Position numbers and translations under genes: made by a program. From assembly GCA_043802485.1 (NCBI GenBank), contig JAZDKZ010000001.1, forward strand, positions 64,622-128,621: DNA of 64,000 nucleotides. The letters are read 5' to 3'. Within the stretch, counting starts at the first letter, position 1. Each line of letters begins with the position of its first letter. The notes under the pieces are model-generated. The model was not told where the DNA came from and did no database searches. It saw only the letters and a list, made by a program, of their open reading frames with translations. Positions 1 through 64,000 of this stretch are shown one piece after another. The stretch comes from Candidatus Aenigmatarchaeota archaeon. GTDB lineage: Archaea > Aenigmatarchaeota > Aenigmatarchaeia > Aenigmatarchaeales > Aenigmatarchaeaceae.

Positions 1-203
1 GGCTTGAATGGAACTTCACACTCATTTCCGCAGTCGCTACATTTTGTCTTGTGCATTTCTCTATCAAAACCAGTGCTTGCTTCTGCCTTTGGCTCTTCAG
101 CGACTTCTTCGTCTGTGTCCTGATCTTCTTCTACTTCTTCATCAGACGTTTCTTCTTCAACTGGTTCTTCTTCTATCTGTTCTTCTGTTTTTGTTTCGTC
201 CAT
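1..203 (-). CDS. Partial CDS (3' end lies beyond the window): acidic N-terminus followed by a CxxC zinc-ribbon-like segment
   Basis: A minus-strand ATG at 201-203 reads MDETKTEEQIEEEPVEEETSDEEVEEDQDTDEEVAEEPKAEASTGFDREMHKTKCSDCGNECEVPFKP with no stop down to position 1. The C-x2-C...VPFKP stretch resembles CxxC-x17-CxxC domain proteins. The listed + ORF 8..205 is its antisense shadow. Confidence 0.4.
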   Translation of the reverse strand, partial: MDETKTEEQIEEEPVEEETSDEEVEEDQDTDEEVAEEPKAEASTGFDREMHKTKCSDCGNECEVPFK

Positions 204-291
204 AATATTATCTCCTTAACAATCTTTTAACATAATCCTCTAGTCTTTAAATAAACGACTGAAAAGTGATATTTCAGGTCTATATAATTTT

Positions 292-846
292 TTAAGCCTG
301 AGTGACTTCTGTCTTCCTGAACTCAAAGAACCTCAGAGGATACACCTTGCTGACACTCTTCTTTATCTTCATCTGTAGCTTGCCGTCTATTATCTCCCTG
401 ATGAACTCTTCCGTCTTCAGTTTCTGGACTTCACTTATTATCATTTCCCTTACTATCCTTCTGACCTTGACCGCGACAGGATGGCTCACCCTTCTGTTAG
501 AGATGGCTATTGACTTTATCCTTATCTCGTTGTCCTGGAGCTTTATTACATCGTTCGTGTCTATTCTTGTTTTTCTTCTGCTCACAATCCTTGATAAAAA
601 GTCCTTTGTGCAGTCATGACCCACAAACTTTGTTACAGCCCTCTTGTCCTTGACATCGTCTATCTTGAAGTAGAACTTTAGATAGTACTTGTTCGGGTCT
701 CCTGTTATGTCGGTCAGGCTGGTCTCTATGACTCTGCCCTTCAGCAGGGCCTGCTCAAGCGCCAGAGTCTCTCCTATGACAAAATCTCCGAAAAACTTTG
801 GTGCTGTTATCTCGTACCAGTCTTTGCCCTTCAGCTTTGAAGCCAT
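292..846 (-). CDS. rps3ae: 30S ribosomal protein S3Ae (eS1)
   Basis: The full-length 184-aa product starts MASKLKGKDWYEITAPKFFG and contains YLKFYFKIDDV, which is typical of S3Ae. Confidence 0.9.
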   Translation of the reverse strand: MASKLKGKDWYEITAPKFFGDFVIGETLALEQALLKGRVIETSLTDITGDPNKYYLKFYFKIDDVKDKRAVTKFVGHDCTKDFLSRIVSRRKTRIDTNDVIKLQDNEIRIKSIAISNRRVSHPVAVKVRRIVREMIISEVQKLKTEEFIREIIDGKLQMKIKKSVSKVYPLRFFEFRKTEVTQA

Positions 847-976
847 AGAGATTAAATACCATTTATAACTTTATAAATCTTAACGAAACGGCTACATGCT
901 ATCTACAAGAACAAGGTCTATCCAATAATCTGTACTGTTTTCTCTTGTTAGATTGTTTGTGCCTTGGTATACGCCA

Positions 977-1375
977 TCATGGTACAGACTTTTCTGCTAT
1001 CGCTCCCTGTACTGTAGTTACCTTGATGACAACGCCCGAACCTGGGAGTGATGAAAGAGTTATTGTTCCAAGCTGGCCTGGGGAAATTGATGGGGGAACT
1101 GTTGCTCCGTTGTCTAATGCGCCGTTGACAAAAACAGCAAACTGTGACACGTCCACCTTTCCGCTGTTCCTGACAGAAACCTCGCCGGTGACAGGAGAAA
1201 TGGTCTCTATTTTTATTTTTGAAAGTATTGATGTTGAAGCCTGGTCAACTGCCTCTGAACCTGTTTCCGTTGTCTCTGTTATCACCCGTCCGAAGAAGCT
1301 GTATGCAAGTGATACCAGAGAGACTGATATCAATGTTAGCAATATTACAACAATGATGGCAGATACTCCCTTCAT
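977..1375 (-). CDS. Archaeal type IV pilin-like protein (class III signal peptide)
   Basis: The N-terminus MKG/VSAIIVVILLTLISVSLVSLAYSFF has a short basic leader ending in KG, then a ~22-aa hydrophobic helix. The rest is a small Ser/Thr/Val-rich beta-type domain. Confidence 0.55.
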   Translation of the reverse strand: MKGVSAIIVVILLTLISVSLVSLAYSFFGRVITETTETGSEAVDQASTSILSKIKIETISPVTGEVSVRNSGKVDVSQFAVFVNGALDNGATVPPSISPGQLGTITLSSLPGSGVVIKVTTVQGAIAEKSVP

Positions 1376-1409
1376 ACACTTTAATTCGGTTTCACAGATA
1401 AAAAATCTA

Positions 1410-2693
1410 TTAGTTTATCATACTTTTGCACGTTTCTATGAATTTTTCCTTTGCATCTATCGGTATGGTTGCGCCTGCCGCGAACTCGTGCCCTCCACCC
1501 CTTCCGTTGCACACTTTCGCTGCTTCCATCACAACCTTCTGGACATCAAAGTCCTTGGACCTGACAGATATCTTTATGCCGTCCTCGGCGTTCGCAAAGC
1601 CGAATAACGTCTTTTCCTTTGGCTTGAAAAGCATCGAGACTATGGTGCCAATCAAATTCTCGTTTATGTTGTCGTCTGCTATCAAGTAATCAGCATTATC
1701 AGTCTTCTTGATGCTTTCCGGATTGCTCTCTACCCATCTCATGTAGTTTCCTATCAGCCTTCTGTAGCCACGGAGGACGCCCCTAGCCGCCTTTAGTGCC
1801 TTTTCACTTCCCATACACAGCGCCAGACCAACAGCAGGCTCGTTCATATTGGCGCAAGCATTTAGAATGGTGGCAAACTCTTTCGGATCCCTCAATTCCT
1901 CCTGGAAGCCATTGAGGGTTAGGTTGTTGCTGAAAAGAGAATGTGCCTTGAACTTTTCTGATTTCAATCCCTCTTTGATAATGGCGTCTGTCAGCTTTTT
2001 CTTATCGTTTTCATTGAGATCGTTGAGCGTAACCCATTCTCCATCTTTCTGTGGGCTGATGCCTATCTCGGACAAGAACTGTATGGCCTTGGAAGAATCG
2101 TTGATACTTGCTATGCCAGAATACTCTAGGGACTTGTACAAGGGCCTAGTATACCTGCCGAACAGGTTCAGGCCCATCTCCGCCTCTATGAAAGGGTTTT
2201 CGAATATCTTCGAATCTGTGGAGTAGCTCACATCTCCTATTGTTCCCACGACAGCCAAAGGCGCCAAATAATTGTTCTGCAAAATCTCCTTTGCTAGCAG
2301 GTATGTTATTCCTGCGCCTGAAAGTTCCAGGTCAAAATCCAGTGGGTTTATGTGTATCATCCTTTCTGTCAGAGTTCCTTCTATTTCGTGGTGATCAAGA
2401 ATTATGATATCAGAATCTATCTCCTTCAGAACATCCAGATAACCTGAGCCGACGTCAGTGAATATAGTGAGTTTGGGCCCTCTTTCGTTTAATGTTCCAA
2501 CTATATCAGGTTTTATCATCTTGACGAAGGTTACCTGAAAGTCCTTCTTCAATTGGTAGAGCACAGAAGCTATTATCGCGGCAGAGCTCACGCCGTCAGC
2601 GTCCAGATGCGACACCACCTGTATCATACTATCAGTGCCTTTGATCTTTTCAATGGCACTTTCAAGAAGATTTGCAAGCTCTTTCATTAGCAT
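1410..2693 (-). CDS. DHH/DHHA1 phosphoesterase, archaeal RecJ-like (GAN/Cdc45-related) nuclease
   Basis: Motifs HLDADGVSSAAI, IILDHH and GGGHEFAAGA (DHHA1) are present in a 427-aa product. Confidence 0.8.
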   Translation of the reverse strand: MLMKELANLLESAIEKIKGTDSMIQVVSHLDADGVSSAAIIASVLYQLKKDFQVTFVKMIKPDIVGTLNERGPKLTIFTDVGSGYLDVLKEIDSDIIILDHHEIEGTLTERMIHINPLDFDLELSGAGITYLLAKEILQNNYLAPLAVVGTIGDVSYSTDSKIFENPFIEAEMGLNLFGRYTRPLYKSLEYSGIASINDSSKAIQFLSEIGISPQKDGEWVTLNDLNENDKKKLTDAIIKEGLKSEKFKAHSLFSNNLTLNGFQEELRDPKEFATILNACANMNEPAVGLALCMGSEKALKAARGVLRGYRRLIGNYMRWVESNPESIKKTDNADYLIADDNINENLIGTIVSMLFKPKEKTLFGFANAEDGIKISVRSKDFDVQKVVMEAAKVCNGRGGGHEFAAGATIPIDAKEKFIETCKSMIN

Positions 2694-2712
2694 ATAATGT
2701 AGCTAACATAAT

Positions 2713-3174
2713 TTATTGCTTTGTGGTCTCTACCAACAGCTTGGCCTTGTCAGGTTCGTACTTGAAGCCTTTTGGCAGCTTGTTGTTCTTGGCATAATAC
2801 TTTATCAGCCTTCTTATCTTGCTTTCCAGCAATTCAAGGCCGTGCTTGGAAGTATAATCCTTCTTGTTCTTTCCCATATGGTCCCTGAGGTTCACCGCCC
2901 TTTCATAGAGATTCAGCAGGTCCTCAGGTATCTTTGACAAGAGGTTGTTTTCCTCGATTATCTGCATGACAGTCTTGCTCGTTATATCCTTGACAGAAGG
3001 TATGCCGTACTGGTCCCTTAGAAGCAGGCCTATTTTTGAAGCCTCCATACCCTCTTTCCTGAACTTTACCACCAGTCTCTCCACTTCCTTGTCGCTCAGA
3101 GTGACCCATTTAGCTGGCGTTGCCGGCTTCTTGGAGCCAGACCTTCCCCTTTTCCTGGAGTGCATCTTAGCCAT
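2713..3174 (-). CDS. rps15: 30S ribosomal protein S15 (uS15/S13e)
   Basis: MAKMHSRKRGRSGSKKP...RDQYGIPSVKD...LESKIRRLIKYY. The start was moved to the ATG at 3174; the ORF-track start is an upstream GTG. Confidence 0.9.
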   Translation of the reverse strand: MAKMHSRKRGRSGSKKPATPAKWVTLSDKEVERLVVKFRKEGMEASKIGLLLRDQYGIPSVKDITSKTVMQIIEENNLLSKIPEDLLNLYERAVNLRDHMGKNKKDYTSKHGLELLESKIRRLIKYYAKNNKLPKGFKYEPDKAKLLVETTKQ

Positions 3175-3430
3175 TGTTAGCACCTATGAACTGTGATACG
3201 ATGTAAACGGTTATACCTACCATTACAAACATTGAGCCGAACGAGGCTATGAATATCGTTCCCTGTATGAAGCTTCCTAGGAATATGCCAGAAGCCACCA
3301 TCACGCTTGACAGAACTATAATCATGAAGCTTATGTTCTCTATGTATTCCTTTCTGCTGTTTCCCTTTATCCTCTTGTGAATACCACTCTTATTTGTTGT
3401 TGGCTTTTCCTCTTGTATTGTTTCATTCAT
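3167..3430 (-). CDS. Small hypothetical membrane protein (2 TM helices)
   Basis: An 87-aa ORF with two hydrophobic helices, tightly packed between bud32 and rps15 with overlaps at both ends. Confidence 0.35.
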   Translation of the reverse strand: MNETIQEEKPTTNKSGIHKRIKGNSRKEYIENISFMIIVLSSVMVASGIFLGSFIQGTIFIASFGSMFVMVGITVYIVSQFIGANNG

Positions 3431-4040
3431 TCCTTCTCACATACCTTCCTCGTTTTTCTATATCATTTAAGGTCTCCAAGACCTTATTAAAATTATCGTT
3501 GGTTTGCTTATAACCTTTTATAAAACTGTCCCATAAAAGATTTAAATGTTTAAAATGGGTTGATTTGAAGGCTTCCTTCAGGACAGACAGGTCAGTTGCC
3601 AGGTTTTCTGCTCGTTTGGTGTTCTCTCCTAGACCAAAGTCGATGAAAAACACTTTTTCATCCTTGAGAATCATGTTGCTTGTCGTCAGGTCCCCGTGGG
3701 CAATGCCGTTCGTATGCAAAAGGCCTATTGACCTGCCAACAAGCTCCGCCACACCTTCCATTTCTTTTTCTTTAGCTTCGTTGAAGAACTCTTTCAGTCT
3801 CTTGCCTTCGATATAGTCCATCTTTATCTTAAAATTCGATTCAGACACAATTGTGACATCAGGTGTATTCACCCCTATTCTCTGCGCTTCCAGAAGCAGC
3901 TTGCCCTCTTTCCTTGTTCTGTACTTTCTCAGCTTCTCGTCTATTTCCGGGAGCCTGTAGCCTTTCTTGATTCTTTCCTTGACTACTTTGCTTCCGTCAA
4001 GCCAGATTATGGCTTCCGCGCCGCGCTTTATTTCTTTCAT
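3423..4040 (-). CDS. bud32: KEOPS kinase/ATPase Bud32 (Kae1-associated kinase)
   Basis: Contains KRGAEAIIW, KERIKKGYRLPEIDEKLRKYRTRKEGKLL, HGDLTTSNMIL and FIDFGLG. The 205-aa length fits a standalone Bud32. Confidence 0.8.
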   Translation of the reverse strand: MKEIKRGAEAIIWLDGSKVVKERIKKGYRLPEIDEKLRKYRTRKEGKLLLEAQRIGVNTPDVTIVSESNFKIKMDYIEGKRLKEFFNEAKEKEMEGVAELVGRSIGLLHTNGIAHGDLTTSNMILKDEKVFFIDFGLGENTKRAENLATDLSVLKEAFKSTHFKHLNLLWDSFIKGYKQTNDNFNKVLETLNDIEKRGRYVRRNE

Positions 4041-4119
4041 CTTTTATTCCTCTCATTTTTTAGATGATCATAAATCTTACCAAATTCTATAACTTTTTCG
4101 TTGTCCATAAAAATCAGAG

Positions 4120-4214
4120 TGGGCGGGAGGAGATTCGAACTCCCGACCTCCACGTTATCAGCATCGCCTAATCAGATGATTATGTGGCGCTCTACCAGGC
4201 TAAGCTACCCGCCC
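4120..4214 (-). tRNA. tRNA-Ile(GAU) with a ~21-nt intron
   Basis: The reverse complement reads GGGCGGG-TA-GCTTAGCCTGGTAGAGC-G-CCAC[ATAATCATCTGATTAGGCGAT]G-CTGATAA-CGTGG-AGGTC-GGGAGTTCGAATCTCCT-CCCGCCC-A. The acceptor and T arms are perfect. Removing 21 nt restores a CCACG/CGTGG anticodon stem with loop CTGATAA. Confidence 0.7.
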
Positions 4215-4252
4215 ATGAAGATAAATATTGTAAGAAGACTTTTAAATAATAT

Positions 4253-4594
4253 CTAGGCCTTGCCATTTGTCTTTATCCTGGACAGGAAGTAGGTTATGAC
4301 CACGGCCATGATGGTGACAGACACGGCCACATAGAATTTGTACACCACGTCGCTTTCTGTCGGGAACAGTGCCGCTATGGCCGATTTTATGGCGTCGTTC
4401 CAGCTAAGGGCCGCCACAAGACCCATGGCGGAGATAATCAGGGTTATAAAGTTCTCCTTGAAGGCTCTTGTGAACTTGGTCATTTCGTTGTTCAATATTA
4501 TGTTCCTCCTCTGCTGTCTCCAGCCTACAGGGCTCTTGTACTTTGCAGGACTGTTGTGGGAGTCTTTTTTGACCATCATAGAATCACGGTTCAT
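4253..4594 (-). CDS. Hypothetical small membrane protein
   Basis: The C-terminal 70 aa (MTKFTRAFKENFITLIISAMGLVAALSWNDAIKSAI...VAVSVTIMAVVITYFL) form two TM helices. The true start may be the internal Met. Confidence 0.4.
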   Translation of the reverse strand: MNRDSMMVKKDSHNSPAKYKSPVGWRQQRRNIILNNEMTKFTRAFKENFITLIISAMGLVAALSWNDAIKSAIAALFPTESDVVYKFYVAVSVTIMAVVITYFLSRIKTNGKA

Positions 4595-4664
4595 CTAATT
4601 TGACGAGCCTACTCTTAAAGATTCATCTATGCCAGAACGAGAAAGTATAAGAATGGACATAGCC

Positions 4665-5081
4665 TCATATTCCGTTGAAATGAAGAAGGACGTCATTTAA
4701 GAACTCTTTCAGCTTCGGGCTCTTCTCAGCGTCTTTTTCAAAATTATGTCTAGGTGAATGTATAAGTTCTTGCGGATCATAGAACCCAAAACACCTATGA
4801 TTTCCATTTCTGGTTGTCTTGCTTATACACATGTAGGTTATTCTAGTCGGGTCCTTATCCGTTCCATTGTATCCTTCTGAAGTTGGCCAACTTTCTCTTC
4901 TGAGAGAGGCTTCATAATCACCCCTCTCCACTTCAACAAAAGCTCCTGACTGACCATAGTTTCTACTATACCGTACGAAATCAAAAATGCCCCTTTCTTT
5001 AACTTCTCTACATATACCAATCGTTGACCGGCCTTTCATCTTTGTATATCCTTTTATATGCTTTCTCCTTCTTCTTGGCAT
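4665..5081 (-). CDS. Hypothetical protein
   Basis: A 138-aa ORF with a basic N-terminus (MPRRRRKHIKGY) and no recognisable motif. It lies between the two tRNA genes. Confidence 0.3.
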   Translation of the reverse strand: MPRRRRKHIKGYTKMKGRSTIGICREVKERGIFDFVRYSRNYGQSGAFVEVERGDYEASLRRESWPTSEGYNGTDKDPTRITYMCISKTTRNGNHRCFGFYDPQELIHSPRHNFEKDAEKSPKLKEFLNDVLLHFNGI

Positions 5082-5110
5082 AATTGAATTATGTTAAAAA
5101 AGAATAAGAA

Positions 5111-5182
5111 TGGACTGGCTGGGAATTGAACCCAGAATCTCTGCTGTGCGAGAGCAGCGTCTTACCGTTCGACTACCAGCCC
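5111..5182 (-). tRNA. tRNA-Ala(CGC)
   Basis: The reverse complement reads GGGCTGGTAGTCGAACGGTAAGACGCTGCTCTCGCACAGCAGAGATTCTGGGTTCAATTCCCAGCCAGTCCA. It has the G3:U70 alanine identity pair and an anticodon stem CTGCT/AGCAG with loop CT-CGC-AC. CCA is not encoded. Confidence 0.9.
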
Positions 5183-5215
5183 TTATTATAAATTATAATC
5201 CAAAAGATATTTTAT

Positions 5216-5926
5216 ATGATTATCTCTGCTATATCAGACCTCGATATTCTGGGTGTTGACCTGGAACCGCTGTGGGACATCTTCAAAAAAGCCCAAGAGC
5301 CAGACCTTCTGCTGTTTGCAGGCGATATGTACGATTTCAGGACACCTGAGACATACGGCTTAATACTAGATTTCATCGAGATGATAAAGTGGAAGTGCCC
5401 GATAGTCGCGGTTTTCGGCAACCATGAGTTTGACGATGAGATAAAGGACATAAAGAAAATAACTAAAAAAAGAATAAAATTTCTTGAAGACGACAGCACT
5501 GTCTTGAATATAGGGGGAAAGAAGGTTGGTATTGTCGGTTCCACAGGCATTCTTGACTCTCCTACTTGGTGGCAGTTCAATAATAGTCCTGATATGGACG
5601 ATGAGTATAAAAGTCTGAAGGAGAACATAAGGAAGATGATGCTTGCCTTGAAGGGTGACATAAGAATTCTCTTGACCCATTACGCCCCCACATACAAGAC
5701 TCTGAAAGGCGAGAATAGTAGATACTATTCTGTCATAGGTTCCAAGAAGATGGAGAAGGTAATCAAAGAGACCAAGCCCACTTTTGCTGTTCATGGCCAT
5801 GCACACTACGGTCTGCCGCTTGCATTTGTTGGTTCAGTGCCAGTTTTTAATGTCTGTTTTGAGGTAAATAAGAAAATAATCGAGATAGACACTGACAAGC
5901 TTCCTAGACGGAAAAAGACCAGATAA
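5216..5926 (+). CDS. Metallophosphoesterase (calcineurin-like)
   Basis: Motifs LLLFAGDMYD, FGNHEFD, LLTHYAP and AVHGHAH are present. Confidence 0.7.
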   Translation: MIISAISDLDILGVDLEPLWDIFKKAQEPDLLLFAGDMYDFRTPETYGLILDFIEMIKWKCPIVAVFGNHEFDDEIKDIKKITKKRIKFLEDDSTVLNIGGKKVGIVGSTGILDSPTWWQFNNSPDMDDEYKSLKENIRKMMLALKGDIRILLTHYAPTYKTLKGENSRYYSVIGSKKMEKVIKETKPTFAVHGHAHYGLPLAFVGSVPVFNVCFEVNKKIIEIDTDKLPRRKKTR

Positions 5927-5972
5927 GACAAAGCAAAAACATTTATCTATTTACAATCATAAAAATCCTTCT

Positions 5973-8369
5973 ATGCAGAAGAAGTATGACCCAAAGGAAG
6001 TCGAGCCTAGAATACTAAAGTTCTGGGAAGACCAGAAAGTATTCGCTTTTGACAGAGATTGTAAGAAAACCATATTTTCCATTGACACGCCACCGCCTTA
6101 CGCGTCTGCAGACCATCTTCACGCGGGGCATGCGATGCACTACGCTCAGTTCGAGTTTGTTGCTAGGTTCAAAAGAATGAGAGGATTCAATGTTCTTTTT
6201 CCGATGGGCTTTGATGACAACGGGCTTCCTACTGAAAGGTTTGTTGAAAAAAAATACAACGTCAACAAGTCAAAGACAACTAGGTCCGAGTTCATAAAAC
6301 TGTGCTTGGATGAGACCAAAAGAATGGGCAAGATATACAGAGAAATGTGGACCAAAGTCGGTCTGAGCGTTGACTGGTCCCTGCTTTATACTACGATAAG
6401 CCCTTTCTGTCAGAAGTTGGCACAAAAATCTTTCATCGAACTTTATAAAAATAAGAGACTGGAAAGGGTAGAGGACCCGATAATGTGGTGCATTCAGTGC
6501 CAGACCGCCATATCGCAGGCTGATCTGGAAGACCTTGAAAAGAGCTCCATGTTCGTTGATGTAAAGTTCAAGTTCAAGGAAGACGGTTCAGACATAATAA
6601 TTGCGACAACAAGGCCAGAGTTGATTCCTGCTTGCGTTGCATTGTTTGTTAATCCCAATGATGAAAGGTACAAGAATCATGTGGGAAAGAAGGCCGTCAT
6701 ACCATTATTCAATTACGAGGTTCCCATATTGGTAGATGAAAGCGTTGCCATGGATGTTGGTACAGGCTTCATGATGGTCTGCACATGGGGGGATGTAGAG
6801 GATGTTGAGAAATGGAGAAAATACAAACTTGACACGAGGCTTGTCATCAATGAGAAAGGAATAATGAATGAACTGGCAAGAAAATATGAGGGCATGCATA
6901 TCAAAAAGATGAGGAATGCCATTCTGGAGGATTTGGAAAAGGAAGGCCTGATAACTGGCAAGAAGGACATAACACATGTCACTAATGTTCACGAGAGGTG
7001 CGGCACTCCGATAGAGATATTCAAGACTCCCCAATGGTTTATCAAGATTCTTGACAAGAAGGAAGAACTGATCAAGCAGGTCAATAAGGTGAACTGGTAT
7101 CCTGACTATATGAGAATAAGGGCAGAGCACTGGATACAAAACTTGGGTTGGAACTGGTGCATATCCAGGCAGAGATTCTATGGCATTCCTTTTCCTGTCT
7201 GGTACTGCAAGAAATGTAACAGCGTGATTCTTCCGGACGAGAAGGACCTTCCGGTGAATCCGGTCGAGCAAAAACCCGGTAAGAAATGTGTTTGTGGTTC
7301 GGAAGATTTCGAGCCAGAGATGGACGTCATGGACACTTGGATGACTTCATCGCTCACGCCCCAGATAGTTCTCAGATGGGGTGAGAAGGACAGCTTGATG
7401 GAAAAGGAGTTCCCGATGTCTCTGAGACCGCAGGGTCATGATATAATAAGGACATGGGCCTTCTATACAATTGTCAAGGCCTATTACCACGAGGACAGCG
7501 TCCCGTGGAAAGACATAATGATATCAGGTCATGGCCAGGACCCGAAAGGAAAGAAGATGTCGAAGAGCAAGGGAAACATTGTTACAGTAAATGAAGTTAT
7601 CGATAAATATTCTGCAGATGCTTTGAGATTCTGGGCGGCTTCGGTCAAGCTAGGGAACGACCTGCCCTACAGCGAGAAGGATGTCGTTACCGGTCAGAAG
7701 CTCTGTACAAAGCTATGGAACGCCTCCAAGTTTGTGAGTCAGTTCATATCAAAGATTGAAAAACCAGAATTGGAAATAATTGACAAGTGGCTGCTGAGCA
7801 AGTTGACTAACCTTGTTGAAACCTCTACAAAAAGCTTTGAAATTTATGAATATTCTGACGCGAAAAGGGAAATAGAAAATTTCTTCTGGCACACCTTCTG
7901 CGACAACTATCTTGAGATGGTGAAGCACCGCGCGTACAACGGCGATGAGTCTGCAAAGTATACGCTGTATAAATCACTGCTGACTGTTCTCAAGCTGTTC
8001 GCACCAATAATACCTTTCATTACAGAGGAAATCTACCAGAACCTTTTCAAGGAGAATGAAAAAGATAATTCTATTCATATATCATCTTGGTCTGTTGTCG
8101 AGAAGGAATTGATTGACAGTGAGACAGAGAGCACAGGCGACATGGCGGTCGCCATAGTATCTGCCGTCAGGCAATATAAGAGCAGCAACGGTTTGGCGCT
8201 CAACTCAGAGGTTCAGAAACTTGTGATAGAATGCGAAGATAAGGAGACGCGGCAAAAGGTGGAGCTGGTTTCGGAAGACATAAAGGGAACCATGAACGTC
8301 AAAGAGATTGCTTTTGAAAAAGGCGACGTGGAAGTGGAAGGATACAAGATTAAAATCAGTGTAAAATAA
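5973..8369 (+). CDS. valS: Valyl-tRNA synthetase
   Basis: Class I aaRS with a HIGH-type region (IDTPPPYASADHLHAGHAMHY), RFKRMRGFNVLFPMGFDDNGLPTE, and KMSKSKGN. The N-terminus (KYDPKEVEPRILKFWEDQKVF) and the 798-aa length fit archaeal ValRS. Confidence 0.9.
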   Translation: MQKKYDPKEVEPRILKFWEDQKVFAFDRDCKKTIFSIDTPPPYASADHLHAGHAMHYAQFEFVARFKRMRGFNVLFPMGFDDNGLPTERFVEKKYNVNKSKTTRSEFIKLCLDETKRMGKIYREMWTKVGLSVDWSLLYTTISPFCQKLAQKSFIELYKNKRLERVEDPIMWCIQCQTAISQADLEDLEKSSMFVDVKFKFKEDGSDIIIATTRPELIPACVALFVNPNDERYKNHVGKKAVIPLFNYEVPILVDESVAMDVGTGFMMVCTWGDVEDVEKWRKYKLDTRLVINEKGIMNELARKYEGMHIKKMRNAILEDLEKEGLITGKKDITHVTNVHERCGTPIEIFKTPQWFIKILDKKEELIKQVNKVNWYPDYMRIRAEHWIQNLGWNWCISRQRFYGIPFPVWYCKKCNSVILPDEKDLPVNPVEQKPGKKCVCGSEDFEPEMDVMDTWMTSSLTPQIVLRWGEKDSLMEKEFPMSLRPQGHDIIRTWAFYTIVKAYYHEDSVPWKDIMISGHGQDPKGKKMSKSKGNIVTVNEVIDKYSADALRFWAASVKLGNDLPYSEKDVVTGQKLCTKLWNASKFVSQFISKIEKPELEIIDKWLLSKLTNLVETSTKSFEIYEYSDAKREIENFFWHTFCDNYLEMVKHRAYNGDESAKYTLYKSLLTVLKLFAPIIPFITEEIYQNLFKENEKDNSIHISSWSVVEKELIDSETESTGDMAVAIVSAVRQYKSSNGLALNSEVQKLVIECEDKETRQKVELVSEDIKGTMNVKEIAFEKGDVEVEGYKIKISVK

Positions 8370-8464
8370 AAAATCATTTATATAGTTTGATAATAAAATC
8401 TAGTTGTGAGAGAAATGGAAGCTTCAAATCCGACCAATTGACTAGTTTCTTTATAGTGATTTAA

Positions 8465-9547
8465 ATGGTAGACCAAACTACATACAAACTGAAAAAACTG
8501 CTTGACCAACTTGACGAGATCAGGGGAAGGCACACAGAGATGGTCAGTGTCTTTATTCCTGCAGACTACAACCTTCAGGAGATAGTCAACATGCTCAAAC
8601 AGGAATATACCCTGACAGAGAATGTCAAGAACAAGACGGTTAGGAACAACGTGCTTGGCGCCATTGATAAGATTCTGTACGAGCTAAGGTCATACAAAAA
8701 GACGCCAAAGAACGGTTTGGCTCTTTTTGCTGGCAATGTTTCTGAGAACGAGGGCCAGACAGACATACAGCTCTGGTCGATAAATCCTCCTGATAAACTG
8801 AATGTCAAAAAGTACTGGTGCGACAAAAAGTTCGAGACAGAGCCGTTAAGGGAGATGGTCGCGGAGAAGGAAGTGTACGGGCTATTGGTTCTTGACAACA
8901 AGGAAGCTGCCATCGGTATTTTGAAAGGAAAAAAGATAGAAATGCTAAAGGAGATGGGATCCATGGTTCCAGGCAAGTTCAGAAAGGGAGGGCAGAGCGC
9001 ATCCCGTTTCGAAAGGGTCCGTGAGGGTTTGATTAACGACTGGTACAAGAAGATCGCCCAGACTGCAAGAGAATATTTTGAAAAGACCCCGAATCTGAAG
9101 GGAATACTTGTTGGAGGTCCTGGTCCTGCCAAGAACGACTTTCTTGATGGTGCTTATCTTTTGACTGAATTGGGAAAGAAGGTGCTGGGGTTTGAGAATA
9201 CTGGTTACACAGACGAGCAGGGCTTGGAGGAGCTGGTGCAGAGGGCCGAGAGCATACTGGCAGAGGCTGCTGTGGCAAAGGAGAAGGCCCTTGTGCAGAA
9301 ATTCTTTGAGGAATTAAAGAAGAGCAGCGGCTTGGCTGCATACGGCAAGGATAAGATAATGAAGTTCATGCAGATGGGCGCTGTTGACATTGTCTTGATT
9401 TCAATGGGAAGCGAGGACGACGAGATAATAGAAACAGCAGGCAACTATGGCACTACTGTAGAAATAATATCAACAGAGACCAGGGAAGGCGAGCAGCTAA
9501 ACAGCCTGGGCGGCACGGCCGCCATTCTAAGATGGAAAGTGCAGTAA
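8465..9547 (+). CDS. prf1: Peptide chain release factor aRF1
   Basis: Contains the GGQ motif (KFRKGGQSASRFERVRE), YWCDKKF (the YxCxxxF motif) and an aRF1-type N-terminus. The NIKS position reads NVKN. Confidence 0.9.
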   Translation: MVDQTTYKLKKLLDQLDEIRGRHTEMVSVFIPADYNLQEIVNMLKQEYTLTENVKNKTVRNNVLGAIDKILYELRSYKKTPKNGLALFAGNVSENEGQTDIQLWSINPPDKLNVKKYWCDKKFETEPLREMVAEKEVYGLLVLDNKEAAIGILKGKKIEMLKEMGSMVPGKFRKGGQSASRFERVREGLINDWYKKIAQTAREYFEKTPNLKGILVGGPGPAKNDFLDGAYLLTELGKKVLGFENTGYTDEQGLEELVQRAESILAEAAVAKEKALVQKFFEELKKSSGLAAYGKDKIMKFMQMGAVDIVLISMGSEDDEIIETAGNYGTTVEIISTETREGEQLNSLGGTAAILRWKVQ

Positions 9548-10030
9548 TCATTTCAGCAGTTCCACATGGTCTGATGCGTGCCTCAATGATATCGCAAGCC
9601 CGCTATCAACTGCTATCAATAATGTTACTTTTCCCTTTTCCTTTGCCTTCTGAATCAGGGGAAGAAAGTCCGCGTCCCTTGACGACAGGGCTATTATGTC
9701 TATCTCAGGGTTGTATATGGCTTCCATGGCATGGACTGCCACCGAGACATCGACGTCAGTCTTCTGCTCAGGGTCTCCCAAAGCTATCACAGTTTCAAAG
9801 CCCTCGTTGGCAACAGCCTCTATCAGCTTTTCTGAGGCGAACTGGTTGAGAAACACCTTGCCAATTGTGATTCTTCCATATTTTTCAATCCTTTTTCTCA
9901 AGTCCTTGAGATTAAGGTTGAACTCCTTTCTTATCATGTTGGGCCCGTCTATGAAAAAAGCCACCTTGGGCCTTTCAGCCATCTTGCTCCTTATTTTTTC
10001 CAGACCGTCTTTAACCCCGCCGAAAACCAT
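9548..10030 (-). CDS. NYN/LabA-like (DUF88) domain protein
   Basis: Contains KVAFFIDGPNMIRKEF and IIALSSRDADFLPLIQKAKEKGKVTLLIAV. Confidence 0.7.
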   Translation of the reverse strand: MVFGGVKDGLEKIRSKMAERPKVAFFIDGPNMIRKEFNLNLKDLRKRIEKYGRITIGKVFLNQFASEKLIEAVANEGFETVIALGDPEQKTDVDVSVAVHAMEAIYNPEIDIIALSSRDADFLPLIQKAKEKGKVTLLIAVDSGLAISLRHASDHVELLK

Positions 10031-10074
10031 AAATTCACCTACCCTTACTGTTTGTCTAATCTTTTTAAGTGATG

Positions 10075-10407
10075 CTACTTGCCGTCCCCGATTTCAGGCA
10101 ACTTGGGAGTTGGGGGAGGATTTTGCGCAGATTTGTCCGGTGTAGGCGGATTTTCAGAATATCTAGTGTTCTTAGAAGACATCTCCTTCTCGATTGAGCT
10201 TCTAATCACAGGAGAAAACCTTATGCTTTTGAGCAGAAACCTTACCTCTTCCAATTGCAGGGTCAGGTCCCTTCTCAGCTTTCTCAGATCCCTGAGTTCT
10301 ATCATTGAAAAAATTATGTAAAACAACATAGCAATGTTCAAAAACAAAAGAAATTCTGCTACAGGCAACTCGAATCCCAATACTTCAAGACCTAGCACAA
10401 AAACCAT
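10075..10407 (-). CDS. Hypothetical membrane-anchored protein with a Pro-rich tail
   Basis: A hydrophobic N-terminus is followed by a coiled-coil-like segment and a C-terminal ENPPTPDKSAQNPPPTPKLP. Confidence 0.3.
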   Translation of the reverse strand: MVFVLGLEVLGFELPVAEFLLFLNIAMLFYIIFSMIELRDLRKLRRDLTLQLEEVRFLLKSIRFSPVIRSSIEKEMSSKNTRYSENPPTPDKSAQNPPPTPKLPEIGDGK

Positions 10408-10448
10408 CTAAACACCTATACCTTAATTGCATGAAGGGGTTAATAAAA

Positions 10449-11225
10449 TTAGCCCATGTCCAAATTGAAGAATTTTATCGCGTTTTCCCCACATTGCTTC
10501 CAGACCTGCTCGAAAGGGATGTTTTTTACCTCTGAAACCTTTTCAGCGACTGTTTTGATTGATAGCGGGGTGTTCCTGACATCCAATCCTTCCAATAGCC
10601 TTTTAGGAGCCAGCCATGGCGAGTCTGTTTCTAGCATCAGTCTTTCCAGGGGCGTTTCACTGACTATTTTCTTGTGCTTCTTGCTCCTGAGCATGATTGT
10701 ATTCATGGATATGTTCCAGCCGTTCTGTAAAATTCTTCCTACCAGCTTATCCGCCCCCCACATGTGAAAATTGACGTTTTTGGCGTCCTGGCCTTCCAAA
10801 ATCTGGATGGTCCCTTCAAACACTTCCCTTGAATGGATGATCAAGGGTTTATCCAGTTCCTTTGCCAGCTCTATCATCTGTATGAACAAATCCTTCTGCT
10901 TCTTTCTCCAGACCTCTTTTCTAATGTACCAGTAATCAAGACCAGTTTCTCCTATGGCTGTTATTTTATCCTTATTTTTAACAATAAGGTCCAAAAAGTT
11001 GTCCCTTTCTTTTATTGACATTTCTTTGACATGTTCTGGGTGTATTCCACATGAGGCGAACACAAAGCCCTTGTAATCGTCAACCATCCTCATCGTGAGC
11101 TCAAAATCCCTTGGATGGGCGCAAGAAGTTATAACAGCCTTTAGTTCCTTTCTGCAGGCCTCTACCACTTCATCCCTGTCATTGTCATAATCCTTCTGCT
11201 CAAGATGGCAGTGTACATCGATCAT
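10449..11225 (-). CDS. TatD-family metal-dependent hydrolase/DNase
   Basis: Contains MIDVHCHLEQKDY, AIGETGLDYWY, PLIIHSRE and LETDSPWL. Confidence 0.85.
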   Translation of the reverse strand: MIDVHCHLEQKDYDNDRDEVVEACRKELKAVITSCAHPRDFELTMRMVDDYKGFVFASCGIHPEHVKEMSIKERDNFLDLIVKNKDKITAIGETGLDYWYIRKEVWRKKQKDLFIQMIELAKELDKPLIIHSREVFEGTIQILEGQDAKNVNFHMWGADKLVGRILQNGWNISMNTIMLRSKKHKKIVSETPLERLMLETDSPWLAPKRLLEGLDVRNTPLSIKTVAEKVSEVKNIPFEQVWKQCGENAIKFFNLDMG

Positions 11226-11272
11226 AAGAATTATTTACAGTTGTAATATTTGAAAATAACACAAGAAGATAA

Positions 11273-11725
11273 TCAAGAAAACTTGTACCTTTCACAGACG
11301 TACTTTAGCGCATTCTTTTGGTTCTTATGGGTAAGTATCTCCAGAGCCTCTTCCTTGCTTACCCACATGTACTTGTCGTGCTCCCTCTTATCCAGCTTGA
11401 TACTCTTGCTGAATGCTTCGATAACGAATACATACCCCTTTGCTCCGTGGTAAATGTGTTTGTCCTTGACAAAGCCTTTAGGGAACTTGAACCTTATGTA
11501 ATGCCTTGTCTTGGCAATTATCTTAAACTTCTTTTTTCCAGTCTCCTCTCTAATTTCCCTTTTCAGGCAATCTATGATATTCTCATTATCCTCCTTGCCG
11601 CCTTTGAGCAGCTCCCAGCCATTCCAGTTCTTTATTCTGTGGAGTATCAGAAACTGCGGATACTTTCTCCTGAGAAAGACCACACCAAAGATGCATCTCC
11701 TGTACTTTCTCTTCATGTTTCTCAA
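11273..11725 (-). CDS. NUDIX hydrolase
   Basis: The Nudix box is GGKEDNENIIDCLKREIREETG. Confidence 0.8.
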   Translation of the reverse strand: MRNMKRKYRRCIFGVVFLRRKYPQFLILHRIKNWNGWELLKGGKEDNENIIDCLKREIREETGKKKFKIIAKTRHYIRFKFPKGFVKDKHIYHGAKGYVFVIEAFSKSIKLDKREHDKYMWVSKEEALEILTHKNQKNALKYVCERYKFS

Positions 11726-11758
11726 CTATTTTTATGTGCAAACTGATATGTATAATTT

Positions 11759-12118
11759 ATGAGGGTTGTTCTTGACACCAATTTTTTTGTTTCAGCTGTG
11801 AATTTCAAGATGGATTTGTTTTCAGAGCTGAGAGGACATGAGATTTATGTCACAGAACCTGTTCTAATTGAATTGGAGGAGATTGCAAAAGGGAACGGCA
11901 AGGACGCCTTTTCTGCTAGAGTATCCCTGAAACTGGTCGAGGAAAAGGGTTTAAAAGTATTGGAACCCAAAGAAAAGGAAGCTGATGTCTCCCTTCTGGA
12001 GCTGAGTAAGCAGGGATATGCCATAGCAACGCAGGACAAGAGGCTCAGGGAAAAGCTTAAGAGAACTGGGTCAAAGATTATATTTATAAGACAGAGAAAA
12101 TATGTTGTTTTTGAGTGA
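11759..12118 (+). CDS. PIN-domain nuclease, Fcf1/Utp24-like
   Basis: Contains MRVVLDTNFFVSAV, ADVSLLELSKQGYAIATQDKRLREKL and IIFIRQRKYVV. Confidence 0.7.
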   Translation: MRVVLDTNFFVSAVNFKMDLFSELRGHEIYVTEPVLIELEEIAKGNGKDAFSARVSLKLVEEKGLKVLEPKEKEADVSLLELSKQGYAIATQDKRLREKLKRTGSKIIFIRQRKYVVFE

Positions 12119-12122
12119 TTTT

Positions 12123-12620
12123 ATGGATATTTCAAAACTAGAGCCGGGAACAAAGGATTTGGTGAATGTTTTCGTCGAGTCAGAGAAAGGCTCGAAGAGC
12201 TATTACAAGTACGACCAGAAGACAGGCTTTTTCAATCTGGAAAAGGTCCTCAAACTGCCGTTCACAGGCTCGTTCGGTTTTGTGCCCAAGACGCATCATG
12301 TTGACGCCAATACATTGGATGTCATGATACTGGCTTCAGACTCGATAAAGCAGGGCATAGTCGTGCAGGCAAGGCCTATCGGCATCGTGAGGCTAAAAGC
12401 CCAGATACCTGATGATGTGCTGATTGCAGTCTCCATAGCAGACAAAGAGTATGAAAAACTTAAGGACATCTCGGAAGTGGATGACGATACGGTGAAAAAT
12501 TTAAAAGCCTTTCTGGAAGAATTTAAAGAGCTAAAGGTGGAGAACGTCCTTGACTCGGTCCATGCCAAGAATTCGGTGAGAAGGTCCATGGAGCTCTACC
12601 AGAGGAGCGTAAACAGATGA
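12123..12620 (+). CDS. ppa: Inorganic pyrophosphatase (family I)
   Basis: Contains VNVFVESEKGSKSYYKYDQKTG, GSFGFVPKTHHVDANTLDVMIL and DDVLIAV. The start was set at the MDISKLEPG ATG. Confidence 0.85.
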   Translation: MDISKLEPGTKDLVNVFVESEKGSKSYYKYDQKTGFFNLEKVLKLPFTGSFGFVPKTHHVDANTLDVMILASDSIKQGIVVQARPIGIVRLKAQIPDDVLIAVSIADKEYEKLKDISEVDDDTVKNLKAFLEEFKELKVENVLDSVHAKNSVRRSMELYQRSVNR

Positions 12621-12967
12621 TATTGAAATCATTTTCGCCGAGCGGCGGAAAGATACTCGGGCTTATCATAATATTCGCCTTGGTTGCGTCATATGCCTTT
12701 GTTCCTGCGTTGACAAACCCGCAGGCATGTACTAGTGGCTGCACAATAGAAATAGGATACCCGTTAAAGTTCCTGTTTTACGAGATGGGAACGCAGACAC
12801 AAGGCTTTATGAATTACAATATCGTTAATTTTATAATCGATTTAGTTATTGTTTATTTTTCATTATGCTTATTGTCGTTGATTTTAAACTTAGGGAGGAG
12901 AAAAAATGTACCAAATAATAACAGCGGAGGACGAGGTAGCAGTCCCGCCGACCAAATTGGGATCTAA
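12617..12967 (+). CDS. Hypothetical membrane protein
   Basis: Two predicted TM helices. The 3' end overlaps the rpo7 start by ~60 nt, so the extent is uncertain. Confidence 0.35.
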   Translation: MILKSFSPSGGKILGLIIIFALVASYAFVPALTNPQACTSGCTIEIGYPLKFLFYEMGTQTQGFMNYNIVNFIIDLVIVYFSLCLLSLILNLGRRKNVPNNNSGGRGSSPADQIGI

Positions 12968-13493
12968 CATAGAAAAGGCTGTCAAAGAGTCCATAGAGGA
13001 GAGTTTTGAGGGCAGGATAGACAACACTGTAGGCGTCGTGCTCTCTGTCACAGAAATTGATGATATCAAAGAGGGAACAATCATTCCAGGCAATCCTTCT
13101 GTTCTTTATCCTGTTCGCTTCAAGATGCTGACATGGATGCCCAAGCAGCATGAGATTGTCGAGGGAGAGGTGGTTGACATAACAGAGTTCGGCGCCTTCA
13201 TCAGGTGCGGCGCTTTGGACGGCTTGGTGCATGTCTCCCAGATAATGGACGACTTTGTCAGTTACGACGAGAAGAACGCTCAGCTTGTCGGCAAGCAGAC
13301 CAGGAGAGTTTTGAAGGAAGGTGACAAGGTCAGGGCAAGGATAATTTCCGTTTCTTTCACAGAGCAGAGCAAGCTCGGCTTGACAATGAGGCAGCCTTTC
13401 CTAGGCAACATAAAGTGGCTCACAGATGAGAAGAAGGAAGAGAAGAAAGCTGCTCCAAAGAAGGTCGCGAAGAAGAAGGCAAAGAAAAAGTGA
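12906..13493 (+). CDS. rpoE: DNA-directed RNA polymerase subunit E' (Rpo7) with an S1 domain and Lys-rich tail
   Basis: Contains MYQIITAEDEVAVPPTKLG, EIVEGEVVDITEFGAFIRCGALDGLVHVSQI and KVRARIISVS. Confidence 0.9.
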   Translation: MYQIITAEDEVAVPPTKLGSNIEKAVKESIEESFEGRIDNTVGVVLSVTEIDDIKEGTIIPGNPSVLYPVRFKMLTWMPKQHEIVEGEVVDITEFGAFIRCGALDGLVHVSQIMDDFVSYDEKNAQLVGKQTRRVLKEGDKVRARIISVSFTEQSKLGLTMRQPFLGNIKWLTDEKKEEKKAAPKKVAKKKAKKK

Positions 13494-13497
13494 TTAG

Positions 13498-13680
13498 ATG
13501 GTTGAAAAAGCGTGCAGGGTCTGCAGAAGGATTGTAAAGGGAAGCATGTGCCCCATGTGCAAGAGCACGGATCTTACAAAGAGCTGGAGAGGCTCCCTGA
13601 TAATCATAAACGCAGATTCTGATATTGCAAGGGAAGCCGGCATTACTGCTCCTGGCAGGTATGCTGTGAGAGTAAAGTGA
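13498..13680 (+). CDS. spt4: Transcription elongation factor Spt4 (RpoE'')
   Basis: A 60-aa product with ACRVCRRIV...CPMCKS zinc ribbon, followed by WRGSLIIINADSDIAREAGITAPGRYAVRV. Confidence 0.8.
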   Translation: MVEKACRVCRRIVKGSMCPMCKSTDLTKSWRGSLIIINADSDIAREAGITAPGRYAVRVK

Positions 13681-14346
13681 TTATTTCTTCTTTACTTTCT
13701 TTAGAACCATTCTTTTCTTTGACCATCTTATTGCGTATTCTGCTACCACAAGAGCAACGCCTATCGCTATAAGGGCTATTGATATCAAGGCCATCTTCTC
13801 AAGGCCGCTGCCAAGATATTTGGATATCATGTTCTCGGCAGAAGCGCCTGAGAACATCAGAACAAGCTCAGGAGTTAGCAGGGAAATAAGAAGCGTTATC
13901 GATGAAATCGATATGATGTCCTTGCCAAGGGTTGACAGCGGGCTCTCTGAGACCACAAGTATCATCGCAGCCGAGACGACCGTCAAAGCAAAGAATAGAA
14001 ACGTTTGGTTCATTAGGGAGACAGCGTCGTCCATTGACTGGCCCATAATCTCTCTCTCGTAGAGATGGTCGATAACGTTGCCAGTCTCGTTAATCCTCAG
14101 TTCCACGCTTTCCATGCATTGGTCGACGCACCTTTCAAGCACATCCTCTGTTATCCCCTCAAAGTTCTGGCACTGCGCCCTGCACTCGGGCTCCATTATA
14201 TCAGGCCCCATTGTTGATTGGGCAAATGCCTTCAGGTTCTCCTTTTGCAGGGAATCACCTATGGTCTGCGTTGTAACAAGGGTCAGAAGCGCAAAAGTGA
14301 ACAACGACGAAAGCAGGAAAACTCCCACTCCTCTAAGGATTGACAT
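13681..14346 (-). CDS. Hypothetical membrane protein with a Cys-containing extracytoplasmic loop
   Basis: An N-terminal TM helix, a loop with CRAQCQN...CVDQC, then three further TM helices. Confidence 0.4.
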   Translation of the reverse strand: MSILRGVGVFLLSSLFTFALLTLVTTQTIGDSLQKENLKAFAQSTMGPDIMEPECRAQCQNFEGITEDVLERCVDQCMESVELRINETGNVIDHLYEREIMGQSMDDAVSLMNQTFLFFALTVVSAAMILVVSESPLSTLGKDIISISSITLLISLLTPELVLMFSGASAENMISKYLGSGLEKMALISIALIAIGVALVVAEYAIRWSKKRMVLKKVKKK

Positions 14347-14378
14347 AAATTTATATAGATTGCTTATATAAAATAAGT

Positions 14379-14795
14379 GTGATTATGATGGACTTCAAGG
14401 TACTTGAGGAAAAGGACAATCCTGTCCTGAAAAGGAAAGAGATAATTGGTTCTTTGGACTATGGCAGGGGCTGCACGCCCAGCAAGGCGGCTCTGCAGAA
14501 GCTTCTGGCAGACCAGCTGAAGGCCAACATAGAGAACATTGAGATAACAAAGATACTTTCCGAGTCAGGTATGGCAAAGGGAACTGCTTGGATAAAGGTG
14601 TGGCAGGAGAAGAAGGTGCCTTTGTACAAGACAAAGAAGGAAGCCGAAGAAAAGGTAGAGGAAAAGCCAATAGAACAATCAAAAGAAGCTCCAAACGAGG
14701 AAGCAAAAGTGCAAGAGAAACCGGCTGAGCAGCCAAAAGCAGAGGCTGAGCCAAAGAAAGAGGAAACTCTATCAGAAGAGAAAGGTGAGCAATAA
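14379..14795 (+). CDS. rps24e: 30S ribosomal protein S24e with a K/E-rich C-terminal extension
   Basis: Reads FKVLEEKDNPVLKRKEIIGSLDY...TPSKAALQKLLADQL...GTAWIKVW. Confidence 0.85.
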   Translation: MIMMDFKVLEEKDNPVLKRKEIIGSLDYGRGCTPSKAALQKLLADQLKANIENIEITKILSESGMAKGTAWIKVWQEKKVPLYKTKKEAEEKVEEKPIEQSKEAPNEEAKVQEKPAEQPKAEAEPKKEETLSEEKGEQ

Positions 14796-15010
14796 TGGGA
14801 AAGAAGAAGAAGTCAAAGGAAAGAAAAGGAAAAAGAGCTCCAAGCAAGAGCAAGCACAAAAAAATTGTAATGCACAAGAGATATAATGGTGCAAAGATAA
14901 AGGGAAAATGGTGTCCCAGATGTGGACCAGGTGTTTTGCTAGCTAAGCACAAGAATCGCGTGACATGCGGCAAGTGCAACTATTCTGAGATTGAAGTTGT
15001 GAAGAAATAA
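14795..15010 (+). CDS. rps27ae: 30S ribosomal protein S27ae (eS31)
   Basis: Zinc ribbon KWCPRCGPGVLLAKHKNRVTCGKCNY. The start overlaps the rps24e stop (ATGA-type junction). Confidence 0.85.
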   Translation: MGKKKKSKERKGKRAPSKSKHKKIVMHKRYNGAKIKGKWCPRCGPGVLLAKHKNRVTCGKCNYSEIEVVKK

Positions 15011-15469
15011 TTAATTATTATTTAACTTATATTTCTTTAATTCTCCCATCTGTTTTATTACAGAAGGCAGATAATGTATTTCTCCTTTGTCTATGCCAAA
15101 TTTATCATTCATCCATGTTATAATATTTTGTTCGTCGTCTTCTTCACAACTTTCCCTTCTTTTATTACAGAAAGAGCAAATATCATCTATGTTTTCCACA
15201 GTTTCCAACCAACCATCCCCATTATTCACAACTTCTTTACAATATTCTATTACCTTGTTTACAGTTTCTTCATCGTATTCTACTTGTTCAGAATCATTTT
15301 TTTGATCTAACTTGGATAGATAAGGTTCATTAATTTTTTTTCTTATTGTTTCCTCCCCCTCTAGAATAAAACCATATAAAAAATTTATATGATGAGGTCT
15401 CAACCTATAGAGCTTGGCTTCCATTTTAATATATTGAACAAAAAACTTTAAATTCTTATTTTTAAACAC
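15011..15469 (-). CDS. Hypothetical protein, possibly DUF1284-like
   Basis: LRPHHINFLYGF near the N-terminus and DDICSFCNKRRESC resemble my recollection of the DUF1284 pattern (RxHHL..C and D.IC..C). The gene is very AT-rich. The start may be the internal MEAKLYRL. Confidence 0.3.
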   Translation of the reverse strand: MFKNKNLKFFVQYIKMEAKLYRLRPHHINFLYGFILEGEETIRKKINEPYLSKLDQKNDSEQVEYDEETVNKVIEYCKEVVNNGDGWLETVENIDDICSFCNKRRESCEEDDEQNIITWMNDKFGIDKGEIHYLPSVIKQMGELKKYKLNNN

Positions 15470-15542
15470 AGTTAAAAAAATAATAAAGAAAAAGATAAAT
15501 TAAAAAATCATCTTCTCCTTCTCTTAGGTTTTCTTCTAGCCT

Positions 15543-15893
15543 TTATTTGGAACTCGGGTTGTTCTTCATAAGACCAAATGTGTTTCCTTGCGGGTCTTTG
15601 AAATAAGCCAAGTAACCTACACCTGGAACAGTCATCTTTTCTGTCAATAATGTACCTCCAGCATTCTTTACATTTTCCAAGGCCTTGTCAATGTCATCAA
15701 CGTCTATCGTATTGATTGCAGGATTGTTCTCCTTGTTCAGACCGCCGTCAATTCCAGGACCTTCGCCCGTTTTAATCATCCAATAATTCATTGGTCCCCA
15801 TTTTTCAAATTTCCAACCAAAAACCTTACTGTAGAAGTCGATTAAATTCTCAGGTTCCTTGCCAAATATTTCGAAATGTACTACTCTACTCAT
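15543..15893 (-). CDS. VOC/glyoxalase-bleomycin resistance family protein
   Basis: Contains VVHFEIFGKEPENLIDFYSKVFGWKF and GYLAYFKDPQGNTFGLM. Confidence 0.75.
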   Translation of the reverse strand: MSRVVHFEIFGKEPENLIDFYSKVFGWKFEKWGPMNYWMIKTGEGPGIDGGLNKENNPAINTIDVDDIDKALENVKNAGGTLLTEKMTVPGVGYLAYFKDPQGNTFGLMKNNPSSK

Positions 15894-15939
15894 CTTACCA
15901 CCCCATATCTTAATAAATTTTGATTTTATTTATATCATT

Positions 15940-16905
15940 ATGATCTGCTTAGGTATTGAATCAACTGCACATACTTTTGGCGTAGGTATTGTCAAGGATA
16001 ACGAGGTTATAGCAGACGAGAAGATGATGTACATCCCTCCAAAGGGTTCTGGTATAATTCCAAAGGAGGCTGCTCAGCATCACATTGAAAATTTCTCTTC
16101 TGTTCTGGAGAAATGTCTGGAAAGTGCAAACATGAAGATGAGTGACATTGATACTGTCGCCTTTTCTCAGGGACCTGGATTACCACAATGTCTGAGGGTA
16201 GGTGGTGTTGTTGCAAGGACTCTGGCACTAAAGCACAAAAAACCTCTTATAGGCGTCAACCATTGCCTTGCGCATATTGAGGTTGGAAAGATATGTACCA
16301 GTTGTAAGGACCCTGTTGTTCTTTACCTTTCAGGAGGCAACACACAGGTGATAGCCTTTACAGAAGGCAGGTACAGAGTCTTTGGTGAGACGCAGGACGT
16401 GCCTATCGGCAATGCTCTTGATATGATAGCCAGGAGCTTTGGTCTGTCGATGCCAGGCGGCCTACACATCGAGCGCCTGGCCAAAGACGGAAAATACATC
16501 GAGCTTCCCTACGTTGTGAAGGGAATGGACCTTTCATTCTCCGGTCTGGCTACAGAGGCCATAAGGAAATACAAGCAGGGTGTAAGCAAGGAGGATGTTT
16601 CTTATTCTTTCCAGGAGACGTGTTTTGCCATGCTGGCAGAGGTTGCTGAAAGGGCAATGGCCCATACAGGCAAGGAGGAGCTGCTTCTGGTTGGTGGTGT
16701 TGCCGCCAATATACGATTGCAGGAAATGCTCAAGATAATGTGCGACGAGCGCGGAGCGAAATTCTTTGTTGTTCCTATGAAATACTCCGGGGACAACGGC
16801 TCCATGATAGCTGTGACAGGGGCGATATACAACAGACCCATAAAGATCGAAGACAGTGACGTCAGGCAGAAGTGGAGAGTGGACGAGGTCCAGATAGACT
16901 ATTAA
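15940..16905 (+). CDS. kae1: tRNA N6-adenosine threonylcarbamoyltransferase Kae1
   Basis: Contains MICLGIESTAHTFGVGIV, FSQGPGLPQCLRVG, VNHCLAHIE, LYLSGGNTQV and GGVAAN. The start was moved to the ATG at 15940. The gene is not fused to bud32. Confidence 0.9.
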   Translation: MICLGIESTAHTFGVGIVKDNEVIADEKMMYIPPKGSGIIPKEAAQHHIENFSSVLEKCLESANMKMSDIDTVAFSQGPGLPQCLRVGGVVARTLALKHKKPLIGVNHCLAHIEVGKICTSCKDPVVLYLSGGNTQVIAFTEGRYRVFGETQDVPIGNALDMIARSFGLSMPGGLHIERLAKDGKYIELPYVVKGMDLSFSGLATEAIRKYKQGVSKEDVSYSFQETCFAMLAEVAERAMAHTGKEELLLVGGVAANIRLQEMLKIMCDERGAKFFVVPMKYSGDNGSMIAVTGAIYNRPIKIEDSDVRQKWRVDEVQIDY

Positions 16906-17512
16906 TATTTCTCCTTGTCATATCAACAATTTGAAACGGACTAAACAATATAATTTCTTTATCATGACTTGTTCTGTAGCTTATGATAAGATCTTTTCTG
17001 AAGGCTTCTTCTATCATATTATCCCCTTCCATGATTAACTCGCCTGGGTTCTTCATTAAAATCCTTGCGCACTTTGTTGACAAGAGATTATTTTTAGAAG
17101 CTATAGTTGTTGAAACGGACAAATTAGATGATTTTAATCTGTTCTGTAGAAATCCATCTAACGAATCATGGTGGGAATATACATTGACACGATCATATCC
17201 TCTTTTGTAGCTAGCAACTCTTGAATAGTTCTCTGGTTTTATTTTCAACCTTTTAGAATAGTCCTCCAAATCTTCCAAAGGCACGGTTTTGTTGAAACCT
17301 TTTGGCTTGCCCCCAAAAAATATATCCTCATAAATATCGCTATAATATTGGTTAATTTTTGCGGTATCACCAACTTGTTTAAATCCCTTACAATCATGTA
17401 GCAAAAAATACATTCCCATCTGAAAATTCCTAGCCGATAACGCTTCAGGTTTACTTGATGCTATCATTTCAAAGTTTCTTTCTACCTCTTCTATCTTTTG
17501 ATTAAAGTCCAT
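16862..17512 (-). CDS. Hypothetical protein
   Basis: A 216-aa AT-rich ORF with no firm family assignment. Its last ~15 codons overlap the convergent kae1 3' end. Confidence 0.3.
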   Translation of the reverse strand: MDFNQKIEEVERNFEMIASSKPEALSARNFQMGMYFLLHDCKGFKQVGDTAKINQYYSDIYEDIFFGGKPKGFNKTVPLEDLEDYSKRLKIKPENYSRVASYKRGYDRVNVYSHHDSLDGFLQNRLKSSNLSVSTTIASKNNLLSTKCARILMKNPGELIMEGDNMIEEAFRKDLIISYRTSHDKEIILFSPFQIVDMTRRNINSLSGPRPLSTSA

Positions 17513-17536
17513 GAAACTATTAGAAGAGAAAACAAT

Positions 17537-17926
17537 TTAAGCAGTTTGAACATTGATCATTTTCTTCAGCTGCTTTCTATCTTCAAGGAGCTTTTTATAG
17601 TCGTCATAGTTCCTCACCGCCCTGAGGAAAACGATATTCCTTTCCTTTGTCACACAGTAGACGATATGCTTTTTGCCTCTTTTTGCCCTGAATATCAAGT
17701 TGTCATTGATGTTCTCCTCGAACTTGTGCAGTTCGTGGAACTCTGTATGTGAGCAGTTCAGGACATCCTTTACTATCGAGTCTATCTCCTCTTGGTCCTT
17801 CAGGTCCCTTTCAAAGTGCTTTGATATCACAACTTCTTTCAGCAGGGGTCTTACTCTCATGAAGTGGCTGTTGCAGCTGTCGCAGAAATCCTTTCTTACA
17901 GAGCATGAGTTTTCCACCTTGTGCAT
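17537..17926 (-). CDS. Putative RelE/ParE-fold toxin-like protein with a Cys/His-containing N-terminal extension
   Basis: The C-terminal 90 aa (ISKHFERDLKD...LIFRAKRGKKHIVYCVTKERNIVFLRAVRNYDDYKKL) follow the RelE/ParE pattern. The N-terminus carries C-x6-C-x2-C-x2-H. Confidence 0.4.
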   Translation of the reverse strand: MHKVENSCSVRKDFCDSCNSHFMRVRPLLKEVVISKHFERDLKDQEEIDSIVKDVLNCSHTEFHELHKFEENINDNLIFRAKRGKKHIVYCVTKERNIVFLRAVRNYDDYKKLLEDRKQLKKMINVQTA

Positions 17927-18548
17927 AAACTGAATAATGAGGCTTGAAATTTAAGTCTTCTTGTCCAATATTTTACAATGGGTGTGTCTGACATGGAAAT
18001 TGAAAAAATGGATAAAGATATAGAAGATTTGTCTTATGTAGTAACATTTAACGAAGAAACAAGAGAGCTGGCCAAGCATTTCAAAAGGAAGCCCAACCGA
18101 GCGATAGAAGTTGTATATCTTAGGAAACTTTAATGAATTACGTAAAGACTACAACTTCATTCTTAAATATTTAATAAATGAAAAATGTTCTATGAAACAC
18201 AAGAAAGAGAACCTTGTTGTTCTAAAGTACGCAACAAATGAATGCTACACAAATGTTGTAAAAGTCGATAAAGTAGATCCCAAAGATTTTTCGATAGACC
18301 TAGAAAAAGGCACTTGGTCTTTTGATGAATGGAAAAATAATAAAATCGGGAGTATGAGAAGCCTTTACGGTAATCCTTTGGCTGTTCAAAAAGAACATAT
18401 GGTGTGATAGGTGTATATGACAGAACAATCACAAAACACCTTGACAGAATGGTTCATGCTTCTAAAGAAGCAACGACTGACTACAGTAATGCAGATTAAA
18501 TTTAAAATCAATAAATGTGTTTAAATCTTTTTCTAACCCTTTATTGAT

Positions 18549-18779
18549 ATGGTGAGAAGAACAGCATGGTCCGAAATATATAAGACGACAAAATTCGTGG
18601 AAAGCATTGTTGACAATGTTCTCAAAAACAAAAAAGTGCAGATGAGCAGAAGGGATGCCACTAAAATATTGTATTCCATAGTTAATTCAGGAAATCAATA
18701 TCAGAACTTTGCTAAGATTGTAAGAGGAGACGTGCAATACAAAGAACATGTAAAGGAAGAATTCTTCAACAGAAAATAG
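18549..18779 (+). CDS. Hypothetical small protein
   Basis: A 76-aa ORF in an AT-rich orphan block with no recognisable motif. Confidence 0.25.
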   Translation: MVRRTAWSEIYKTTKFVESIVDNVLKNKKVQMSRRDATKILYSIVNSGNQYQNFAKIVRGDVQYKEHVKEEFFNRK

Positions 18780-18800
18780 CAAAAACTTCCTGATAGTAAT

Positions 18801-20684
18801 TTACTTCAGCCTGATTGTTTCCAGATTCTTCGGGCACAGTGTCTCTGTTCTGAAGAACTTGTGTAGAGTCTTTGAAAGGTCCAAGCACTTGGAGCTTTCT
18901 CCATGATCAACGATTATCCTCTCAGGCTTCTGTTTCAGCCTTGACAAGTAATTCAATATCTGTTTGTGATCAGAGTGGCCGCTCAGGCCGCGCACGTTGA
19001 ATATCTCTAGGTTGACTGGCACGGCAGTGTTCCTGCCGTTCTTGCTTTCCATAGGCACTTCCTTCCAGCCTTTCTGTATCCTCCTTCCAAGGCTTCCCTC
19101 TGCTTGGTAGCTGACAAAGACTAGGCCGTTCTTCTCGTTCTCTGCCAGGTTCTTTAGCCACCAGACGCTAGGCCCGCCCACTAACATTCCAGAGGTTGCG
19201 ATGATGGCGCACGGCTCGCCTGCTTCCAGTATCTTCTTTCTCTCCTCTGCAGAACCGATCCTCTTGAATATCGGGTTGGTGAAAGGGTTCTCTCCTTTCT
19301 GAAGGATTAGAGTTTGCAGCTCCCTATTAAAGTACTCCGGATAGGCTGTGTGAATAGCGGTCGCGTCCCACACCATGCCGTCAATGTAAATAGGATAATT
19401 GAAGCCTGATCTTGACAGCATTGCCATGACGTCCTGTGAACGCTCGACAGCAAAGCTGGGAACAAGAACAATGCCTCCCCTGTCGCATGTCTTCTTGCAC
19501 GCTTCAACTAGTTGCGCCTCAGACTCTGCCCTTTTCGGACTAATGTCTTCCCTTGCCCCGTAAGTCGATTCTGTTATAACAGTTTCAGCCCTTGCAAAGT
19601 TGGTGCTTGCTGGCTCGAACAAGGCTGTTCGATCGAACTTGTAGTCAGAAGTGTAAAGCACGTTGTGGAAGCCGTTGCCCACATGAATATGAATCAGAGA
19701 GCTTCCCAGTATATGTCCAGAGTTCAACAAGGTAAGACGCATGTCAGGAGTGATGTCGGAAACTTCGCCATAGTTCAGGCATATCGAATGCTTCACAGCT
19801 TCCTTTATTCCCTTTGTTGTGTAAGGCGGCGTCTTGCCTTCCCTCTGTGTCAGCTCGATATAGTCCATGCACAGAAGAACCATCAGGTCCCTTGTGGGAG
19901 CTGTCAGGTATAGAGGGCCGTCAAAGCCCATCTCGTACAGCAAGGGGACCATGCCGCAGTGGTCCAGGTGCGCGTGAGAAAGAACTATGGCATTTATCTT
20001 TGAAAGGTCTGCCTCGGAAACTGTCAGATACGGAAACTCGTTTGAACCAGGCTTTATGCCGCAGTCCATCATGACCCTGCTTTCTGGCGTCTGAAGTATC
20101 AGGCACGACCTGCCAACTTCCCTGAAGCCGCCCAATGCTGTCAGTCTGACCCATTCTGTCTCCTTCCAACCGCTGTGTATGTGCTTGCCCACCTTGTCCA
20201 GGAAATCCTTCCTGAAATCAGACTCTTTGTACATCAAGTCCCTCAGGACTTTGACAATGTCCGACGGTATGACCGGAGCCCTCTTCACTATCGGGAGCCA
20301 TGAAGTTTGCTTCCTTATCTCCCTCAGCGTCTCTCCGCCTTTGCCTATCACCAAGCCAGGTTTTTCTGCCTCTATGGTGATAGAACCGAAAGCAGGCTCA
20401 AAGTCCATGTCCACCAGTCCTGCTTCTTTGGGAACCAGCTTTTCTATTATTATCTTTGAAGCCTCGGCGTCCAGGCATATGGAAGGGTCAGGTCTTAGAA
20501 TCACCCTCTTCTTGAGAGTAGAGACAAGCCTCTTTATTTCCGGCGGGTCTGACGTGAAAAAGTCCTTGTTCTTTGTGTAAAGGACTATCTCGCATCCTTC
20601 ATACCTTATGTCAGATATGTCCGCGTTGCTTGGCAGACTCTTTTTTACTTTTTCGAATAGTTCACTTGTTTTTTCCTCAACCAT
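18801..20684 (-). CDS. aCPSF1/FttA: KH-domain beta-CASP metallo-beta-lactamase RNase (transcription termination factor)
   Basis: N-terminal KH-type domains (GKGGETLREIRKQT), the MBL motif LSHAHLDHCG, and beta-CASP/C-terminal motifs (SGHSDHKQ) in a 627-aa product. Confidence 0.9.
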   Translation of the reverse strand: MVEEKTSELFEKVKKSLPSNADISDIRYEGCEIVLYTKNKDFFTSDPPEIKRLVSTLKKRVILRPDPSICLDAEASKIIIEKLVPKEAGLVDMDFEPAFGSITIEAEKPGLVIGKGGETLREIRKQTSWLPIVKRAPVIPSDIVKVLRDLMYKESDFRKDFLDKVGKHIHSGWKETEWVRLTALGGFREVGRSCLILQTPESRVMMDCGIKPGSNEFPYLTVSEADLSKINAIVLSHAHLDHCGMVPLLYEMGFDGPLYLTAPTRDLMVLLCMDYIELTQREGKTPPYTTKGIKEAVKHSICLNYGEVSDITPDMRLTLLNSGHILGSSLIHIHVGNGFHNVLYTSDYKFDRTALFEPASTNFARAETVITESTYGAREDISPKRAESEAQLVEACKKTCDRGGIVLVPSFAVERSQDVMAMLSRSGFNYPIYIDGMVWDATAIHTAYPEYFNRELQTLILQKGENPFTNPIFKRIGSAEERKKILEAGEPCAIIATSGMLVGGPSVWWLKNLAENEKNGLVFVSYQAEGSLGRRIQKGWKEVPMESKNGRNTAVPVNLEIFNVRGLSGHSDHKQILNYLSRLKQKPERIIVDHGESSKCLDLSKTLHKFFRTETLCPKNLETIRLK

Positions 20685-20732
20685 AGAGTCACTTTAGAAT
20701 TCTGTCAATAATCAAATAATATGAAAATAAAA

Positions 20733-21362
20733 TTACATGTACTTTTTGAGTTCCTGCTCGCTCAGTTCTCTGAAGCCGCTCTTGTCAATTACGGCGACCT
20801 GTAAGCTGTCTCCGCCGGATGCGATGTCCCTCTGTATTGCGGCTTTTACTGCTCTTACTGCCAAGGCGATTGCCTCTTCAACAGTCATGTTCTCCTTGAA
20901 CTCTGCTTCCAAAACACCGTAGACGAAAGGCGAACCAGAACCTGTTGATTGATAGCTATCGTTGCAGTCATAAGCACCGACCGGATCAAAAGAATAGATA
21001 CGCGGTTCTGTATCAAAACCAGCCATTATGAACTGGTTCATATAAGGATAATACTTGGAACCCTGCAGAATGTTTGACAAAAGGGCTGCAGCTGCCTTTA
21101 ATGTTATCGGACCCCTTTCCAGTTTGTACAGTTTGAATTGGGCCTTTAGCAGCCTTACCATTGCCTGTGCGTCCCCTGCCATGCCTGCTATTGTGAAGCC
21201 GATGTGGTCGTCCAGTTGGAAGAGCTTTTGAGACCTTTTCGAAGCTACCATGTAGCCCATGCTGGCCTTTCTGTCCGTAGCCAAGACAACAGCGTCTTTA
21301 GCAATCATTCCCAGTGTTGTTGTTCCTTTTTTTGTTTCCATTAGTTCACCAGAATTTGACAA
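20733..21362 (-). CDS. psmB: Proteasome subunit beta
   Basis: The propeptide is followed by TTTLGMIAKDAVVLATDRKASMG. Confidence 0.9.
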   Translation of the reverse strand: MSNSGELMETKKGTTTLGMIAKDAVVLATDRKASMGYMVASKRSQKLFQLDDHIGFTIAGMAGDAQAMVRLLKAQFKLYKLERGPITLKAAAALLSNILQGSKYYPYMNQFIMAGFDTEPRIYSFDPVGAYDCNDSYQSTGSGSPFVYGVLEAEFKENMTVEEAIALAVRAVKAAIQRDIASGGDSLQVAVIDKSGFRELSEQELKKYM

Positions 21363-21403
21363 TTATGATATTATAGAATAAATGTATATAAAGATTATGG
21401 TGA

Positions 21404-22858
21404 TTAGTATGATTTCGCCATGTAGACGACTTGATTTGCCTTTTTGCCGCATAGAGCGCAGTTTCCCTTGGCTTGCTCTTCTTTGCCGAAAACAGTTCCT
21501 CTTATCGTTCCCCCACTGGTCTCTGCCTTTGCCGCATCTGCGCATTCTACGTTGCCGCACCAGCTGACTTTTACAAGCCCGCCCTTGTTTTCCAAAATAT
21601 CCTTCAGTTCTTTCATGTCTTTGGCTTCTCTTATGTTCTCCTTGAATAGTTTGTCCGCTTTCTCTGTTAGATACTTCTGCACAGAATCCAATAATTTGTC
21701 TATCTCTTTCTTCATTTCCTTCTGCTTTACCATCAATTTCTTGCCAGTATCTCTTCTTACCAGAACAACCTGCTCCTTCTCAATGTCCCTTGGGCCAATC
21801 TCTATCCTTATCGGAACTCCCTTCAATTCCCAGTAGTTGAACTTCCATCCTGGCGTGTACTCGTCCCTTTGGTCGAATGTTATTCGGAAAGATTTTTCAA
21901 GTTCTTTCAGAACATCCTGGCATTTCTTGTAAACGTTCTCCTTTTCCTTGTCCTCGTAATATATCGGAACTATGACAGCTTGCTGTGGCGCTATGGCAGG
22001 TGGTAAGACCAAACCCTTGTCGTCTCCATGTATGGCTGCCAGCGCTCCCAGTATTCTCCAAGCGGCAGGGCCGTAGCATGTCTGCCAGCCGTGCTTCTTC
22101 TTCTCGTCCTTGTCTAGGAATTCTATATTAAAAGGCTTGGAAAAGTTCTGGCCCAGCAGGTGGGTTGAAGGCAGTTGTATCGTCTTTCCGTCAGGCATAA
22201 GCGTGTCTGCCGCGAAAGTGTCAACCGCGCCTTTGAACTTGTCATGCTGGGGCCTTTTGAAGAATATGAATGGAATGGCGAATTTCTCATGCAAGGTCTT
22301 TTTCGTTGTTCTCATGTCCTCCACCACCTGTTTTTCTGCCTCCTCCTTGGTGGCGAAAACATCATGAGCCTCTATCCAGAAGAACTCCCTGCCTCTTAAG
22401 AAAGGTCTTGTATAGCTCTCGTATCTCCAGACCTGGCAGTTCTGATATGTTTTCAAAGGCAGGTCCCTCCAGCTTCTCACCCAGATGGAGAACATGGTGT
22501 ACATGGCCGTTTCCGAGGTAGGCCTTAGAGCCAGCTTTTCTTCCAGTTTGTCATAGTTGCGGCCGCCCTCTGTTATCCAGAAAACCTCTGCTGAGAACTT
22601 TGCATGCTCCTTCTCCTTTTTCAAGAAAGACTCAGGAATGACAGCCGGGAACCAGACAGGCTCGTGCCCGTTCTTCTCCAGCTCCTCCTCTATGAAGCTG
22701 TTCATTAATTTCATTATCTTCACAGACCACGGCCTATGAACAAGAAAGCCCTTTATGTTGTACCTCATGTCTGCCAGTTCTGACTTTTGGACTATCTCTG
22801 TGTACCACTCTGAAAAGTTATCCTTCTTCTTGAATGTTATTCCCAGTTCCTCAGACAT
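21404..22858 (-). CDS. proS: Prolyl-tRNA synthetase (archaeal/eukaryotic type)
   Basis: Contains FSEWYTEIVQKSELADMRYNIKGF, LRPTSET, class II motifs and a C-terminal Zn-binding domain (WCGNVEC...CALCGK). The start was set at the MSEELGITF ATG. Confidence 0.9.
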   Translation of the reverse strand: MSEELGITFKKKDNFSEWYTEIVQKSELADMRYNIKGFLVHRPWSVKIMKLMNSFIEEELEKNGHEPVWFPAVIPESFLKKEKEHAKFSAEVFWITEGGRNYDKLEEKLALRPTSETAMYTMFSIWVRSWRDLPLKTYQNCQVWRYESYTRPFLRGREFFWIEAHDVFATKEEAEKQVVEDMRTTKKTLHEKFAIPFIFFKRPQHDKFKGAVDTFAADTLMPDGKTIQLPSTHLLGQNFSKPFNIEFLDKDEKKKHGWQTCYGPAAWRILGALAAIHGDDKGLVLPPAIAPQQAVIVPIYYEDKEKENVYKKCQDVLKELEKSFRITFDQRDEYTPGWKFNYWELKGVPIRIEIGPRDIEKEQVVLVRRDTGKKLMVKQKEMKKEIDKLLDSVQKYLTEKADKLFKENIREAKDMKELKDILENKGGLVKVSWCGNVECADAAKAETSGGTIRGTVFGKEEQAKGNCALCGKKANQVVYMAKSY

Positions 22859-22906
22859 TTGACTCACTTTAAATTTCATTTGATACAATTTAAATCTTTT
22901 AAGAAA

Positions 22907-23512
22907 TCACATATTTTTTATTATTTCATAAAGCTCTGTAAAATTACTTGCTATCCTGTCGTTATTAATACTTCTCAATACGCTTGGTTTTTGACATCCC
23001 CAACTAACGCCCACAAATTTCATGCCTATTCTTTTAGCAGCTATGGCATCCGCATCAGTATCCCCTACGTAAACACAGTTTTCTATTTTTGACCCCAATT
23101 TTTTAACAGCTAGAAGTAAACTCTCTGGGTCTGGCTTTAGTAATTTGACATCGTCTGAAGAGATTATTACCTTAAACGTTTCCGACAGACCATTCTTTTT
23201 GATTTCACAATCTACAATATCGAATCCAGTGGATGTGACAATTGCCAGCTTGTAACCATCGGCTTTCAATTTTTTAAGGTAATCTTTTGTTCCTTTAAAC
23301 AGTTCTGTGCCAAACTTTTCTATAAGACCTTTCCATACACCGTCTTCAGGTTCTTCCTTGCCCTCTTTTTTCAAGAACGCCCTCCAATCAGAATCATAGT
23401 TCTTTATCACATATCCCAACGGTTTGCCAAGGATCACCGTATACGCATTATAGACTGCTTTCATGCTATTTACGAGAGTTCCATCATAATCATGAATAAC
23501 ACATGTGATCAT
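22907..23512 (-). CDS. HAD-superfamily phosphatase
   Basis: Contains VIHDYDGTLVNS, VTSTG and YVGDTDADAIAAKRIG. Confidence 0.75.
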   Translation of the reverse strand: MITCVIHDYDGTLVNSMKAVYNAYTVILGKPLGYVIKNYDSDWRAFLKKEGKEEPEDGVWKGLIEKFGTELFKGTKDYLKKLKADGYKLAIVTSTGFDIVDCEIKKNGLSETFKVIISSDDVKLLKPDPESLLLAVKKLGSKIENCVYVGDTDADAIAAKRIGMKFVGVSWGCQKPSVLRSINNDRIASNFTELYEIIKNM

Positions 23513-23585
23513 AAGTAAAGTTCGATGGTTCAGAAATTTAAACCTTTATTAATTTTTAGTTACATTAACTATTATTCGTGGTTCT

Positions 23586-24788
23586 ATGCAGATAGGTATA
23601 TTTTCTGACTGCCACTGTGGCTACAAGTACGGTGAGGAGAGAGGTGAGGACAGCTTTATCGCTTTAGAAGAGGCCATCGACAAGACTCTTGATTGTGACC
23701 TTATTCTAATAGCCGGTGACCTGTTCGACACGAGGATACCAAAGCCGGAGGTTTTTGCCAAGACTGCGAGGATACTGAGCAAGGCCCAGCACTTTCCGTC
23801 AAGAACGAAATTGGTGGAGATAATAAACAAGGAGAAACATGAGCTTTCTCCGCTGGCTTTCAGGGGCATACCCGTCGTGATGATACATGGCACGCATGAG
23901 AAGAGGAGCAAGTACACCATAAATCCCATACAGACACTGGAGAATTCGGGTCTGATAGTCCATCTGGACTGTGCCACAGCTGTCTTTGACATTGATGGCG
24001 AGCGCGTGGCAATACACGGCATGAGCGGCGTCTCAGACAGGTATGCCATGGACAGATTGAAAGAATGGGACCCAAAGCCTGTGGAAGGCGCAAAGAACAT
24101 ATTCATGATACATCAGTCCATTGACCCGTACATCTACTCGCCGCTAGAACCACCGACCATAAAGATAGAAGACCTGCCCAAAGGCTTTGACATCTACGTT
24201 TTAGGGCACATGCACTGGAACGAGATAAGGGACCTTCATCAGGGCAGGCTTATACTTTGCGGCAGCACGACGCCGACTTCATTGCACAAGATAGAGGCTG
24301 ACCAGCCCAAGTGCATCTTCAAGTACGACGGCAACATCATAAACAAAATAGAGCTGGAGAAGCAGAGGAAGATATTCTGGAAGGAATTCGACTTTGAGCC
24401 CAACATAAAGGAGAACATAGAGAACTATGTCCAGACCATCTCGATGACAGACAAGAAGCCAATAGTGAACATAAAGGTGAAAGGTCTGGTGAGGAAGGAG
24501 AACATGCTACCCAAATTCTCCGAGATAGAGGAAAAGTTCGGCGGCAAGTCAATCCTTAACATAAACAAGAACCTGGATGTGGAGGGACTGCAGGAGCAGA
24601 TCGAGATGCTGAAGACTTTCAAAAGCAACAGGCTTTCACCCGAGGAGCATGGCTTGAACATACTCCAGAAGAACCTGGAGCAGATGAACTGCAAAATCAA
24701 AATTGATGATATTTTCGAATATCTGGTCGAAGGTAATATTGATATGATATTCAATCTTTTAACAGGCAACCAAAAGAGATTAGAATGA
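23586..24788 (+). CDS. mre11: DNA double-strand break repair nuclease Mre11
   Basis: Phosphoesterase motifs FSDCHCG, LILIAGDLFD, MIHGTHE and LGHMH. The 3' end overlaps the rad50 start (ATGA). Confidence 0.85.
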   Translation: MQIGIFSDCHCGYKYGEERGEDSFIALEEAIDKTLDCDLILIAGDLFDTRIPKPEVFAKTARILSKAQHFPSRTKLVEIINKEKHELSPLAFRGIPVVMIHGTHEKRSKYTINPIQTLENSGLIVHLDCATAVFDIDGERVAIHGMSGVSDRYAMDRLKEWDPKPVEGAKNIFMIHQSIDPYIYSPLEPPTIKIEDLPKGFDIYVLGHMHWNEIRDLHQGRLILCGSTTPTSLHKIEADQPKCIFKYDGNIINKIELEKQRKIFWKEFDFEPNIKENIENYVQTISMTDKKPIVNIKVKGLVRKENMLPKFSEIEEKFGGKSILNINKNLDVEGLQEQIEMLKTFKSNRLSPEEHGLNILQKNLEQMNCKIKIDDIFEYLVEGNIDMIFNLLTGNQKRLE

Positions 24789-27169
24789 TAACCAAAGTAA
24801 AGCTGAAAAACTGGAGAACGCATTTGGACAGCGAGATCAAATTCGCGGAAGGCACCAACTGCTTTGTCGGGCCGATGGGCTCTGGCAAGACCTCTGTTAT
24901 GGATGCCATATGCTTCGGTCTTTTCGGCACGTTCCTTAATCTGCAGCAGAGGAAGGTGAAGCTCGAGGACGTTGTCATGAAAAAGCCTGTGAAGAAGGAC
25001 AATGCAAAGGTCACCATCAACTTTGACATCAACGGCTCAGAGTATAGTGTAAAGAGAAACATAACGAACGGCAGGTCTACCGCAGAGCTAAGGAAGAACG
25101 GTGAGCTCATAGAAGGTCCTCAGGCCACCAAGGTGACAAAAGAAGTGGAGAGAATCCTGAAGATGGATTATGACCTGTTCACCAGGGCCATATATTCTGA
25201 GCAGAACCAACTGGATATGTTTCTTACTATACCCAAAGGGCAGAGGATGAAAAAGATAGACGAGCTGCTTGCGATAGACAAGTTCGAAAAGGCAAGGCTG
25301 AACACAAAATCGCTGATAAATAGATTTTCGGACCTAACGAAGGAAAAGAAAAGGCTGATAGAGTCCTTGAAGAATGATGAAGGCTTGATGAAAGTCGATA
25401 CAATAAAGAGAGAGTTCTCCGAGCTCAATGAGAGAGGAGCCAGGATGAGGCAACGGCTCAAAGAGGTCATAAGAAATAAAGAGATTATAGAGAAGGAATT
25501 GGCTAATTTAAAGGGGCAGCAGAAGGCTGTACAACAAATAGATGAGGATGTCAAAAAGTACAAGGCGCTTCTTGAGGTAACAAATAGTGACATTGACAAA
25601 CTGAAAGAGGATCTGATGGAGTTTGCGGAGGCGACCCCTGAGCAGATGCGTAAAGATTATGATTCTGTAACTGAAGAAATAAAGAAATACTTTTTCCAGA
25701 TAGACGCGGAGAAGAAGAACTTTGACGAATTGAAGGGCGAGTATGCAGAGGACAATGCCAAGATAATTCTAATAGAGAAGGAGCAGCTGCCCAAGCTGGA
25801 GAAGGATGTCGAGGAGTTGGCAAGAATAACAAAGGACATCAAAGCCAGTCCATTGAAGAAGCTGCAGTCCCAGCTTGAAAAGGACAAAAGTAATCTGGAG
25901 AAAAAGCAGCTGAAGCTGCAAAAGGCCAGCATTAAGATTTCTGAGTTAGAAGAGTCTATCAAAGAGCTGGACAATGTTGGTAATGTGTGTCCCATTTGCG
26001 ACGGCAAGATGACAGAGAAGAAAAAGGCTAATCTCTTGACAAAGAGGAAGGAAAGCATCAAGGACATGAAGAAGGAGATAAAGACGCTCCAGCCGGAGAT
26101 AATCAAGATGCGCAAGTCGATAAACAATTTGGAAGAAAGGATAAGCAACGCGAGAGTGATGGAGCAGAGACTTGAAGAGATAAAGGATTCTGAGAAGAAG
26201 CTAAAGACTCTATGTGACGAGCTTGGAAAGTCCAAAGCAAAGACCGCTGTTTTTGAGAAGCAGAGAAGGATGTTTGAAAAAAATCTGGAGATGCTTGAAG
26301 CAAAGCACAGGGAAATGCAGGAAAAGCAGAACGATATCAGGCAGATACTTTCCAAGGAGGAGGAGGCTAGTGAGAAGCTTGCAAGGTCAAAGGATTACGA
26401 GCAAAAGATATTTTTGTTGAGGAACGAGAGGGAGAGATTCGTCTCGTTCTCGCCCTCCATACTGGAAAAGTACGAGTCAGATTACAGCTCTGCTATCGGC
26501 CTCAAGGCTGAGGTCGAGACCAACATAAAGAACTTTTCCGAGATAGCTGACGAGAAGAGAAAGCTGTTGCAGGAGATAGAGAGCAAGATGAAGATGCTGA
26601 AAAAGAGCAGGCAGGAGATTGAAATTGTCGAGGGAACGTCAAGGCAGCTGGAGATGCTTGCCAGTGCTCTGTTGGTCACGCAGGAGCAGTTGAGAAAGGA
26701 CTTTGTAGAGTCTGTCAACAAGGCGATGAGCACCATATGGTCCGAACTCTATCCTTACAAGGACATCTACGACATAAGGCTTGGCATAGAGGACCGCGAC
26801 TATGTTCTTCAGATGCAGGACTCCACTGGTTGGATTGCTGCTGACGGTATCGCATCGGGTGGTGAGAGGTCGATGGCCTGCCTGGCCCTGAGAATCGCCT
26901 TTTCGCTAGTGCTTGCTCCGCAGTTGAAATGGCTGGTTCTTGACGAGCCGACCCATAATCTGGATTCAAGGGCTGTTGATGAATTATCTAACGTACTAAG
27001 GGAAAGGATAGCCACGTTCGTTGATCAGATATTCCTAATAACACACGACCCTTCATTGGAGAACGCCGTGTCCGGCTATCTTTACAGACTGGACAGAGAT
27101 AAGGAGAAAGACGGGCACACCAAAGTCAGTCTTGTTTCAGGGCCTGATGACTATGAAAAAAATATTTGA
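24785..27169 (+). CDS. rad50: DNA double-strand break repair ATPase Rad50
   Basis: Walker A (GPMGSGKTS), a long coiled coil, the zinc hook CPICDG, signature SGGERS and Walker B (LVLDEPTHNLD). Confidence 0.9.
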   Translation: MITKVKLKNWRTHLDSEIKFAEGTNCFVGPMGSGKTSVMDAICFGLFGTFLNLQQRKVKLEDVVMKKPVKKDNAKVTINFDINGSEYSVKRNITNGRSTAELRKNGELIEGPQATKVTKEVERILKMDYDLFTRAIYSEQNQLDMFLTIPKGQRMKKIDELLAIDKFEKARLNTKSLINRFSDLTKEKKRLIESLKNDEGLMKVDTIKREFSELNERGARMRQRLKEVIRNKEIIEKELANLKGQQKAVQQIDEDVKKYKALLEVTNSDIDKLKEDLMEFAEATPEQMRKDYDSVTEEIKKYFFQIDAEKKNFDELKGEYAEDNAKIILIEKEQLPKLEKDVEELARITKDIKASPLKKLQSQLEKDKSNLEKKQLKLQKASIKISELEESIKELDNVGNVCPICDGKMTEKKKANLLTKRKESIKDMKKEIKTLQPEIIKMRKSINNLEERISNARVMEQRLEEIKDSEKKLKTLCDELGKSKAKTAVFEKQRRMFEKNLEMLEAKHREMQEKQNDIRQILSKEEEASEKLARSKDYEQKIFLLRNERERFVSFSPSILEKYESDYSSAIGLKAEVETNIKNFSEIADEKRKLLQEIESKMKMLKKSRQEIEIVEGTSRQLEMLASALLVTQEQLRKDFVESVNKAMSTIWSELYPYKDIYDIRLGIEDRDYVLQMQDSTGWIAADGIASGGERSMACLALRIAFSLVLAPQLKWLVLDEPTHNLDSRAVDELSNVLRERIATFVDQIFLITHDPSLENAVSGYLYRLDRDKEKDGHTKVSLVSGPDDYEKNI

Positions 27170-27626
27170 CGTAGTAAAATTGATAGAATCTGTTCTGAGG
27201 AAAGAAAATATAGAATGGGTAATAGGCGGAAGCACTAGCCTGCTGCTGCAGGGCATCGAAATAAGTGTTAGTGATATAGACATACTCACCGATAGGGAAG
27301 GCGCTTTCAGGATATACGAGATACTTGGAGAGTACGGCACAAAACCTGTCGCCTTCTCAGAGAAGGAAAGAACTAAATCCTATTGGGGCAAGCTTTCGAT
27401 AGACGATGTTGAGATAGACCTGATGGGAGACTTTTGCAAAAAGGTCGATGGTGAATGGGTCAACTTTTCCATGAAAAGGATAAAAGACAAAGAGACTGTT
27501 AATCTAGATGGTGTCAATCTTCCTGTCACAAAACTAGAGAGTCATCTGGAACTATACAAAATAATGAAAAGGGAAAAGGATATAGAGAAGATTAAACAAA
27601 TAGAAAAGATACTTTCAAACAAATAG
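27147..27626 (+). CDS. Putative nucleotidyltransferase-fold protein
   Basis: WVIGGSTSLLLQGIEISVSDIDILTD resembles a G[GS]-x(n)-DxD NTase core. It overlaps the rad50 3' end. Start choice is uncertain (27132 TTG, 27147 or 27153 ATG). Confidence 0.4.
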   Translation: MTMKKIFDVVKLIESVLRKENIEWVIGGSTSLLLQGIEISVSDIDILTDREGAFRIYEILGEYGTKPVAFSEKERTKSYWGKLSIDDVEIDLMGDFCKKVDGEWVNFSMKRIKDKETVNLDGVNLPVTKLESHLELYKIMKREKDIEKIKQIEKILSNK

Positions 27627-27680
27627 TAAACAATAAATTCTTGTATTTGGTTTAAAAACTTCTGTAAAGCAAATAATTTT

Positions 27681-28421
27681 ATGAAGATGAAATTTCTCAC
27701 TGAGCCTGCCTTGCTTTTGGATAGGACTCTTGTTATAACGGATTTGCATATAGGGCTTGAGCACGAGATATACAAGTCGGGAATAACCGTGCCTTCCCAA
27801 TTGGAGAAATTGAAGGAAAGACTGGATAAAATCATAACGCGGACAAAGGCAAAGCATCTAGTCATCCTAGGTGATGTAAAGCACCAGGTTCCCTCAATCT
27901 CTGTGCAGGAGCACAGAGAGATACCAAAGTTTTTTGAGCACTTTTCCAAAATAAAGATTTCCATTGTAAAGGGCAACCACGACGGTGGTATAGAGAGGAT
28001 TGTTCCGAGCAAGGTCAATGTCTATGAGCCAGCGGGTTTCAAAATGGGTGACTTTCTGCTGACGCATGGTCAGGCATGGCCTGACAAAAACGATTTGGAT
28101 GCAGAACATCTTGTGATGGGGCACGTCCACCCGGCAGTTGAGTTCTGGACAGGCAACTTCAGATCCATCGAGCCGTGCTGGCTGAAATGTGACATTGACA
28201 CGAAGAAGCTTCAGAAAAAATACAAGACTGAAACAAATCTTGAACAAGGAATAGTTATGCCGTCTTTCAACCATCTCATAGGCGGCATGGCCTTTAATTC
28301 AAAGGATTTTAAGCCGATAGGTCCACTTCTGAATAACAATATTCTAAAATGGAAGAAATCAGAAATCTATCTACTAGATGGAACATTTTTAGGCAATCTG
28401 AAAAATTTGAAGAAAAGTTAG
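27681..28421 (+). CDS. SbcD/Mre11-related archaeal metallophosphoesterase
   Basis: Contains LVITDLHIG, LVILGDVKH, KGNHDGG, LLTHGQ and MGHVHP, i.e. the DxH...GDxxH...GNHD pattern. Confidence 0.7.
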   Translation: MKMKFLTEPALLLDRTLVITDLHIGLEHEIYKSGITVPSQLEKLKERLDKIITRTKAKHLVILGDVKHQVPSISVQEHREIPKFFEHFSKIKISIVKGNHDGGIERIVPSKVNVYEPAGFKMGDFLLTHGQAWPDKNDLDAEHLVMGHVHPAVEFWTGNFRSIEPCWLKCDIDTKKLQKKYKTETNLEQGIVMPSFNHLIGGMAFNSKDFKPIGPLLNNNILKWKKSEIYLLDGTFLGNLKNLKKS

Positions 28422-28768
28422 ACGTATTGTGTAGGCATTACTAAACTTTGGAATTCATGGAATTCTTTCGGTACATTCCTTTGTGTCAGATCCGCTTCTA
28501 CGACTTTATAGTCGCTCTTTATTACTTCTAGTGATTTTTTCTTAAACTCTTTCTCAGCAGCATCAGAAGCTTCTTTTAAATTCTCTATGTTTTGTAAAAG
28601 AAAATCGAGTATTTTAGCATCTTTTTTATTGAGCTTTTCCCCGAGCCTGTATCCGGCTTCTAAATCAAATTTAGTTAAATCTATTTCAGGATGTCTTTCA
28701 TCTGTAATCTCTCTTAAACCAGGATCAATCCTGAGCCTCATAACATATATGTCTGCCATTTTAATCAC
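28418..28768 (-). CDS. Hypothetical protein
   Basis: A 116-aa AT-rich ORF with no recognisable motif. Confidence 0.3.
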   Translation of the reverse strand: MIKMADIYVMRLRIDPGLREITDERHPEIDLTKFDLEAGYRLGEKLNKKDAKILDFLLQNIENLKEASDAAEKEFKKKSLEVIKSDYKVVEADLTQRNVPKEFHEFQSLVMPTQYV

Positions 28769-28823
28769 TATAATAAAATAACAGAAATTAAATATTTAAA
28801 CTTAACCCAAGAGAACGAGTAAA

Positions 28824-29132
28824 CTACTCTACTGACTTTGCTGAGCCGCCCTTGCCGATTCCGAGTTGAATGACGTCCCTGAATTCCTTGGTAAAGGCGT
28901 TGGTTACCTCGACTTCTGTGCCGTTCTTTATTTCCTTAGACTGGTCTCCCCAAAGAACTAACTTTATGGAACCCGAGTCGTCTTCCAGGTTTGCCTCGGT
29001 TAGAGTCGTGACAGACCCGAACTTTGTCATGATTTCTCTAGGCTCTGTTAAATCGGTAACTTTTGCTTTCAGATTTATGCCGTTCATACCGGTTTTCAAT
29101 TCACTTATTTTTACCATGCTATCAATTGTCAA
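28824..29132 (-). CDS. Single OB-fold ssDNA-binding protein (SSB/RPA-like)
   Basis: Reads ISELKTGMNGINLKAKVTDLTEPREI...LEDDSGSIKLVLWGDQ...GTEVEVTNAF. This is the typical short archaeal OB-fold pattern. Confidence 0.65.
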   Translation of the reverse strand: MTIDSMVKISELKTGMNGINLKAKVTDLTEPREIMTKFGSVTTLTEANLEDDSGSIKLVLWGDQSKEIKNGTEVEVTNAFTKEFRDVIQLGIGKGGSAKSVE

Positions 29133-29147
29133 CTATTATTTATAAAT

Positions 29148-29561
29148 CTATATAATGCCCCCGACCCAGTAAATCATGATCAGCAGAATTAGGATTATCA
29201 GGTACTCACCGAAACCACCGGTCTTCACAGGTCCGTTGAATTTGGGCCTCTCCAAAGGCCAGAGAGGCATTATTCCCCTGTGCGTCAACGAATCGGCAAT
29301 CAGATGGCTTATAAAGCCGATGGAGAAAACGATTGCAGTCATCCTGTCGAACAAGAAAAACCTGAAACCTATGAAAAGCAATATCATCAGGAACCATATG
29401 TTGTGAAAAACCTTTCTGTGGAACTTTTTGAACTTTGTGTCTATATCGGGTATGAGCACTCCCACGAATGCAAATAGCGACATGTAAACGGGAAAGTTGA
29501 GAATGAAACCAAATATCAGCAAGATGAAGAAAGCGAATATGAGATGCGTCACTTTTTGCAT
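29148..29561 (-). CDS. Membrane-bound metal-dependent hydrolase YdjM/DUF457-like
   Basis: Contains THLIFAFF, LIPDIDT, HRKVFHN and HLIADSLTHRGIMPLWP, with four TM helices. Confidence 0.65.
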   Translation of the reverse strand: MQKVTHLIFAFFILLIFGFILNFPVYMSLFAFVGVLIPDIDTKFKKFHRKVFHNIWFLMILLFIGFRFFLFDRMTAIVFSIGFISHLIADSLTHRGIMPLWPLERPKFNGPVKTGGFGEYLIILILLIMIYWVGGII

Positions 29562-29596
29562 AAGAATATATGTTGAAACCCATAAATCAATTTAAC

Positions 29597-30232
29597 ATGA
29601 AGCCCAAAGCCATACTTTTCGACGTCGACGGTACCTTGGTTCCGTTTGACGGGATAATAAAGCACATACAGAAAGCTTGCAGGCATTTCAATGTCCGCGT
29701 ACCTTTGAAGAAAGAGCTTATGGACAATATAATGGGGTACAAGATAAGGGAAAGCATTCCTAAGCTGATTCCAGAGACAAAGAGCATAATCAAAGAGTTT
29801 GAAAAGTATTATGGAGAATCCTACAAAAAGGATGTGGAATCAATAAAGCCCTTTCCCTATGTCAAGCCTATTCTGGACTGGGTTGAGAGTGAAGGCATGA
29901 AAATAGGCATAGTAACCACAAAATCCAATCTCATGGCTAAAACAACTCTTGATCATTACAAGATTCCTTATGACGTTATCATAGGTTTTGATGACGTGAA
30001 GAACAGAAAGCCGCATCCTGAGCCTGTTATCAAGGCTTGTAAATTATTGAAAATCAAACCAGATGAAAGCATGTTTTTGGGCGATCATCCGTTTGATATA
30101 CAATCTGCGAAAAGTGCTGGTTCTGTTGCCGTGGGAGTTCTGGATGGATGGGGCAACGAGACCAATCTGAAGGAAGCCGGGGCAGACTTTGTTGTGGAAG
30201 ATTTAAGAAGCTTGAAAAAATTATTAGAATAA
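29597..30232 (+). CDS. HAD-superfamily hydrolase (phosphoglycolate phosphatase-like)
   Basis: Contains AILFDVDGTLV, IVTTKS and FLGDHPFDIQSAKSAG. The start was set at the MKPKAILFD ATG. Confidence 0.8.
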   Translation: MKPKAILFDVDGTLVPFDGIIKHIQKACRHFNVRVPLKKELMDNIMGYKIRESIPKLIPETKSIIKEFEKYYGESYKKDVESIKPFPYVKPILDWVESEGMKIGIVTTKSNLMAKTTLDHYKIPYDVIIGFDDVKNRKPHPEPVIKACKLLKIKPDESMFLGDHPFDIQSAKSAGSVAVGVLDGWGNETNLKEAGADFVVEDLRSLKKLLE

Positions 30233-30233
30233 G

Positions 30234-31790
30234 GTGATAAGGTTCAAAAAATTTTACGTGACAACGGCAATAGACTATCCTAATGCAAAGCCTCATTTGG
30301 GCCAGGCCTACGAGAAAATTATCGCAGATGTCATTGCAAGATTTCATAGAGCTAGATGTGAAGATGTCTTTTTCCTGACAGGTATGGACGAGCACGGTCA
30401 GAAGATAGAGAACGCTGCGAAAAAGTCAGGCAAGTCACCGCAGGAGTTCGTTGATGATATGTCCGTCTTCTTCAAAGATTTGTGTGAGAAGCTAAACATA
30501 AGCAACGACGACTTTATCAGGACAACAAATAAAAATCATGAAAAAAATGTGACTGAAATACTTGAAAAAGTTTCTGAAAAAGAAGATATATACAAAGACC
30601 ATTATGAAGGTCTTTATTGTATTTCTTGTGAAGCTTTCTATACTGAGAAGGACGCTGTCGATGGAAAATGTCCTGTTCATAAATCGAAGTTAGAAGTACT
30701 AAGAGAAGAGTCGTATTTCTTTAGATTGAGCAAATATAGGGAAAGTATAATAAAATATATAAAAAACAATGAAAAATTCATAATTCCAGAATTTAGAAGA
30801 AGTGAAATTCTAAACAGACTTCAAGAAGACCTGAGAGACCTTAGCATTTCAAGAACCAACTTCAGTTGGGGAATAACATTGCCAGAGAAAATAACAGGAA
30901 CAGAAAAAGGTCATGTTATTTATGTTTGGTTTGACGCACTAACAAACTACGCTACAGCTCTTTGTGAAGGAGCTTCTTTTACCCCGTCTAAATTCCAAGC
31001 TACTCAGCCGAATGAAGGAAGTAAAAACGAAAAATACTGGCCTCCTGATGTGCAAGTCATAGGAAAAGACATTTTGTGGTTCCATACTGTTATCTGGCCC
31101 GCAATTTTAATGTCTCTTGGTATACCTTTGCCAAAAACAATTCTTGTTCACGGTTTCATAAATATCGGCGGAGAAAAGCTTTCAAAAACAAGAGGGATTA
31201 TTGTAGACCCAGATAAAATTGTAGATAAATACGGGGTTGACAGCTTGAGATATTTCCTAATGAGAGAAATTCCTTTCGGAGAAGATGGAAACTTTTCAGA
31301 AGAATCTCTGATAAACAGGCATAATTCAGAGCTGGCAGACACATTAGGAAACTTGGTTAACCGTGTATTGGTTCTTGTCGAGAAGAACTTTGACGGTCTT
31401 GTTCAAGAGCCTGCAGAAAAGGACGGACTGTCAAAACTGGCTTTGGAAACTGTTGGCAAAGTCGAGTCTTCCATAGAAAATTTCCAGTTCCACAATACCT
31501 TGAATGATATTTTCTATCTTATTGGTGAGGCAAACAAGTACATAAACGAGAACAAGGTCTGGGAAATAAAGGACAAGAAAAAATTAGGTGGAATTTTATA
31601 CAATCTTCTTGAGACACTAAGATTCTCAGCAATACTTTTGTATCCTTTTATTCCAGAAACATCTGAAAAAATAATGGAACAACTGGGATTGGAAAAGAAT
31701 TTCTTTTTCAAAGATTTAGAGTGGGGTTTGCTAAAGCCCGGAACCAAAACTAACAGGGGTAAGGTCCTATTCCAGAAGATAAAGGTGTGA
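30234..31790 (+). CDS. metG: Methionyl-tRNA synthetase
   Basis: GTG start, with FYVTTAIDYPNAKPHLGQAYEKIIADV (HIGH-type), Zn knuckles (CISCEAF...CPVH), KLSKTRG (KMSKS) and an anticodon-binding domain. Confidence 0.9.
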   Translation: MIRFKKFYVTTAIDYPNAKPHLGQAYEKIIADVIARFHRARCEDVFFLTGMDEHGQKIENAAKKSGKSPQEFVDDMSVFFKDLCEKLNISNDDFIRTTNKNHEKNVTEILEKVSEKEDIYKDHYEGLYCISCEAFYTEKDAVDGKCPVHKSKLEVLREESYFFRLSKYRESIIKYIKNNEKFIIPEFRRSEILNRLQEDLRDLSISRTNFSWGITLPEKITGTEKGHVIYVWFDALTNYATALCEGASFTPSKFQATQPNEGSKNEKYWPPDVQVIGKDILWFHTVIWPAILMSLGIPLPKTILVHGFINIGGEKLSKTRGIIVDPDKIVDKYGVDSLRYFLMREIPFGEDGNFSEESLINRHNSELADTLGNLVNRVLVLVEKNFDGLVQEPAEKDGLSKLALETVGKVESSIENFQFHNTLNDIFYLIGEANKYINENKVWEIKDKKKLGGILYNLLETLRFSAILLYPFIPETSEKIMEQLGLEKNFFFKDLEWGLLKPGTKTNRGKVLFQKIKV

Positions 31791-32029
31791 TCATGAGAGT
31801 CAGTACACCAGACAGGATAATTCAGCTTATAAGAGAAAATTCGGATATAGATGCTGGTCAAGTAACCAAATGGCTAGATATAACTTATGAGACAGCATCC
31901 AAGCATCTAAGAAATCTAGTAGAGGATGACCAGCTTGAAAGATATCCCAAGGGGGACCCATGGAACTATTACTACAGGATAAGTTCCAAGAAGAAGCCGG
32001 TTACTCCGGAATTAAAAACATTCTTTTAA
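31787..32029 (+). CDS. Small winged-helix DNA-binding protein
   Basis: IIQLIRENSDIDAGQVTKWLDITYETASKHLRNLVEDDQLERYPKG is a wHTH pattern. The start overlaps the metG stop. Confidence 0.5.
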   Translation: MIMRVSTPDRIIQLIRENSDIDAGQVTKWLDITYETASKHLRNLVEDDQLERYPKGDPWNYYYRISSKKKPVTPELKTFF

Positions 32030-32045
32030 TAAAATTAAAAAATAA

Positions 32046-32068
32046 TCTCCTCTCAAAACAAGAGGAGA
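32046..32068. terminator. Perfect 8-bp inverted repeat between convergent genes (bidirectional terminator-like hairpin)
   Basis: tctcctct-caaaaca-agaggaga, flanked by A/T runs, lies between the 3' ends of the 31787..32029(+) ORF and sepF(-). Confidence 0.4.
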
Positions 32069-32090
32069 ATTTTGTTAAAAAATAAAACAA

Positions 32091-32432
32091 TCACATTCTT
32101 GCTATATGGGCAAATGATGGTGTCACAACGACCCAGTCTTCATCGATTCCTGCAATGTCGCCATTGATTGCCACACAAGTCTTTCTCAGCTTGTCAATTG
32201 CTCTTTTCAGTTCTGAAACATCCTTTCCTCTCAAAGCCTTTATCTTTACAAGGACAATCGCGCCGTCCCTTACCTGCTTTTGTATCCTGTCAGAATCTGC
32301 AAAGTCCTCTATCTTGTCAACCCTTATCGGTATCTTGCCTTGAGGCTTGTTGATTTCGCTTGTGTCAAGCTCGATGAATTCTTCTCCGCTCATCTCTCTG
32401 AAACCTTTGCCGAACAGTTTTTCAAAAACCAT
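32091..32432 (-). CDS. sepF: Cell division protein SepF (archaeal)
   Basis: Reads FIELD...IPIRVDKIEDFADSDRIQKQVRDGAIVLVKIKALRGKDVSELKRAIDKLRKTCVAINGDIAGIDEDWVVVTP. Confidence 0.75.
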   Translation of the reverse strand: MVFEKLFGKGFREMSGEEFIELDTSEINKPQGKIPIRVDKIEDFADSDRIQKQVRDGAIVLVKIKALRGKDVSELKRAIDKLRKTCVAINGDIAGIDEDWVVVTPSFAHIARM

Positions 32433-32487
32433 CCATATCTACCTCCAAAATTATCATAATTCTAATTATATCTTGAAATATAAATAT

Positions 32488-32739
32488 CTATTTCTGCATG
32501 CTCTCCATGATGGATACAATGTTCCATATCTGGGTCCTGGTGTACATGGGTATGTTAGGGTCGTTGGAGACCTCGTCCATGGTAGAAACAACAGTGTTTA
32601 CCCTCACGGCAACGTCTTCCTTCTCGTCTGCCAGAATGCTTATCGAATCCTCGCACTTTGCCCTTATGTTCCTGGGCACAGTTCGGTCGTTAGCGACCTG
32701 CTGGATGAGATTGATAACTTCTTCGAACATTGAAAACAC
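32488..32739 (-). CDS. UPF0147-family protein
   Basis: Reads VANDRTVPRNIRAKCEDSISIL...DEVSNDPNIPMYTRTQIWNIVSIME. Confidence 0.6.
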   Translation of the reverse strand: MFSMFEEVINLIQQVANDRTVPRNIRAKCEDSISILADEKEDVAVRVNTVVSTMDEVSNDPNIPMYTRTQIWNIVSIMESMQK

Positions 32740-32814
32740 CTTGCCATGAGCATCATACTAAGGATAAGGTTGGTCTTGACCTTTTAAATTGCTTTCTGTT
32801 TATTAAATAAGATA

Positions 32815-33360
32815 ATGAAAAGGCACGCGTTCAGACCAGCAATTGACAATGTTCTCAGAGAAAGACTTTCCGGATATCTTGGTTTAACTAGTTATTCTAG
32901 AGGTCCTGATTTCAAGACAATGGATAGAAAATATGTAATAGAAATGAAATGCAGAATGACTAAAGACCCTAAAAAGAATGACCATTTCAGTATAAGACCT
33001 AGACAGTTTATCAATTACAAGAATGCCATGAAACAGGTCGTGCTCAACCCCTCTAAAAACAGTCCTATATACGAACCAAACCTCCTATTCTTGTTTCTTA
33101 GATACTCTACCGAACAACCTGTCAAGAAGATAAATGATCTTTGGCAAGAGCAAATAATAATACATCCCAGCTATTTGGTCGACTATAAAGTGATAAATCC
33201 CTGCTACAAGCCGGAACTAAAGTGGATGACTGTGCAGACAGGATTACTAAATAAAAAAATAGATAATGAAAACATAGAAGCAGTCGAAATCAAAACCCCT
33301 GAATTAATGATATTTCCCATAGGAAAAAACAGCAAAGAATTGGTAAAACGATGGCTGTGA
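32815..33360 (+). CDS. Hypothetical protein with a PD-(D/E)xK nuclease-like motif (Hjc-like core?)
   Basis: The stretch RERLSGY...SRGPDFKTMDRKYVIEMKCR follows an E...PD...ExK arrangement. It is AT-richer than its neighbours and on the opposite strand to the superoperon. Confidence 0.35.
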   Translation: MKRHAFRPAIDNVLRERLSGYLGLTSYSRGPDFKTMDRKYVIEMKCRMTKDPKKNDHFSIRPRQFINYKNAMKQVVLNPSKNSPIYEPNLLFLFLRYSTEQPVKKINDLWQEQIIIHPSYLVDYKVINPCYKPELKWMTVQTGLLNKKIDNENIEAVEIKTPELMIFPIGKNSKELVKRWL

Positions 33361-33729
33361 TTACTCTGCAGCCGACTTTTTTTCATGACCCTTGAGGATT
33401 TCTTCCAGTTTCTTCTGGTTCTCTTCCATCCTGTCCTTCATCCTCTTTTCCTGCTTGTTAAGGCTCTTCAGCCTGAGATCGATGGTCTCCTTCCTCTCGT
33501 TCAGCTCGATCTTCAGCTTCTCCTTGTCAGCCTTTATCAGGATCGGACCCACAGCCTTGAACACGTCCTCGTCCTTCACCTTTCCCAGCTCAACTAGAGC
33601 CTTGTCCATCTCCATGTTCTGTATGCTCAGGCTCTCTTTCTGGATCAGAACAGTCTGCATCTGCTGCTGGTATGCCTGTAGCTCCATCAGAATCTGCTGT
33701 GTTTCCGGTGTTATTTTTAGTTCGCTCAT
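33361..33729 (-). CDS. pfdB: Prefoldin subunit beta
   Basis: Reads QQILMELQAYQQQMQTVLIQKESLSIQNMEMDKALVELGKV...VFKAVGPILIK...LNERKETIDLRLKSLNKQEKRM. Confidence 0.85.
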   Translation of the reverse strand: MSELKITPETQQILMELQAYQQQMQTVLIQKESLSIQNMEMDKALVELGKVKDEDVFKAVGPILIKADKEKLKIELNERKETIDLRLKSLNKQEKRMKDRMEENQKKLEEILKGHEKKSAAE

Positions 33730-33944
33730 TCAATCTCCTCCGTATTTATCGCGGTCCTTATCAGCTTTATGTAAGAGTTTATACCCGCAAGCAGGCCTGC
33801 GATGTCCTCTGACTTGACTGCCAGAAGCACCTTGCCGTCCCCTGCCTTTAGCCTGACCTCGAACCTTCTAGAATCCATGTCAGGCTCTATCGCCTTCACG
33901 ACCGTTTCAGGATTCATGCATTCTATCTCTATCTGAGCCTTCAT
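33726..33944 (-). CDS. pcc1: KEOPS subunit Pcc1-like
   Basis: A 72-aa product reading AQIEIECMNPETVVKAIEPDMD...VRLKAGDGKVLLAVKSEDIAGLLAGINSYIKLIRTAIN. It sits in the conserved position between rpoP and pfdB. Confidence 0.65.
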   Translation of the reverse strand: MKAQIEIECMNPETVVKAIEPDMDSRRFEVRLKAGDGKVLLAVKSEDIAGLLAGINSYIKLIRTAINTEEIE

Positions 33945-33945
33945 T

Positions 33946-34080
33946 CTAATCCGAGCTTACTTTCACGACAGTCTTGGGGGTTTCCTTTGTTATTATCTTG
34001 TACCCACAGTAAGGACATCTTATCTTTTCCTTCACTTGCTTCATCTCTATCTTTTCGCCGCAGTTAAGACATTTATACAT
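33946..34080 (-). CDS. rpoP: RNA polymerase subunit P (Rpo12)
   Basis: Not in the ORF track because it is under 60 aa. Hand translation gives MYKCLNCGEKIEMKQVKEKIRCPYCGYKIITKETPKTVVKVSSD, a CxxC...CxxC zinc ribbon, in the conserved position after rpl37ae. Confidence 0.8.
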   Translation of the reverse strand: MYKCLNCGEKIEMKQVKEKIRCPYCGYKIITKETPKTVVKVSSD

Positions 34081-34297
34081 TTTTCTCACTCTTTGGGAAG
34101 TAGGCTGCCCCTGCGAACTTGGTCTTGCATTTCTTGCAGTACCAGATTCCTGATGAGACCCTTTTCAGGGCGTTCCTCTCGCAGTACGGGCACGTTTTAC
34201 TCTGTCTCTGCTTCTCTTCCATCTTCTTTATTATCTTCTTGGTTTTGGTTCCGTACCTTGGACCGAACCTGCCTGTGCTACCTACTTTCTTTGTCAT
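34073..34297 (-). CDS. rpl37ae: 50S ribosomal protein L37Ae (eL43)
   Basis: Reads GSTGRFGPRYGTKTKK...CPYCERNALKRVSSGIWYCKKCKTKFAGAAY. Confidence 0.9.
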   Translation of the reverse strand: MTKKVGSTGRFGPRYGTKTKKIIKKMEEKQRQSKTCPYCERNALKRVSSGIWYCKKCKTKFAGAAYFPKSEKNV

Positions 34298-35070
34298 TTA
34301 ATCAACTTTCTTAATTCTTTGCCTTTCGCAATTGATAAATCTGCCGCCTTTGCTATCTCGTCTATGGTGAAAAAGCCGTTGCCGCCCTTCTGTATGGAGC
34401 AGATGTTGCCGTTTTCCATTGTTGTTATGGTTATCCTGGCGTCAATGCTCTTCTCTTCCTCTAGGTTGGTGTCCAGCATAAGGGTGTTGCCTATCTTCAC
34501 TGTTGTTATCGCTATCGGCGTGTCCCTTATGGGCAGCTTGCCTGCCTTTTCTTCGAAGACAATCTTTTTATCCTCATACTTTGGTAGCTCTGCGGTTTTC
34601 AGGGCTGCTATTGCTGCCAAGGCCGCTGCGTCCTGGAGGTTCCCGTCATAGTCCAGCACATGTATGTCAACGTTGACCATCCAAACAGCCTCTTCAGGAG
34701 TTATGCACAGCTTCTCAACATCAATACACTTGCTCTCTCTTATGCCGCGGTCAGTGACCCTTGCTATCTCTATCGAGTCCTCCCTTGGAGGGCCTGCCTC
34801 GAATTCTGGCGACGCCACTGGCGACAGCTCTGCGTTGACAATGAGAACGCCCTCGTCCGGTGTGTCAGGGAATGGTGTTCCTACGGACATCTTGACACCT
34901 GCAAGCACGTGCGTGTTGCCTATCCTGACTCTTGCAGAGCCTTCCGCGTTCCCTATCACGTTGGTCTCTACGCTTATCTCCCTGAACTCTTCCGGCTTCC
35001 TCTCGTCCACCCTCAAGCCCTTTTCTGCCATCTTTCTTACATAATCTTCACTCATCAACATCTGCATCAC
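34294..35070 (-). CDS. rrp42: Exosome complex component Rrp42 (RNase PH-like, inactive subunit)
   Basis: Contains GLRVDERKPEEFREISVETNVIGNAEGSARVRIGNTHVLAGVK and DGNLQDAAALAAIAAL. Confidence 0.85.
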   Translation of the reverse strand: MMQMLMSEDYVRKMAEKGLRVDERKPEEFREISVETNVIGNAEGSARVRIGNTHVLAGVKMSVGTPFPDTPDEGVLIVNAELSPVASPEFEAGPPREDSIEIARVTDRGIRESKCIDVEKLCITPEEAVWMVNVDIHVLDYDGNLQDAAALAAIAALKTAELPKYEDKKIVFEEKAGKLPIRDTPIAITTVKIGNTLMLDTNLEEEKSIDARITITTMENGNICSIQKGGNGFFTIDEIAKAADLSIAKGKELRKLIK

Positions 35071-35797
35071 CTGTATTGTATTTTTCTCTTAGTGCCTGCC
35101 TCTGCTTCTCGCTTATTTCTGAGCAGCCTTTTCCAGCAAGCTTCAGCATTGTTACCATCTCTTCCCTGGTTATTATGCCATCCATCTGCAACAGGACCAC
35201 CTTATCCTCGTTGCCCACCATTGCTACAGCCATGTCCACGTCTCCGTAATTGTCCTCAATGCCGTACAAGTCCAGAGCAATCTGGCCGTCGACCTTTCCC
35301 ACGCTGCATGAGCTTACCATGTTGCTCATTGGCACGCCTGCATCCACCAAAGCCAGGGATGCTGCGTTCAGAGCCGCGCACCTTGTCGAGGCGTCAGCCT
35401 GCAGTATCTCCATGAAGACGTCTACGGCAGTCTTTGGATACTCGTTGAAGAACACCACGTTTGACAAAGCCTCCTTTATCACCATGGATATCTCTGTTGC
35501 CCTGCGGCTTCTGCCAGGTCTTATCCTCTCCTTTGTCGAGAAGGGCGCCATGGCGTACCTGCATCTTAAGATAGTCTTCTGCGGATCTTCCATGTGCCTT
35601 GGGTGCACTTCCCTCGGGCCTTGAACAGCTGCTAGGGCGTACGTGTTGCCGAACCTGAACGTTGCCGAGCCGTTCGACTTTTTCAGCACTCCAATCTCAA
35701 GTTCCATTGGCCTGAACTGGTCCAGAGTTCTTCCGTCAAGTCTTTTGCCGTTTATTATCATTTTTTCCGGTTTTCCTGCTTTTCCCATATTAATCAC
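35048..35797 (-). CDS. rrp41: Exosome complex exonuclease Rrp41 (RNase PH)
   Basis: Contains GKRLDGRTLDQFRPMELEIGVLKKSNGSATFRFGNT, PGRSRRATEIS and QADASTRCAALNAASLALVDAGVPM. Confidence 0.9.
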   Translation of the reverse strand: MINMGKAGKPEKMIINGKRLDGRTLDQFRPMELEIGVLKKSNGSATFRFGNTYALAAVQGPREVHPRHMEDPQKTILRCRYAMAPFSTKERIRPGRSRRATEISMVIKEALSNVVFFNEYPKTAVDVFMEILQADASTRCAALNAASLALVDAGVPMSNMVSSCSVGKVDGQIALDLYGIEDNYGDVDMAVAMVGNEDKVVLLQMDGIITREEMVTMLKLAGKGCSEISEKQRQALREKYNTGDADVDE

Positions 35798-36491
35798 CCT
35801 TCTCCAAAAATTGGGATATCTTATCTGTCAGACCTGACACATGCGACTCCCTCTCTATCTTCAAGACGGTCTTCGCAGCCAGGCTCTCCTTCTCTCCCTT
35901 TATCCAAATAATTCCGTTCTGACCAACGATTATCTGGCACTTTGTCTTGTCCTTTATCAGCTCTATCATGGAGCCGGACTTGCCTATGACCCTCGGCACC
36001 TTTGCCGGCGTTATCCTAAGAATCCTGCCGCCGATCAGCTTTCTTGCCCGGTGGTCGTTCATGGTCAGCTGTATCCTCTTTGATTTCGAGACGTTCAGGA
36101 CCTTTGCATAGACAATGTCCCCGATATCAAAGTAGACTGAAATGTCAGTCTTGTTCAAATCAACATATTCTCCCACAGCCTCGCCCAAGGGCAGTATCGC
36201 GTCATAAGGCGAGTTTATATCAACAATCCATATCGTGGTCTGCATGTCGAAGACAAAACCGATTATGCCGTCCCCCATCTTGGGATTATATACTCCTGAC
36301 AACGGTATTGCTCCTACAAATCTGTCCTTTACCTTTGCTAAGCCTAAAATTTTCGACTTTATCTTGTTGTCCGATCTAAAGCTTCCTGAAGAGGGCAGAA
36401 AGTCCAAGCCGGTTGCCAAAGTATCGCCCGGAATGACCAGCTGCCTCTCCTTTACCAAAACCTCTGATTTTGTTTCATTCATATTAATCAC
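35790..36491 (-). CDS. rrp4: Exosome RNA-binding subunit Rrp4 (S1 + KH)
   Basis: Has an N-terminal domain, an S1 domain (GDGIIGFVFDMQTTIWIVDI...VYAKV) and a KH domain (PRVIGKSGSMIELIKDKTKCQIIVGQNGIIWIKG). Confidence 0.85.
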   Translation of the reverse strand: MINMNETKSEVLVKERQLVIPGDTLATGLDFLPSSGSFRSDNKIKSKILGLAKVKDRFVGAIPLSGVYNPKMGDGIIGFVFDMQTTIWIVDINSPYDAILPLGEAVGEYVDLNKTDISVYFDIGDIVYAKVLNVSKSKRIQLTMNDHRARKLIGGRILRITPAKVPRVIGKSGSMIELIKDKTKCQIIVGQNGIIWIKGEKESLAAKTVLKIERESHVSGLTDKISQFLEKGD

Positions 36492-37191
36492 CTACTTTTT
36501 TAATTATTTTAACCTCAACCTGACCGTGCGTCAAGTTGTTCAATCTATCATAAACTTCCTGCTGTATGCCTGCAGGAATCTCTATCAGCGACAGCAGGCT
36601 GCCGTCTGAGGTCCAATCCTCTTTTAATAGGGTCCCAAAACTTCTTATAATATTGCCAGCCTTGCCCGCGAACTGGGGCGTTATCTTTATGGCCAGCTGT
36701 ATCTTCTCTATCCTTATTGGCATTACCTTCTGCAGAGCTCTTACCGCAGAGTCCACCTGCTCTTCTACCCTCTTGTCCAGTTCCACCTTTATTTTTGCCT
36801 CTTCCATTGCCCTGACAATCCTGTCCATTGGGTGTGGCAGATTCGTTTGCGGGTTGATGCCTCTTTTTGAGATGATGCTTGCCAAGGCCTTTGTCTTGTC
36901 CTCCATCATCTGCCTTCTCTGCTCTGTCGTGAGCTGGACCTCCCCATCCTTTATTATGGTCTTTGCGATCACTTTGAAGTCAGTTGTGCCAAAGGCCTTG
37001 TTGATGCTTTCATTTGATGCTCTGAGACCTTTCTTCGAGTCCTCAAAAATATCCTCAGAAGCAATCAAATCATCCAGAGGTATTTCCTTGCCCATCCTAA
37101 CCTCTAACGATTTGTTCGGGTCAACCAAAATCTCAAACCTGTTCCCAAACTTTACCAACTTAGCTATAACAGCTTTTTCTACAGAAATCAT
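36484..37191 (-). CDS. sdo1: SBDS-family ribosome maturation protein (Sdo1)
   Basis: Contains IAKLVKFGNRFEILVDP, EDIFEDSKKG, and FKVIAKTIIKDGEVQLTTEQRRQM. Confidence 0.85.
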   Translation of the reverse strand: MISVEKAVIAKLVKFGNRFEILVDPNKSLEVRMGKEIPLDDLIASEDIFEDSKKGLRASNESINKAFGTTDFKVIAKTIIKDGEVQLTTEQRRQMMEDKTKALASIISKRGINPQTNLPHPMDRIVRAMEEAKIKVELDKRVEEQVDSAVRALQKVMPIRIEKIQLAIKITPQFAGKAGNIIRSFGTLLKEDWTSDGSLLSLIEIPAGIQQEVYDRLNNLTHGQVEVKIIKKVGD

Positions 37192-37218
37192 TTAATCGAC
37201 CTTCTGAATTAACCATAA

Positions 37219-37914
37219 TTACCAGTACTTTTTAATGAATTTTAATCCTTCGCCGCCATGATACTTTGTAAAACCTTTACCATTGACAACAGCCAACTCA
37301 ACCTCAGTCGGCTTTATGTGCTTTTCCCCTGCCCTCAGCGCTTGTATCGCAAGCTTGACAGCGTCTTCCTGCTTCATGTTCTCTTTCCAGCTCTTTCTCA
37401 GTAACTTTAACGCTTCTGGCGCTCCTCTGCCTATCGAATGCGCCTTCCAGCCATAGTATGCTGAAGAAGGATCGACCTCGAAAAGCTGCGCGCCGTTCTC
37501 GTCAACCCCTCCGAACAAGAAAGCAACTCCATAAGGCCTTACTCCACCATATTGCGTGAACAGCTGCATCCTGTCTGAAATATCTTTCACAGCTCCCAGA
37601 ACATTCAGCGGCTCGTCATAAGTCAGCCTGTAGACCTGCGCCTTTATCCTGCTTGCATCAATAAGCACTCTTCCGTCAGCCAGAAATCCTGAAATCGCTC
37701 CACCCAGATGGTCGTCTATTTGGAAGATTTTTTCTCCGCTTCCTTCAGGCACTGCCAGCTCCACAACAGGCTTTGAACCCACTAGAACAATTCCTCCGTC
37801 GAATATCAAGCCTACAGATGTTGTCCCTCTTTTGACAGCTTCCCTTGCGTACTCTACCTGGAACAATCTTCCGTCAGGAGAAAATGTCACTATTGCCCTG
37901 TCGTATCCCATCAT
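37219..37914 (-). CDS. psmA: Proteasome subunit alpha
   Basis: Reads MMGYDRAIVTFSPDGRLFQVEYAREAVKRGTTSVG. Confidence 0.9.
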   Translation of the reverse strand: MMGYDRAIVTFSPDGRLFQVEYAREAVKRGTTSVGLIFDGGIVLVGSKPVVELAVPEGSGEKIFQIDDHLGGAISGFLADGRVLIDASRIKAQVYRLTYDEPLNVLGAVKDISDRMQLFTQYGGVRPYGVAFLFGGVDENGAQLFEVDPSSAYYGWKAHSIGRGAPEALKLLRKSWKENMKQEDAVKLAIQALRAGEKHIKPTEVELAVVNGKGFTKYHGGEGLKFIKKYW

Positions 37915-37989
37915 TTCTGGTATCGCTTGTATAATATCACCTTAGATGTTATTACTTTTCAGTTTCTAACCTTATAAAGGTTTTTCTTA

Positions 37990-38370
37990 TCATGTGAACT
38001 CTGTCAGCTTAGTTTCTCCGAAGAACTTCATCTTTGCCGCGTTCATGGTTCCTGATATGCCGAGCACTTTGAAGACGACTCTTGCGTCTCCTATCCTCTG
38101 TATCAGCGCTAGTGCCGTCCTTATCTCTTCCACGCTGTCGTGCGCGCATCTTATCAAGCCTGTCTGATTCTCCTCGTTGAACGTGTCCCTGGCAATCCAC
38201 ATATCTGTCTCTGATGTCCCGTGCTCCCCGAGGAAGTTCAGCACAGAATGCCATATGGTGTTGGTTATGTCGTCCAGCAGGACCTTTTCCTCTGATATCA
38301 CCTGGTAGGCTATGTACCTTCTCCTGCTTCTCAGGCTTGACGGCAACGGTTTTGGTCTTTTATCTTCCAT
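37990..38370 (-). CDS. rnp2: RNase P protein component 2 (Pop5/Rpp14)
   Basis: Contains LPSSLRSRRRYIAYQV, LIRCAHDSVEEIRTALALI and VLGISGTMNAAK. Confidence 0.75.
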   Translation of the reverse strand: MEDKRPKPLPSSLRSRRRYIAYQVISEEKVLLDDITNTIWHSVLNFLGEHGTSETDMWIARDTFNEENQTGLIRCAHDSVEEIRTALALIQRIGDARVVFKVLGISGTMNAAKMKFFGETKLTEFT

Positions 38371-38374
38371 ATCA

Positions 38375-39094
38375 TCACTCTACTATCTCCACGCCTTCTG
38401 TTATCTTCTTCCCCTCCAGCGTTTTCTTGTTGTTCTCAACCATCTCCTGCGGAACAGTCGTCATACCTAGGAAGGCCTTGCTTATGTCAAGGCCGAGGAC
38501 ATTGGCTACTGACACCAGCTCCCTGGGAGCTCTCATGCCCCAGATGCTCTGCGCTCCTGAGCAAATTAAAACAGGCGTTCGAAAATGTTCGGCAAGGCTC
38601 ATGTTTTTTTCAATGTGATTGAGGACGTATGACCTCTGCTTTCTGAAAGATTCGAGTATTTCTCTAAAGTTGATCTGGATGGCAACGTTGTTTCTCATGG
38701 CTGCCTGCATGCAAACTTCGTCAAGGCCGCTGTCAATCCTTCCCAGTTCCGGGTGCGCCAGTATGTCGACCCTCGGGTCGTCGCATGCTGCGCGGTTTAT
38801 CTCGTAACTGCCTCCTGCAACAATGACTATCAACGCCTTTTCGCGGACTTTGGTTATTTTCTCCTTCAAGTCACTGACGTTATCTGCTTTTATCAGAACT
38901 CCTGGATAGACTTCCAACTCTGTCTCCAGTTCCCTGATTTTGTTTATCAGCTCTTCCAACTTTTCCTTGCTCTCGTAATCGTCGCATATGGCTATTCCTG
39001 TGTAGCCCAACCTCTTCGCAAATCTTGCCATCTCCTCCACGGCGTTCTCTCCGTCAGAGAGCTTGCTTTTGACATGCAGGTCGTAAAACTTCAT
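38375..39094 (-). CDS. rnp3: RNase P protein component 3 (Rpp30, PHP/TIM-barrel)
   Basis: Contains MKFYDLHVKS, GYTGIAICDDYE, and VDILAHPE, in the conserved superoperon position. Confidence 0.75.
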   Translation of the reverse strand: MKFYDLHVKSKLSDGENAVEEMARFAKRLGYTGIAICDDYESKEKLEELINKIRELETELEVYPGVLIKADNVSDLKEKITKVREKALIVIVAGGSYEINRAACDDPRVDILAHPELGRIDSGLDEVCMQAAMRNNVAIQINFREILESFRKQRSYVLNHIEKNMSLAEHFRTPVLICSGAQSIWGMRAPRELVSVANVLGLDISKAFLGMTTVPQEMVENNKKTLEGKKITEGVEIVE

Positions 39095-39168
39095 TCAGTT
39101 CACCATGAAATGCTACTAATAGAATATTGGAATATAGCTTTAAAAAAAAGGATTTTTTTCAAGAAAAA

Positions 39169-39714
39169 TTACTGCTTCTTGCCGGGTTTGTTCCTTCTCT
39201 CAAAGCCTCTCATAAGGCTTCTTGAGCTCTTGCCTGAAGATGTCAGACCCCTGTAGGACCTTCCCTTTGTGCTGCATATCCAGTTGAGCTTCTTGTCTCT
39301 TTTTATGCACGGGTGTTGTGGATCGACCAGAATGATTTCGAACCATTTCTTCTTGCCGTCCTCTGCAACATAATAGGAGTTGAGCACTTCCATGTTGGAG
39401 AACTTTTTGTTCACCCTCATTTCGGCGATGTGCTGCGCGTTCATCTTGGGGTTCATTTTCGTCTGCCCTGCGTGTATGGGCTTCCTTCCACCAGACATCT
39501 TTTCTCTTTTGGAGGAACCCTTGCCAATCTTTACTCTTGCTACAACAAAGCCCTGCTTGGCCTTATAACCCAAAGCATGAGCCCTGTCAAGGCGTGTCGG
39601 CCTTTCCAGCTTTACAATCACAGGCTCTTTTCTCCAAGAAATCAGTCTTTCCTTGATTATCTCTTTCTGTTGCGGACTCTTCCAAAGTTTCTTCATATAT
39701 TTTTGATAACCCAT
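39169..39714 (-). CDS. rpl15e: 50S ribosomal protein L15e
   Basis: Reads MGYQKYMKKLWKSPQ...RPTRLDRAHALGYKAKQGFVVARVKIGKG. Confidence 0.9.
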   Translation of the reverse strand: MGYQKYMKKLWKSPQQKEIIKERLISWRKEPVIVKLERPTRLDRAHALGYKAKQGFVVARVKIGKGSSKREKMSGGRKPIHAGQTKMNPKMNAQHIAEMRVNKKFSNMEVLNSYYVAEDGKKKWFEIILVDPQHPCIKRDKKLNWICSTKGRSYRGLTSSGKSSRSLMRGFERRNKPGKKQ

Positions 39715-39800
39715 CTCACATCACCTTTCGGTTTCAAGCTATTACTACTATAGATTAAATCAAAGGTTTTTATAGCTTATGGTTTCGGGGTTGATGATGA

Positions 39801-40079
39801 ATGCTTGAAAAAACAGCGAAAGATTTTTATATGCCTGATTCCATAAGGACAGTAGGTGAAACTATGGGTATAGGAAAAATACTGATTGGATTGATTTTCG
39901 TTATAATTGGCATATGGGCGGTAATGCCTGAACCTTGGGGCTACGGATTAATAGACCATCTAATAAGGTTGTTAGCAGGTATTGTCCCGCTATTACTGAT
40001 ATTCATCGGTTTGATACTGGTCTGGATAGAGGCAGAGGAACTAAAGATCGCAAAGCCGAAGAAGAAAAGAAGAAGATAG
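39801..40079 (+). CDS. Small hypothetical membrane protein
   Basis: Two TM helices and a basic tail (KPKKKRRR). Confidence 0.35.
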   Translation: MLEKTAKDFYMPDSIRTVGETMGIGKILIGLIFVIIGIWAVMPEPWGYGLIDHLIRLLAGIVPLLLIFIGLILVWIEAEELKIAKPKKKRRR

Positions 40080-40160
40080 GATTTGCCAAAGTTGTTTTCT
40101 TTTTTATTTTTGTATTAACTTTTTCTTAATTATTTAAGCAGAAATAGCAAAGCTATTATT

Positions 40161-40634
40161 ATGAAAAGGGCCCTTGGCACTGGTTTCAGCTTTGGTCTGA
40201 CTTCTGGGATAATAACCACACTTGGCTTAATGGTGGGTCTGCACGGCAGCACAGGCTCTTCACTTGTTGTAATAGGCGGCATACTGACGATAGCAGTTGC
40301 CGATGCTTTCTCCGATGCACTCGGCATCCACATCTGCCAGGAATCTCAGAACCATGACGCGAAGGAGATTTGGGAGTCGACTGTTTCCACGTTTTTGTCA
40401 AAGTTCTTTTTCGCGCTGACATTCTTGGTTCCTGTGATGATGCTGGATATCGGTACGGCCATTTTGGTCAGCGTTGCATGGGGCCTTTTGCTGATTGGTG
40501 TAATCAGCTTCAAGATAGCTAGAGGAAAGAAAGAGGCTGCCTGGAAGGTCGTTGGCGAGCACCTGCTTATAGCCCTGTTGGTTATAGTGATAACCCACTA
40601 TGTCGGGGACTGGGTAGCCTTTACTTTTGTCTAA
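40161..40634 (+). CDS. VIT1/CCC1-like small membrane protein
   Basis: Reads GLTSGIITTLGLMVGL...ILTIAVADAFSDALGIH, plus further C-terminal TM helices. Confidence 0.45.
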   Translation: MKRALGTGFSFGLTSGIITTLGLMVGLHGSTGSSLVVIGGILTIAVADAFSDALGIHICQESQNHDAKEIWESTVSTFLSKFFFALTFLVPVMMLDIGTAILVSVAWGLLLIGVISFKIARGKKEAAWKVVGEHLLIALLVIVITHYVGDWVAFTFV

Positions 40635-41734
40635 GCAGGTTTTTTAAAAGCTTTTATTTTCGGCTTGTATTTCTGTTTCGGTCGTCCGAAGCTTACCCTT
40701 TTTTCATAGAGGGGTACCTCTTTGATATCAACAGGTTTCTGGACTATGATGTCCTCCAACTTCATTGTAGTTATTTTCTCCCCCCTTAGGTCTGTGACAG
40801 CAACGTCGCTCATGCTCTCTTGGGCTAAATAAACAGCAGCCCTGCCGAACTTTTCGCCTGTGTAGGCGTCAAAACAGCCGCATGGACCGCTTCTTGGTAT
40901 GTGTTCTAGCGACATGTGCTTGGTTTCAATACTCAATCTATCTCTTATTTGATTAGCTATTTTCTCACTTATTCCGCCCAGTTTTTTATGACCGAATTCA
41001 TCTGTTTCGCTAGAGGTGTAGGTTTTTTCCTTTTTCTCGATAGGCATTGCCCCTTCTGCTGCTACAACAATTGCAAACGGACTGGTATCTTCCCTTTTTC
41101 TCTTTTCATATATTTTCTTTACATCATTGCATACAACATTTATGTCATAGGGTATTTCTGGGATCAGTATTACGTCTGCCATCCCAGCAAGCCCAGCTTC
41201 AAAGGCAACATGTCCCGTGTTTCTGCCAAAGACCTCTATTACGAAAACTCTTCTATGGCTGCTTGTAGTTGTTCTGAGGTCTACGAGATGATCCCTAACA
41301 CGCTCAACCGCTGTGTCGAATCCTAGGCTGTAGCCTTGAAGGTCATAGTCCATGGTCTTTGGTATGCCGATAACTGGAAATCCTAACTTGTCAAGCTTGC
41401 AAGCAACACCAAGCGTGTCCTCCCCACCAATGGCTATTAAAGAATTATAATTATTTTTTTTCAAATTTTCCAAAACAATACTTGATTTGTCTTTTTCATC
41501 ATCACACTTGAAGGGATTTGTCCTACTAGTCCCAAGTATGGTGCCAGACTTTTCGCCTATACCTTCCACATCTTTAGAGTTTAGACGCATTTCTTTATAT
41601 TTTATCAGGCCTTCCCAACCATTTTTTATTCCGTAGAGTTCATGGTTCAGCTCTTCTGCTGCGAAAGTCGCACCCCTGATGGCGCTGTTTATTCCCGCGC
41701 AGTCCCCTCCGCCTGTAAGAATACCTATTTTCAA
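40631..41734 (-). CDS. pfk: PFK-A family 6-phosphofructokinase, predicted PPi-dependent
   Basis: Contains MKIGILTGGGDCAGINSAIRG, LIAIGGEDTLG and GIPKTMDYDL in a 367-aa product. Confidence 0.85.
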   Translation of the reverse strand: MKIGILTGGGDCAGINSAIRGATFAAEELNHELYGIKNGWEGLIKYKEMRLNSKDVEGIGEKSGTILGTSRTNPFKCDDEKDKSSIVLENLKKNNYNSLIAIGGEDTLGVACKLDKLGFPVIGIPKTMDYDLQGYSLGFDTAVERVRDHLVDLRTTTSSHRRVFVIEVFGRNTGHVAFEAGLAGMADVILIPEIPYDINVVCNDVKKIYEKRKREDTSPFAIVVAAEGAMPIEKKEKTYTSSETDEFGHKKLGGISEKIANQIRDRLSIETKHMSLEHIPRSGPCGCFDAYTGEKFGRAAVYLAQESMSDVAVTDLRGEKITTMKLEDIIVQKPVDIKEVPLYEKRVSFGRPKQKYKPKIKAFKKPA

Positions 41735-41863
41735 GCAATCACTCTTTTTAATATGGCAGGTAAAAATATAAAAACTTGCTAAATGTTGAATAAAACTGGG
41801 TTAATCCAATTCGCGTTTCATTTGATATTAAAAACTTAAATAATTCTGAGGACAACTTCAATT

Positions 41864-43129
41864 ATGCTTTTTTCTGGCGAGTCCGGTTCCCTTTGTGCAA
41901 AGTGTAAGGGCAGGCTCTGGTGCGGCAAGGAACGCTGTCCGATAGTCGTAAAGTTCTATGCCCAGAACAAGGCCAAGCCCTTGATTGATTCTACTCATCT
42001 TGAGGGTTCGTCTCCTCCGTCAGTTTTCGTGGGCAGGTACAACTATCCCAAGGTCTTTGTCGGGCCCATGGTGCCGCCGCAGCACGGTGACACCAACTTC
42101 ATGGACACGCCCGAGATGTGGACAGGCAAGTCTATAGAGGAGATAGTTGATTTCCGCTTCAGGTTGGTTAGGGGCAAATTCCTGACAGGCGTCAAGAACT
42201 TTGAGGGAAAAATCATCGAGAGGACAAGGGAGATTGCCCTTTCAGAGCAATCACCAAGCGCCGAGGTCGAGTTCAAGTCAAAGCCTGTGGGAAGGATTGC
42301 CCTCAGTGACGATGTGCAGCCCTTCGGTCCGTCCGCCCCTGTTATAGACCTTAACATCGAGAACCAGCCTTTCAACAAAAGGATTGAAAGGGCTTTCTAT
42401 GACGCCGACCTGAAGGCTGTCGACGCTGTCAACCGGCTGTACAAGGACGGCGTCCTCATATCAAAGATACAAAAGGCCTTTTCTGTCGGAGCCTTCGGCA
42501 TCGGCAAGAACAGGATGTTCGTCCCGACAAGATGGTCGATAACAGCTGTCGACGACATGATATCCAAGAACATGATAGAGTATACCAAGACCTACCCTCT
42601 GATTAATGAGTACAGAATCTATGAATACAACTATCTGGATAATCGATGGATTATTCTTATGCTTCCAAGGGAGTGGAGCTACGAGCTGATAGAGGCCTGG
42701 TATCCTAAGACACTGTGGAACCCAGACAAGGCGAACATAGAGATATTCGCAGACCACGAGTTCTATGATGGAAGGAAAAAATACCCGGATATAGGCGGCT
42801 GCTACTTTGCAAGTAGGCTTGCCGTTAATGAGCTGCTGAACAACGAAAGGAGGCAGGCTGGGGTTGTCGTGATGAGGGAGGCTCATCCTGGCTACATCAT
42901 GCCTGTTGGCGTCTGGAATGTTAGGGAGTCTGTCAGGAAAGCTTTGGAAACCAGCCCAATTAGATTCTCTTCACTCGACCAGATGCTGGACTATATAGCA
43001 AAGAAGCTTGACATACCCATGAAAAAGTGGATTGAGACCAGCGCTGTTTTAAGAGATACCATGCGTCAGAAGAGGCTGATAGATTTTATCAAGGTGAAAC
43101 CATATGTTAGCAAAGGAAGTACTTTGTAA
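41864..43129 (+). CDS. Nre-family (archaeal DNA repair-associated) protein with a C-terminal PIP-box-like motif
   Basis: N-terminal Cys cluster CAKCKGRLWCGKERCPI. The overall pattern (FVGRYNYPKV...FVPTRWSITAVDD...GGCYFASRLAV...HPGYIMPVGVWNVRE) fits Nre. QKRLIDFI lies near the C-terminus. Confidence 0.7.
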   Translation: MLFSGESGSLCAKCKGRLWCGKERCPIVVKFYAQNKAKPLIDSTHLEGSSPPSVFVGRYNYPKVFVGPMVPPQHGDTNFMDTPEMWTGKSIEEIVDFRFRLVRGKFLTGVKNFEGKIIERTREIALSEQSPSAEVEFKSKPVGRIALSDDVQPFGPSAPVIDLNIENQPFNKRIERAFYDADLKAVDAVNRLYKDGVLISKIQKAFSVGAFGIGKNRMFVPTRWSITAVDDMISKNMIEYTKTYPLINEYRIYEYNYLDNRWIILMLPREWSYELIEAWYPKTLWNPDKANIEIFADHEFYDGRKKYPDIGGCYFASRLAVNELLNNERRQAGVVVMREAHPGYIMPVGVWNVRESVRKALETSPIRFSSLDQMLDYIAKKLDIPMKKWIETSAVLRDTMRQKRLIDFIKVKPYVSKGSTL

Positions 43130-43898
43130 AACCATTTTGAGCAAGTCTCGCTTGGAGACAAAGTATTCTATTAATCCGTACAGGGGGTGCTCGCATGCCT
43201 GTGTCTACTGCTACGCGCCTTATGTTCTTAGAGAAGGCAGAGAATGGGGAGCATTCATGGAAGCTAAAATTAATGCTCCTGAAATCCTGGAAAAGGACCT
43301 GAAGCGAAACAAGCCTGGCACGATCTTCATAAGCTCTGTTACTGATCCTTACAACTCCTGCGAGGAGAAGTATAAACTTACCAGAAAAATTTTGGAGAAG
43401 CTGAAAGGCACCGATTATTTCGCCGTTGTCCAGACCAAGTCCAAGCTGGTCCTCAGGGACATTGACCTGCTGAAGCATATCAAATGCGAGGTCGGGATGA
43501 CCATAACCACCTTTGACGAGGACGCCAGAAAGGTTTTCGAGCCAGGAGCGTCCCAAAGTCTTGAGAGATTGGAAGCCCTCAAAATGTTGAAAGCAGAAGG
43601 GATAAGGACCTACATATTCTTCGGTCCAGTTCTGCCAATGATAAGCGATATAGACTTGGAAGAGACTGTCAAAAAGTTCGCTTCAGCCAACCCGGACTAT
43701 GTGATTGTTGACAGGTTGAACATCAAGCGCCCTGCCCACTGGAAAAAAATAGAAAAAATTCTGGAGAAGAGCTATCCCCAGTTGGTTGACAAATGGCAGG
43801 AGATATTGTTTTCCGATAAGGACTATTACAAGAACATTAAAGAAAGGCTTGCGGAGCTTTTCCAGAGATACGGGCTAAAGTACGAAATGTGCTATTAG
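43104..43898 (+). CDS. Radical SAM protein (SplB/DNA photolyase-like, COG1533-type)
   Basis: Reads INPYRGCSHACVYCYAPY (Cx3Cx2C). It overlaps the 3' end of the Nre gene by 26 nt. Confidence 0.7.
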   Translation: MLAKEVLCKTILSKSRLETKYSINPYRGCSHACVYCYAPYVLREGREWGAFMEAKINAPEILEKDLKRNKPGTIFISSVTDPYNSCEEKYKLTRKILEKLKGTDYFAVVQTKSKLVLRDIDLLKHIKCEVGMTITTFDEDARKVFEPGASQSLERLEALKMLKAEGIRTYIFFGPVLPMISDIDLEETVKKFASANPDYVIVDRLNIKRPAHWKKIEKILEKSYPQLVDKWQEILFSDKDYYKNIKERLAELFQRYGLKYEMCY

Positions 43899-43901
43899 AT
43901 G

Positions 43902-44570
43902 CTATATGTTCAATAACATTGCAAGGGATTCTGAATCATATAACATGAAATTTGTTCTAGGCCATTTTTTGTTTTGCTCTTTCTTGATTCTGTTCTGAAT
44001 GCCCGTGTTAAATGAAATGTAATCGTCTGATATCATAGGACATCCTAGCTCGACCGAGACCGCTGCTATCGAGAAGTCACCTTCCTCTTTAAGGCTTTCT
44101 GAAATAACCGGATACTTTCTTCGATAATAATCAGTTTGTAGAAGGACTGTACAGAAATTCCCTTCCATGCTTTCTATCAGAGAATCTATATTTGTCGCTC
44201 CGCTCAGACGTTCAAAATACTTCAACTCGGCATATATTTTATTGGTTATAATTGGGCACAGCCCCTTGTTGTTAAAATAACCATCTTCCATGGCATTAAC
44301 TATCTTTATTCTTTTTTTGCAATTTCTCTTCTCTTTAACAAGAGTTCTTCCCCCAGTCTTTTCGTAGGAATGGTTATGGTTCTTTAAGAATGCACGATTC
44401 TTGTGCTTTAAGAATTCATATAGAGTTCTTTTTTCTCTTGGAAGAACAGCCGACATTATTATATTGGCGTCTACAGCGATTAAATTTTCTGCAGGAAGCT
44501 CTATTATTTTTTCAACACCGGGTTCATAAAGTCTGATGAATTTTGGGAGCTGCCTTTCTAGCGTCTGCAT
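43902..44570 (-). CDS. Hypothetical protein, possibly a PIN-like nuclease fold with an insertion
   Basis: LIAVDANIIMSAV near the N-terminus and GDFSIAAVSVELGCPMISDD near the C-terminus resemble the first and last acidic PIN motifs. The gene is AT-rich. Confidence 0.3.
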   Translation of the reverse strand: MQTLERQLPKFIRLYEPGVEKIIELPAENLIAVDANIIMSAVLPREKRTLYEFLKHKNRAFLKNHNHSYEKTGGRTLVKEKRNCKKRIKIVNAMEDGYFNNKGLCPIITNKIYAELKYFERLSGATNIDSLIESMEGNFCTVLLQTDYYRRKYPVISESLKEEGDFSIAAVSVELGCPMISDDYISFNTGIQNRIKKEQNKKWPRTNFMLYDSESLAMLLNI

Positions 44571-44603
44571 AATTAAAAGTTGTGAACTAAGTTTTAAAAG
44601 CTT

Positions 44604-45344
44604 TTATTTGGCCTTCTTGAAGACAACCCCTATCTTTTCCAGCCTTTCCTTTACGCCTTTGTATATCTTTAGCTCCTCCTCCTCAAAGTCGAAGAAGCTG
44701 GGATTGATGGTTTCCAAACGACTCCTCAGATTTTCCAGGGTCTCTTCCTTGGAGAACAGTGTCATGACAGCCGGGTTGCACGGGACGCCTGCCTGGTTGA
44801 GGTTCTTTAGCGCCTCTATCTGATACTCGAAGAACTTTGGCTCTGCTCCAGTGAGCTTTGAAAATTCAGTGGGGCTGGCGCCTTTCAAACTAACTCGGAC
44901 GCGGACAAAGTCCTTGAACTCGGCCAGCTCCATGGCATAGCTCAGGTCGCAGCCGATGATTATGCCGTTGGTCTCAATTATGACGTCCAAACCGGAGCCC
45001 TTGAGATAACCGAGCACCTTGAGCAGGTGCTGCCATCCCAGGGTCGGCTCGTTGCCTGACAGCCTGACGTGCTTGAAGCCGTTCTCCCTGGCGATCCTGA
45101 TTAGTTCGTCTGCCACTTCCTTGGGCTTGCAGAACTTGCCTGAATCCTCCGGTTTCTCAAGGGTCTTCCAAGCCCAGCAGAAAGCGCACCTCAGACAGCA
45201 GCCGACGCAGTCCGCTGTGGCAACGCCGCCGTAGAACTTGGCAGGCCTGAACCTGTAGAACTTTTTCTCAGAGTTCTTGCATATAATCTTCTCGGTTTCC
45301 TTGGCCAGTTCCACAGGATTGAACATATTATTAATATAGGGCAT
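44604..45344 (-). CDS. Radical SAM protein (function unknown)
   Basis: GVATADCVGCCLRCAFCWAW contains Cx3Cx2C. LSGNEPTL resembles the GGEP SAM-binding motif. Confidence 0.7.
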   Translation of the reverse strand: MPYINNMFNPVELAKETEKIICKNSEKKFYRFRPAKFYGGVATADCVGCCLRCAFCWAWKTLEKPEDSGKFCKPKEVADELIRIARENGFKHVRLSGNEPTLGWQHLLKVLGYLKGSGLDVIIETNGIIIGCDLSYAMELAEFKDFVRVRVSLKGASPTEFSKLTGAEPKFFEYQIEALKNLNQAGVPCNPAVMTLFSKEETLENLRSRLETINPSFFDFEEEELKIYKGVKERLEKIGVVFKKAK

Positions 45345-45483
45345 TAAAATATAACTGTCGGTCCATTAAATAACTTTTTTGTTATGGGTCACTCATTTTA
45401 TCACTCCAATCAAATGGACACCTAAAACCATTCCTTTAAAAGGTTGAAAACAAAAAACTGAAATAATAATAGGAGGTATTAAG

Positions 45484-45747
45484 ATGGTAACAGGTATTGT
45501 AAAATTTTTTAATCCGAACAAAAGCTTTGGGTTCATAACTGGTGATGACGGAAAGGATTATTTCGTCCATACAAGTGGATTGAAAGAAGGCGTTGACATC
45601 ACAGAAGGCGACAAAGTTTCCTTTGAAGTTGTTAAAGGCGACAAGGGACCAAAAGCTGAACAAGTTGAAAAAATAAAAGCTGCAGATTCAGACGATTCAG
45701 ACGATTCAGACGATTCAGACGAAGATGCAGAAGAAGATGTAGAATAA
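45484..45747 (+). CDS. csp: Cold-shock domain protein with an acidic Asp/Ser/Glu tail
   Basis: GIVKFFNPNKSFGFITGDDGKDYFVHTSGL shows RNP1- and RNP2-like motifs. The tail is ADSDDSDDSDDSDEDAEEDVE. A strong SD (aggaggt) precedes the ATG. Confidence 0.85.
   Translation: MVTGIVKFFNPNKSFGFITGDDGKDYFVHTSGLKEGVDITEGDKVSFEVVKGDKGPKAEQVEKIKAADSDDSDDSDDSDEDAEEDVE
45685..45720 (+). repeat. Perfect 9-bp tandem repeat x4 (gattcagac) inside the csp gene
   Basis: Read directly from the sequence. It encodes (DSD)x4 in the acidic tail. Confidence 0.95.
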
Positions 45748-45906
45748 TAAAATCTATTCTAAAAAACCTTTTGTAATTAATATTTGTAGCAACGGCTTTA
45801 AAATTAAGATTTGTCTATATTTGAAAAAAGCTTGCATTGAGAGTGCTATACTGAAATGGGTAAACCCCCCTAAAGCATTAAAAGCTGGTTTTTCTATAGT
45901 TTTAGT

Positions 45907-46068
45907 ATGGCAAAGTTCGATAAAAGGGGCGGTGTGATAGGGGCAGTTGTTGGAGCTACAGTAGCAATAACGATGGGTATGGTAAACCTTCCTATAGTAG
46001 AAAAAGTAGCAGTATCATGTGCTGTTGGTTTTATTGTGGGAATAACAATACATCTTATTTGGAAATAA
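45907..46068 (+). CDS. Small hypothetical membrane protein (53 aa)
   Basis: Hand translation gives MAKFDKRGGVIGAVVGATVAITMGMVNLPIVEKVAVSCAVGFIVGITIHLIWK, with two Gly/Ala/Val-rich TM helices. It is below the ORF-track cutoff. Confidence 0.3.
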   Translation: MAKFDKRGGVIGAVVGATVAITMGMVNLPIVEKVAVSCAVGFIVGITIHLIWK

Positions 46069-46140
46069 AATCTCTTTGATTTAGAAAGAAAACCTATTTA
46101 ACTCGGCTTGCACCAAATAAGATATAACTAAGGTGAAAAC

Positions 46141-46806
46141 ATGAAAAATCTAATTGTATTAACACTGCTGATTCTGCTTTTGAGCACTGTGGCTGTTTTG
46201 GCAGCGCAGGAGCAAATAGGCGTGGCAGCAACAGCTACGGCGACAAAGGTAGCAGCTTCGCCAGGAAGGATAACTGCTGTCCAGAAGAACCAGTTCAAGG
46301 AGACGCTCAGGAACTATTTTTCCACGGTTCTGCACGGCTACGGCATAGGCTTCACTGAAGAGAACTATGTGACGGCAAAGTGGCACATTAGCAATGTAAA
46401 GATAGTTCCCAAGGTCAACGTGAACCAGATGATAAGGGAAGCAAAGCAGGGCGAGGATACTGACTGGGACGCTGTCCGCGAAAGGGTAAGAGAGGCTTTG
46501 AGCACAGGAGCGACGACCGTGAAAAAAGGCAGGATAAGGATAGCTGGAACAGACTATGCCTTGACCAATATTGTTGTCTCGGACGGCTCTGCAACAGCTG
46601 ACATCAACCAGCTGCCAGACTATGTGGCTTGCAAGGAAGCGGAACTGTCGGCAGAGGAATGCGAAACTAACGCGGCAAAAGTTGGTGAGTTTTCGCTGAC
46701 AAGAAAAACAAGCACAAGCGATGCAAAAGAGCCAAACGTATGGGCAGGAACCTTGACACTCAGCGACATAGTCTACACATTTGTCACGTTCTCCTATCCA
46801 AGGTGA
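46141..46806 (+). CDS. Secreted hypothetical protein
   Basis: Sec-type signal MKNLIVLTLLILLLSTVAVLA/AQE, with an SD (aggtga) upstream. No family assignment. Confidence 0.45.
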   Translation: MKNLIVLTLLILLLSTVAVLAAQEQIGVAATATATKVAASPGRITAVQKNQFKETLRNYFSTVLHGYGIGFTEENYVTAKWHISNVKIVPKVNVNQMIREAKQGEDTDWDAVRERVREALSTGATTVKKGRIRIAGTDYALTNIVVSDGSATADINQLPDYVACKEAELSAEECETNAAKVGEFSLTRKTSTSDAKEPNVWAGTLTLSDIVYTFVTFSYPR

Positions 46807-46810
46807 TTGA

Positions 46811-47098
46811 ATGAACAAGACAATAATAGCTGCTTCGGTCCTGATAATAGTAGCAGTGGTGGCGATATTGGTGCTGCCGATGCCGTTTAGTCAGGAGACA
46901 GGTCCAGCAGGAACAGAGCAGGAAGTGGTTATAGGGGATAGCGTACAAGTGACCATTGACGAGGAGTTTGCGCTTCAGGACATGTACATCGAGATGCTCA
47001 ACGAGGAGATGGACTCTTTGGACATGGAGCAGACTGACTTTAACGAAGAGATGGAAGACAGCATGGCAGAAGACATGAGCCAGTTCTACTACCAGTAA
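46811..47098 (+). CDS. N-terminally anchored acidic protein
   Basis: The anchor MNKTIIAASVLIIVAVVAILVL is followed by an acidic Met/Glu/Asp-rich tail with NEEMDSLDME and NEEMEDSMAEDM. It starts 4 nt after the previous ORF. Confidence 0.4.
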   Translation: MNKTIIAASVLIIVAVVAILVLPMPFSQETGPAGTEQEVVIGDSVQVTIDEEFALQDMYIEMLNEEMDSLDMEQTDFNEEMEDSMAEDMSQFYYQ

Positions 47099-47124
47099 TT
47101 TTTTATTTTCCCTTTCTTTTTATT

Positions 47125-47766
47125 TTATCTATGCAGCCTAAGCTCTCCACGTCTCACATAAGAAGAATCAGGCTCTATTTTCATCGCGTTCACAAGTTCT
47201 GGTTCTAAACTAGGGTTGCTCAAGGCCCCGCCATAGATGCCTTTTTTGCATGCTATCGTGTGGCCAGCGTTTATTGGGCCGAAAAGAGTGCACACAGTCC
47301 CTTGGGAACGGATGTCCCCGTCCGCTTCTAGAAGGGTCCCTGCTATTATGTCTCCTCTGGATGATATTGAGCCTCTACACACCAACTTTGTAAATGTCTC
47401 TATTCTTCCAGAGGATTTCAGGTCACCCTCCACAAGCATGTCCCTGATACTTGTGGTCCTCCCGACTTCCAGGTTCCCACGCACCTCTACCTCTACATTG
47501 GGAGCCAACAGACTGGAACCTACGACCAAGTCGCCATTAAAAACAAGATGTTTCTCTCCCTCATAGATAGTCATGTTGTTGTCGACTCGCGTATTTCCTT
47601 TAACACTCAGGCCCTTTGCGGCGATAATCTCATAAGCATGTATAGACGATTTCACTTCGCAGTAATTTTCGAATATGACCCTTTGGAAGGGAAACATGAA
47701 AGAACTTTCATAAGATTTTTTGTTCAATTCACTATCTTTGATTATCTTTGTTTTTAAAGAAACCAT
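47125..47766 (-). CDS. Beta-helical repeat protein, bactofilin-like (polymer-forming cytoskeletal family candidate)
   Basis: The stretch FNGDLVVGSSLLAPNVEVEVRGNLEVGRTTSIRDMLVEGDLKSSGRIETFTKLVCRGSISSRGDIIAGTLLEADGDIRSQGTV has periodic G/D-hydrophobic repeats and no signal peptide. The start was set at the ATG at 47766. Confidence 0.45.
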   Translation of the reverse strand: MVSLKTKIIKDSELNKKSYESSFMFPFQRVIFENYCEVKSSIHAYEIIAAKGLSVKGNTRVDNNMTIYEGEKHLVFNGDLVVGSSLLAPNVEVEVRGNLEVGRTTSIRDMLVEGDLKSSGRIETFTKLVCRGSISSRGDIIAGTLLEADGDIRSQGTVCTLFGPINAGHTIACKKGIYGGALSNPSLEPELVNAMKIEPDSSYVRRGELRLHR

Positions 47767-47771
47767 AAGAA

Positions 47772-47903
47772 TCAACCCATGAGCTCTAATCGCCTGACAG
47801 CGTCCCTTACGGCCTCTGACCTGTTGGGATAGATGCCGCTTTCGATTAGAACGTCTATCTTTTGGATCAATTCCCTTGTTAATCGTATTTGTATTGGATG
47901 CAC
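47772..47903 (-). CDS. Ribbon-helix-helix (CopG/NikR-type) DNA-binding protein, 43 aa
   Basis: Not in the ORF track. Hand translation from a GTG start gives (M)HPIQIRLTRELIQKIDVLIESGIYPNRSEAVRDAVRRLELMG, a classic RHH pattern. Its stop abuts the downstream bactofilin-like ORF. Confidence 0.55.
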   Translation of the reverse strand: MHPIQIRLTRELIQKIDVLIESGIYPNRSEAVRDAVRRLELMG

Positions 47904-48083
47904 ATTACCACTGTCTATTTATTGAAAGCAAAAAGATTTAAGCTTGTTTCAGGATTTAGTACAAGTGTTAGACAATTGTAGTTGATGCGTAATGCTAGTA
48001 AAGCAATAAATAGTTTCAAGTTCTATTAGGATTGTGTATTTTCTTAAAATGCAACATAAAAAAATTCTGTGTGAGGTGAGTAA

Positions 48084-51000
48084 ATGAAGCTATTCGGTAA
48101 AAGATTAAAAGGAACTTCTGGCGTCGCTATCGGCGCAATGGTCGTGCTCACGCTCGCGTTTTTAGTTGCTAGCGTCAGCTATATGATGCCTGGTTTGGCT
48201 GCTCACCTCAACTCAGCTGAAATACAACCAGAATGGTCTCCATCGGGTGATACAATAGATTATAGTGTGGAGATATGTAATGTTCCTGACGGTGGAGATT
48301 CGATTGATGAAGTTAGAATTTATGAGACAACGGGTTATACTATAGTAACCGCAGATGACAAAACAGGATGGTATAAATCACCATACAACCCTGTTAAGAA
48401 ATATTACCAATATACTGCTGAAGATTCTTCCTATTATATTGATGAGGGGGAGTGTACTACTTTCTATTTTAGAGCTACAACACCATTAACACCTTATTGT
48501 GATTTGCAATGGAAGTTTGAAACAAGAGATGTGAATGATGTTTGGAAATTTGCTTATGACTATACAAGCGTTGATGATATGGAACCCGTTATAATAAAAA
48601 CTTTAGGTGAACCTAAAATAGAAAACGGAGAGACATGGATAACTCAAGACACACAAATAAGGATTGAATTTTATGATCAAGGAACTTGTGGTGTAAGTGG
48701 CTTAGATTACTGTGATTATAGGTATGACATCGATGATGATACATCGATGCTATGGACAAGAATTCAGTGGCAAAGAGTCCAGCTTGGTAGCCCGCCACAC
48801 TATTTCTTCAACTTTACCTATAATGAAGACTCTCTGCATCATTTGGAGATAAGATGCTATGATGTAGCTGGTAACATGGCTTATCATGAACAAACTGAGA
48901 GAGTTGATGACACACCACCTGCAACAACAAAGGTTGTTAGTGAACCCAAGAAATTGGTTCCAATACCAGGAACACCATGGTTTGTTGAGTATGTTGACAC
49001 AACAACAACAATTACTTTGAATGCTGTTGATGGCGGTCCAATCTGTGCAATAGACGTTGACAAGACTTGGTACAAGAATGAAGTTTACACAGAACAAGTT
49101 TTAGCATCAGTTACCAATGGAAATGGTGGTCCTCACGGGTACGACTATTGTTATCATCCTGATTTGTACTGCAATGACAATTACTTGCCGATGCCTACAC
49201 CATACGATGCTCAGGATCCTGGTTGTATAAATGCAGGGCAAGAATATTGTACTGAATTTTGGGATCAAGTAACAAATGGAGGACCTTATCCTAGCTGGGA
49301 AGCATGTGTAGAAGATTATGCCCACAAAAAATGTAGTGTTGATTCATCATGGAAACTTTATGATGGAACGCCAATAACAAAGGACGAAGAATCATGCCAC
49401 ATCCTATATTACTTCAGTATTGACCATCTAGGAAACATGGAAAATATGCAATATAATTGTTTCTTTGTTGACAAGACACCACCAGTTGGAACAAAAGAAA
49501 TAGGAATACCAAGGATACCAATACCAGACAACGAATTCCAAACTATAGGTGAAGGGACTGCTGAATGGACAGACTCAAAATATTATTTTGGGAACTATTC
49601 TGTAAGATTATATGTTGTAGATGGTTCAAGTGACGTAGCTGCAGTTGAGTATGATGTTGACATAGCCTTGGAAGATATCGATGAATTATCATTCTGGCAA
49701 AAAATATCCAACACATATGGAGTTAATGTAATATTAGGGATAGATGCAGATGCAGATGGTACCTATGAATCTCTAGACAAGCCATGGCATTTCAGCCATG
49801 ACCCAAATGATTTGGGAGATGACTCATTCATAGAAATGGATGGAATGTATCTGAGTAGTGGAAGTTGGGAAGAAGTAAATGCTTTATCTATTTCACAATG
49901 GTGGACTCCAAATGACGATGGAAACGGTTTCTGTGCAGATTTTGGATGGAACTACTTGAGCGATATTCAATCAACAACTAGGTGTCGTGTGGAACCAACA
50001 GACAGAGTTAAAGTAATTAGGTTACTCATCGGTGGTTCAGGTACTTGGACAGACAAGGTTGCTTTTGTGGACGATATAACGTTGAACGGAGAAACAATTA
50101 GATTAGAACCACAAAATTATTGGGTAAGAGACGATACTTTAATAGCTGGAACACCAATAACATTGACTTGTGTAGACCCAGAACCACACCCATCAGGTGA
50201 TGAAGAAGTTTGTTTCAGGGTTTCATATGATATTGAACCTTGGTTAACAACAGATTATTGTACTGATGTGAAAGGTACAATGCAAGGTGGATCAGATAAT
50301 GATTGGTGTTGTGTAGATAATACTGCACAAATAGTCTTCCACGAAGACTCCTTGCATGATTTGGAATATTATTGTATAGATGCTGTTGATAAGCAAAGTG
50401 AAATTGATTTAGAATACTTTAGAGTTGATTCTCTACCACCAATAATAACTAAAGAAATGATTGGCGAAGACCATCTAGGATATAGAGATGGTGTATTAAA
50501 TGAAGATGCATGTCCACCAAAACCAGGACAGCCAGATGAATGTTTTGTGAGAGATCATGAAGAGAATGGAGTAAGAATCATAGTTGCTGATGACATGACT
50601 TACCCAGAATGTGCTGTTGGTGACTTAGATTGTTATTATGAACTTTGGTGGCAGACTGATTTGGATACGTGCATCAATGAGTTGGGTCCAGAGCACCTAT
50701 ACAACTTTGAAACAGATCAATGCTTTGTCGAAGGTGGCCAATTCGGAGAAGGAAAGGACATAATTTTCACAGAAGATTCGACGCATGAACTGTATATAGA
50801 ATGTGAGGATGCACTCGGAAACTATGTTGAAGATACTGAAATTTTCAAAGTTGATTCAACACCTCCGGAGACAGAAAAAACTTATGGAGAACCTTCAGAA
50901 GTTGATCCAACCTGTGAAAGTGAATGTATCAGCACGTGTACAAACTCTCTATTAGATAATGAATGTTTAGAAGATTGCTTGCACGAACATTGCTTATGGT

Positions 51001-52376
51001 GGATTAGCTCTTCGACATTAATAACATTAACTCCTGGTGAGGATGAGAAAGTTGGTCTTGACGAGACGCAATATAGAGTAAGTGGTGCATTAGCAGACAG
51101 CTTCTGCCACAATTGTGCAAACTGGATGCAATTATTGAGGCCAGACATGGGACCATGGCAAACATATGTAGATGGTCAACCATTCACAATACCACAAGAA
51201 TCCTGTCACGTCATAGAATATAGAAGCGTTGACTTGCTAGGAAATCAGGAAGATATCAGGTGGCAGTGTGTATTCGTAGATAACACACCACCTGAAGTGA
51301 ACAAAACAATAAGTGGTACACAAGAAGAATGGGAAGGAGACGATACATTCTATGAAAACTTAATAGCAAGATGTGCTGCAGGCGATATAGAATGTTGGAA
51401 GGTGACTTTAGGAACTACACTATCATTAGAATGTAGCGAACCGACTCACTCTGGTGACAGAAATGATATGTGTTTCAGATTAGAGTTGGATGGAGAACTT
51501 GAAACAGAGAAATATTGTGTTTGGTATGGAGGAATTGGAGTAAATGAAGATGATGACGAATATGATGAATGGTGTTGTTTAGATGGAGGAATAGAAGAAT
51601 TCCATTTCCTTGAAGAATCACAGCACGACTTGGAAGTAAAGTGTATAGACCCACTATACGAGAGCGCGATTGACGAGGAGAAGTTCAAAGTTGAGGGATG
51701 CCCATTCGATATATGTCTGAACAAGAAATGGAACCTAATATCAGTGCCATTTGTATTGTTCAATAGTGATCCAGATGTGGTATTTAATGAAGTAAAAGGA
51801 GACATAGCCTCGGTTTGGACATACGATCCTTCACAATGCCCGAGCGATGGTTGGTGTGTTTGGACACCAGATGGAAGCGGAAACTTAAATAATATCAGAC
51901 CCGGTTGGGGATATTGGGTACTTTCCAAAGAAGATCAAGTATGTTTTGAGATAGCAGGAAGTTTGATGAGCCCAACGGAGGTCCCACCTTCAAGAACATT
52001 ACAATCGGGATGGAATTTGATAGGTTATTACGGAAATACAGGATTGAATGAAGATAAATGGTGGTTTGAATGTGGTGACGATTTGGATCAGTGCTACATC
52101 GCAAGTAGACCAGTTTACTGCGCGCTGAACTCATTGGTTGACACACATATAGGCTTCCCGAGATGGAGTTCATTATATGCATACAATAACTACGGAAACG
52201 ATGATGCAGGATGGGATCCGATGGATGCATGCGTAGGTGGATTTTGGAATACAGAATATATGAATCCAGGTCAAGGATACTGGATAGAAATGGACGTTTC
52301 AGATGGCTATGCACCAGCTACTAACTGTATTTGGAACAGTGACTTAAAGTGTGTACTTGAATGGCCTGGGGCTTAA
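48084..52376 (+). CDS. Giant (1430 aa) cysteine-rich modular cell-surface protein
   Basis: The N-terminus is MKLFGKRLKG/TSGVAIGAMVVLTLAFLVASV. Module boundaries of the form [F/V]xVD[D/K/S/N]xPP recur at aa 163, 274, 462, 781, 923 and 1065, with a variant KVEGCP at 1203. Each is preceded by [E/Q][D/E]SxHxLE/Y...D..GN. An SD (gaggtga) lies upstream. Confidence 0.8.
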   Translation: MKLFGKRLKGTSGVAIGAMVVLTLAFLVASVSYMMPGLAAHLNSAEIQPEWSPSGDTIDYSVEICNVPDGGDSIDEVRIYETTGYTIVTADDKTGWYKSPYNPVKKYYQYTAEDSSYYIDEGECTTFYFRATTPLTPYCDLQWKFETRDVNDVWKFAYDYTSVDDMEPVIIKTLGEPKIENGETWITQDTQIRIEFYDQGTCGVSGLDYCDYRYDIDDDTSMLWTRIQWQRVQLGSPPHYFFNFTYNEDSLHHLEIRCYDVAGNMAYHEQTERVDDTPPATTKVVSEPKKLVPIPGTPWFVEYVDTTTTITLNAVDGGPICAIDVDKTWYKNEVYTEQVLASVTNGNGGPHGYDYCYHPDLYCNDNYLPMPTPYDAQDPGCINAGQEYCTEFWDQVTNGGPYPSWEACVEDYAHKKCSVDSSWKLYDGTPITKDEESCHILYYFSIDHLGNMENMQYNCFFVDKTPPVGTKEIGIPRIPIPDNEFQTIGEGTAEWTDSKYYFGNYSVRLYVVDGSSDVAAVEYDVDIALEDIDELSFWQKISNTYGVNVILGIDADADGTYESLDKPWHFSHDPNDLGDDSFIEMDGMYLSSGSWEEVNALSISQWWTPNDDGNGFCADFGWNYLSDIQSTTRCRVEPTDRVKVIRLLIGGSGTWTDKVAFVDDITLNGETIRLEPQNYWVRDDTLIAGTPITLTCVDPEPHPSGDEEVCFRVSYDIEPWLTTDYCTDVKGTMQGGSDNDWCCVDNTAQIVFHEDSLHDLEYYCIDAVDKQSEIDLEYFRVDSLPPIITKEMIGEDHLGYRDGVLNEDACPPKPGQPDECFVRDHEENGVRIIVADDMTYPECAVGDLDCYYELWWQTDLDTCINELGPEHLYNFETDQCFVEGGQFGEGKDIIFTEDSTHELYIECEDALGNYVEDTEIFKVDSTPPETEKTYGEPSEVDPTCESECISTCTNSLLDNECLEDCLHEHCLWWISSSTLITLTPGEDEKVGLDETQYRVSGALADSFCHNCANWMQLLRPDMGPWQTYVDGQPFTIPQESCHVIEYRSVDLLGNQEDIRWQCVFVDNTPPEVNKTISGTQEEWEGDDTFYENLIARCAAGDIECWKVTLGTTLSLECSEPTHSGDRNDMCFRLELDGELETEKYCVWYGGIGVNEDDDEYDEWCCLDGGIEEFHFLEESQHDLEVKCIDPLYESAIDEEKFKVEGCPFDICLNKKWNLISVPFVLFNSDPDVVFNEVKGDIASVWTYDPSQCPSDGWCVWTPDGSGNLNNIRPGWGYWVLSKEDQVCFEIAGSLMSPTEVPPSRTLQSGWNLIGYYGNTGLNEDKWWFECGDDLDQCYIASRPVYCALNSLVDTHIGFPRWSSLYAYNNYGNDDAGWDPMDACVGGFWNTEYMNPGQGYWIEMDVSDGYAPATNCIWNSDLKCVLEWPGA

Positions 52377-52402
52377 TTTTTTACCCCGACTTTTATTTTT
52401 TT
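52377..52402 (+). terminator. Oligo-T tract after the giant gene (archaeal intrinsic terminator candidate)
   Basis: ttttttaccccgacttttattttttt follows the TAA stop directly. Confidence 0.35.
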
Positions 52403-52466
52403 GATTTATAACCATAAACAAAGAACGTTTAAATAGTTTTTTGTTTAATTATTGCTGTTGAGTAAA

Positions 52467-53249
52467 ATGAATATTAAATTTTTAACAACGATGATTATTG
52501 CTCTAATGCTTTTTGCTAATATTGTTTTAGCAATACCAGCTATGTCACACAAGTTCTATGGAACCGTTACTATAAATGGTCAGCCAGCTCCTGATGGAAC
52601 AACAGTCACAGCAAAAATAAATGGTGTAGATGTATCAAGCACAACGACTTCTGGAGGTAATTATGGGGATGACTATTCTTTCGGAGTGCCTGACCCAGAC
52701 GGAATTAGAGTTGGAAGCGAAATAAGGCTTTTTGTAAATAATGTTTATAGTGGTGTTTCAGCGGTATTTTGCAATGCTTGCTATAATCTTTGTGGTACTG
52801 ATTCAGTAGGTTGTGCACCATTGAATTTGGCTGTTACAATCCCGACAACCACAGGTGGCGCTTCGCCTTCAGGCGGAGGAGCATCCACAACAACAAGCAC
52901 GACCGGAACAACTGGAACCACAGAAACAACCAGCGCAATCACTGAGACAGGTTGCCAGGAGAAATGGACCTGTTCGAATTGGGGCGAGTGTGTAAACGGC
53001 ATCCAGGCAAGAACCTGTGAGGACGAGAACGCCTGCGGAACCAACAGCAGGGAGCCTTTTGCGAGCCAACCATGCTCAGCAGAGGAAAGAAAGGAAGCGG
53101 AAGCATCTGCAGGGCCAATAGGATTCTTTTTGCTGTCATCAACCGACTTGGCAGTTGCCGCAGCGGTCGGAGCTGTGGCCTCGGCAGTGATCATATTCTT
53201 GATAATGAGAAGAAAACCCAAGCCAGTGCCTGTAGTTGTAGTTGGTTAG
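52467..53249 (+). CDS. Secreted, C-terminally anchored protein with a Thr/Gly/Ser-rich linker and a six-Cys TSP1-like module
   Basis: Signal MNIKFLTTMIIALMLFANIVLA, linker PTTTGGASPSGGGASTTTSTTGTTGTTETTSA, and module CQEKWTCSNWGECVNGIQARTCEDENACGTNSREPFASQPC. The C-terminal TM helix is followed by RRKPKP. Confidence 0.6.
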   Translation: MNIKFLTTMIIALMLFANIVLAIPAMSHKFYGTVTINGQPAPDGTTVTAKINGVDVSSTTTSGGNYGDDYSFGVPDPDGIRVGSEIRLFVNNVYSGVSAVFCNACYNLCGTDSVGCAPLNLAVTIPTTTGGASPSGGGASTTTSTTGTTGTTETTSAITETGCQEKWTCSNWGECVNGIQARTCEDENACGTNSREPFASQPCSAEERKEAEASAGPIGFFLLSSTDLAVAAAVGAVASAVIIFLIMRRKPKPVPVVVVG

Positions 53250-53275
53250 CACTACTAGTTAAGGATAAAAAGCTA

Positions 53276-53300
53276 GTCAAGTATTTATTGCTTTCTGTTC
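53276..53300 (+). promoter_or_regulatory. 25-nt promoter/operator-like element, copy 1 (upstream of the deacetylase-like/GT2 operon)
   Basis: gtcaagtatttattgctttctgttc is identical to 55486..55510. It ends 13 nt before the ATG at 53314 and contains a TATA-like tatttatt. Confidence 0.55.
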
Positions 53301-53313
53301 TAATAGAAGTAGC

Positions 53314-54066
53314 ATGTCCAAAAAAGTGAAATTTTTAATAATAATGTTACTCTCAATAGCAATCTCTGCTGTAGCAGCCCAAGCCATGATCAATTTCCCT
53401 GACTTTAAGGTCTTCCCGATGATATATGACGAGAGCATGCCTGGCAAGCTGCTGGACAAGCTTGCTGACATAGACAGGCTGTCCTTTGTCGAGCTGGCGC
53501 AGCACGGCTACGCGCACAAGACGAACGAGACGCTCCTGGAGGTGATGCAGGGCTACGGCATACTAAAGTACAACTGCTCCCTTGACATAAAGTACTACAT
53601 ACCTCCTTTTGACGACCTTCCCGACTATCCTATCCCTGAGAAACTGTTCTACATACCGAAAAAGACCGATGGTTTGTACTATCAAAAAGAGAGGATGGAC
53701 TATGGCGAAAACAATGTGGACGGAGGAATGACCATGGCCATCCACATACAGGACCCGATAACGTCCGAATGGCTGGACTTTATAACAGAGGGCAGGACTA
53801 TAGACTATCTCCGCGTCGATGACATAAACACGGACATTGTGGATGTGGACACGCAGATCAACAAAATATACACCATGATAACATTCTGCGGCAGGAATAA
53901 CTGCACCCTTGTGATGGCAGTGATACCGGTTGTTCCCAGGCTCTACAAGTCTGACCAGAGCTATCTGTTCTACAACAAGGCGATGATAGCCCTTGGCGTA
54001 TTGCTCATACTTCCCATATACCTGTTCTATTTCCTGAGCTATTACCTGAGGCGGTGGGTCGAATGA
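53314..54066 (+). CDS. Signal-anchored protein, possibly a DUF2334/polysaccharide deacetylase-like domain, with a C-terminal TM helix
   Basis: Signal MSKKVKFLIIMLLSIAISAVAAQA. The FVELAQHGYAHK (HGYxH) segment resembles DUF2334-type putative deacetylases. Its stop overlaps the GT2 start (ATGA). Confidence 0.4.
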   Translation: MSKKVKFLIIMLLSIAISAVAAQAMINFPDFKVFPMIYDESMPGKLLDKLADIDRLSFVELAQHGYAHKTNETLLEVMQGYGILKYNCSLDIKYYIPPFDDLPDYPIPEKLFYIPKKTDGLYYQKERMDYGENNVDGGMTMAIHIQDPITSEWLDFITEGRTIDYLRVDDINTDIVDVDTQINKIYTMITFCGRNNCTLVMAVIPVVPRLYKSDQSYLFYNKAMIALGVLLILPIYLFYFLSYYLRRWVE

Positions 54067-55109
54067 ACAAAGTGTCAACCATCATAATACCTGTCTACAA
54101 CGAGGAGGGCGTCATAGCAGAGACGCTGATGAAGAACGCAGCAGCTTTCGAGAAAATGCGAAGCAGCATCCAGGAGATAATTGTTGTTGATGACGGGTCG
54201 ATAGACAACTCGAAAAGGGAGATAAATAATTTCATAAGGAACTACAAGGGCAGGCTGAAGATAAGGCTTGTCCCGCACACCACGAACATGGGAAAGGCCC
54301 AGGCCCTTAACACAGGCATAAGGCATGCCAAGGGCGATTACGTGCTGCTTTCCGACTCTGACTCATGGATGGACAAGGACACCCCTGAAAAGATCATCCT
54401 TGAGATGGCAGAGTCAGGAGCCTCGTGCATTGTCGGCCATGTCGTGCCTGCGCAGAACACCCTGCTCACCAGGCTGCAGAAGATGGAGTACGACTTTGAC
54501 CAGAAGATAATCAGGACAGTGCAGTCCATCTACACCAACGTCATATCCATACCAGGCCCGCTCTACTTTACCAAGAAGAGCATAGTTGAAAAGATAAAGT
54601 TCGACAAGTACAGCATCGTGGAGGACTTTAAGATAGGCATAGAGATGAACAGGAAAGACCAGAGGATATTGCCTTCTGACGCCATCGTCTACTCCTATTC
54701 GCCCACAAAATTATCACAGCTGAGAAAGCAGAGGCTGAGATGGTTCGGCGGCATACTCAAAGAGTCCATAGTCAACAGGGCAGTCTGGAAAAAGAACCCG
54801 TTCTACCTTTTCAATGTCATAATGTGCTTTGCATCCTTCCTTTTCACCATAGCAACAATGGCGCTGTTCAGCCTCATGATTTATTTTGCGACCAATCCGG
54901 CCAACCTCATGGTGAACTTTTTCATATTCTTCCTTTTCTTCTGCTTTGCCATATCCGGCATGTACGCCTTTGCCGTGAGAAAGTTCGAGCTGGACGCCTT
55001 CATAGCCTTCCCCATGTACCTGACCTTCCTTTTCCTGATCAGGACAGAGGTGGTGATAAAGGTGGTTCTGGGAAGGAAGTTCACCTGGGGCACCAGGGAA
55101 TACCGCTAG
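54063..55109 (+). CDS. Family 2 glycosyltransferase, processive beta-polysaccharide synthase type
   Basis: Contains IIIPVYNEE, VVDDGSIDNS, LLSDSDS (DxD), SIVEDFKIG and QRLRWFGG (the Q[RQ]xRW motif). About four C-terminal TM helices follow. Confidence 0.85.
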   Translation: MNKVSTIIIPVYNEEGVIAETLMKNAAAFEKMRSSIQEIIVVDDGSIDNSKREINNFIRNYKGRLKIRLVPHTTNMGKAQALNTGIRHAKGDYVLLSDSDSWMDKDTPEKIILEMAESGASCIVGHVVPAQNTLLTRLQKMEYDFDQKIIRTVQSIYTNVISIPGPLYFTKKSIVEKIKFDKYSIVEDFKIGIEMNRKDQRILPSDAIVYSYSPTKLSQLRKQRLRWFGGILKESIVNRAVWKKNPFYLFNVIMCFASFLFTIATMALFSLMIYFATNPANLMVNFFIFFLFFCFAISGMYAFAVRKFELDAFIAFPMYLTFLFLIRTEVVIKVVLGRKFTWGTREYR

Positions 55110-55453
55110 CACTTTTCAGAATAGGTGTTGGTCATGACACTCACAAGGTCTGGCAGCATCTCTAGGCTTTTGGCAATGCTTAACTTCAGGACATCCTTGA
55201 AGACGTCATAGAAAATGACAAGCTGCTGGTTGAGCATGTCCGAGACCCCAAAGTCCTGCATCAGCTTTAACACATCTATTCTAACGGTCTGGTTGAGGGT
55301 GATGTTGGGCATGTTTGTGGCATTGATCGCTATCTTGGGTATCATTATGGTCAGGTTGCCGACGGTTATGTTGACTGCAAGCACGGGCGTCACAGAAAGC
55401 AGGAAAATAGCCGCCATTATGAGCATTTTCATGAGAATAGATATTTTCGCCAA
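55106..55453 (-). CDS. Small secreted protein dense in N-glycosylation sequons
   Basis: Signal MAKISILMKMLIMAAIFLLSVTPVLA, then NIT, NLT, NAT, NIT and NQT within ~35 aa. Confidence 0.45.
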   Translation of the reverse strand: MAKISILMKMLIMAAIFLLSVTPVLAVNITVGNLTIMIPKIAINATNMPNITLNQTVRIDVLKLMQDFGVSDMLNQQLVIFYDVFKDVLKLSIAKSLEMLPDLVSVMTNTYSEKC

Positions 55454-55485
55454 GCTTATATAGATATATTTCCTACGTGCCAGTG

Positions 55486-55510
55486 GTCAAGTATTTATTG
55501 CTTTCTGTTC
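55486..55510 (+). promoter_or_regulatory. 25-nt promoter/operator-like element, copy 2 (upstream of the ArsR-family gene)
   Basis: Identical to 53276..53300. It ends 11 nt before the ATG at 55522. Confidence 0.55.
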
Positions 55511-55521
55511 AATAAAAGCCT

Positions 55522-55947
55522 ATGAATAAGATTTCCCTTAGGCTTATCGAGCCCATAGACGAGAACAATGATGTTGACATAATAGCAAGATTCATGCCTG
55601 AGATTGGGTCGATATGCTCCAATCAGACAAGGGCAGGCATAATCCACCTCATGATAAACACGCCCCAGACCATGCATTCCTTGAAGGTCGAGGAGATTTG
55701 CTTTAAACTGGGCATAAGGCAGTCTGTGGCAATCCATCATCTGGAGAGGCTGGAGGACTGGAAATTGGTTGAAGTTAAAAAAAACCAGTCGTACGGCAAC
55801 AGAACCAGGAGAAGCATATGGGGTCTTAATCTTAAGCATCCTACCTGGATATCTGAATGCTATAAAAGTGTAAGGGCTCACTTCTTTTCCGAGAACGAGC
55901 TGGACAGCGTAACCAATGTCAACAAGAGCCTGAGATTCTGCAGCTAG
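55522..55947 (+). CDS. ArsR/SmtB-family winged-helix transcriptional regulator
   Basis: Reads SNQTRAGIIHLMINTPQTMHSLKVEEICFKLGIRQSVAIHHLERLEDWKLVEVKK. Confidence 0.7.
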   Translation: MNKISLRLIEPIDENNDVDIIARFMPEIGSICSNQTRAGIIHLMINTPQTMHSLKVEEICFKLGIRQSVAIHHLERLEDWKLVEVKKNQSYGNRTRRSIWGLNLKHPTWISECYKSVRAHFFSENELDSVTNVNKSLRFCS

Positions 55948-56259
55948 AAAAGAATTTTGCAGCATTTTTCTGCAATATCAAAAATCCTTGTATGACTGAT
56001 TGTCTTATCTTTGTACAACAAAATCCGAATAACTATTTAAAGGAATGATGTTATGTAGCATTAATGTAATAATTCTGTACTAGTTTTGTGCGTAATTTGT
56101 CTCAACACCTCTTAAATACTTTTTTTCATTCATTCTGTTTATGCTTAACTTTCTAAAAGTTAGAGCGCCGAGGAGGGGCGCTATAACAAGCCGAGGTTCA
56201 CCGCAAAGCTTGGGCTTTCCTAGGGGAGCAAAATACCCAAAATATTATGGTGAAAAAAT

Positions 56260-56814
56260 ATGAATAAAATAATCGCAGCACTAGTTGGTTTGATGATGTT
56301 GGCAACACCTGTTTTAGCATGTCATGGACCTCAATGTTTACCAGACGACGCAACAATATCAACATTCTTCTTCGGAAGCGGAAGGAATGTATGGTTTAAT
56401 GATGTAGTCGGTGTAGACGAAAGAGTTGACGACGATTATGTGGTTGAAGACATGTGGACAATGAAGGGAGACATGACTGTTGTTCAAAACGTAAACATTG
56501 ACTTGCACGGATTTTCATCTGCAGAAGTAATAATGAACAAAGAAGCATGGATAAACCCAGCATACCACTACAGTGCAAACGTAGAGAAGGAAGTAGTCTG
56601 GGATGAAGAAGGAGAAGTCTACAGAGAAGCGATAACTGGTGGTGTATATAGCATATTTAGCGCAGGTGCTGATGAGGGAATTGTACAGGATGACATCAGA
56701 AGCGAAGCAAATCTATACATATTCCAGTCTGTAGGTTTGAACACAGGAACAAGATGTGAATACCCAAGCATGCCAGGTTTACCAGAAGGGCCAACCTGTT
56801 CATGGTGCCAGTAA
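56260..56814 (+). CDS. Secreted hypothetical protein
   Basis: Signal MNKIIAALVGLMMLATPVLA/CHG, with Cys pairs near both termini (CHGPQC and CEYPSMPGLPEGPTCSWCQ). Confidence 0.5.
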   Translation: MNKIIAALVGLMMLATPVLACHGPQCLPDDATISTFFFGSGRNVWFNDVVGVDERVDDDYVVEDMWTMKGDMTVVQNVNIDLHGFSSAEVIMNKEAWINPAYHYSANVEKEVVWDEEGEVYREAITGGVYSIFSAGADEGIVQDDIRSEANLYIFQSVGLNTGTRCEYPSMPGLPEGPTCSWCQ

Positions 56815-56828
56815 TATAATGAACCAAC

Positions 56829-56856
56829 CTTTATTTTTTTCTTTCCTTTTATTTTT
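56829..56856 (+). terminator. T-rich tract after 56260..56814 (terminator candidate)
   Basis: ctttatttttttctttccttttattttt begins 15 nt after the stop. Confidence 0.3.
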
Positions 56857-56912
56857 CAAGGAGAAACGGAAAGCATTTAAAGCTTTATAATTAACTACAA
56901 GATGGTAACAAA

Positions 56913-57731
56913 ATGAAGACAATAAGTTTGACAACGATTTTGATGATTATTCTATTCAGCACTGTGGCGTTCGCCACATCTGTTAACACAGACTATGAGG
57001 GAATGGGCGACTTTTACATGGAGACAACAATCATATCCCCTGTAGCGCCAGACATAACCGACACAGTCGATATCAACACAGGATGTGATGGTGGTTGCTG
57101 CTGCTGCCCAGACTGCTTTGGCGAGTACTCTGGCAACCAGTACATGACAAACAACCCGTTCTCCGCATCCGTTCATACTGCCGAAGTTACAGAGGGCTGT
57201 GTTGTCATAGAGCAGTACTATACTGATTACATCGACGGCCATACCATAGAGAGCTACTATTATACTTACTTTAATGGGACAGGAACTGCAGAATCATACA
57301 TATATGTTGTTCCAGGATTAGCTGAGAGCTACCAACTGGCAAACGGAACCGGTTCGTCCTATGTTTCATTCAGCCAGATAGCCTACATAGGAACTGAGTT
57401 TGATTTCTCAACAACATACGGCGGAGCCGTGTGGCTCTGCGCACCAGGCTATGCCGGTCTGTACAACCAGTACTATTACAGCGGCGGCCAGATATACTAC
57501 AACAGTGAGATGGGGCTGTACTGCTCGCCCACAGATGGGAGCAGCATGGATAACTTCCTGTTCGCCTCAGCCACAGACCACTTTAGTCTGAATAGCCAAT
57601 TGGAAATTGGCGACATTGAAAGTACCCAGAATGTTGGTGTGGGCGAAGGAGAGGCAGAGTACGGCTTTACAGCCATTTTTTACGACATGTTTGATGATCT
57701 TTATTTCGGTTTCGAGATGGAGTTAGGGTGA
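56913..57731 (+). CDS. Secreted Tyr/Gly-rich protein with a CDGGCCCCPDC cysteine cluster
   Basis: Signal MKTISLTTILMIILFSTVAFA, 7 Cys within 11 residues at aa 58-68, and numerous Y-rich segments (YYTDYIDG, YYYTYFNG, YNQYYYSGGQIYYN). Confidence 0.5.
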   Translation: MKTISLTTILMIILFSTVAFATSVNTDYEGMGDFYMETTIISPVAPDITDTVDINTGCDGGCCCCPDCFGEYSGNQYMTNNPFSASVHTAEVTEGCVVIEQYYTDYIDGHTIESYYYTYFNGTGTAESYIYVVPGLAESYQLANGTGSSYVSFSQIAYIGTEFDFSTTYGGAVWLCAPGYAGLYNQYYYSGGQIYYNSEMGLYCSPTDGSSMDNFLFASATDHFSLNSQLEIGDIESTQNVGVGEGEAEYGFTAIFYDMFDDLYFGFEMELG

Positions 57732-57735
57732 AAAA

Positions 57736-58803
57736 ATGAACAAAATAATAATAGCAACAATAATGGGAATGATTTTGATAGCTCCGCTCGCATTAGCAGA
57801 CCAGGTTAACTTGGACATAAATGTCAACGGAACAGCCAACCTCAACATAACCGTTGACGCGGACGACACCTTGGCAAGGGAAATGATTACTGATATGCAG
57901 GAAGACGCCTATGGAACAATGACTGGTTCAGGGCCAAAAGACATGGTATTGGACGAGATAAAAGCAGGCGGGGGAAACCCAATCGTGACCACAGACGACA
58001 TGGGCACGATATACAGTCTTTGCGAGGACCCGTTCCTGAAGCAGTACCTGAACAACATCGGCAACCTACCACCTTTGGAATTCGTCGACTATGTGAAGGC
58101 TTTGGGTTATGACGACGAGGCTCACATAACCCTCATTTGGACCATATGCCAGCAGCTGTACATAACTCAGCAGGAAGCTGCCTGGTCTTCTGACTCTGGC
58201 GTGAAGCTGCCAGACATGGTGAGGTACATCGCAGGCGGTATAAGCTGGCTGATGGGCAAAGAGGTCAACCCGCCAGAAGGCTACAAGCAGATTGGAACAG
58301 CTTTGGACAGCTACTTTGCAAGCGACAGGGACGTGTGGATTCTGGTGAACAAGATAAGGGAGCTGGAAATAAGGCTGGAGACGCTCGAGAAGACCATGGA
58401 AAGGGTTGACACTGATACCTACTGCGACGCAAAGTTGGAGGCCATGGAAAAGTACAACCTAAGCTATGTGAAATGCGGCGAGAACTCTACCATCTATGCA
58501 CAGGTCAATCCAGACATTTTCGGATATGACATCTTGGGTTATACCAATGATGACAGATGCGAGGAAGACTGGACCTGCACAGAATGGGGCGAATGCGAGG
58601 ACGGAGAGATGAACAGAGTATGTACCGACGTTAATCTGTGCGGCACAACAAAGGACATACCTTTGGAGAGGCAGGGCTGCGTGGTGATAGAGATGCTGGT
58701 TGAGAAGCAAGTCGAGCCTGAAACACCACAGTTCTCTTACGTGGGCGTGTCTGATGCTCTTTCAAACCTTCAAGGTTTCCTTTTCCCATTGTTTATTGTT
58801 TAG
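57736..58803 (+). CDS. Secreted protein with a six-Cys TSP1-like module and a hydrophobic C-terminus
   Basis: Signal MNKIIIATIMGMILIAPLALA. The module CEEDWTCTEWGECEDGEMNRVCTDVNLCGTTKDIPLERQGC is co-linear with the one in 52467..53249. It starts 4 nt after the previous ORF. Confidence 0.55.
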   Translation: MNKIIIATIMGMILIAPLALADQVNLDINVNGTANLNITVDADDTLAREMITDMQEDAYGTMTGSGPKDMVLDEIKAGGGNPIVTTDDMGTIYSLCEDPFLKQYLNNIGNLPPLEFVDYVKALGYDDEAHITLIWTICQQLYITQQEAAWSSDSGVKLPDMVRYIAGGISWLMGKEVNPPEGYKQIGTALDSYFASDRDVWILVNKIRELEIRLETLEKTMERVDTDTYCDAKLEAMEKYNLSYVKCGENSTIYAQVNPDIFGYDILGYTNDDRCEEDWTCTEWGECEDGEMNRVCTDVNLCGTTKDIPLERQGCVVIEMLVEKQVEPETPQFSYVGVSDALSNLQGFLFPLFIV

Positions 58804-58981
58804 ATGGGGCAACTGAATTTTTTTGTAGCTTCTATGTAATTCGGCTAGGTTTAAACGTGGGCTATTTATCCTTTGGACTACAGTAGGATTCGGCTTCTAC
58901 AAGCCTTAGAATTTTTTAATTTCCTTTCTTTTTTCTTTTATTTTTATCAGAGATTTAAAGTTTTGTTTTCTATATAGGACT

Positions 58982-59770
58982 ATGAGAAGACTAACAGAGC
59001 AGATCACCGGTCTACCAGTTTATAAAAAACAACTTGGAAAGTTTACAATATTACACCCTGTAGACCAAATAAAGGGAATGATTATAAGCGCCAACACAGA
59101 CTCCAGCACAGAGAGCCTTTTCCCGCATCTTTCACAAGAGGATTTAACAAAAATTTTTGAAAGATCAAAAAATTACAGTGTCCTCAACTCAAAAATTATT
59201 AAGCATGATACGAGATTTACAGGCGTATATTCTGCAGAAATAGGCTCAATGTCAAACCAAGATATCAATATTCACATCCCCAACATAAGAAACGTTCGTA
59301 ATCCAGAATTAGTAGAACATTACTGTGATTGTAAAAAGATATCAAAATTAAGATTCAAAACTGATATTAACTTCTTACCTATTTTGGATGATTGGAAACT
59401 ATCATATGATAGAAAATACTATGCGGATTGGACTTGCCCACATATATGTGGTCTTGATTTCTATTTACGTAAAAAACTTAACGTTCAATCACTGGGAATA
59501 GAAGACAGGATAGAAAAGGGAGATTTTCATAATGACTATGTAAAACTTCTAGAAAAATACCCCGAATATCCTGATAGTGTTTTTAATTTTGTCTTTACCC
59601 ATTATACGCCTATCTACGTCAGTGCTGTGGACCATATTAATGAAATCAGAAGTTCTTATGGCTTGAAGGAATCATCATATCTTTCTGATCCAAGAATTAG
59701 AAATGTCATACCAAAACTAAACGTTAGTGAAGTAAAATTAAAAGAAATGGCTTCTCATATCGGTTTCTAA
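58982..59770 (+). CDS. Hypothetical cytoplasmic protein, possible SWIM-type zinc finger
   Basis: HYCDCKK...(35 aa)...WTCPHICG loosely fits CxC-x(n)-CxH. The gene is AT-rich and has no signal peptide. Confidence 0.3.
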   Translation: MRRLTEQITGLPVYKKQLGKFTILHPVDQIKGMIISANTDSSTESLFPHLSQEDLTKIFERSKNYSVLNSKIIKHDTRFTGVYSAEIGSMSNQDINIHIPNIRNVRNPELVEHYCDCKKISKLRFKTDINFLPILDDWKLSYDRKYYADWTCPHICGLDFYLRKKLNVQSLGIEDRIEKGDFHNDYVKLLEKYPEYPDSVFNFVFTHYTPIYVSAVDHINEIRSSYGLKESSYLSDPRIRNVIPKLNVSEVKLKEMASHIGF

Positions 59771-59828
59771 TTCATTTCCTGCTCTGAATAGGCATCAACT
59801 TTATATTATTGCTGTCAGAATTATAATA

Positions 59829-61940
59829 ATGAAAAAAGTTATTCTATTTTCCATATTGGCAATAGTCTTGCTGAGCTCAATAACACTGGCAATAACAGAT
59901 GCGAAAGCGTCAAAAATTAAGTCTAATAGAGTCATAGCGCGCACAAATTCTATGGCAGATAGGATGCTATTCAAAATGCAGGGGTGCAAAATAATTCACG
60001 AGCTGGAAGATGCGACTGCAATGAATTGCCCGGAGGCGATCGCTTCGAGATTCGAGCAGGATGAAGTTCTTTATATAATGGATTTACAAGCAGACCAACA
60101 AATAGGGGCGGACAAGGTCTGGGCTTTGGGCTATGACGGTACTGGGGTAACGGTCGCGGTTTTGGATACCGGGGTTGATTATAGTCATGTAGAGCTTGCG
60201 GACAGCATAGCTGGAGGGATGAGCTTTGTCTCATACACAACCAGCTATTCTGATGACCATGGGCATGGAACGCATGTCTCTGGAATAATAACCGCCAATG
60301 GTGTTGTGACCGGCGCAAAGGGAGTTGCTCCAGGAGCAAGGGTATGGATGGCAAAGGTTTGCGATTCTGGCGGTTCTTGCTATACAAGCGATATAGCAGC
60401 TGCGATTGATTATGTGGTTAATGGGCCTGATGGTGACCCAAGCACAGAAGATGGACTAGCAAAAATAATGAGCATAAGCTTGGGCGGCGGAGGAACCTTT
60501 AGGGCAAATTGTGATAATGACTACTTGGCTTCAAAAGTCAACTGGGCAGTAAGCAAAGGTGTGACGGTTGTAGCAGCAGCAGGCAATACCGGAGGAAAAG
60601 TCAGCAGCCCTGGTTGCGCAAGTGGGGCAATAGCGGTCGGGGCGGTCGACAAAGGCGATGTAAGGCCGTCTTGGTCTGGCTCAGGCAGTGCGTTAGATAT
60701 AGTTGCGCCAGGGGTGAGCATTTATTCCAGTCTGCCGGGCGGCACTTATGCGTCTTGGAGCGGTACTTCAATGGCAACACCGCATGTTTCAGCAACAGTG
60801 GCTTTGATGAGGCAGGTGAACCCGAGCTTGATGGATACTCAAATCAAAAGCATGCTTTATTCGACAGCCAAAGATTTAGGAAGTGCAGGATGGGATAGAT
60901 ATTACGGCTGGGGAAGAGTCGATGCTTACAACGCATACTTAGCTGTTAAACCAATAGAACCTGAATGCACAATTGATTCAGAATGTGATGACGGATTATA
61001 CTGTAACGGAGCTGAGGTATGTGTTTCAGGAGTTTGCCAATCAGGAACAGCAATTGTTTGTTCTTATCTAGATGACCAATGCAATGTTGGAGTTTGCGAT
61101 GAGGGTTCAGATAGTTGTGTAGCTCAACCAGTGTCTGATGGAACTTCATGTGATGATGGTTTGTTCTGTAATGTAGGAGAAACCTGCCAAAGCGGAGTTT
61201 GTACTGGAGGGAAAGCTTACAATTGTGGTGTTAATGATTCTTGTTCCATTGCTTCTTGTGATGAATCATCAGATAGCTGTTCAAGTTCACCAGTAGCAGA
61301 CGGAACAATTTGTGACGATAATTTGTTCTGTACAATAAATGACGTTTGTACAGTTGGTGTTTGCGGTGGAGAACAAAGAAACTGTGACGATGTTATAGGT
61401 TGTACTGCTGATTCTTGCAACGAGGGAACAGGCTCTTGCGATAATACGCCGGACAATTCAATATGCGACAATGGTTTATTCTGCGATGGAACAGAAACCT
61501 GTAGTGCTTTAACAGGATGTCAACTTGGAAATCCAATAACTTGTAATGATAATAATGAATGCACAATAGATAATTGTGTTGAAGGTTCAGGAACATGTGA
61601 AAACATCTGGCCGGCATGCGGTTTGGCGGATGAATGCTGCGGACCAAGTTGCATAAATGACTCAGACTGCGCAACAGCTGTTAAATGCTGGAGCGGAGAT
61701 TATCAATTTCTCTACAGGAATTCGAATCAGATGAAAAAATTCTGCAAGTGTGCAATGGGTACTTATGGATACAATAGTTACAGTTATAGTTGGGGAAGGA
61801 AAACAGTTTATTATTATTTAGACTCAGAAAACAATGAGAACTGGGTTGTGAGTTCAAGGTCATCATATCTTCCAGTAAACAAAGTAGTTTGTGCAGACAA
61901 TGTAACATACCCTACTGACGAAGATTACTACTATGGTTAA
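59829..61940 (+). CDS. Secreted subtilisin-like serine protease (S8) with four tandem 8-Cys repeats and a Tyr-rich C-terminal domain
   Basis: Signal MKKVILFSILAIVLLSSITLA. The catalytic triad motifs are VAVLDTGVD, HGTHVSGII and GTSMATPHVSA. Four ~50-aa repeats follow, of the form CDDGLFCNG.E.C..G.C..G....C.....C....C.EG...C. Confidence 0.9.
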   Translation: MKKVILFSILAIVLLSSITLAITDAKASKIKSNRVIARTNSMADRMLFKMQGCKIIHELEDATAMNCPEAIASRFEQDEVLYIMDLQADQQIGADKVWALGYDGTGVTVAVLDTGVDYSHVELADSIAGGMSFVSYTTSYSDDHGHGTHVSGIITANGVVTGAKGVAPGARVWMAKVCDSGGSCYTSDIAAAIDYVVNGPDGDPSTEDGLAKIMSISLGGGGTFRANCDNDYLASKVNWAVSKGVTVVAAAGNTGGKVSSPGCASGAIAVGAVDKGDVRPSWSGSGSALDIVAPGVSIYSSLPGGTYASWSGTSMATPHVSATVALMRQVNPSLMDTQIKSMLYSTAKDLGSAGWDRYYGWGRVDAYNAYLAVKPIEPECTIDSECDDGLYCNGAEVCVSGVCQSGTAIVCSYLDDQCNVGVCDEGSDSCVAQPVSDGTSCDDGLFCNVGETCQSGVCTGGKAYNCGVNDSCSIASCDESSDSCSSSPVADGTICDDNLFCTINDVCTVGVCGGEQRNCDDVIGCTADSCNEGTGSCDNTPDNSICDNGLFCDGTETCSALTGCQLGNPITCNDNNECTIDNCVEGSGTCENIWPACGLADECCGPSCINDSDCATAVKCWSGDYQFLYRNSNQMKKFCKCAMGTYGYNSYSYSWGRKTVYYYLDSENNENWVVSSRSSYLPVNKVVCADNVTYPTDEDYYYG

Positions 61941-61949
61941 AAATTCTTT

Positions 61950-62378
61950 TTATTTCCTGCTATGTACGGGAAGGTGTTTCTTTACAAGCTCTTTTTTCAT
62001 GGAAAAAATCTTGCTTATTATTTCCTTTCCCTGTTTGAATTCAACCTTTGTTCCGTAATAGTTTATGCTGTTCCTTATCCACCTCAGCCTGTCAAACTTC
62101 TCATAGTCAAAGCCCTTTAGCAGGTCTTTCAGCAGCTCTCCCGCGCAAGCGTGCGATAAAACCTTAAAGCCCCTGGAGACGCAGACCGCTTCCATAACTT
62201 CCCTTAAAGAATCGTAAGCGAGCGAAACATACGCGGAGATGTTTATGCTGTCGACCGGAGCCTTCCTTACCGCCGCCTCCTTTATGTCAGACATCTCCAC
62301 CAGCGATTTGATGAGCCCTTTGTTTATTCTCGTCCGCTTTATCAGCCCGTTCTCAAAGCACTCTTTCAAATCCATCAA
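61950..62378 (-). CDS. HEPN-domain protein (partner of the MNT)
   Basis: A 142-aa helical protein. FDRLRWIRNSINYYG sits where the HEPN Rx4-6H motif is expected. It overlaps the upstream MNT gene by 26 nt. Confidence 0.55.
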   Translation of the reverse strand: MMDLKECFENGLIKRTRINKGLIKSLVEMSDIKEAAVRKAPVDSINISAYVSLAYDSLREVMEAVCVSRGFKVLSHACAGELLKDLLKGFDYEKFDRLRWIRNSINYYGTKVEFKQGKEIISKIFSMKKELVKKHLPVHSRK

Positions 62379-62889
62379 CAGCTCCCTCCACGACTATGCC
62401 GTTCAGCGCGCTGTTGATAAGATGTTCGTTCTTCAGCTCTTTAACATTCCTCACCACAAAGAGTTGTATGGGCCTGTTGATACTCTTCTCAAATCTCTTG
62501 ATGCCGGAAAAATCCTTTGCTTTTTCAGAAACAATCAGCAGGTCAAAGTCGCTCGTCTTTGTGTCAAGGCCGCTTGCGGCAGAGCCGAAAAGCACGATGG
62601 CAGGCTTTAGGTAGAAACTGTTCAGGGCGTCCACTAGGCCTGACTCTCTCAGCTTCCTTATGTTGTAGTAGGTCTTTAGGTCCCTGTAGGAGGCGCTTTC
62701 CAAGTCCGACCTGTACAGGTTGAGGTTCCTCTCCTTCCTCTCCTTCAGAAGGCCGTCCTTTGCCATTCCTTTCAGTTCCTTGCTTGCCGTTGCCGGGGAA
62801 ACGCCCAAAATCCTGGCGGCTTCCCTCACATTGAACTCCCTGGCAGGGTCCTCAAAAAATATCTTCAGTATGTTTAATTTTATGAACAT
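62353..62889 (-). CDS. Minimal nucleotidyltransferase (MNT) with an N-terminal winged-helix domain
   Basis: wHTH (FNVREAARILGVSPATASKELKGMAKDGLL) plus the NTase motif LFGSAASGLDTKTSDFDLLIV. Confidence 0.75.
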   Translation of the reverse strand: MFIKLNILKIFFEDPAREFNVREAARILGVSPATASKELKGMAKDGLLKERKERNLNLYRSDLESASYRDLKTYYNIRKLRESGLVDALNSFYLKPAIVLFGSAASGLDTKTSDFDLLIVSEKAKDFSGIKRFEKSINRPIQLFVVRNVKELKNEHLINSALNGIVVEGAVDGFERVL

Positions 62890-62908
62890 ATGTTTAATTT
62901 TATGAACA
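62869..62908. repeat. Perfect 20-bp tandem duplication (tatgtttaattttatgaaca x2) spanning the MNT start codon
   Basis: Read directly: 62869-62888 equals 62889-62908. A degenerate third partial copy (ac-tgtttaaata) follows. Confidence 0.9.
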
Positions 62909-62928
62909 ACTGTTTAAATAATTTACTG

Positions 62929-63012
62929 TCAGCGGGCCATGATCTTTATTATGTCCCCATTCTTCAGCTCATAGTCTGCGGAAACCCTTTTCTTCGTCCT
63001 TGCGTCAACAGC
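62929..63012 (-). pseudogene. Orphan 3' fragment resembling the C-terminal TGS domain of an archaeal Obg/YchF/DRG-family GTPase
   Basis: The minus strand reads IIGAVDARTKKRVSADYELKNGDIIKIMAR*. Upstream of this, the same frame translates to non-protein-like text (the ORF-track 105-aa product), so only ~28 codons look genuine. Confidence 0.35.
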
Positions 63013-63181
63013 GCCGATGATAATTACAACTATAGACAGTGAATAAATTATTTGTATCCGAATGTTACAATAAAGAACAAGATGAAATTTAATCTTCTTA
63101 GCCTCCATAATCCTGCCATAGATAAAGCCCCGATCACGGATAACTCTTAACGGAAAGAATTTAGCAAAAATAATCGACCGT

Positions 63182-64000
63182 ATGATAGATGATGTTTGCA
63201 AAACAGAACATATAAGTAAATATATGCTTGGTATTAGAATAAGCAAGATTATCGGTTGTAATATTGATACAGTGTATAAAAGACTTTGTCACTGCAACGG
63301 ATACGAATGGTATCCAATCCCTTTGATTAATGTTATTTTGGATTTATGGAAAAATACAGGTAAAAATGAGGTAAGAGATGTAATTAAGACTATTAAACTA
63401 TTAATGATGAAACTCAGTTTCTAAAAACAGGTCGTTCTTACACCTACAAAGCTGTAAAAGAAGTTTCCCCTTCTATAGCAAAATTGTGTGGTTCAATCGT
63501 AGCGGATGGCCATATTACTAATGACCGAGCTTCCAAGATAGTCATTATAGATAACTACCCGAAAGCCATTATCAAGTGTGCTAGATGGTTCAGGGAAGTT
63601 TTCGGTTTCCTACCGCGTGTTAAAAAGAGCAAAACGTTTGATGCATGGTACTTTAGGGTAAGTAGCAAACTGGTAGCAAGAATGTTAAATGTTTTTTTCG
63701 AGATTCCCACAGGTAGAAAATCTAGTATAGTGAAAGAACCTAACTGCATTAAAGAATCACATTACAGAATAGACTTTGTTGAAGGTGTTCTGCTTATGGA
63801 CGGTTGTGTAGAGACAGATAATATCATTTCCTTTGGTACGACAAGTGGAAGATTAGCTAAAGATGTCTTTGAAATCCTCAAACAAAACAATTTTTCTGTA
63901 AAGCTCTCTTACAAGCCTTCAAATAAAATATTCGTGATTAAAACAGGTGTTTTGAACAAAGAAGAAGCTAAAAAATGGACATCTGTTTTTGACAAAGATA
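63182..64000 (+). mobile_element. LAGLIDADG homing endonuclease gene, apparently split by a frameshift; 3' end beyond the window
   Basis: Frame 2 ORF 63182..63424 has an HTH-like stretch (ISKYMLGIRISKIIGCNIDTVYKRL). Frame 1 is open from 63397 to 64000 with no upstream ATG. It encodes IAKLCGSIVADGHI (LAGLIDADG motif 1) and DFVEGVLLMDGCV (motif 2). Confidence 0.7.

Follow-up and report, generated by a model that had tools for sequence, protein, structure and literature searches.

The interval between positions 46141 and 61940 of the window (the window being the whole 64,000-nucleotide stretch of DNA analysed) raises the question of what a run of genes for apparently exported proteins does there, and whether these genes work as one system. 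The first-pass annotation had listed 15 ORFs, ten of them with an N-terminal signal peptide or anchor. All 15 are present where they had been placed, and hydropathy and inspection bear out the ten Sec-type starts: a basic n-region precedes 15-20 hydrophobic core residues, in most cases with a cleavage site of AxA type. By a crude ORF call, in which export starts were likewise judged by hydropathy and inspection, such starts occur in 10 of the 14 ORFs within the interval and in 10 of 68 elsewhere in the window (Fisher p = 5e-5). Further support for the export signals comes from 120 homologues of the large protein described below, which have in common the pattern 'signal, then A-H-T-S-x-A-x-L-x-P-E-W-S'. 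Judged from the sequence, the interval is a genuine gene cluster for predicted exported or cell-surface proteins in a DPANN archaeon (Aenigmatarchaeota). The families originally assigned to it (a GT2 glycosyltransferase, an S8 protease, ArsR and RHH regulators, a shared six-Cys module) proved correct.

The view that the 15 genes form a single unit had to be given up: they fall into three layers with differing phyletic ranges. To judge from these ranges, the first layer is a DPANN-wide pair, a large Cys-rich protein and its membrane-anchored partner. The second layer consists of apparent phylum-level accessories (ArsR, RHH, the S8 protease with Cys repeats and other six-Cys proteins), and the third is a seemingly clade-specific cassette of a GT2 synthase with processive-type motifs and a DUF2334-like partner. 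Across DPANN only the large protein and the anchored partner travel together. The features of this core pair are:

48084..52376, + strand: large exported protein, 1,430 aa, 59 Cys
51297..52373, + strand: family-defining C-terminal 359 aa of the large protein, three tandem beta-sandwich domains (model)
52467..53249, + strand: type-I membrane protein ('partner'), about 260 aa; alternative start TTG at 52452
52953..53075, + strand: six-Cys module, copy 1, CQEKWTCSNWGECVNGIQARTCEDENACGTNSREPFASQPC

The large protein is modular and Cys-rich, as first described. A signal peptide and an N-terminal domain with a PEWSP motif are followed by about six beta-sandwich modules, each closing in VDxTPP; the stretch at about aa 470-680 is an insert poor in Cys, and the C-terminal region is conserved. 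The protein scores 60.4 bits against the NCBIfam OmpL47-type barrel (cutoff 40), it has no match among PDB sequences, and Pfam reveals no recognisable binding domain in it; some homologues carry inserts of LamG, CBM_4_9, VWA or integrin-beta type. DPANN MAGs contain more than 130 homologues, none functionally named, and the family is characterized by a length of 1,400-2,400 aa, about 4% Cys and beta-sandwich domains. The N-terminal and middle modules vary among genomes, while the three-domain region is conserved and sits at the very end of the protein in 113 of 115 homologues (33-60% identity). The AF2 model of this region (pLDDT 80) was matched by Foldseek to FnIII/Ig arrays of adhesion molecules, RbmA and GhpA with E about 1e-4, the TM-scores being 0.2 or less because of the domain arrangement. 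On the model, these matches appear to be generic Ig/FnIII arrays, which name no ligand. Three loci (L013, L015 and L022) have two tandem large paralogues with the C-terminal region in common, followed by one partner gene. N-glycosylation sequons are fewer than expected in the large protein (3 against 8.4), in the partner (0 against 2.9) and likewise in the S8 protease, which is unusual for archaeal surface proteins. The exported proteins are Cys-rich though the organisms come from anoxic habitats, an observation that we count against the explanation favoured below.

The partner consists of a signal peptide, a beta-rich N-domain, a Gly/Thr-rich linker, the six-Cys module, a PIGF juxtamembrane motif, a TM helix and an RRKPKP tail; across its family the juxtamembrane motif is ITGF-like, again followed by a TM helix and a basic tail. 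It has no match in Pfam or PDB, and 3,475 representative proteins match it at E<=1e-3. In all 12 loci inspected, which come from seven nominal DPANN phyla, the large gene or genes are immediately followed by a homologue of the partner gene. Among 66 metagenome loci, 60 have the partner downstream; in 51 it starts no more than 400 nt away, and in the other 9 the distance is 0.6-5 kb. The large protein and the partner are encoded by the fastest-diverging genes of the cluster, with 31-47% identity as against 65-87% in neighbouring genes, and in comparisons with L001 and L018, two other Aenigmatarchaeota genomes, their divergence runs in parallel. The six-Cys module is indeed common to the 265-aa and 355-aa proteins, and many other proteins have 4-10 tandem copies of it. 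It has no sequence match in the PDB and, like the large-protein family, it has neither a Pfam model nor a functional name.

In our opinion the cluster is best explained as encoding a surface fibre or adhesin tethered to the membrane, along with supporting genes, the whole being a set of cell-envelope genes on the Aenigmatarchaeota chromosome that have kept the same chromosomal place in related genomes; we give this reading, taken jointly, a probability of about 0.6. The large gene product would be a Sec-exported rod of Ig/FnIII/OmpL47-type beta-sandwich domains rich in Cys (about 4%), and the single-pass partner of ~260 aa would be a membrane stalk with a beta-rich head. From gene adjacency and parallel divergence we infer that the conserved C-terminal region of the large protein contacts the partner, which would in this way hold the large protein at the cell surface. 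The variable outer modules would project outward and bind ligands, for which glycans or proteins belonging to a partner cell, to a substrate or to a virus are candidates. Host attachment, the role originally suggested, is plausible. Homologues of the large protein are, however, labelled Altiarchaeota and Diapherotrites, among others, and since these two lineages are not known to be episymbiotic, their occurrence argues against a role limited to host attachment.

It is conceivable, although unlikely, that the large protein and the partner form an S-layer equivalent to SlaA (canopy) and SlaB (membrane stalk) of Sulfolobales, the other genes serving envelope biogenesis. Gene order is slaA-slaB-like, a large exported gene without C-terminal anchor preceding a small TM-protein gene, and the pair is very widespread in DPANN, but tandem paralogues and variable inserted binding domains are atypical of lattice proteins. 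Both proteins are rich in beta-sandwiches, as are SlaA/SlaB and the Nanobdella S-layer candidates (bioRxiv 10.1101/2023.10.27.564410); the top 50 fold matches of the C-terminal model of the large protein, however, include no S-layer protein. The low GC3 which the large protein (0.30) and partner (0.36) genes have in common with the cold-shock gene (0.27) may be a sign of high expression, as would suit an S-layer; the S8 gene has a GC3 of 0.35, and typical genes about 0.55. The Cys content and the sequon deficit contrast with the described archaeal S-layer proteins, and the experimentally supported Micrarchaeota S-layer protein belongs to another family (TIGR01564/TIGR01567), while MAGs labelled Micrarchaeota also contain the large-protein family.

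If the core pair is a tethered fibre or adhesin, the supporting genes would have been added around it in Aenigmatarchaeota. The genes of the interval outside the core pair and the GT2 cassette are:

46141..46806, + strand: secreted protein, 221 aa; signal MKNLIVLTLLILLLSTVAVLA followed by AQ (hydropathy)
46811..47098, + strand: N-terminally membrane-anchored protein, 95 aa; highly acidic tail (22% D+E)
47125..47775, - strand: cytoplasmic protein, 216 aa; repetitive beta-helix-like sequence, 4-nt overlap with the RHH gene
47772..47903, - strand: RHH (CopG-type) regulator, 43 aa; PF01402 RHH_1, E 1.3e-7
55106..55453, - strand: secreted protein, 115 aa; five N-x-S/T sequons in 30 residues, convergent with GT2
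55522..55947, + strand: ArsR-family winged-helix regulator, 141 aa; PF01022 (HTH_5) 26.1 bits, cutoff 22
56260..56814, + strand: secreted protein, 184 aa; signal ends in VLA before C (lipobox-like), C-terminus CSWCQ
56913..57731, + strand: secreted, very acidic protein, 272 aa; 10.3% Tyr, a single K+R residue, CDGGCCCC at aa 58
57736..58803, + strand: secreted protein with six-Cys module copy 2 (58558-58680), 355 aa
58982..59770, + strand: cytoplasmic protein, 262 aa; low GC (0.33), GC3 0.28
59829..61940, + strand: secreted subtilisin (S8), 703 aa; C-terminal Cys-rich repeat array (period 54 aa), Tyr-rich tail

The ArsR, RHH, S8 and 355-aa genes are linked to the cluster at the phylum level. 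The RHH gene is divergent from the large gene, and L015, L016 and L018 encode an RHH_1 protein of 42-44 aa at the same divergent position. ArsR orthologues were found in L001 (87%), L018 (74%), L016 (63%) and L015 (46%), in the last two directly upstream of the large gene, and ArsR homologues lie near the large gene in 13 of 79 metagenome loci; the two regulators probably control the large protein/partner module. The S8 protease is intact (PF00082 E 5e-56, Savinase in the PDB 1e-44, D/H/S motifs present) and does have the Cys-rich repeats ascribed to it. Its L018 orthologue is 85% identical over the full length, full-length homologues occur near large genes in L083 and L085 (60-64%) and in L055 (39%), and an S8 catalytic domain (55%) adjoins the large gene in L021. 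Exported on a stalk of Cys-rich repeats, this subtilase may serve to process surface proteins or to remodel them. The 355-aa protein, encoded 4 nt after the 272-aa gene, would be another supporting component; it has a short hydrophobic tail, the C-terminus of more distant members of its family is formed by a TM helix with a basic tail, and its orthologues are 74% (L001), 48% (L018) and 47% (L016) identical.

Orthologues of the 221-aa protein, which has no family in Pfam or NCBIfam, occupy the equivalent place beside Nre/radical SAM in L001 (77%), L018 (67%) and L015 (48%); the 95-aa gene begins 4 nt after it (orthologues in L001, 57%, and L018, 54%). The 115-aa protein has orthologues in L001 (51%) and L018 (39%), and the 184-aa protein in L001 (42%) and is present in three metagenome loci. 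The 272-aa protein, correctly noticed for its Tyr content and Cys cluster, has no match in Pfam or NCBIfam, and among the related loci compared its gene was found only in L001 (67%). The 262-aa protein, with no match in Pfam or PDB, was found only in L016 and two metagenome loci among those compared, the L016 homologue (37%) adjoining the 355-aa homologue. The name 'bactofilin-like' fits the 216-aa protein weakly (Pfam Bactofilin 18.6 bits, cutoff 27.9; no bactofilin in the PDB search), and its gene has no homologue in seven related loci (L001, L013-L018).

The clade-specific cassette lies between the partner and the 115-aa gene:

53314..54066, + strand: DUF2334-like protein, 250 aa; signal peptide, extracytoplasmic alpha/beta domain, C-terminal TM helix
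54054..55109, + strand: membrane GT2 glycosyltransferase of processive-synthase type, 351 aa

In this clade only, the two proteins would together synthesize a beta-linked surface polysaccharide and possibly trim it. The GT2 assignment is firm (PF00535 E 3e-29; VVDDGS, GKAQALN, SDSDS, VEDFK and QRLRW), and the D, DxD, ED and QxxRW motifs of processive enzymes are present (D44-D47, 100-104, 190-191 and QRLRW at 226-230), followed by a hydrophobic C-terminal region with about three TM helices. The orthologues in L001 and L018 are 79% and 76% identical, the next best sequence in 185,579 species genomes 28%. In the family of the 250-aa protein H64, H68, H144, D169 and D170 are invariant or nearly so, NTDIV (172-176) is invariant, and 12 of 17 members match DUF2334 (best E 4e-7). 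The designation 'putative deacetylase' is weak: the protein itself scores 16.3 bits against DUF2334 (cutoff 26), and its AF2 model (pLDDT 85) has no significant match among PDB folds (best E 0.06) and none to a solved deacetylase.

One could also build the whole locus around this cassette, as an exopolysaccharide or biofilm-matrix system in which GT2 would extrude a polymer resembling PNAG or chitin, to be modified by the DUF2334-like protein, with the large Cys-rich protein as matrix scaffold and the S8 protease as matrix remodeller; we regard this as very unlikely. The 13-nt overlap of the 250-aa gene with the GT2 start suggests co-translation, the synthase has all processive motifs, and RbmA, a Vibrio biofilm scaffold protein, is among the fold matches of the large protein. 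The best NCBIfam matches of GT2 are PgaC_IcaA (114.6 bits, cutoff 422) and NodC (84 bits), but it remains far below these family cutoffs, and the deacetylase fold is unconfirmed. Moreover, none of the 79 metagenome loci has the cassette, nor does any of L013-L017 and L019-L022, which indicates that the core pair works without it.

With regard to the origin of the cluster, its homologues in relatives are clustered rather than scattered. L001 and L018 show near-complete synteny with matching flanking genes, L015 and L016 partial synteny; the flanks common to the three genomes are Nre/radical SAM on one side and HEPN/MNT/YchF on the other. The description of the flanks as core genes was partly right: PFK, Nre, two radical-SAM genes and a cold-shock protein lie on the left, a HEPN/MNT pair and then the remnant of a YchF-type GTPase on the right. 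The reported patchiness of composition is real, but at the 1-kb scale it is nothing out of the ordinary, since GC in the window as a whole spans 0.32 to 0.50. At third codon positions it is striking: GC3 is 0.66-0.71 in the GT2 cassette, against the 0.30-0.36 given above for the large-protein, partner and S8 genes. Orthologous loci repeat the low GC3 in secreted-protein genes, including that of the S8 protease, which marks it as a long-standing property specific to this gene class and, together with the shared flanks, does not bear out mosaic acquisition. GC3 heterogeneity, differing gene content at the cluster edges and the similarity of the large-protein C-terminal region to distant, low-GC L015 (60%, as against 41% and 49% to the closest relatives L001 and L018) might be taken as traces of acquisition, the last fitting allele exchange or paralogue sorting at the large gene alone. 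No integrase, flanking tRNA or long repeat was found at the interval, and no relatives on viral contigs. As gene order and chromosomal position are identical in three genomes, the low-GC3 pattern is shared with orthologues, and the GT2 cassette, ArsR, S8 and core pair differ in phyletic range, a horizontally gained 16-kb mosaic island whose 15 genes are one dedicated host-attachment system is extremely improbable and already largely refuted by synteny.

The tethered fibre or adhesin favoured here can be set beside the surface proteins described in other archaea. Sulfur-containing residues are nearly absent from the Micrarchaeum S-layer protein, whereas the large protein has about 4% Cys. A Nanobdella S-layer candidate has 15 glycosylation sites (bioRxiv 10.1101/2023.10.27.564410), whereas the large protein has 3 sequons. 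The partner, on its side, resembles SlaB of Sulfolobales, both being small proteins with a Thr/Gly-rich linker and a C-terminal TM helix.

The interval at 46141-61940 has at its core an uncharacterised, DPANN-wide gene pair coding for a giant Cys-rich exported protein and a small membrane-anchored partner, which carries an unannotated six-Cys domain. Taken as a whole, the cluster belongs to a known kind of system, a surface protein and its anchor with envelope accessories. All 15 ORFs of the first-pass annotation were found exactly as listed there; the fifteenth encodes a 43-aa RHH_1 regulator (Pfam E 1.3e-7), and its gene overlaps the 216-aa ORF by 4 nt.

ORFs of the interval (coordinates, strand, product)
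46141-46806, plus strand: 221-aa protein
46811-47098, plus strand: 95-aa protein
47125-47775, minus strand: 216-aa protein
47772-47903, minus strand: 43-aa RHH regulator
48084-52376, plus strand: 1,430-aa exported protein (large protein)
52467-53249, plus strand: membrane-anchored protein of ~260 aa (partner)
53314-54066, plus strand: 250-aa DUF2334-like protein
54054-55109, plus strand: 351-aa GT2 glycosyltransferase
55106-55453, minus strand: 115-aa secreted protein
55522-55947, plus strand: ArsR regulator
56260-56814, plus strand: 184-aa protein
56913-57731, plus strand: 272-aa protein
57736-58803, plus strand: 355-aa protein
58982-59770, plus strand: 262-aa protein
59829-61940, plus strand: S8 protease

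Ten of the ORFs have an N-terminus in which a short basic n-region precedes a hydrophobic core of 15-20 residues; in most of them an AxA-type site comes next. With a crude greedy ORF call over the whole window, such N-termini occurred in 10 of 14 ORFs inside the interval and in 10 of 68 outside it (Fisher p = 5e-5). Overall, the earlier observation of a gene cluster with exported products was confirmed. The export calls were based on hydropathy and inspection of the N-termini and, for the large protein, additionally on 120 homologues, which have in common a signal followed by the mature N-terminus A-H-T-S-x-A-x-L-x-P-E-W-S. The signal appears to be of the signal peptidase I type, because A-x-A and the subsequent H-T-S are kept across these homologues; a class III (pilin-type) signal, considered on account of 'KG' in the n-region, was rejected for the same cleavage region. 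The signal peptide of the 184-aa protein (56260-56330) ends in the lipobox-like sequence V-L-A-C, which suggests that this protein may be lipid-modified. The 115-aa secreted protein (55106-55453, minus strand) contains five N-x-S/T sequons in 30 residues, where ~1 is expected.

The large protein has 59 Cys among its 1,430 residues (4.1%). It has more than 130 homologues of 1,400-2,400 aa, which come, where the MAGs were labelled at source, from Aenigm-, Woese-, Pace-, Nano-, Micr- and Altiarchaeota and from Diapherotrites. None of the homologues has been given a name that denotes a function: of those with a name, almost all are 'hypothetical protein', and two are named by domain only (VWA; Myxococcus Cys-rich repeat). 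The exact sequence of the window's protein has no database record, and a PDB sequence search with it yielded nothing useful. One module scored above the NCBIfam cutoff for an OmpL47-type barrel, and some homologues have LamG_3, CBM_4_9, VWA, integrin-beta or DUF4215 matches. The modules are recognisable solely by their VDxTPP junctions, and self-BLAST detected no internal repeats at E<0.01. Haem binding, as in a cytochrome, was discarded as the reason for the many Cys, since inspection by eye found no CxxCH in the large protein or in the S8 protease.

The N-terminal and middle parts of the large protein are shuffled between genomes. Its last 359 residues form the extreme C-terminus in 113 of 115 homologues, with 33-60% identity (the alignment of this region was made from trimmed homologue C-termini). 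The AF2 model of the C-terminal region (pLDDT 80) consists of three tandem beta-sandwiches, and its matches in the PDB were FnIII/Ig arrays (contactins, fibronectin, cytokine receptors), Vibrio RbmA and the Aureispira grappling-hook protein, with E values of ~1e-4; no S-layer protein was found among the top 50 fold matches.

The partner begins with a signal peptide and a beta-rich head; next come a Gly/Thr-rich linker and a six-Cys module of 41 residues, and a TM helix with a basic tail closes the protein. In all 12 loci inspected by hand (the window, L001 and L013-L022, the loci of the compared relatives) a partner homologue lies directly behind the large gene, or behind two tandem large genes. 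Among 66 metagenome loci with at least 900 nt downstream of the large-family C-terminus, a gene with a partner-type N-domain started at most 400 nt downstream on the same strand in 51, was located 0.6-5 kb downstream in nine, and was absent in six; in the hand-inspected L013, L015 and L022 such a gap is filled by a second large gene. The two genes are linked in ~90% of the examined loci, which represent seven nominal DPANN phyla. The partner family comprises 3,475 representative clusters at E<=1e-3 and 610 at E<=1e-10. A PDB search with the family profile gave nothing useful; matches to scFv chains were dismissed as artefacts of the Gly-rich linker. In the partner homologues P0137-P0286 and in L013-L022, the juxtamembrane motif (I/P)(T/S)G(F/A/L) is kept ~28 residues ahead of a tail rich in Lys and Arg, for instance as ITGF, PTGF or ITGA; the window's partner (53112-53249) reads PIGF.

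The consensus of the six-Cys module is CxExWxCxxWxxCxxGxQxRxCxDxNxCGTxxxxPxxxQxC. A search with the module profile found no Pfam model and no PDB sequence match. The domain is present, unannotated, in thousands of protein clusters, and many proteins have 4-10 tandem copies of it beside Kelch, FG-GAP, fn3 or PG-binding domains. The second copy in the cluster is in the 355-aa protein; in more distant members of its family, too, a C-terminal TM helix is followed by a basic tail. Full-text searches on S-layer, Cys-rich and signal-peptide proteins of DPANN and on surface proteins of Aenigmarchaeota gave no description of the large-protein family or of the pair. What comes closest is of a general nature: Makarova and colleagues (PMC6393860) listed secreted 'dark matter' families specific to DPANN, and the Nanobdella surface study proposed S-layer candidates.

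When the cluster was compared with its counterparts in two other Aenigmatarchaeota genomes (L001 and L018), the large protein (31-43% identity) and the partner (44-47%) were the most diverged products, most neighbours being 65-87% identical. In the reading that we prefer, the partner would tether the large protein at the cell surface. We infer this from the strict gene order, from the presence of a single partner gene for tandem large paralogues, from the conserved C-terminus on an otherwise variable protein, and from the parallel fast divergence of the two genes. The partner would be a membrane stalk holding a rod-like large protein through the conserved C-terminal region of the rod, and the variable outer modules would bind ligands. 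RHH and ArsR would regulate this two-gene module. Accessory envelope functions would fall to the S8 protease and the other six-Cys protein, joined in this clade by a polysaccharide that the GT2 would make. Host attachment is one possible ligand-binding role; the homologues labelled Altiarchaeota and Diapherotrites argue against a role restricted to episymbiosis. A more far-reaching proposal, to which we would give roughly one chance in four, is that the giant Cys-rich protein and its anchored six-Cys partner with the ITGF-type motif form an undescribed surface apparatus, used by most DPANN lineages for contacting other cells, in which the outer modules set partner specificity and the anchor is perhaps processed by a sortase-like enzyme.

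The same gene order, a large exported protein followed by a small, C-terminally anchored stalk protein, would also fit an S-layer built from a SlaA/SlaB-like pair, and so would the wide distribution of the pair. We consider this unlikely. The large protein, with 4% Cys, is deficient in N-glycosylation sequons (3 vs. 8.4 expected), which are also depleted in the partner (0 vs. 2.9) and in the S8 protease, and large paralogues with variable inserts occur in tandem. Searches of Pfam, NCBIfam and the PDB gave no match that would point to an S-layer. Moreover, the experimentally supported S-layer protein of Micrarchaeota belongs to a different, Cys-poor family, and the Nanobdella candidate is glycosylation-rich; the SlaA-like and SlaB-like candidates of the Nanobdella surface study are of a family other than that of this pair (bioRxiv 10.1101/2023.10.27.564410).

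The GT2 gene lies beside the core pair. By Pfam score (PF00535, 102.6 bits, cutoff 23.3, E 3e-29; PF13632, 70.2 bits, cutoff 27, E 2.7e-19) and motifs, its product is a GT2 synthase of the processive type (CesA/Chs/HAS/NodC/PgaC-like), in agreement with the first-pass annotation. The signature of processive GT2 enzymes consists of D, DxD, (T/S)ED and Q(R/Q)xRW, plus C-terminal TM helices; the protein has VVDDGS at 44, GKAQALN, SDSDS at 100, VEDFK at 189 and QRLRW at 226, and a hydrophobic stretch at residues ~249-340, consistent with about three TM helices. The best curated matches were below cutoff (PgaC_IcaA, TIGR03937, 114.6 vs. 422.3 bits; NodC, 84.2 vs. 550), i.e. the cutoff for a PgaC/IcaA poly-beta-1,6-GlcNAc synthase equivalog was missed.

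The 250-aa gene overlaps the start of the GT2 gene by 13 nt, which supports a functional pair. The 250-aa family has 16 detectable members, in which H144 and the NTDIV stretch (172-176) are invariant and Q63, H64, G65, H68, D169, D170 and D177 nearly so. H64, H68, H144, D169 and D170 would be candidates for the Asp/His/His metal ligands of a deacetylase, although their order is permuted relative to DUF2334. The earlier suggestion of a putative deacetylase is weak; it has behind it a distant family link to DUF2334, a member of the glycoside hydrolase/deacetylase superfamily: 12 of 17 family members matched DUF2334 at E<=0.1 (best E 4e-7). The match covers the RVDD strand only, which is the start of the profile but lies near the end of the 250-aa ectodomain, and the window's protein itself stayed below the Pfam cutoff (16.3 vs. 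26 bits, profile positions 3-43 only). The distorted (beta/alpha) barrel of a CE4 deacetylase was rejected as the fold, as a confident AF2 model (pLDDT 85) had no significant PDB match (best Foldseek E 0.06, TM<=0.33), and there was no deacetylase among its top 50 Foldseek matches; the label 'deacetylase' is therefore a hypothesis. A matrix or exopolysaccharide system would account for the GT2 cassette, but it leaves the core pair, which exists without the cassette, unexplained, and we regard it as quite improbable as an explanation of the cluster. The 250-aa, GT2 and convergent 115-aa genes were found together only in the window, L001 and L018; the cassette was absent from all 79 metagenome loci and from L013-L017 and L019-L022.

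Scanning 185,579 species, each represented by one genome, with the GT2 identified a single close relative, in L001 (79% identity; next best 28%). L001, an Aenigmatarchaeota MAG of the Zod_Metabat set, carries the cluster in the window's gene order, and L018 is the third Aenigmatarchaeota genome with the cluster. The left flank with Nre (window 41864-43129) and radical SAM genes is common to the window and L018/L001, and the right flank with HEPN/MNT to the window and L018. L015 and L016, from lower-GC relatives, have an abridged cluster, which lies ahead of the same YchF/PAP2 genes.

Gene order in relatives (identity to the window's homologue in brackets)
L001: radical SAM, 221-aa (77%), 95-aa (57%), large (~42%), partner (44%), 250-aa (69%), GT2 (79%), 115-aa on the minus strand (51%), ArsR (87%), extra 1,052-aa ORF, 184-aa (42%), 272-aa (67%), 355-aa (74%)
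L018: Nre, 214-aa on the minus strand (48% to window ORF 43902-44570), 221-aa (67%), 95-aa, RHH on the minus strand, large split into two ORFs (31-40%), partner (47%), 250-aa (65%), GT2 (76%), 115-aa on the minus strand, ArsR (74%), 223-aa ORF, 355-aa (48%), S8 (85%), HEPN (82%), MNT (78%), YchF
L016: RHH on the minus strand, ArsR, large gene, partner, 274-aa ORF, 355-aa homologue, 262-aa homologue
L015: RHH on the minus strand, ArsR, two large genes, partner

The conserved order and flanks indicate that the cluster is a stable part of the chromosome and no recent island. The first-pass annotation was partly supported in its interpretation; its view of a mosaic island that works as a single unit is for the most part refuted by the synteny in relatives. 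In the window, typical genes have a GC3 of ~0.55; the GT2 cassette is above this at 0.66-0.71, and the large, partner, S8, 184-aa and 262-aa genes are below it at 0.28-0.36. In the window, L001 and L018 alike, genes for secreted Cys-rich proteins have GC3 of 0.23-0.37 against 0.5-0.7 for neighbouring cytoplasmic genes, the low-GC3 stretches being 48084-53249, 56260-56814 and 58982-61940 in the window, 3742-9214 in L001, and 4281-9933 and 12922-17080 in L018. Since the contrast is common to orthologues, even in the S8 gene with 85% protein identity, low GC3 appears to be a long-standing property of this gene class rather than a mark of recent transfer. Mosaic acquisition, proposed from the patchy composition, is contradicted both by the gene order in L001 and L018 and by this recurrence. 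As a caution, the patchiness that resembled mosaic acquisition is here a stable difference in codon usage, which sets the genes for secreted proteins apart from those around them. It is possible that the low GC3 is due to expression level, to translation or secretion kinetics, or to repeated allele exchange. The C-terminal region of the large protein is nearest to that of the first large gene of L015 (60%), followed by L018 (49%) and L001 (41%), which is the reverse of the ranking by flanking genes; this may reflect either differential sorting of paralogues between genomes or allele exchange at the locus.

The interval does not have the hallmarks of a genomic island or mobile element: no flanking tRNA or long repeats were found around it, and the cluster proteins had no relatives on IMG/VR contigs. 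On these grounds, and because of the synteny and the GC3 of orthologues, recent horizontal acquisition was rejected. A diversity-generating retroelement aimed at the large protein was likewise rejected, as no template/variable repeat pair was present within the window; the only direct repeat of at least 40 nt inside the interval is a 162-nt Cys-repeat period within the S8 gene.

Some further observations concern the surroundings of the cluster. In the window, two genes lie between the radical-SAM gene and the cluster (45484-46068). One encodes a cold-shock-domain protein whose acidic tail is rich in Asp and Ser, the other a 53-aa protein containing two hydrophobic segments; the cold-shock gene (45484-45747) has GC3 of 0.27. 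These two genes are missing from L001, where the radical-SAM gene directly abuts the 221-aa homologue. The cluster is followed by a gene for an HTH and nucleotidyltransferase (MNT) protein and one for a small alpha-helical, presumably HEPN, protein (window 61950-62889, minus strand; L018 17090-18030), and the same pair lies directly behind the partner gene in L020, a Pacearchaeota MAG (11132-12045). In DPANN, MNT-HEPN genes were noted to lie in housekeeping contexts that are unusually conserved (Makarova et al., PMC6393860). Of the YchF-type GTPase gene found behind the cluster in L015, L016 and L018, the window retains only the final 29 codons, at 62932-63018 (minus strand). The sequence upstream of this remnant, up to the window end at 64000, is AT-rich (GC 0.34) and unrelated, and the gene was either interrupted by an insertion or truncated. 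Elsewhere in the window, Rfam detected a second tRNA at 4120-4214 on the minus strand (50.4 bits, 95 nt span), which is absent from the ARAGORN output and may be an intron-containing archaeal tRNA.

Several of the accessory proteins could be classified with confidence. The S8 protease is a true subtilisin (PF00082, 190.5 bits; Savinase match in the PDB, E 1.4e-44) with an intact Asp/His/Ser triad in the motifs LDTGVD at 112, HGTHVSG at 146 and GTSMATPH at 312; its C-terminus is made up of repeats of the type 'C-D-D-G-L-F-C-N-G-x-E-x-C'. In L021 (1001-4871), from a MAG with the label Altiarchaeota, genes for an 839-aa VWA protein and for an S8 protease (55% identity to the catalytic domain of the window's enzyme) lie ahead of the large gene; protease linkage to the module thus recurs outside Aenigmatarchaeota. 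The extra 1,052-aa ORF of L001 (11943-15101), between ArsR and the 184-aa homologue, scored above the cutoff for Pfam Disintegrin, with 48.3 bits over three stretches, and has Cys-rich repeats in common with the C-terminus of the window's S8. The two regulators were assigned to the ArsR/SmtB winged-helix family (HTH_5, 26.1 bits, cutoff 22) and to the CopG type (RHH_1, 31.8 bits, cutoff 20.5), as annotated, and the 272-aa protein does have 10.3% Tyr, one K+R residue and a CDGGCCCC cluster. The label 'bactofilin-like' of the 216-aa ORF is weak (PF04519, 18.6 vs. 27.9 bits; no bactofilin found by phmmer in the PDB); PDB sequence searches with the 216-aa and 262-aa proteins yielded nothing useful.

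Candidates for DPANN cell contact have been proposed genome by genome, among them SPEARE proteins, lectin-like and pectin-lyase-like proteins and pili. An anonymous 'secretome island' has now become a defined, testable two-gene module with a family-defining C-terminal region and rapidly diverging outer modules. If the pair is a surface fibre or adhesin, antibodies, cryo-ET and comparative genomics of host specificity would have a shared target; if it is an S-layer, DPANN would possess a second kind of S-layer, one rich in Cys.

It is useful to compare the cluster with known systems. The S8 C-terminal repeats resemble the Myxococcus Cys-rich repeat/DUF4215 (PF13948) and disintegrin-like modules, but miss E<=0.01 against PF13948, which is present in large-protein homologues and in a gene neighbouring the pair in L020. 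The GT2 cassette is similar to PgaC/PgaB, IcaA/IcaB and NodC/NodB in that a membrane GT2 (D, DxD, ED, QxxRW) is encoded with an exported protein whose family is distantly related to DUF2334. The window's GT2 differs from PgaC/IcaA/NodC in having no N-terminal TM helices and in scoring far under the equivalog cutoff, and the 250-aa protein from PgaB/IcaB/NodB in that its model matches no solved CE4 deacetylase; its motif order is permuted relative to the DUF2334 alignment (HGxxH before RVDD).

The C-terminus of the partner, with a motif, a hydrophobic helix and a Lys/Arg-rich tail, is reminiscent of LPXTG/sortase and PGF-CTERM/archaeosortase signals. A known C-terminal sorting-signal model was not adopted, as the LPXTG_anchor matches were marginal (5 of 40 partner-family members, best E 0.012). 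The spacing between motif and tail is shorter in PGF-CTERM than the ~28 residues of the partner, the window's copy is PIGF, and, in an incidental reading of the examined loci, no sortase or archaeosortase gene was noticed nearby. In the SlaA/SlaB pair of Sulfolobales, too, a large, beta-sandwich-rich exported protein without its own anchor is encoded just upstream of a stalk protein, and the signal peptide, Ser/Thr/Gly-rich linker and C-terminal TM helix of the partner are SlaB-like. The two pairs differ in that no sequence- or fold-level match was found between them, in that the DPANN pair is Cys-rich and sequon-poor with a large gene often tandem-duplicated with variable inserts, and in that the partner has the six-Cys module in place of the coiled coil. 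With the Big/OmpL47/FnIII adhesins of bacteria (Leptospira OmpL47, Vibrio RbmA, Aureispira GhpA) the large protein shares strings of small beta-sandwiches with 'D-x-T-P-P'-type junctions. In contrast to them, the large-protein family is archaeal with almost no members outside DPANN, most of its modules contain inserted Cys-rich loops, and it has an invariant three-domain C-terminus and an obligatory downstream anchor gene.

Follow-up and report, generated by a model that had tools for sequence, protein, structure and literature searches.

A giant cysteine-rich modular protein and its membrane-anchored partner, a candidate surface adhesin of a DPANN archaeon

Little is understood of how DPANN archaea choose their hosts and attach to them, and 'hypothetical' is the annotation given to most large surface proteins of these archaea. 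The subject here is a gene in the genome of a Candidatus Aenigmatarchaeota archaeon. A preliminary description of the 64,000-nt stretch of DNA analysed here (the window, to which all coordinates refer) presented its product as a cysteine-rich modular surface protein, and left two options for its role: an S-layer component or the adhesin of an episymbiont. We suggest, with a probability of about 0.55, that this protein, hereafter the giant, is a fast-evolving surface adhesin, which the protein encoded directly downstream would keep attached to the membrane.

A predicted exported chain of beta-sandwich domains

Positions 48084 to 52376 of the forward strand, on which all features described here lie, form a single uninterrupted open reading frame of 1430 aa, as originally reported. 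A Shine-Dalgarno-like GAGGTGA (48073..48079), read directly from the DNA, stands 5 nt 5' of its ATG. Immediately 3' of the stop codon are oligo-T runs (52377..52402), also read directly, which resemble archaeal terminators and may function as one. The protein is of 158 kDa and acidic (pI about 4), with only 3 N-glycosylation sequons and as rich in cysteine as had been claimed (59 of 1430 residues, 4.1%). A Sec-type signal peptide is predicted at aa 1-40 (48084..48203), with cleavage near LAA|HL, and supports the view of the giant as an exported protein. It lacks a membrane anchor, and its C-terminus has no hydrophobic segment.

In the giant, a hydrophobic stretch of 22 aa comes after the initial MKLFGKRLKG, and such a start could belong to a pilin-like or filament-associated protein cut by a class III signal peptidase. 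We regard this as very improbable, because the N-termini of 53 homologs are Sec signals of the usual kind, with the end xFAx|HTS(S/T)AEL.P (the mature start is also written HTSTAEL.P), with H at +1 in 40 of the 53, and the [KR]G plus hydrophobic run of class III processing occurs in only 4 of them.

Behind the signal peptide lies a family-specific N-terminal domain, N0 (aa 41-162, 48204..48569), which has no Pfam match. With phmmer it was detected once, in N-terminal position, in 54 of 119 homologs, and with jackhmmer in nearly all. The seven junction motifs listed in the preliminary description were all recovered at their residues (aa 163, 274, 462, 781, 923, 1065 and 1203), and the [E/Q][D/E]SxHx[L/I] motif said to precede them is present six times (aa 248, 435, 754, 897, 1038 and 1177), compared to an estimated 0.004 or so expected from the composition of the protein. 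Pairwise alignments calibrated by shuffling paired M1 with M4 (z=8.6), M2 with M5 (z=13.8) and the post-insert module M3 with M6 (z=13.6). These scores establish a genuine relationship among the modules and give a three-module super-repeat, A-B-C-A-B-C.

Type A comprises M1 (aa 163-273, 48570..48902), bounded by a junction motif, and M4 (aa 781-922, 50424..50849), which was assigned by its alignment to M1 and by homolog profile searches. Type B comprises M2 (aa 274-461, 48903..49466), which ends in EESCH...D.LGN...C.FVDKTPP with S437, H439, D447 and N451 invariant, and M5 (aa 923-1064, 50850..51275), which has a six-Cys loop at aa 944-970. In type C, the post-insert module (M3b, aa 666-780, 50079..50423) bears the motifs C.D..PHPSGDEE.C and CC and is modelled as a beta-sandwich (model 2), and M6 (aa 1065-1202, 51276..51689), with eight Cys, is likewise a beta-sandwich in model 1 (pLDDT about 90). 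The last three modules measure 142, 142 and 138 aa, close to the 140 aa given earlier.

Several lines of evidence support an Ig-like, beta-sandwich fold for these modules, as had been predicted. For the modules, Foldseek searches with the AlphaFold models gave generic Ig/FN3 matches. The module tail, ...F.E(D/E)S.H.L.Y.C.D..GN......VD.TPP, fits the model of the OmpL47-type beta-barrel domain (NF047446), which scored 60.4 bits on the giant in two stretches (E 1.8e-16), above the curated cut-off of 40 bits; the best stretch, aa 1021-1057 in M5, corresponds to the motif hairpin only (profile positions 26-60 of 68) and not to the whole model. No Pfam model, Big_13 and DUF6843 included, matched the giant at E<=1. 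Of five homologs compared with these two models, four reached 16.7-25.6 bits (cut-off 27) in the last third of the models and the fifth (P0007) reached 33.9 bits with DUF6843; within Big_13 the matches fall in the final ~30 positions, and within DUF6843 in positions 57-91. OmpL47 of Leptospira is surface-exposed and binds matrix proteins weakly (PMC2935396). However, the modules of the giant, at 111-188 aa, are larger than OmpL47, Big_13 or DUF6843 domains, rich in Cys and of three subtypes, they share only the C-terminal hairpin with them, and the organism is an archaeon without an outer membrane.

Before the third module, the AlphaFold model contains a separate all-beta domain, INS (aa ~481-665, 49524..50078; pLDDT 90), which agrees with the inserted jelly-roll or lectin-type domain suspected at the outset. 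Foldseek matched it at probability 1.00 to GH144 (5z06, E 1.3e-7), GH85 (2w91, E 4.5e-7) and CBM11 (1v0a), and also to CBM22 (4xup); the TM-scores of the matches were 0.3, and 0.54 (TMt) for CBM11. These models support a jelly-roll of the CBM/lectin or galactose-binding type. In the accessory regions of glycoside hydrolases (GH144, GH85 Endo-D/Endo-A, GH2; CBM11, CBM22) a jelly roll is followed by a beta-sandwich, as INS is by its Ig-like module (probability 1.00, E 1e-7 to 1e-5). However, the identity of INS to those domains is 8-12%, the giant has no catalytic domain, and INS has no profile match to PDB sequences. The resemblance is at the level of the fold only, so INS is no more than a candidate sugar-binding domain.

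The seventh junction, KVEGCP, is part of a family-wide boundary, KFKVEG..F.I.LNKKWNLISVP, that leads into the C-terminal domain. Model 1 shows two beta-sandwiches here: C1, or X (aa 1203-1304, 51690..51995), with WNLIS...PGWGYW, and C2, or Y (aa 1305-1430 and the stop codon, 51996..52376), with GWNLIG...PGQGYW. C1 is the family-defining single-copy domain, found exactly once in each of the 119 top homologs; its residues K1215, N1217, L1218, S1220, P1222, W1257, G1274, G1276 and Y1277 are invariant. The kinship of C1 and C2 is weak by single sequence (z=2.7) but significant when profiles are compared (43 columns, hhalign 96%, E 3.9e-9), and the duplication first noticed in the WNLI...PGxGYW units is a real one.

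A conserved membrane-anchored partner gene

The gene that follows the giant (52467..53249) encodes a protein of 260 aa that we identify as its partner from its adjacency, its build and its phyletic pattern. It consists of a signal peptide, an N-domain of ~100 aa (...PAMSHKFYGTVT...), a linker rich in Thr, Ser and Gly, a six-Cys module, a C-terminal TM helix and a basic tail. The partner gene had not been part of the preliminary description, nor had the A-B-C super-repeat and the variable insert site.

At 56 of 67 loci, carrying many DPANN labels, the partner N-domain begins <=400 nt downstream of the giant on the same strand, and complete partners have a signal peptide in 54 of 55 cases and a C-terminal TM helix in 52 of 55. 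Of 41 relatives, precisely those six that have a full giant C-terminal domain gave the partner at E<=1e-43, always adjacent to the giant; at this level it was absent from the 35 remaining ones, of which G018 gave a weak partial match (E 7e-8). Distances of the partner N-domain correlated with those of C1C2 (Mantel r=0.27, 0/999 permutations) more strongly than with those of the adjacent M6 (r=0.16); the mirror-tree correlation is weak because the distances are saturated (about 0.55). Besides the partner, no conserved neighbour was found around the giant loci. The two genes may not be co-transcribed, because between them lie the oligo-T runs and a TATA-box-like element, TTTAAATA (52428..52435), a putative promoter element read directly about 32 nt 5' of the partner's ATG.

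An accessory, fast-evolving family distinct from the S-layer protein

The giant belongs to a very large unnamed family. A search at E<=1e-30 among 1.84 billion representatives yielded at least 301 clusters (50% identity), mostly labelled DPANN and scattered across its lineages, with the caution that many metagenome bins carry unreliable taxonomic labels; in the cluster representatives the defining C-terminal domain is always at the extreme C-terminus. There were 290 word-indexed homologs, with scores up to 1392 bits. The family frame, N-A-B-[variable insert]-C-A-B...C-X-Y, is conserved, and the insert site acts as a variable cargo site. Inserts homologous to INS occur in 23 of about 190 members, and other members carry F5/8 type C (discoidin), VWA_4, DUF4215, InhA-like MAM or Laminin_G_3 (LamG) domains, or a Cys-rich repeat.

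The giant is accessory and fast-evolving. Among the 41 related genomes it occurs in about 6-11, in about 6 of them at full length. Loci within the genus are syntenic, with flanks 65-94% identical, compared to 38-41% for the giant and 42-47% for the partner, and congeners differ in the module architecture of the giant.

The S-layer option can be judged against this distribution. The giant and its partner resemble SlaA/SlaB of Sulfolobales in that a large anchorless multi-beta-sandwich protein is encoded beside a smaller one, which has a TM helix at its C-terminus and could serve as a stalk, and no DPANN S-layer protein has been determined by experiment (preprint 10.1101/2023.10.27.564410). The giant could accordingly be read as a structural part of the envelope, namely the SlaA-like outer component in an S-layer or sheath of two proteins, with the partner as a SlaB-like stalk and no role in adhesion. 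We consider this improbable. The same genome encodes a separate 885-aa S-layer-type protein of PF05124, a family present in 34 of the 41 relatives, whereas just 33 of 301 genomes in the phylum have a member of the giant's family, in which inserts and module number vary even inside one genus. The giant has no match to known S-layer families (PF05123/PF05124, PF07752) or to solved S-layer proteins, and PF07752 was absent; the giant, its C-terminus and the partner have no sequence matches in the PDB, and the structural comparison by Foldseek gave only generic Ig/FN3 arrays and no SlaA/SlaB homology. The few sequons and high Cys content of the giant are unlike those of the other envelope proteins of the genome. 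In addition, the pair differs from SlaA/SlaB in that the partner has a Ser/Thr/Gly-rich linker for a stalk in place of a coiled coil, the distribution of the pair in its lineage is accessory and not universal, and the giants bear variable inserts of binding type. The giant is therefore not a canonical S-layer protein, and of the two original options we infer that the episymbiont adhesin is the better one.

Proposed attachment to the membrane and to other cells

The adhesin reading would work as follows. The giant is a predicted chain of about ten beta-sandwich domains (N0, the Ig-like modules M1 to M6, the jelly-roll insert and C1-C2), and the partner a small type-I membrane protein presenting its extracellular N-domain on a Ser/Thr-rich stalk above the C-terminal TM helix. 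The invariant C-terminal double domain may dock on the partner's N-domain, which would tie the giant to the membrane while allowing it to reach through the S-layer or past it. The distal variable part would then bind a ligand, by means of the jelly-roll insert here and of a discoidin, VWA, LamG, MAM or Cys-rich repeat domain in relatives. The ligand would most likely be a glycan or a glycoprotein displayed by another cell, for example the host of this small-genome DPANN (Aenigmatarchaeota-like) archaeon. Docking, surface display and adhesion or host binding are all conditional steps in this scheme. The chain would be stabilised by its conserved cysteines and not by N-glycans; extracellular disulfides would have to form in a probably anaerobic organism, no VKOR was found, and the only DsbA-like match was weak, with a single-Cys CPYG motif.

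Bacterial modular fibrillar adhesins (RTX/Bap-type, SraP-type) share with the giant a tandem Ig-like stalk and an embedded lectin/CBM-type domain that varies between relatives, and the ligand-binding region of SraP (4m00) was among the Foldseek matches (E 4e-4). In contrast to these adhesins, the giant has a Sec signal and no T1SS signal, LPXTG motif or autotransporter, its anchoring is proposed to depend on a dedicated partner, its cysteines are conserved, and no named counterpart is known for its WNL...GYW double domain.

A surface-tethered protein need not recognize a host. The giant might be a polysaccharide-binding or matrix protein in the service of the cell itself, which could use it to capture substrate, form biofilms or self-aggregate. 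The CBM-type fold of the insert would suit such a role, as would the genes for a GT2 synthase and for a deacetylase-like protein 1 kb downstream (GT2 is near the gene pair in 9 loci) and the presence of the WNL...GYW unit in a bacterial PKD/LamG/dockerin protein. However, the labels of the family are almost entirely those of small-genome DPANN lineages, the pair has no linked glycoside hydrolase, and rapid divergence and swapping of cargo suit recognition of a partner or host better than binding of a fixed substrate. We therefore hold this explanation to be unlikely, and prefer the adhesin reading.

A bolder extension of the adhesin reading is offered tentatively. The giant and its partner might form a self-contained two-gene host-attachment cassette, common to many DPANN phyla and probably exchanged among them, with a constant docking end, the WNL...GYW pair bound to the partner N-domain, and a swappable insert that sets which host surface the symbiont can grip; the cassette would then be a main determinant of DPANN host specificity. 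This study delimits a very large unnamed family together with its domain grammar and its partner gene, and separates it from the S-layer protein; testable handles are the putative docking domain at the C-terminus, the N-domain of the partner and the variable insert. The WNL...GYW unit itself is an unannotated beta-sandwich domain that occurs in >10,000 protein clusters, including bacterial ones, and deserves its own family model.

Repeat anatomy and folds of the giant protein

The gene at 48084-52376 (+) of the window is one open frame of 1430 codons, with a ribosome-binding site (GAGGTGA) 5 nt 5' of its ATG, and its G+C content (window 48001-52000) is the lowest locally, at 38-39% vs 42-46% in the flanks. 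Its product, here called the giant, had been described from its sequence as Cys-rich and built from repeated modules, and this description held on inspection. Cys makes up 4.1% of the residues, and the junction motifs were located at aa 163, 274, 462, 781, 923 and 1065, while the seventh, at 1203, is degenerate. The accompanying element [E/Q][D/E]SxHx[L/I] lies about 25 residues ahead of six junctions, whereas by our estimate only ~0.004 occurrences are expected from composition. The duplicated WNLI...PGxGYW unit at the C-terminus was weak between single sequences (z=2.7), and clear between family profiles (96% probability, E 3.9e-9).

We name the successive parts N0, M1, M2, an insert (aa ~481-665), M3b, M4, M5, M6, C1 and C2. 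BLAST self-comparison gave the identity match alone, and the relatedness of the modules was measured by shuffle-calibrated local pairwise alignment. M1 resembled M4 (z=8.6), M2 resembled M5 (z=13.8) and the post-insert M3 resembled M6 (z=13.6), with z of 1-5 for the remaining pairs. The six modules thus fall into three subtypes that follow one another as A-B-C-A-B-C. Judged from these alignments, the giant contains a duplicated three-module unit, which the preliminary description had not seen.

Pfam matches on the whole giant were noise only (Defensin-like, Vanabin and VPg, all E>0.02). The NCBIfam OmpL47-type domain scored 60.4 bits against a cut-off of 40, covering the motif hairpin only, and in homologs of the giant Big_13 and DUF6843 matched below threshold, each over its final third. 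These matches indicate that, at the VD.TPP junction, the tail of one beta-sandwich of the bacterial-Ig-like type meets the head of the next. AlphaFold2 modelled aa 1065-1430 from a 69-sequence alignment (pLDDT 87, pTM 0.85) as three all-beta domains, M6, C1 and C2, for which Foldseek against PDB and viral models found nothing beyond generic Ig/FN3 arrays. N0, M1, M2, M4 and M5 would have the same fold, by their shared motif and their likeness to the modelled C-type modules. A Kelch-blade identity for the C-terminal region, raised by a profile match to designed SAKe proteins (E 1.5e-9), was rejected. The match was a hairpin of ~27 residues (sVwtYD..deW.v..P) counted repeatedly on the six-fold designed repeat, and because the model consists of beta-sandwiches and not a propeller, we took it as motif resemblance only.

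The region of aa 462-790 was modelled from 20 aligned sequences (pLDDT 90, pTM 0.80) as a beta-jelly roll of ~185 aa followed by an Ig-like module. Foldseek matched this model to accessory jelly-roll-plus-sandwich domains of GH144 (5z06, 1.3e-7), to GH85 Endo-D and Endo-A (4.5e-7 to 1e-5), and also to CBM22, CBM11 (1v0a, TMt 0.54) and GH2 enzymes. The earlier guess of a jelly-roll or lectin-type domain was thus correct at fold level. Sequence and profile searches of PDB with the giant, its insert and the partner protein encoded downstream gave no matches.

A variable family with a constant C-terminus

By word-indexed search we obtained 290 homologs (1285-2403 aa, up to 1392 bits), annotated as hypothetical nearly throughout, and literature searches found no description of the family. 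The labels include Aenigm-, Woese-, Diaphero-/Iain-, Micr-, Alti- and Nanoarchaeota, to which a scan of genome contigs added Pace-, Nanohalo- and Parvarchaeota, the complete AR10 genome and Ca. Iainarchaeum andersonii. We regard the binning of a few short contigs with bacterial or Methanosarcinales labels as doubtful.

When the C-terminal double domain was searched as a profile against 1.84 billion representative proteins, 301 clusters were found at E<=1e-30, invariably with the domain at the extreme C-terminus, 5005 at E<=1e-10 and 13,928 at E<=1e-3. The weaker tier includes a bacterial PKD/LamG/dockerin protein of 3424 aa (P0228; MCF7912336.1, from a Cloacimonadota MAG) in which the WNL...GYW unit is repeated six times. 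The unit is thus a widely distributed beta-sandwich domain with neither a name nor a Pfam model.

The domain strings of 120 members share the frame N-A-B-[insert or none]-C-A-B-...-C-X-Y, in which X and Y correspond to C1 and C2. Most of them have 8-9 modules, and the six of the window protein are the minimum seen. C1 is single-copy in all 119 of the top homologs. A jelly roll homologous to that of the giant occurs in 23 of ~190 members; others carry F5/8 type C, VWA, DUF4215 and InhA-like MAM or LamG domains, or unassigned stretches of 150-500 aa, at the insert site or more central positions.

The gene order of the window is common to two loci labelled Aenigmatarchaeota (L007 and L046), where the corresponding frames have 1217 and 1557 aa, the lengths of the matches in two same-genus genomes (G002 and G003). 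Identity to these loci is 65-94% in the flanks, 38-41% in the giant and 42-47% in the partner, and the module strings of the giants differ as well. A tree built on the C-terminal region shows phylum labels mixed together and gives the window protein a long branch; the starred branches require at least three changes for Aenigmatarchaeota and at least five for Woesearchaeota. Such a pattern fits rapid divergence with some exchange between lineages. Given the unreliable bin labels and the long branches, we do not claim horizontal transfer as proven.

Export and the S-layer question

In 53 homologs the N-terminal hydrophobic stretch terminates in xFAx|HTSTAEL.P, and 40 of them have His at +1; by this pattern the N-terminus of the giant is a Sec signal. 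A pilin-like protein is most improbable, since [KR]G followed by a hydrophobic run, as class III signals require, occurs in only 4 of the 53. The giant has no hydrophobic segment at its C-terminus. The mature protein (158 kDa, pI 4.05) has 3 N-X-S/T sequons (0.21 per 100 aa), while three other envelope proteins of the genome that bear signal peptides have 29-55 (4.3-5.3 per 100); this depletion alongside high Cys suggests a different stabilisation strategy. The cysteines may form disulfides or bind metal. The sole candidate extracytoplasmic thiol oxidoreductase found was a membrane-anchored thioredoxin-fold protein at locus L079 (contig C6:~135600-136610, -), a weak DsbA-like match (Thioredoxin_4, 24.5 bits) with a single-Cys CPYG in place of CxxC. 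VKOR was absent from the source genome.

That genome (769 kb, 7 contigs, 89% complete) encodes outside the window, on another contig at C7:47765-50422 (-), a secreted Thr/Ala/Gly-rich protein of 885 aa and 0.2% Cys that matches S_layer_C (PF05124, E 5e-17). Members of its family were found in 34 of 41 relatives, among them 14 of the 15 high-quality genomes, and the family likely provides the true S-layer protein of the lineage. The giant family, in contrast, is found in 33 of 301 genomes of the phylum, and in 11 of the 41 relatives at a lenient threshold, about six of them with full-length copies. The S-layer option of the preliminary description is not supported: the giant is not the canonical S-layer protein, and a structural envelope layer appears quite unlikely. 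MSTP-like S-layer proteins (PF07752), predicted in Aenigmatarchaeota by a preprint (10.1101/2024.05.28.596244), were not found in the source genome; another preprint states that a DPANN S-layer protein has never been determined experimentally (10.1101/2023.10.27.564410). We also rejected the grappling-hook (hamus) protein of Altiarchaeum as a counterpart, because it is of the S-layer-like kind, Gly/Thr-rich and related to Methanococcus-type S-layer proteins (PMC4460559).

The partner gene and a possible tether

The product of the next gene downstream (52467-53249, +) begins with a signal peptide and an N-domain of ~100 aa, continues through a linker rich in Thr, Ser and Gly and a six-Cys module, and ends in a C-terminal TM helix with a basic tail. 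Among the 67 loci with enough sequence, 56 have a homolog of this N-domain on the same strand starting <=400 nt downstream of the giant, and 7 more have one elsewhere in the locus. The 55 complete partners carry a signal peptide (54), a C-terminal TM helix (52) and the six-Cys module (34). The N-domain matched nothing in Pfam or PDB. Among the 41 closest genomes it occurs at E<=1e-43 in exactly the six with a full giant C-terminal domain (G000, G002, G003, G006, G013 and G019), always in the adjacent gene, and in none of the remaining 35, one of which (G018) has a weak partial match (E 7e-8). N-domain distances correlated with C1-C2 distances (Mantel r=0.27, 0 of 999 permutations) and less with those of the neighbouring M6 (r=0.16), which weakly suggests co-variation in the expected direction. 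No third conserved gene was found around the pair. The intergenic stretch contains an oligo-T run and a TATA-like element, so the two genes may have separate promoters.

It is established that the giant is an exported, anchorless, Cys-rich protein of multiple beta-sandwich domains with a CBM-type insert, that inserts are swappable across its huge family, and that it is accessory, fast-evolving and strictly paired with a type-I membrane protein. We suggest that the invariant C-terminal double domain docks onto the N-domain of the partner, which would tether the chain to the membrane via a flexible stalk. The variable distal part could then bind a ligand on the surface of another cell, for which the host of this reduced-genome archaeon is the most plausible candidate. 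With its CBM-type insert, the giant might instead bind polysaccharide or form matrix for the cell's own use, which we consider unlikely, although it deserves some weight beside the tethered adhesin.

In the partner (52953-53075) and in a glycoprotein-like surface protein of 1058 aa (C5:48407-51583, -), the six-Cys module (~41 aa, C..W.C..W..C...G...R.C.D.N.CGT) stands before the C-terminal TM anchor; it also lies near the C-terminus of a 355-aa protein (58558-58680, encoded at 57736-58803). Since 34 of 55 partner homologs have it, it seems to be a general membrane-proximal module.

Several other genes of the window were recorded. A weak DUF2334-like secreted protein and an overlapping GT2 glycosyltransferase (Glycos_transf_2, E 3e-29) lie at 53314-55109, and GT2 homologs occur near the giant-partner cassette in 9 of 78 loci. 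Divergent from the giant gene, a weak bactofilin-like protein (47125-47775, -; PF04519, E 0.002, under the cut-off) had no homolog detected at the corresponding position in two syntenic same-genus loci. An S8 subtilase (59829-61940; Peptidase_S8, E 5e-56) carries Cys-rich repeats over a long C-terminal region, and one same-genus locus has a counterpart of 86% identity. Outside the window, frames of 5824, 5153 and 4279 aa were found at C7:112576-130050 (+), C7:1-15459 (-) and C4:386-13225 (+), two of the three with signal-peptide-like N-termini and both on C7 running off the contig ends. A large share of the coding capacity of this 769-kb genome is given to giant surface proteins.
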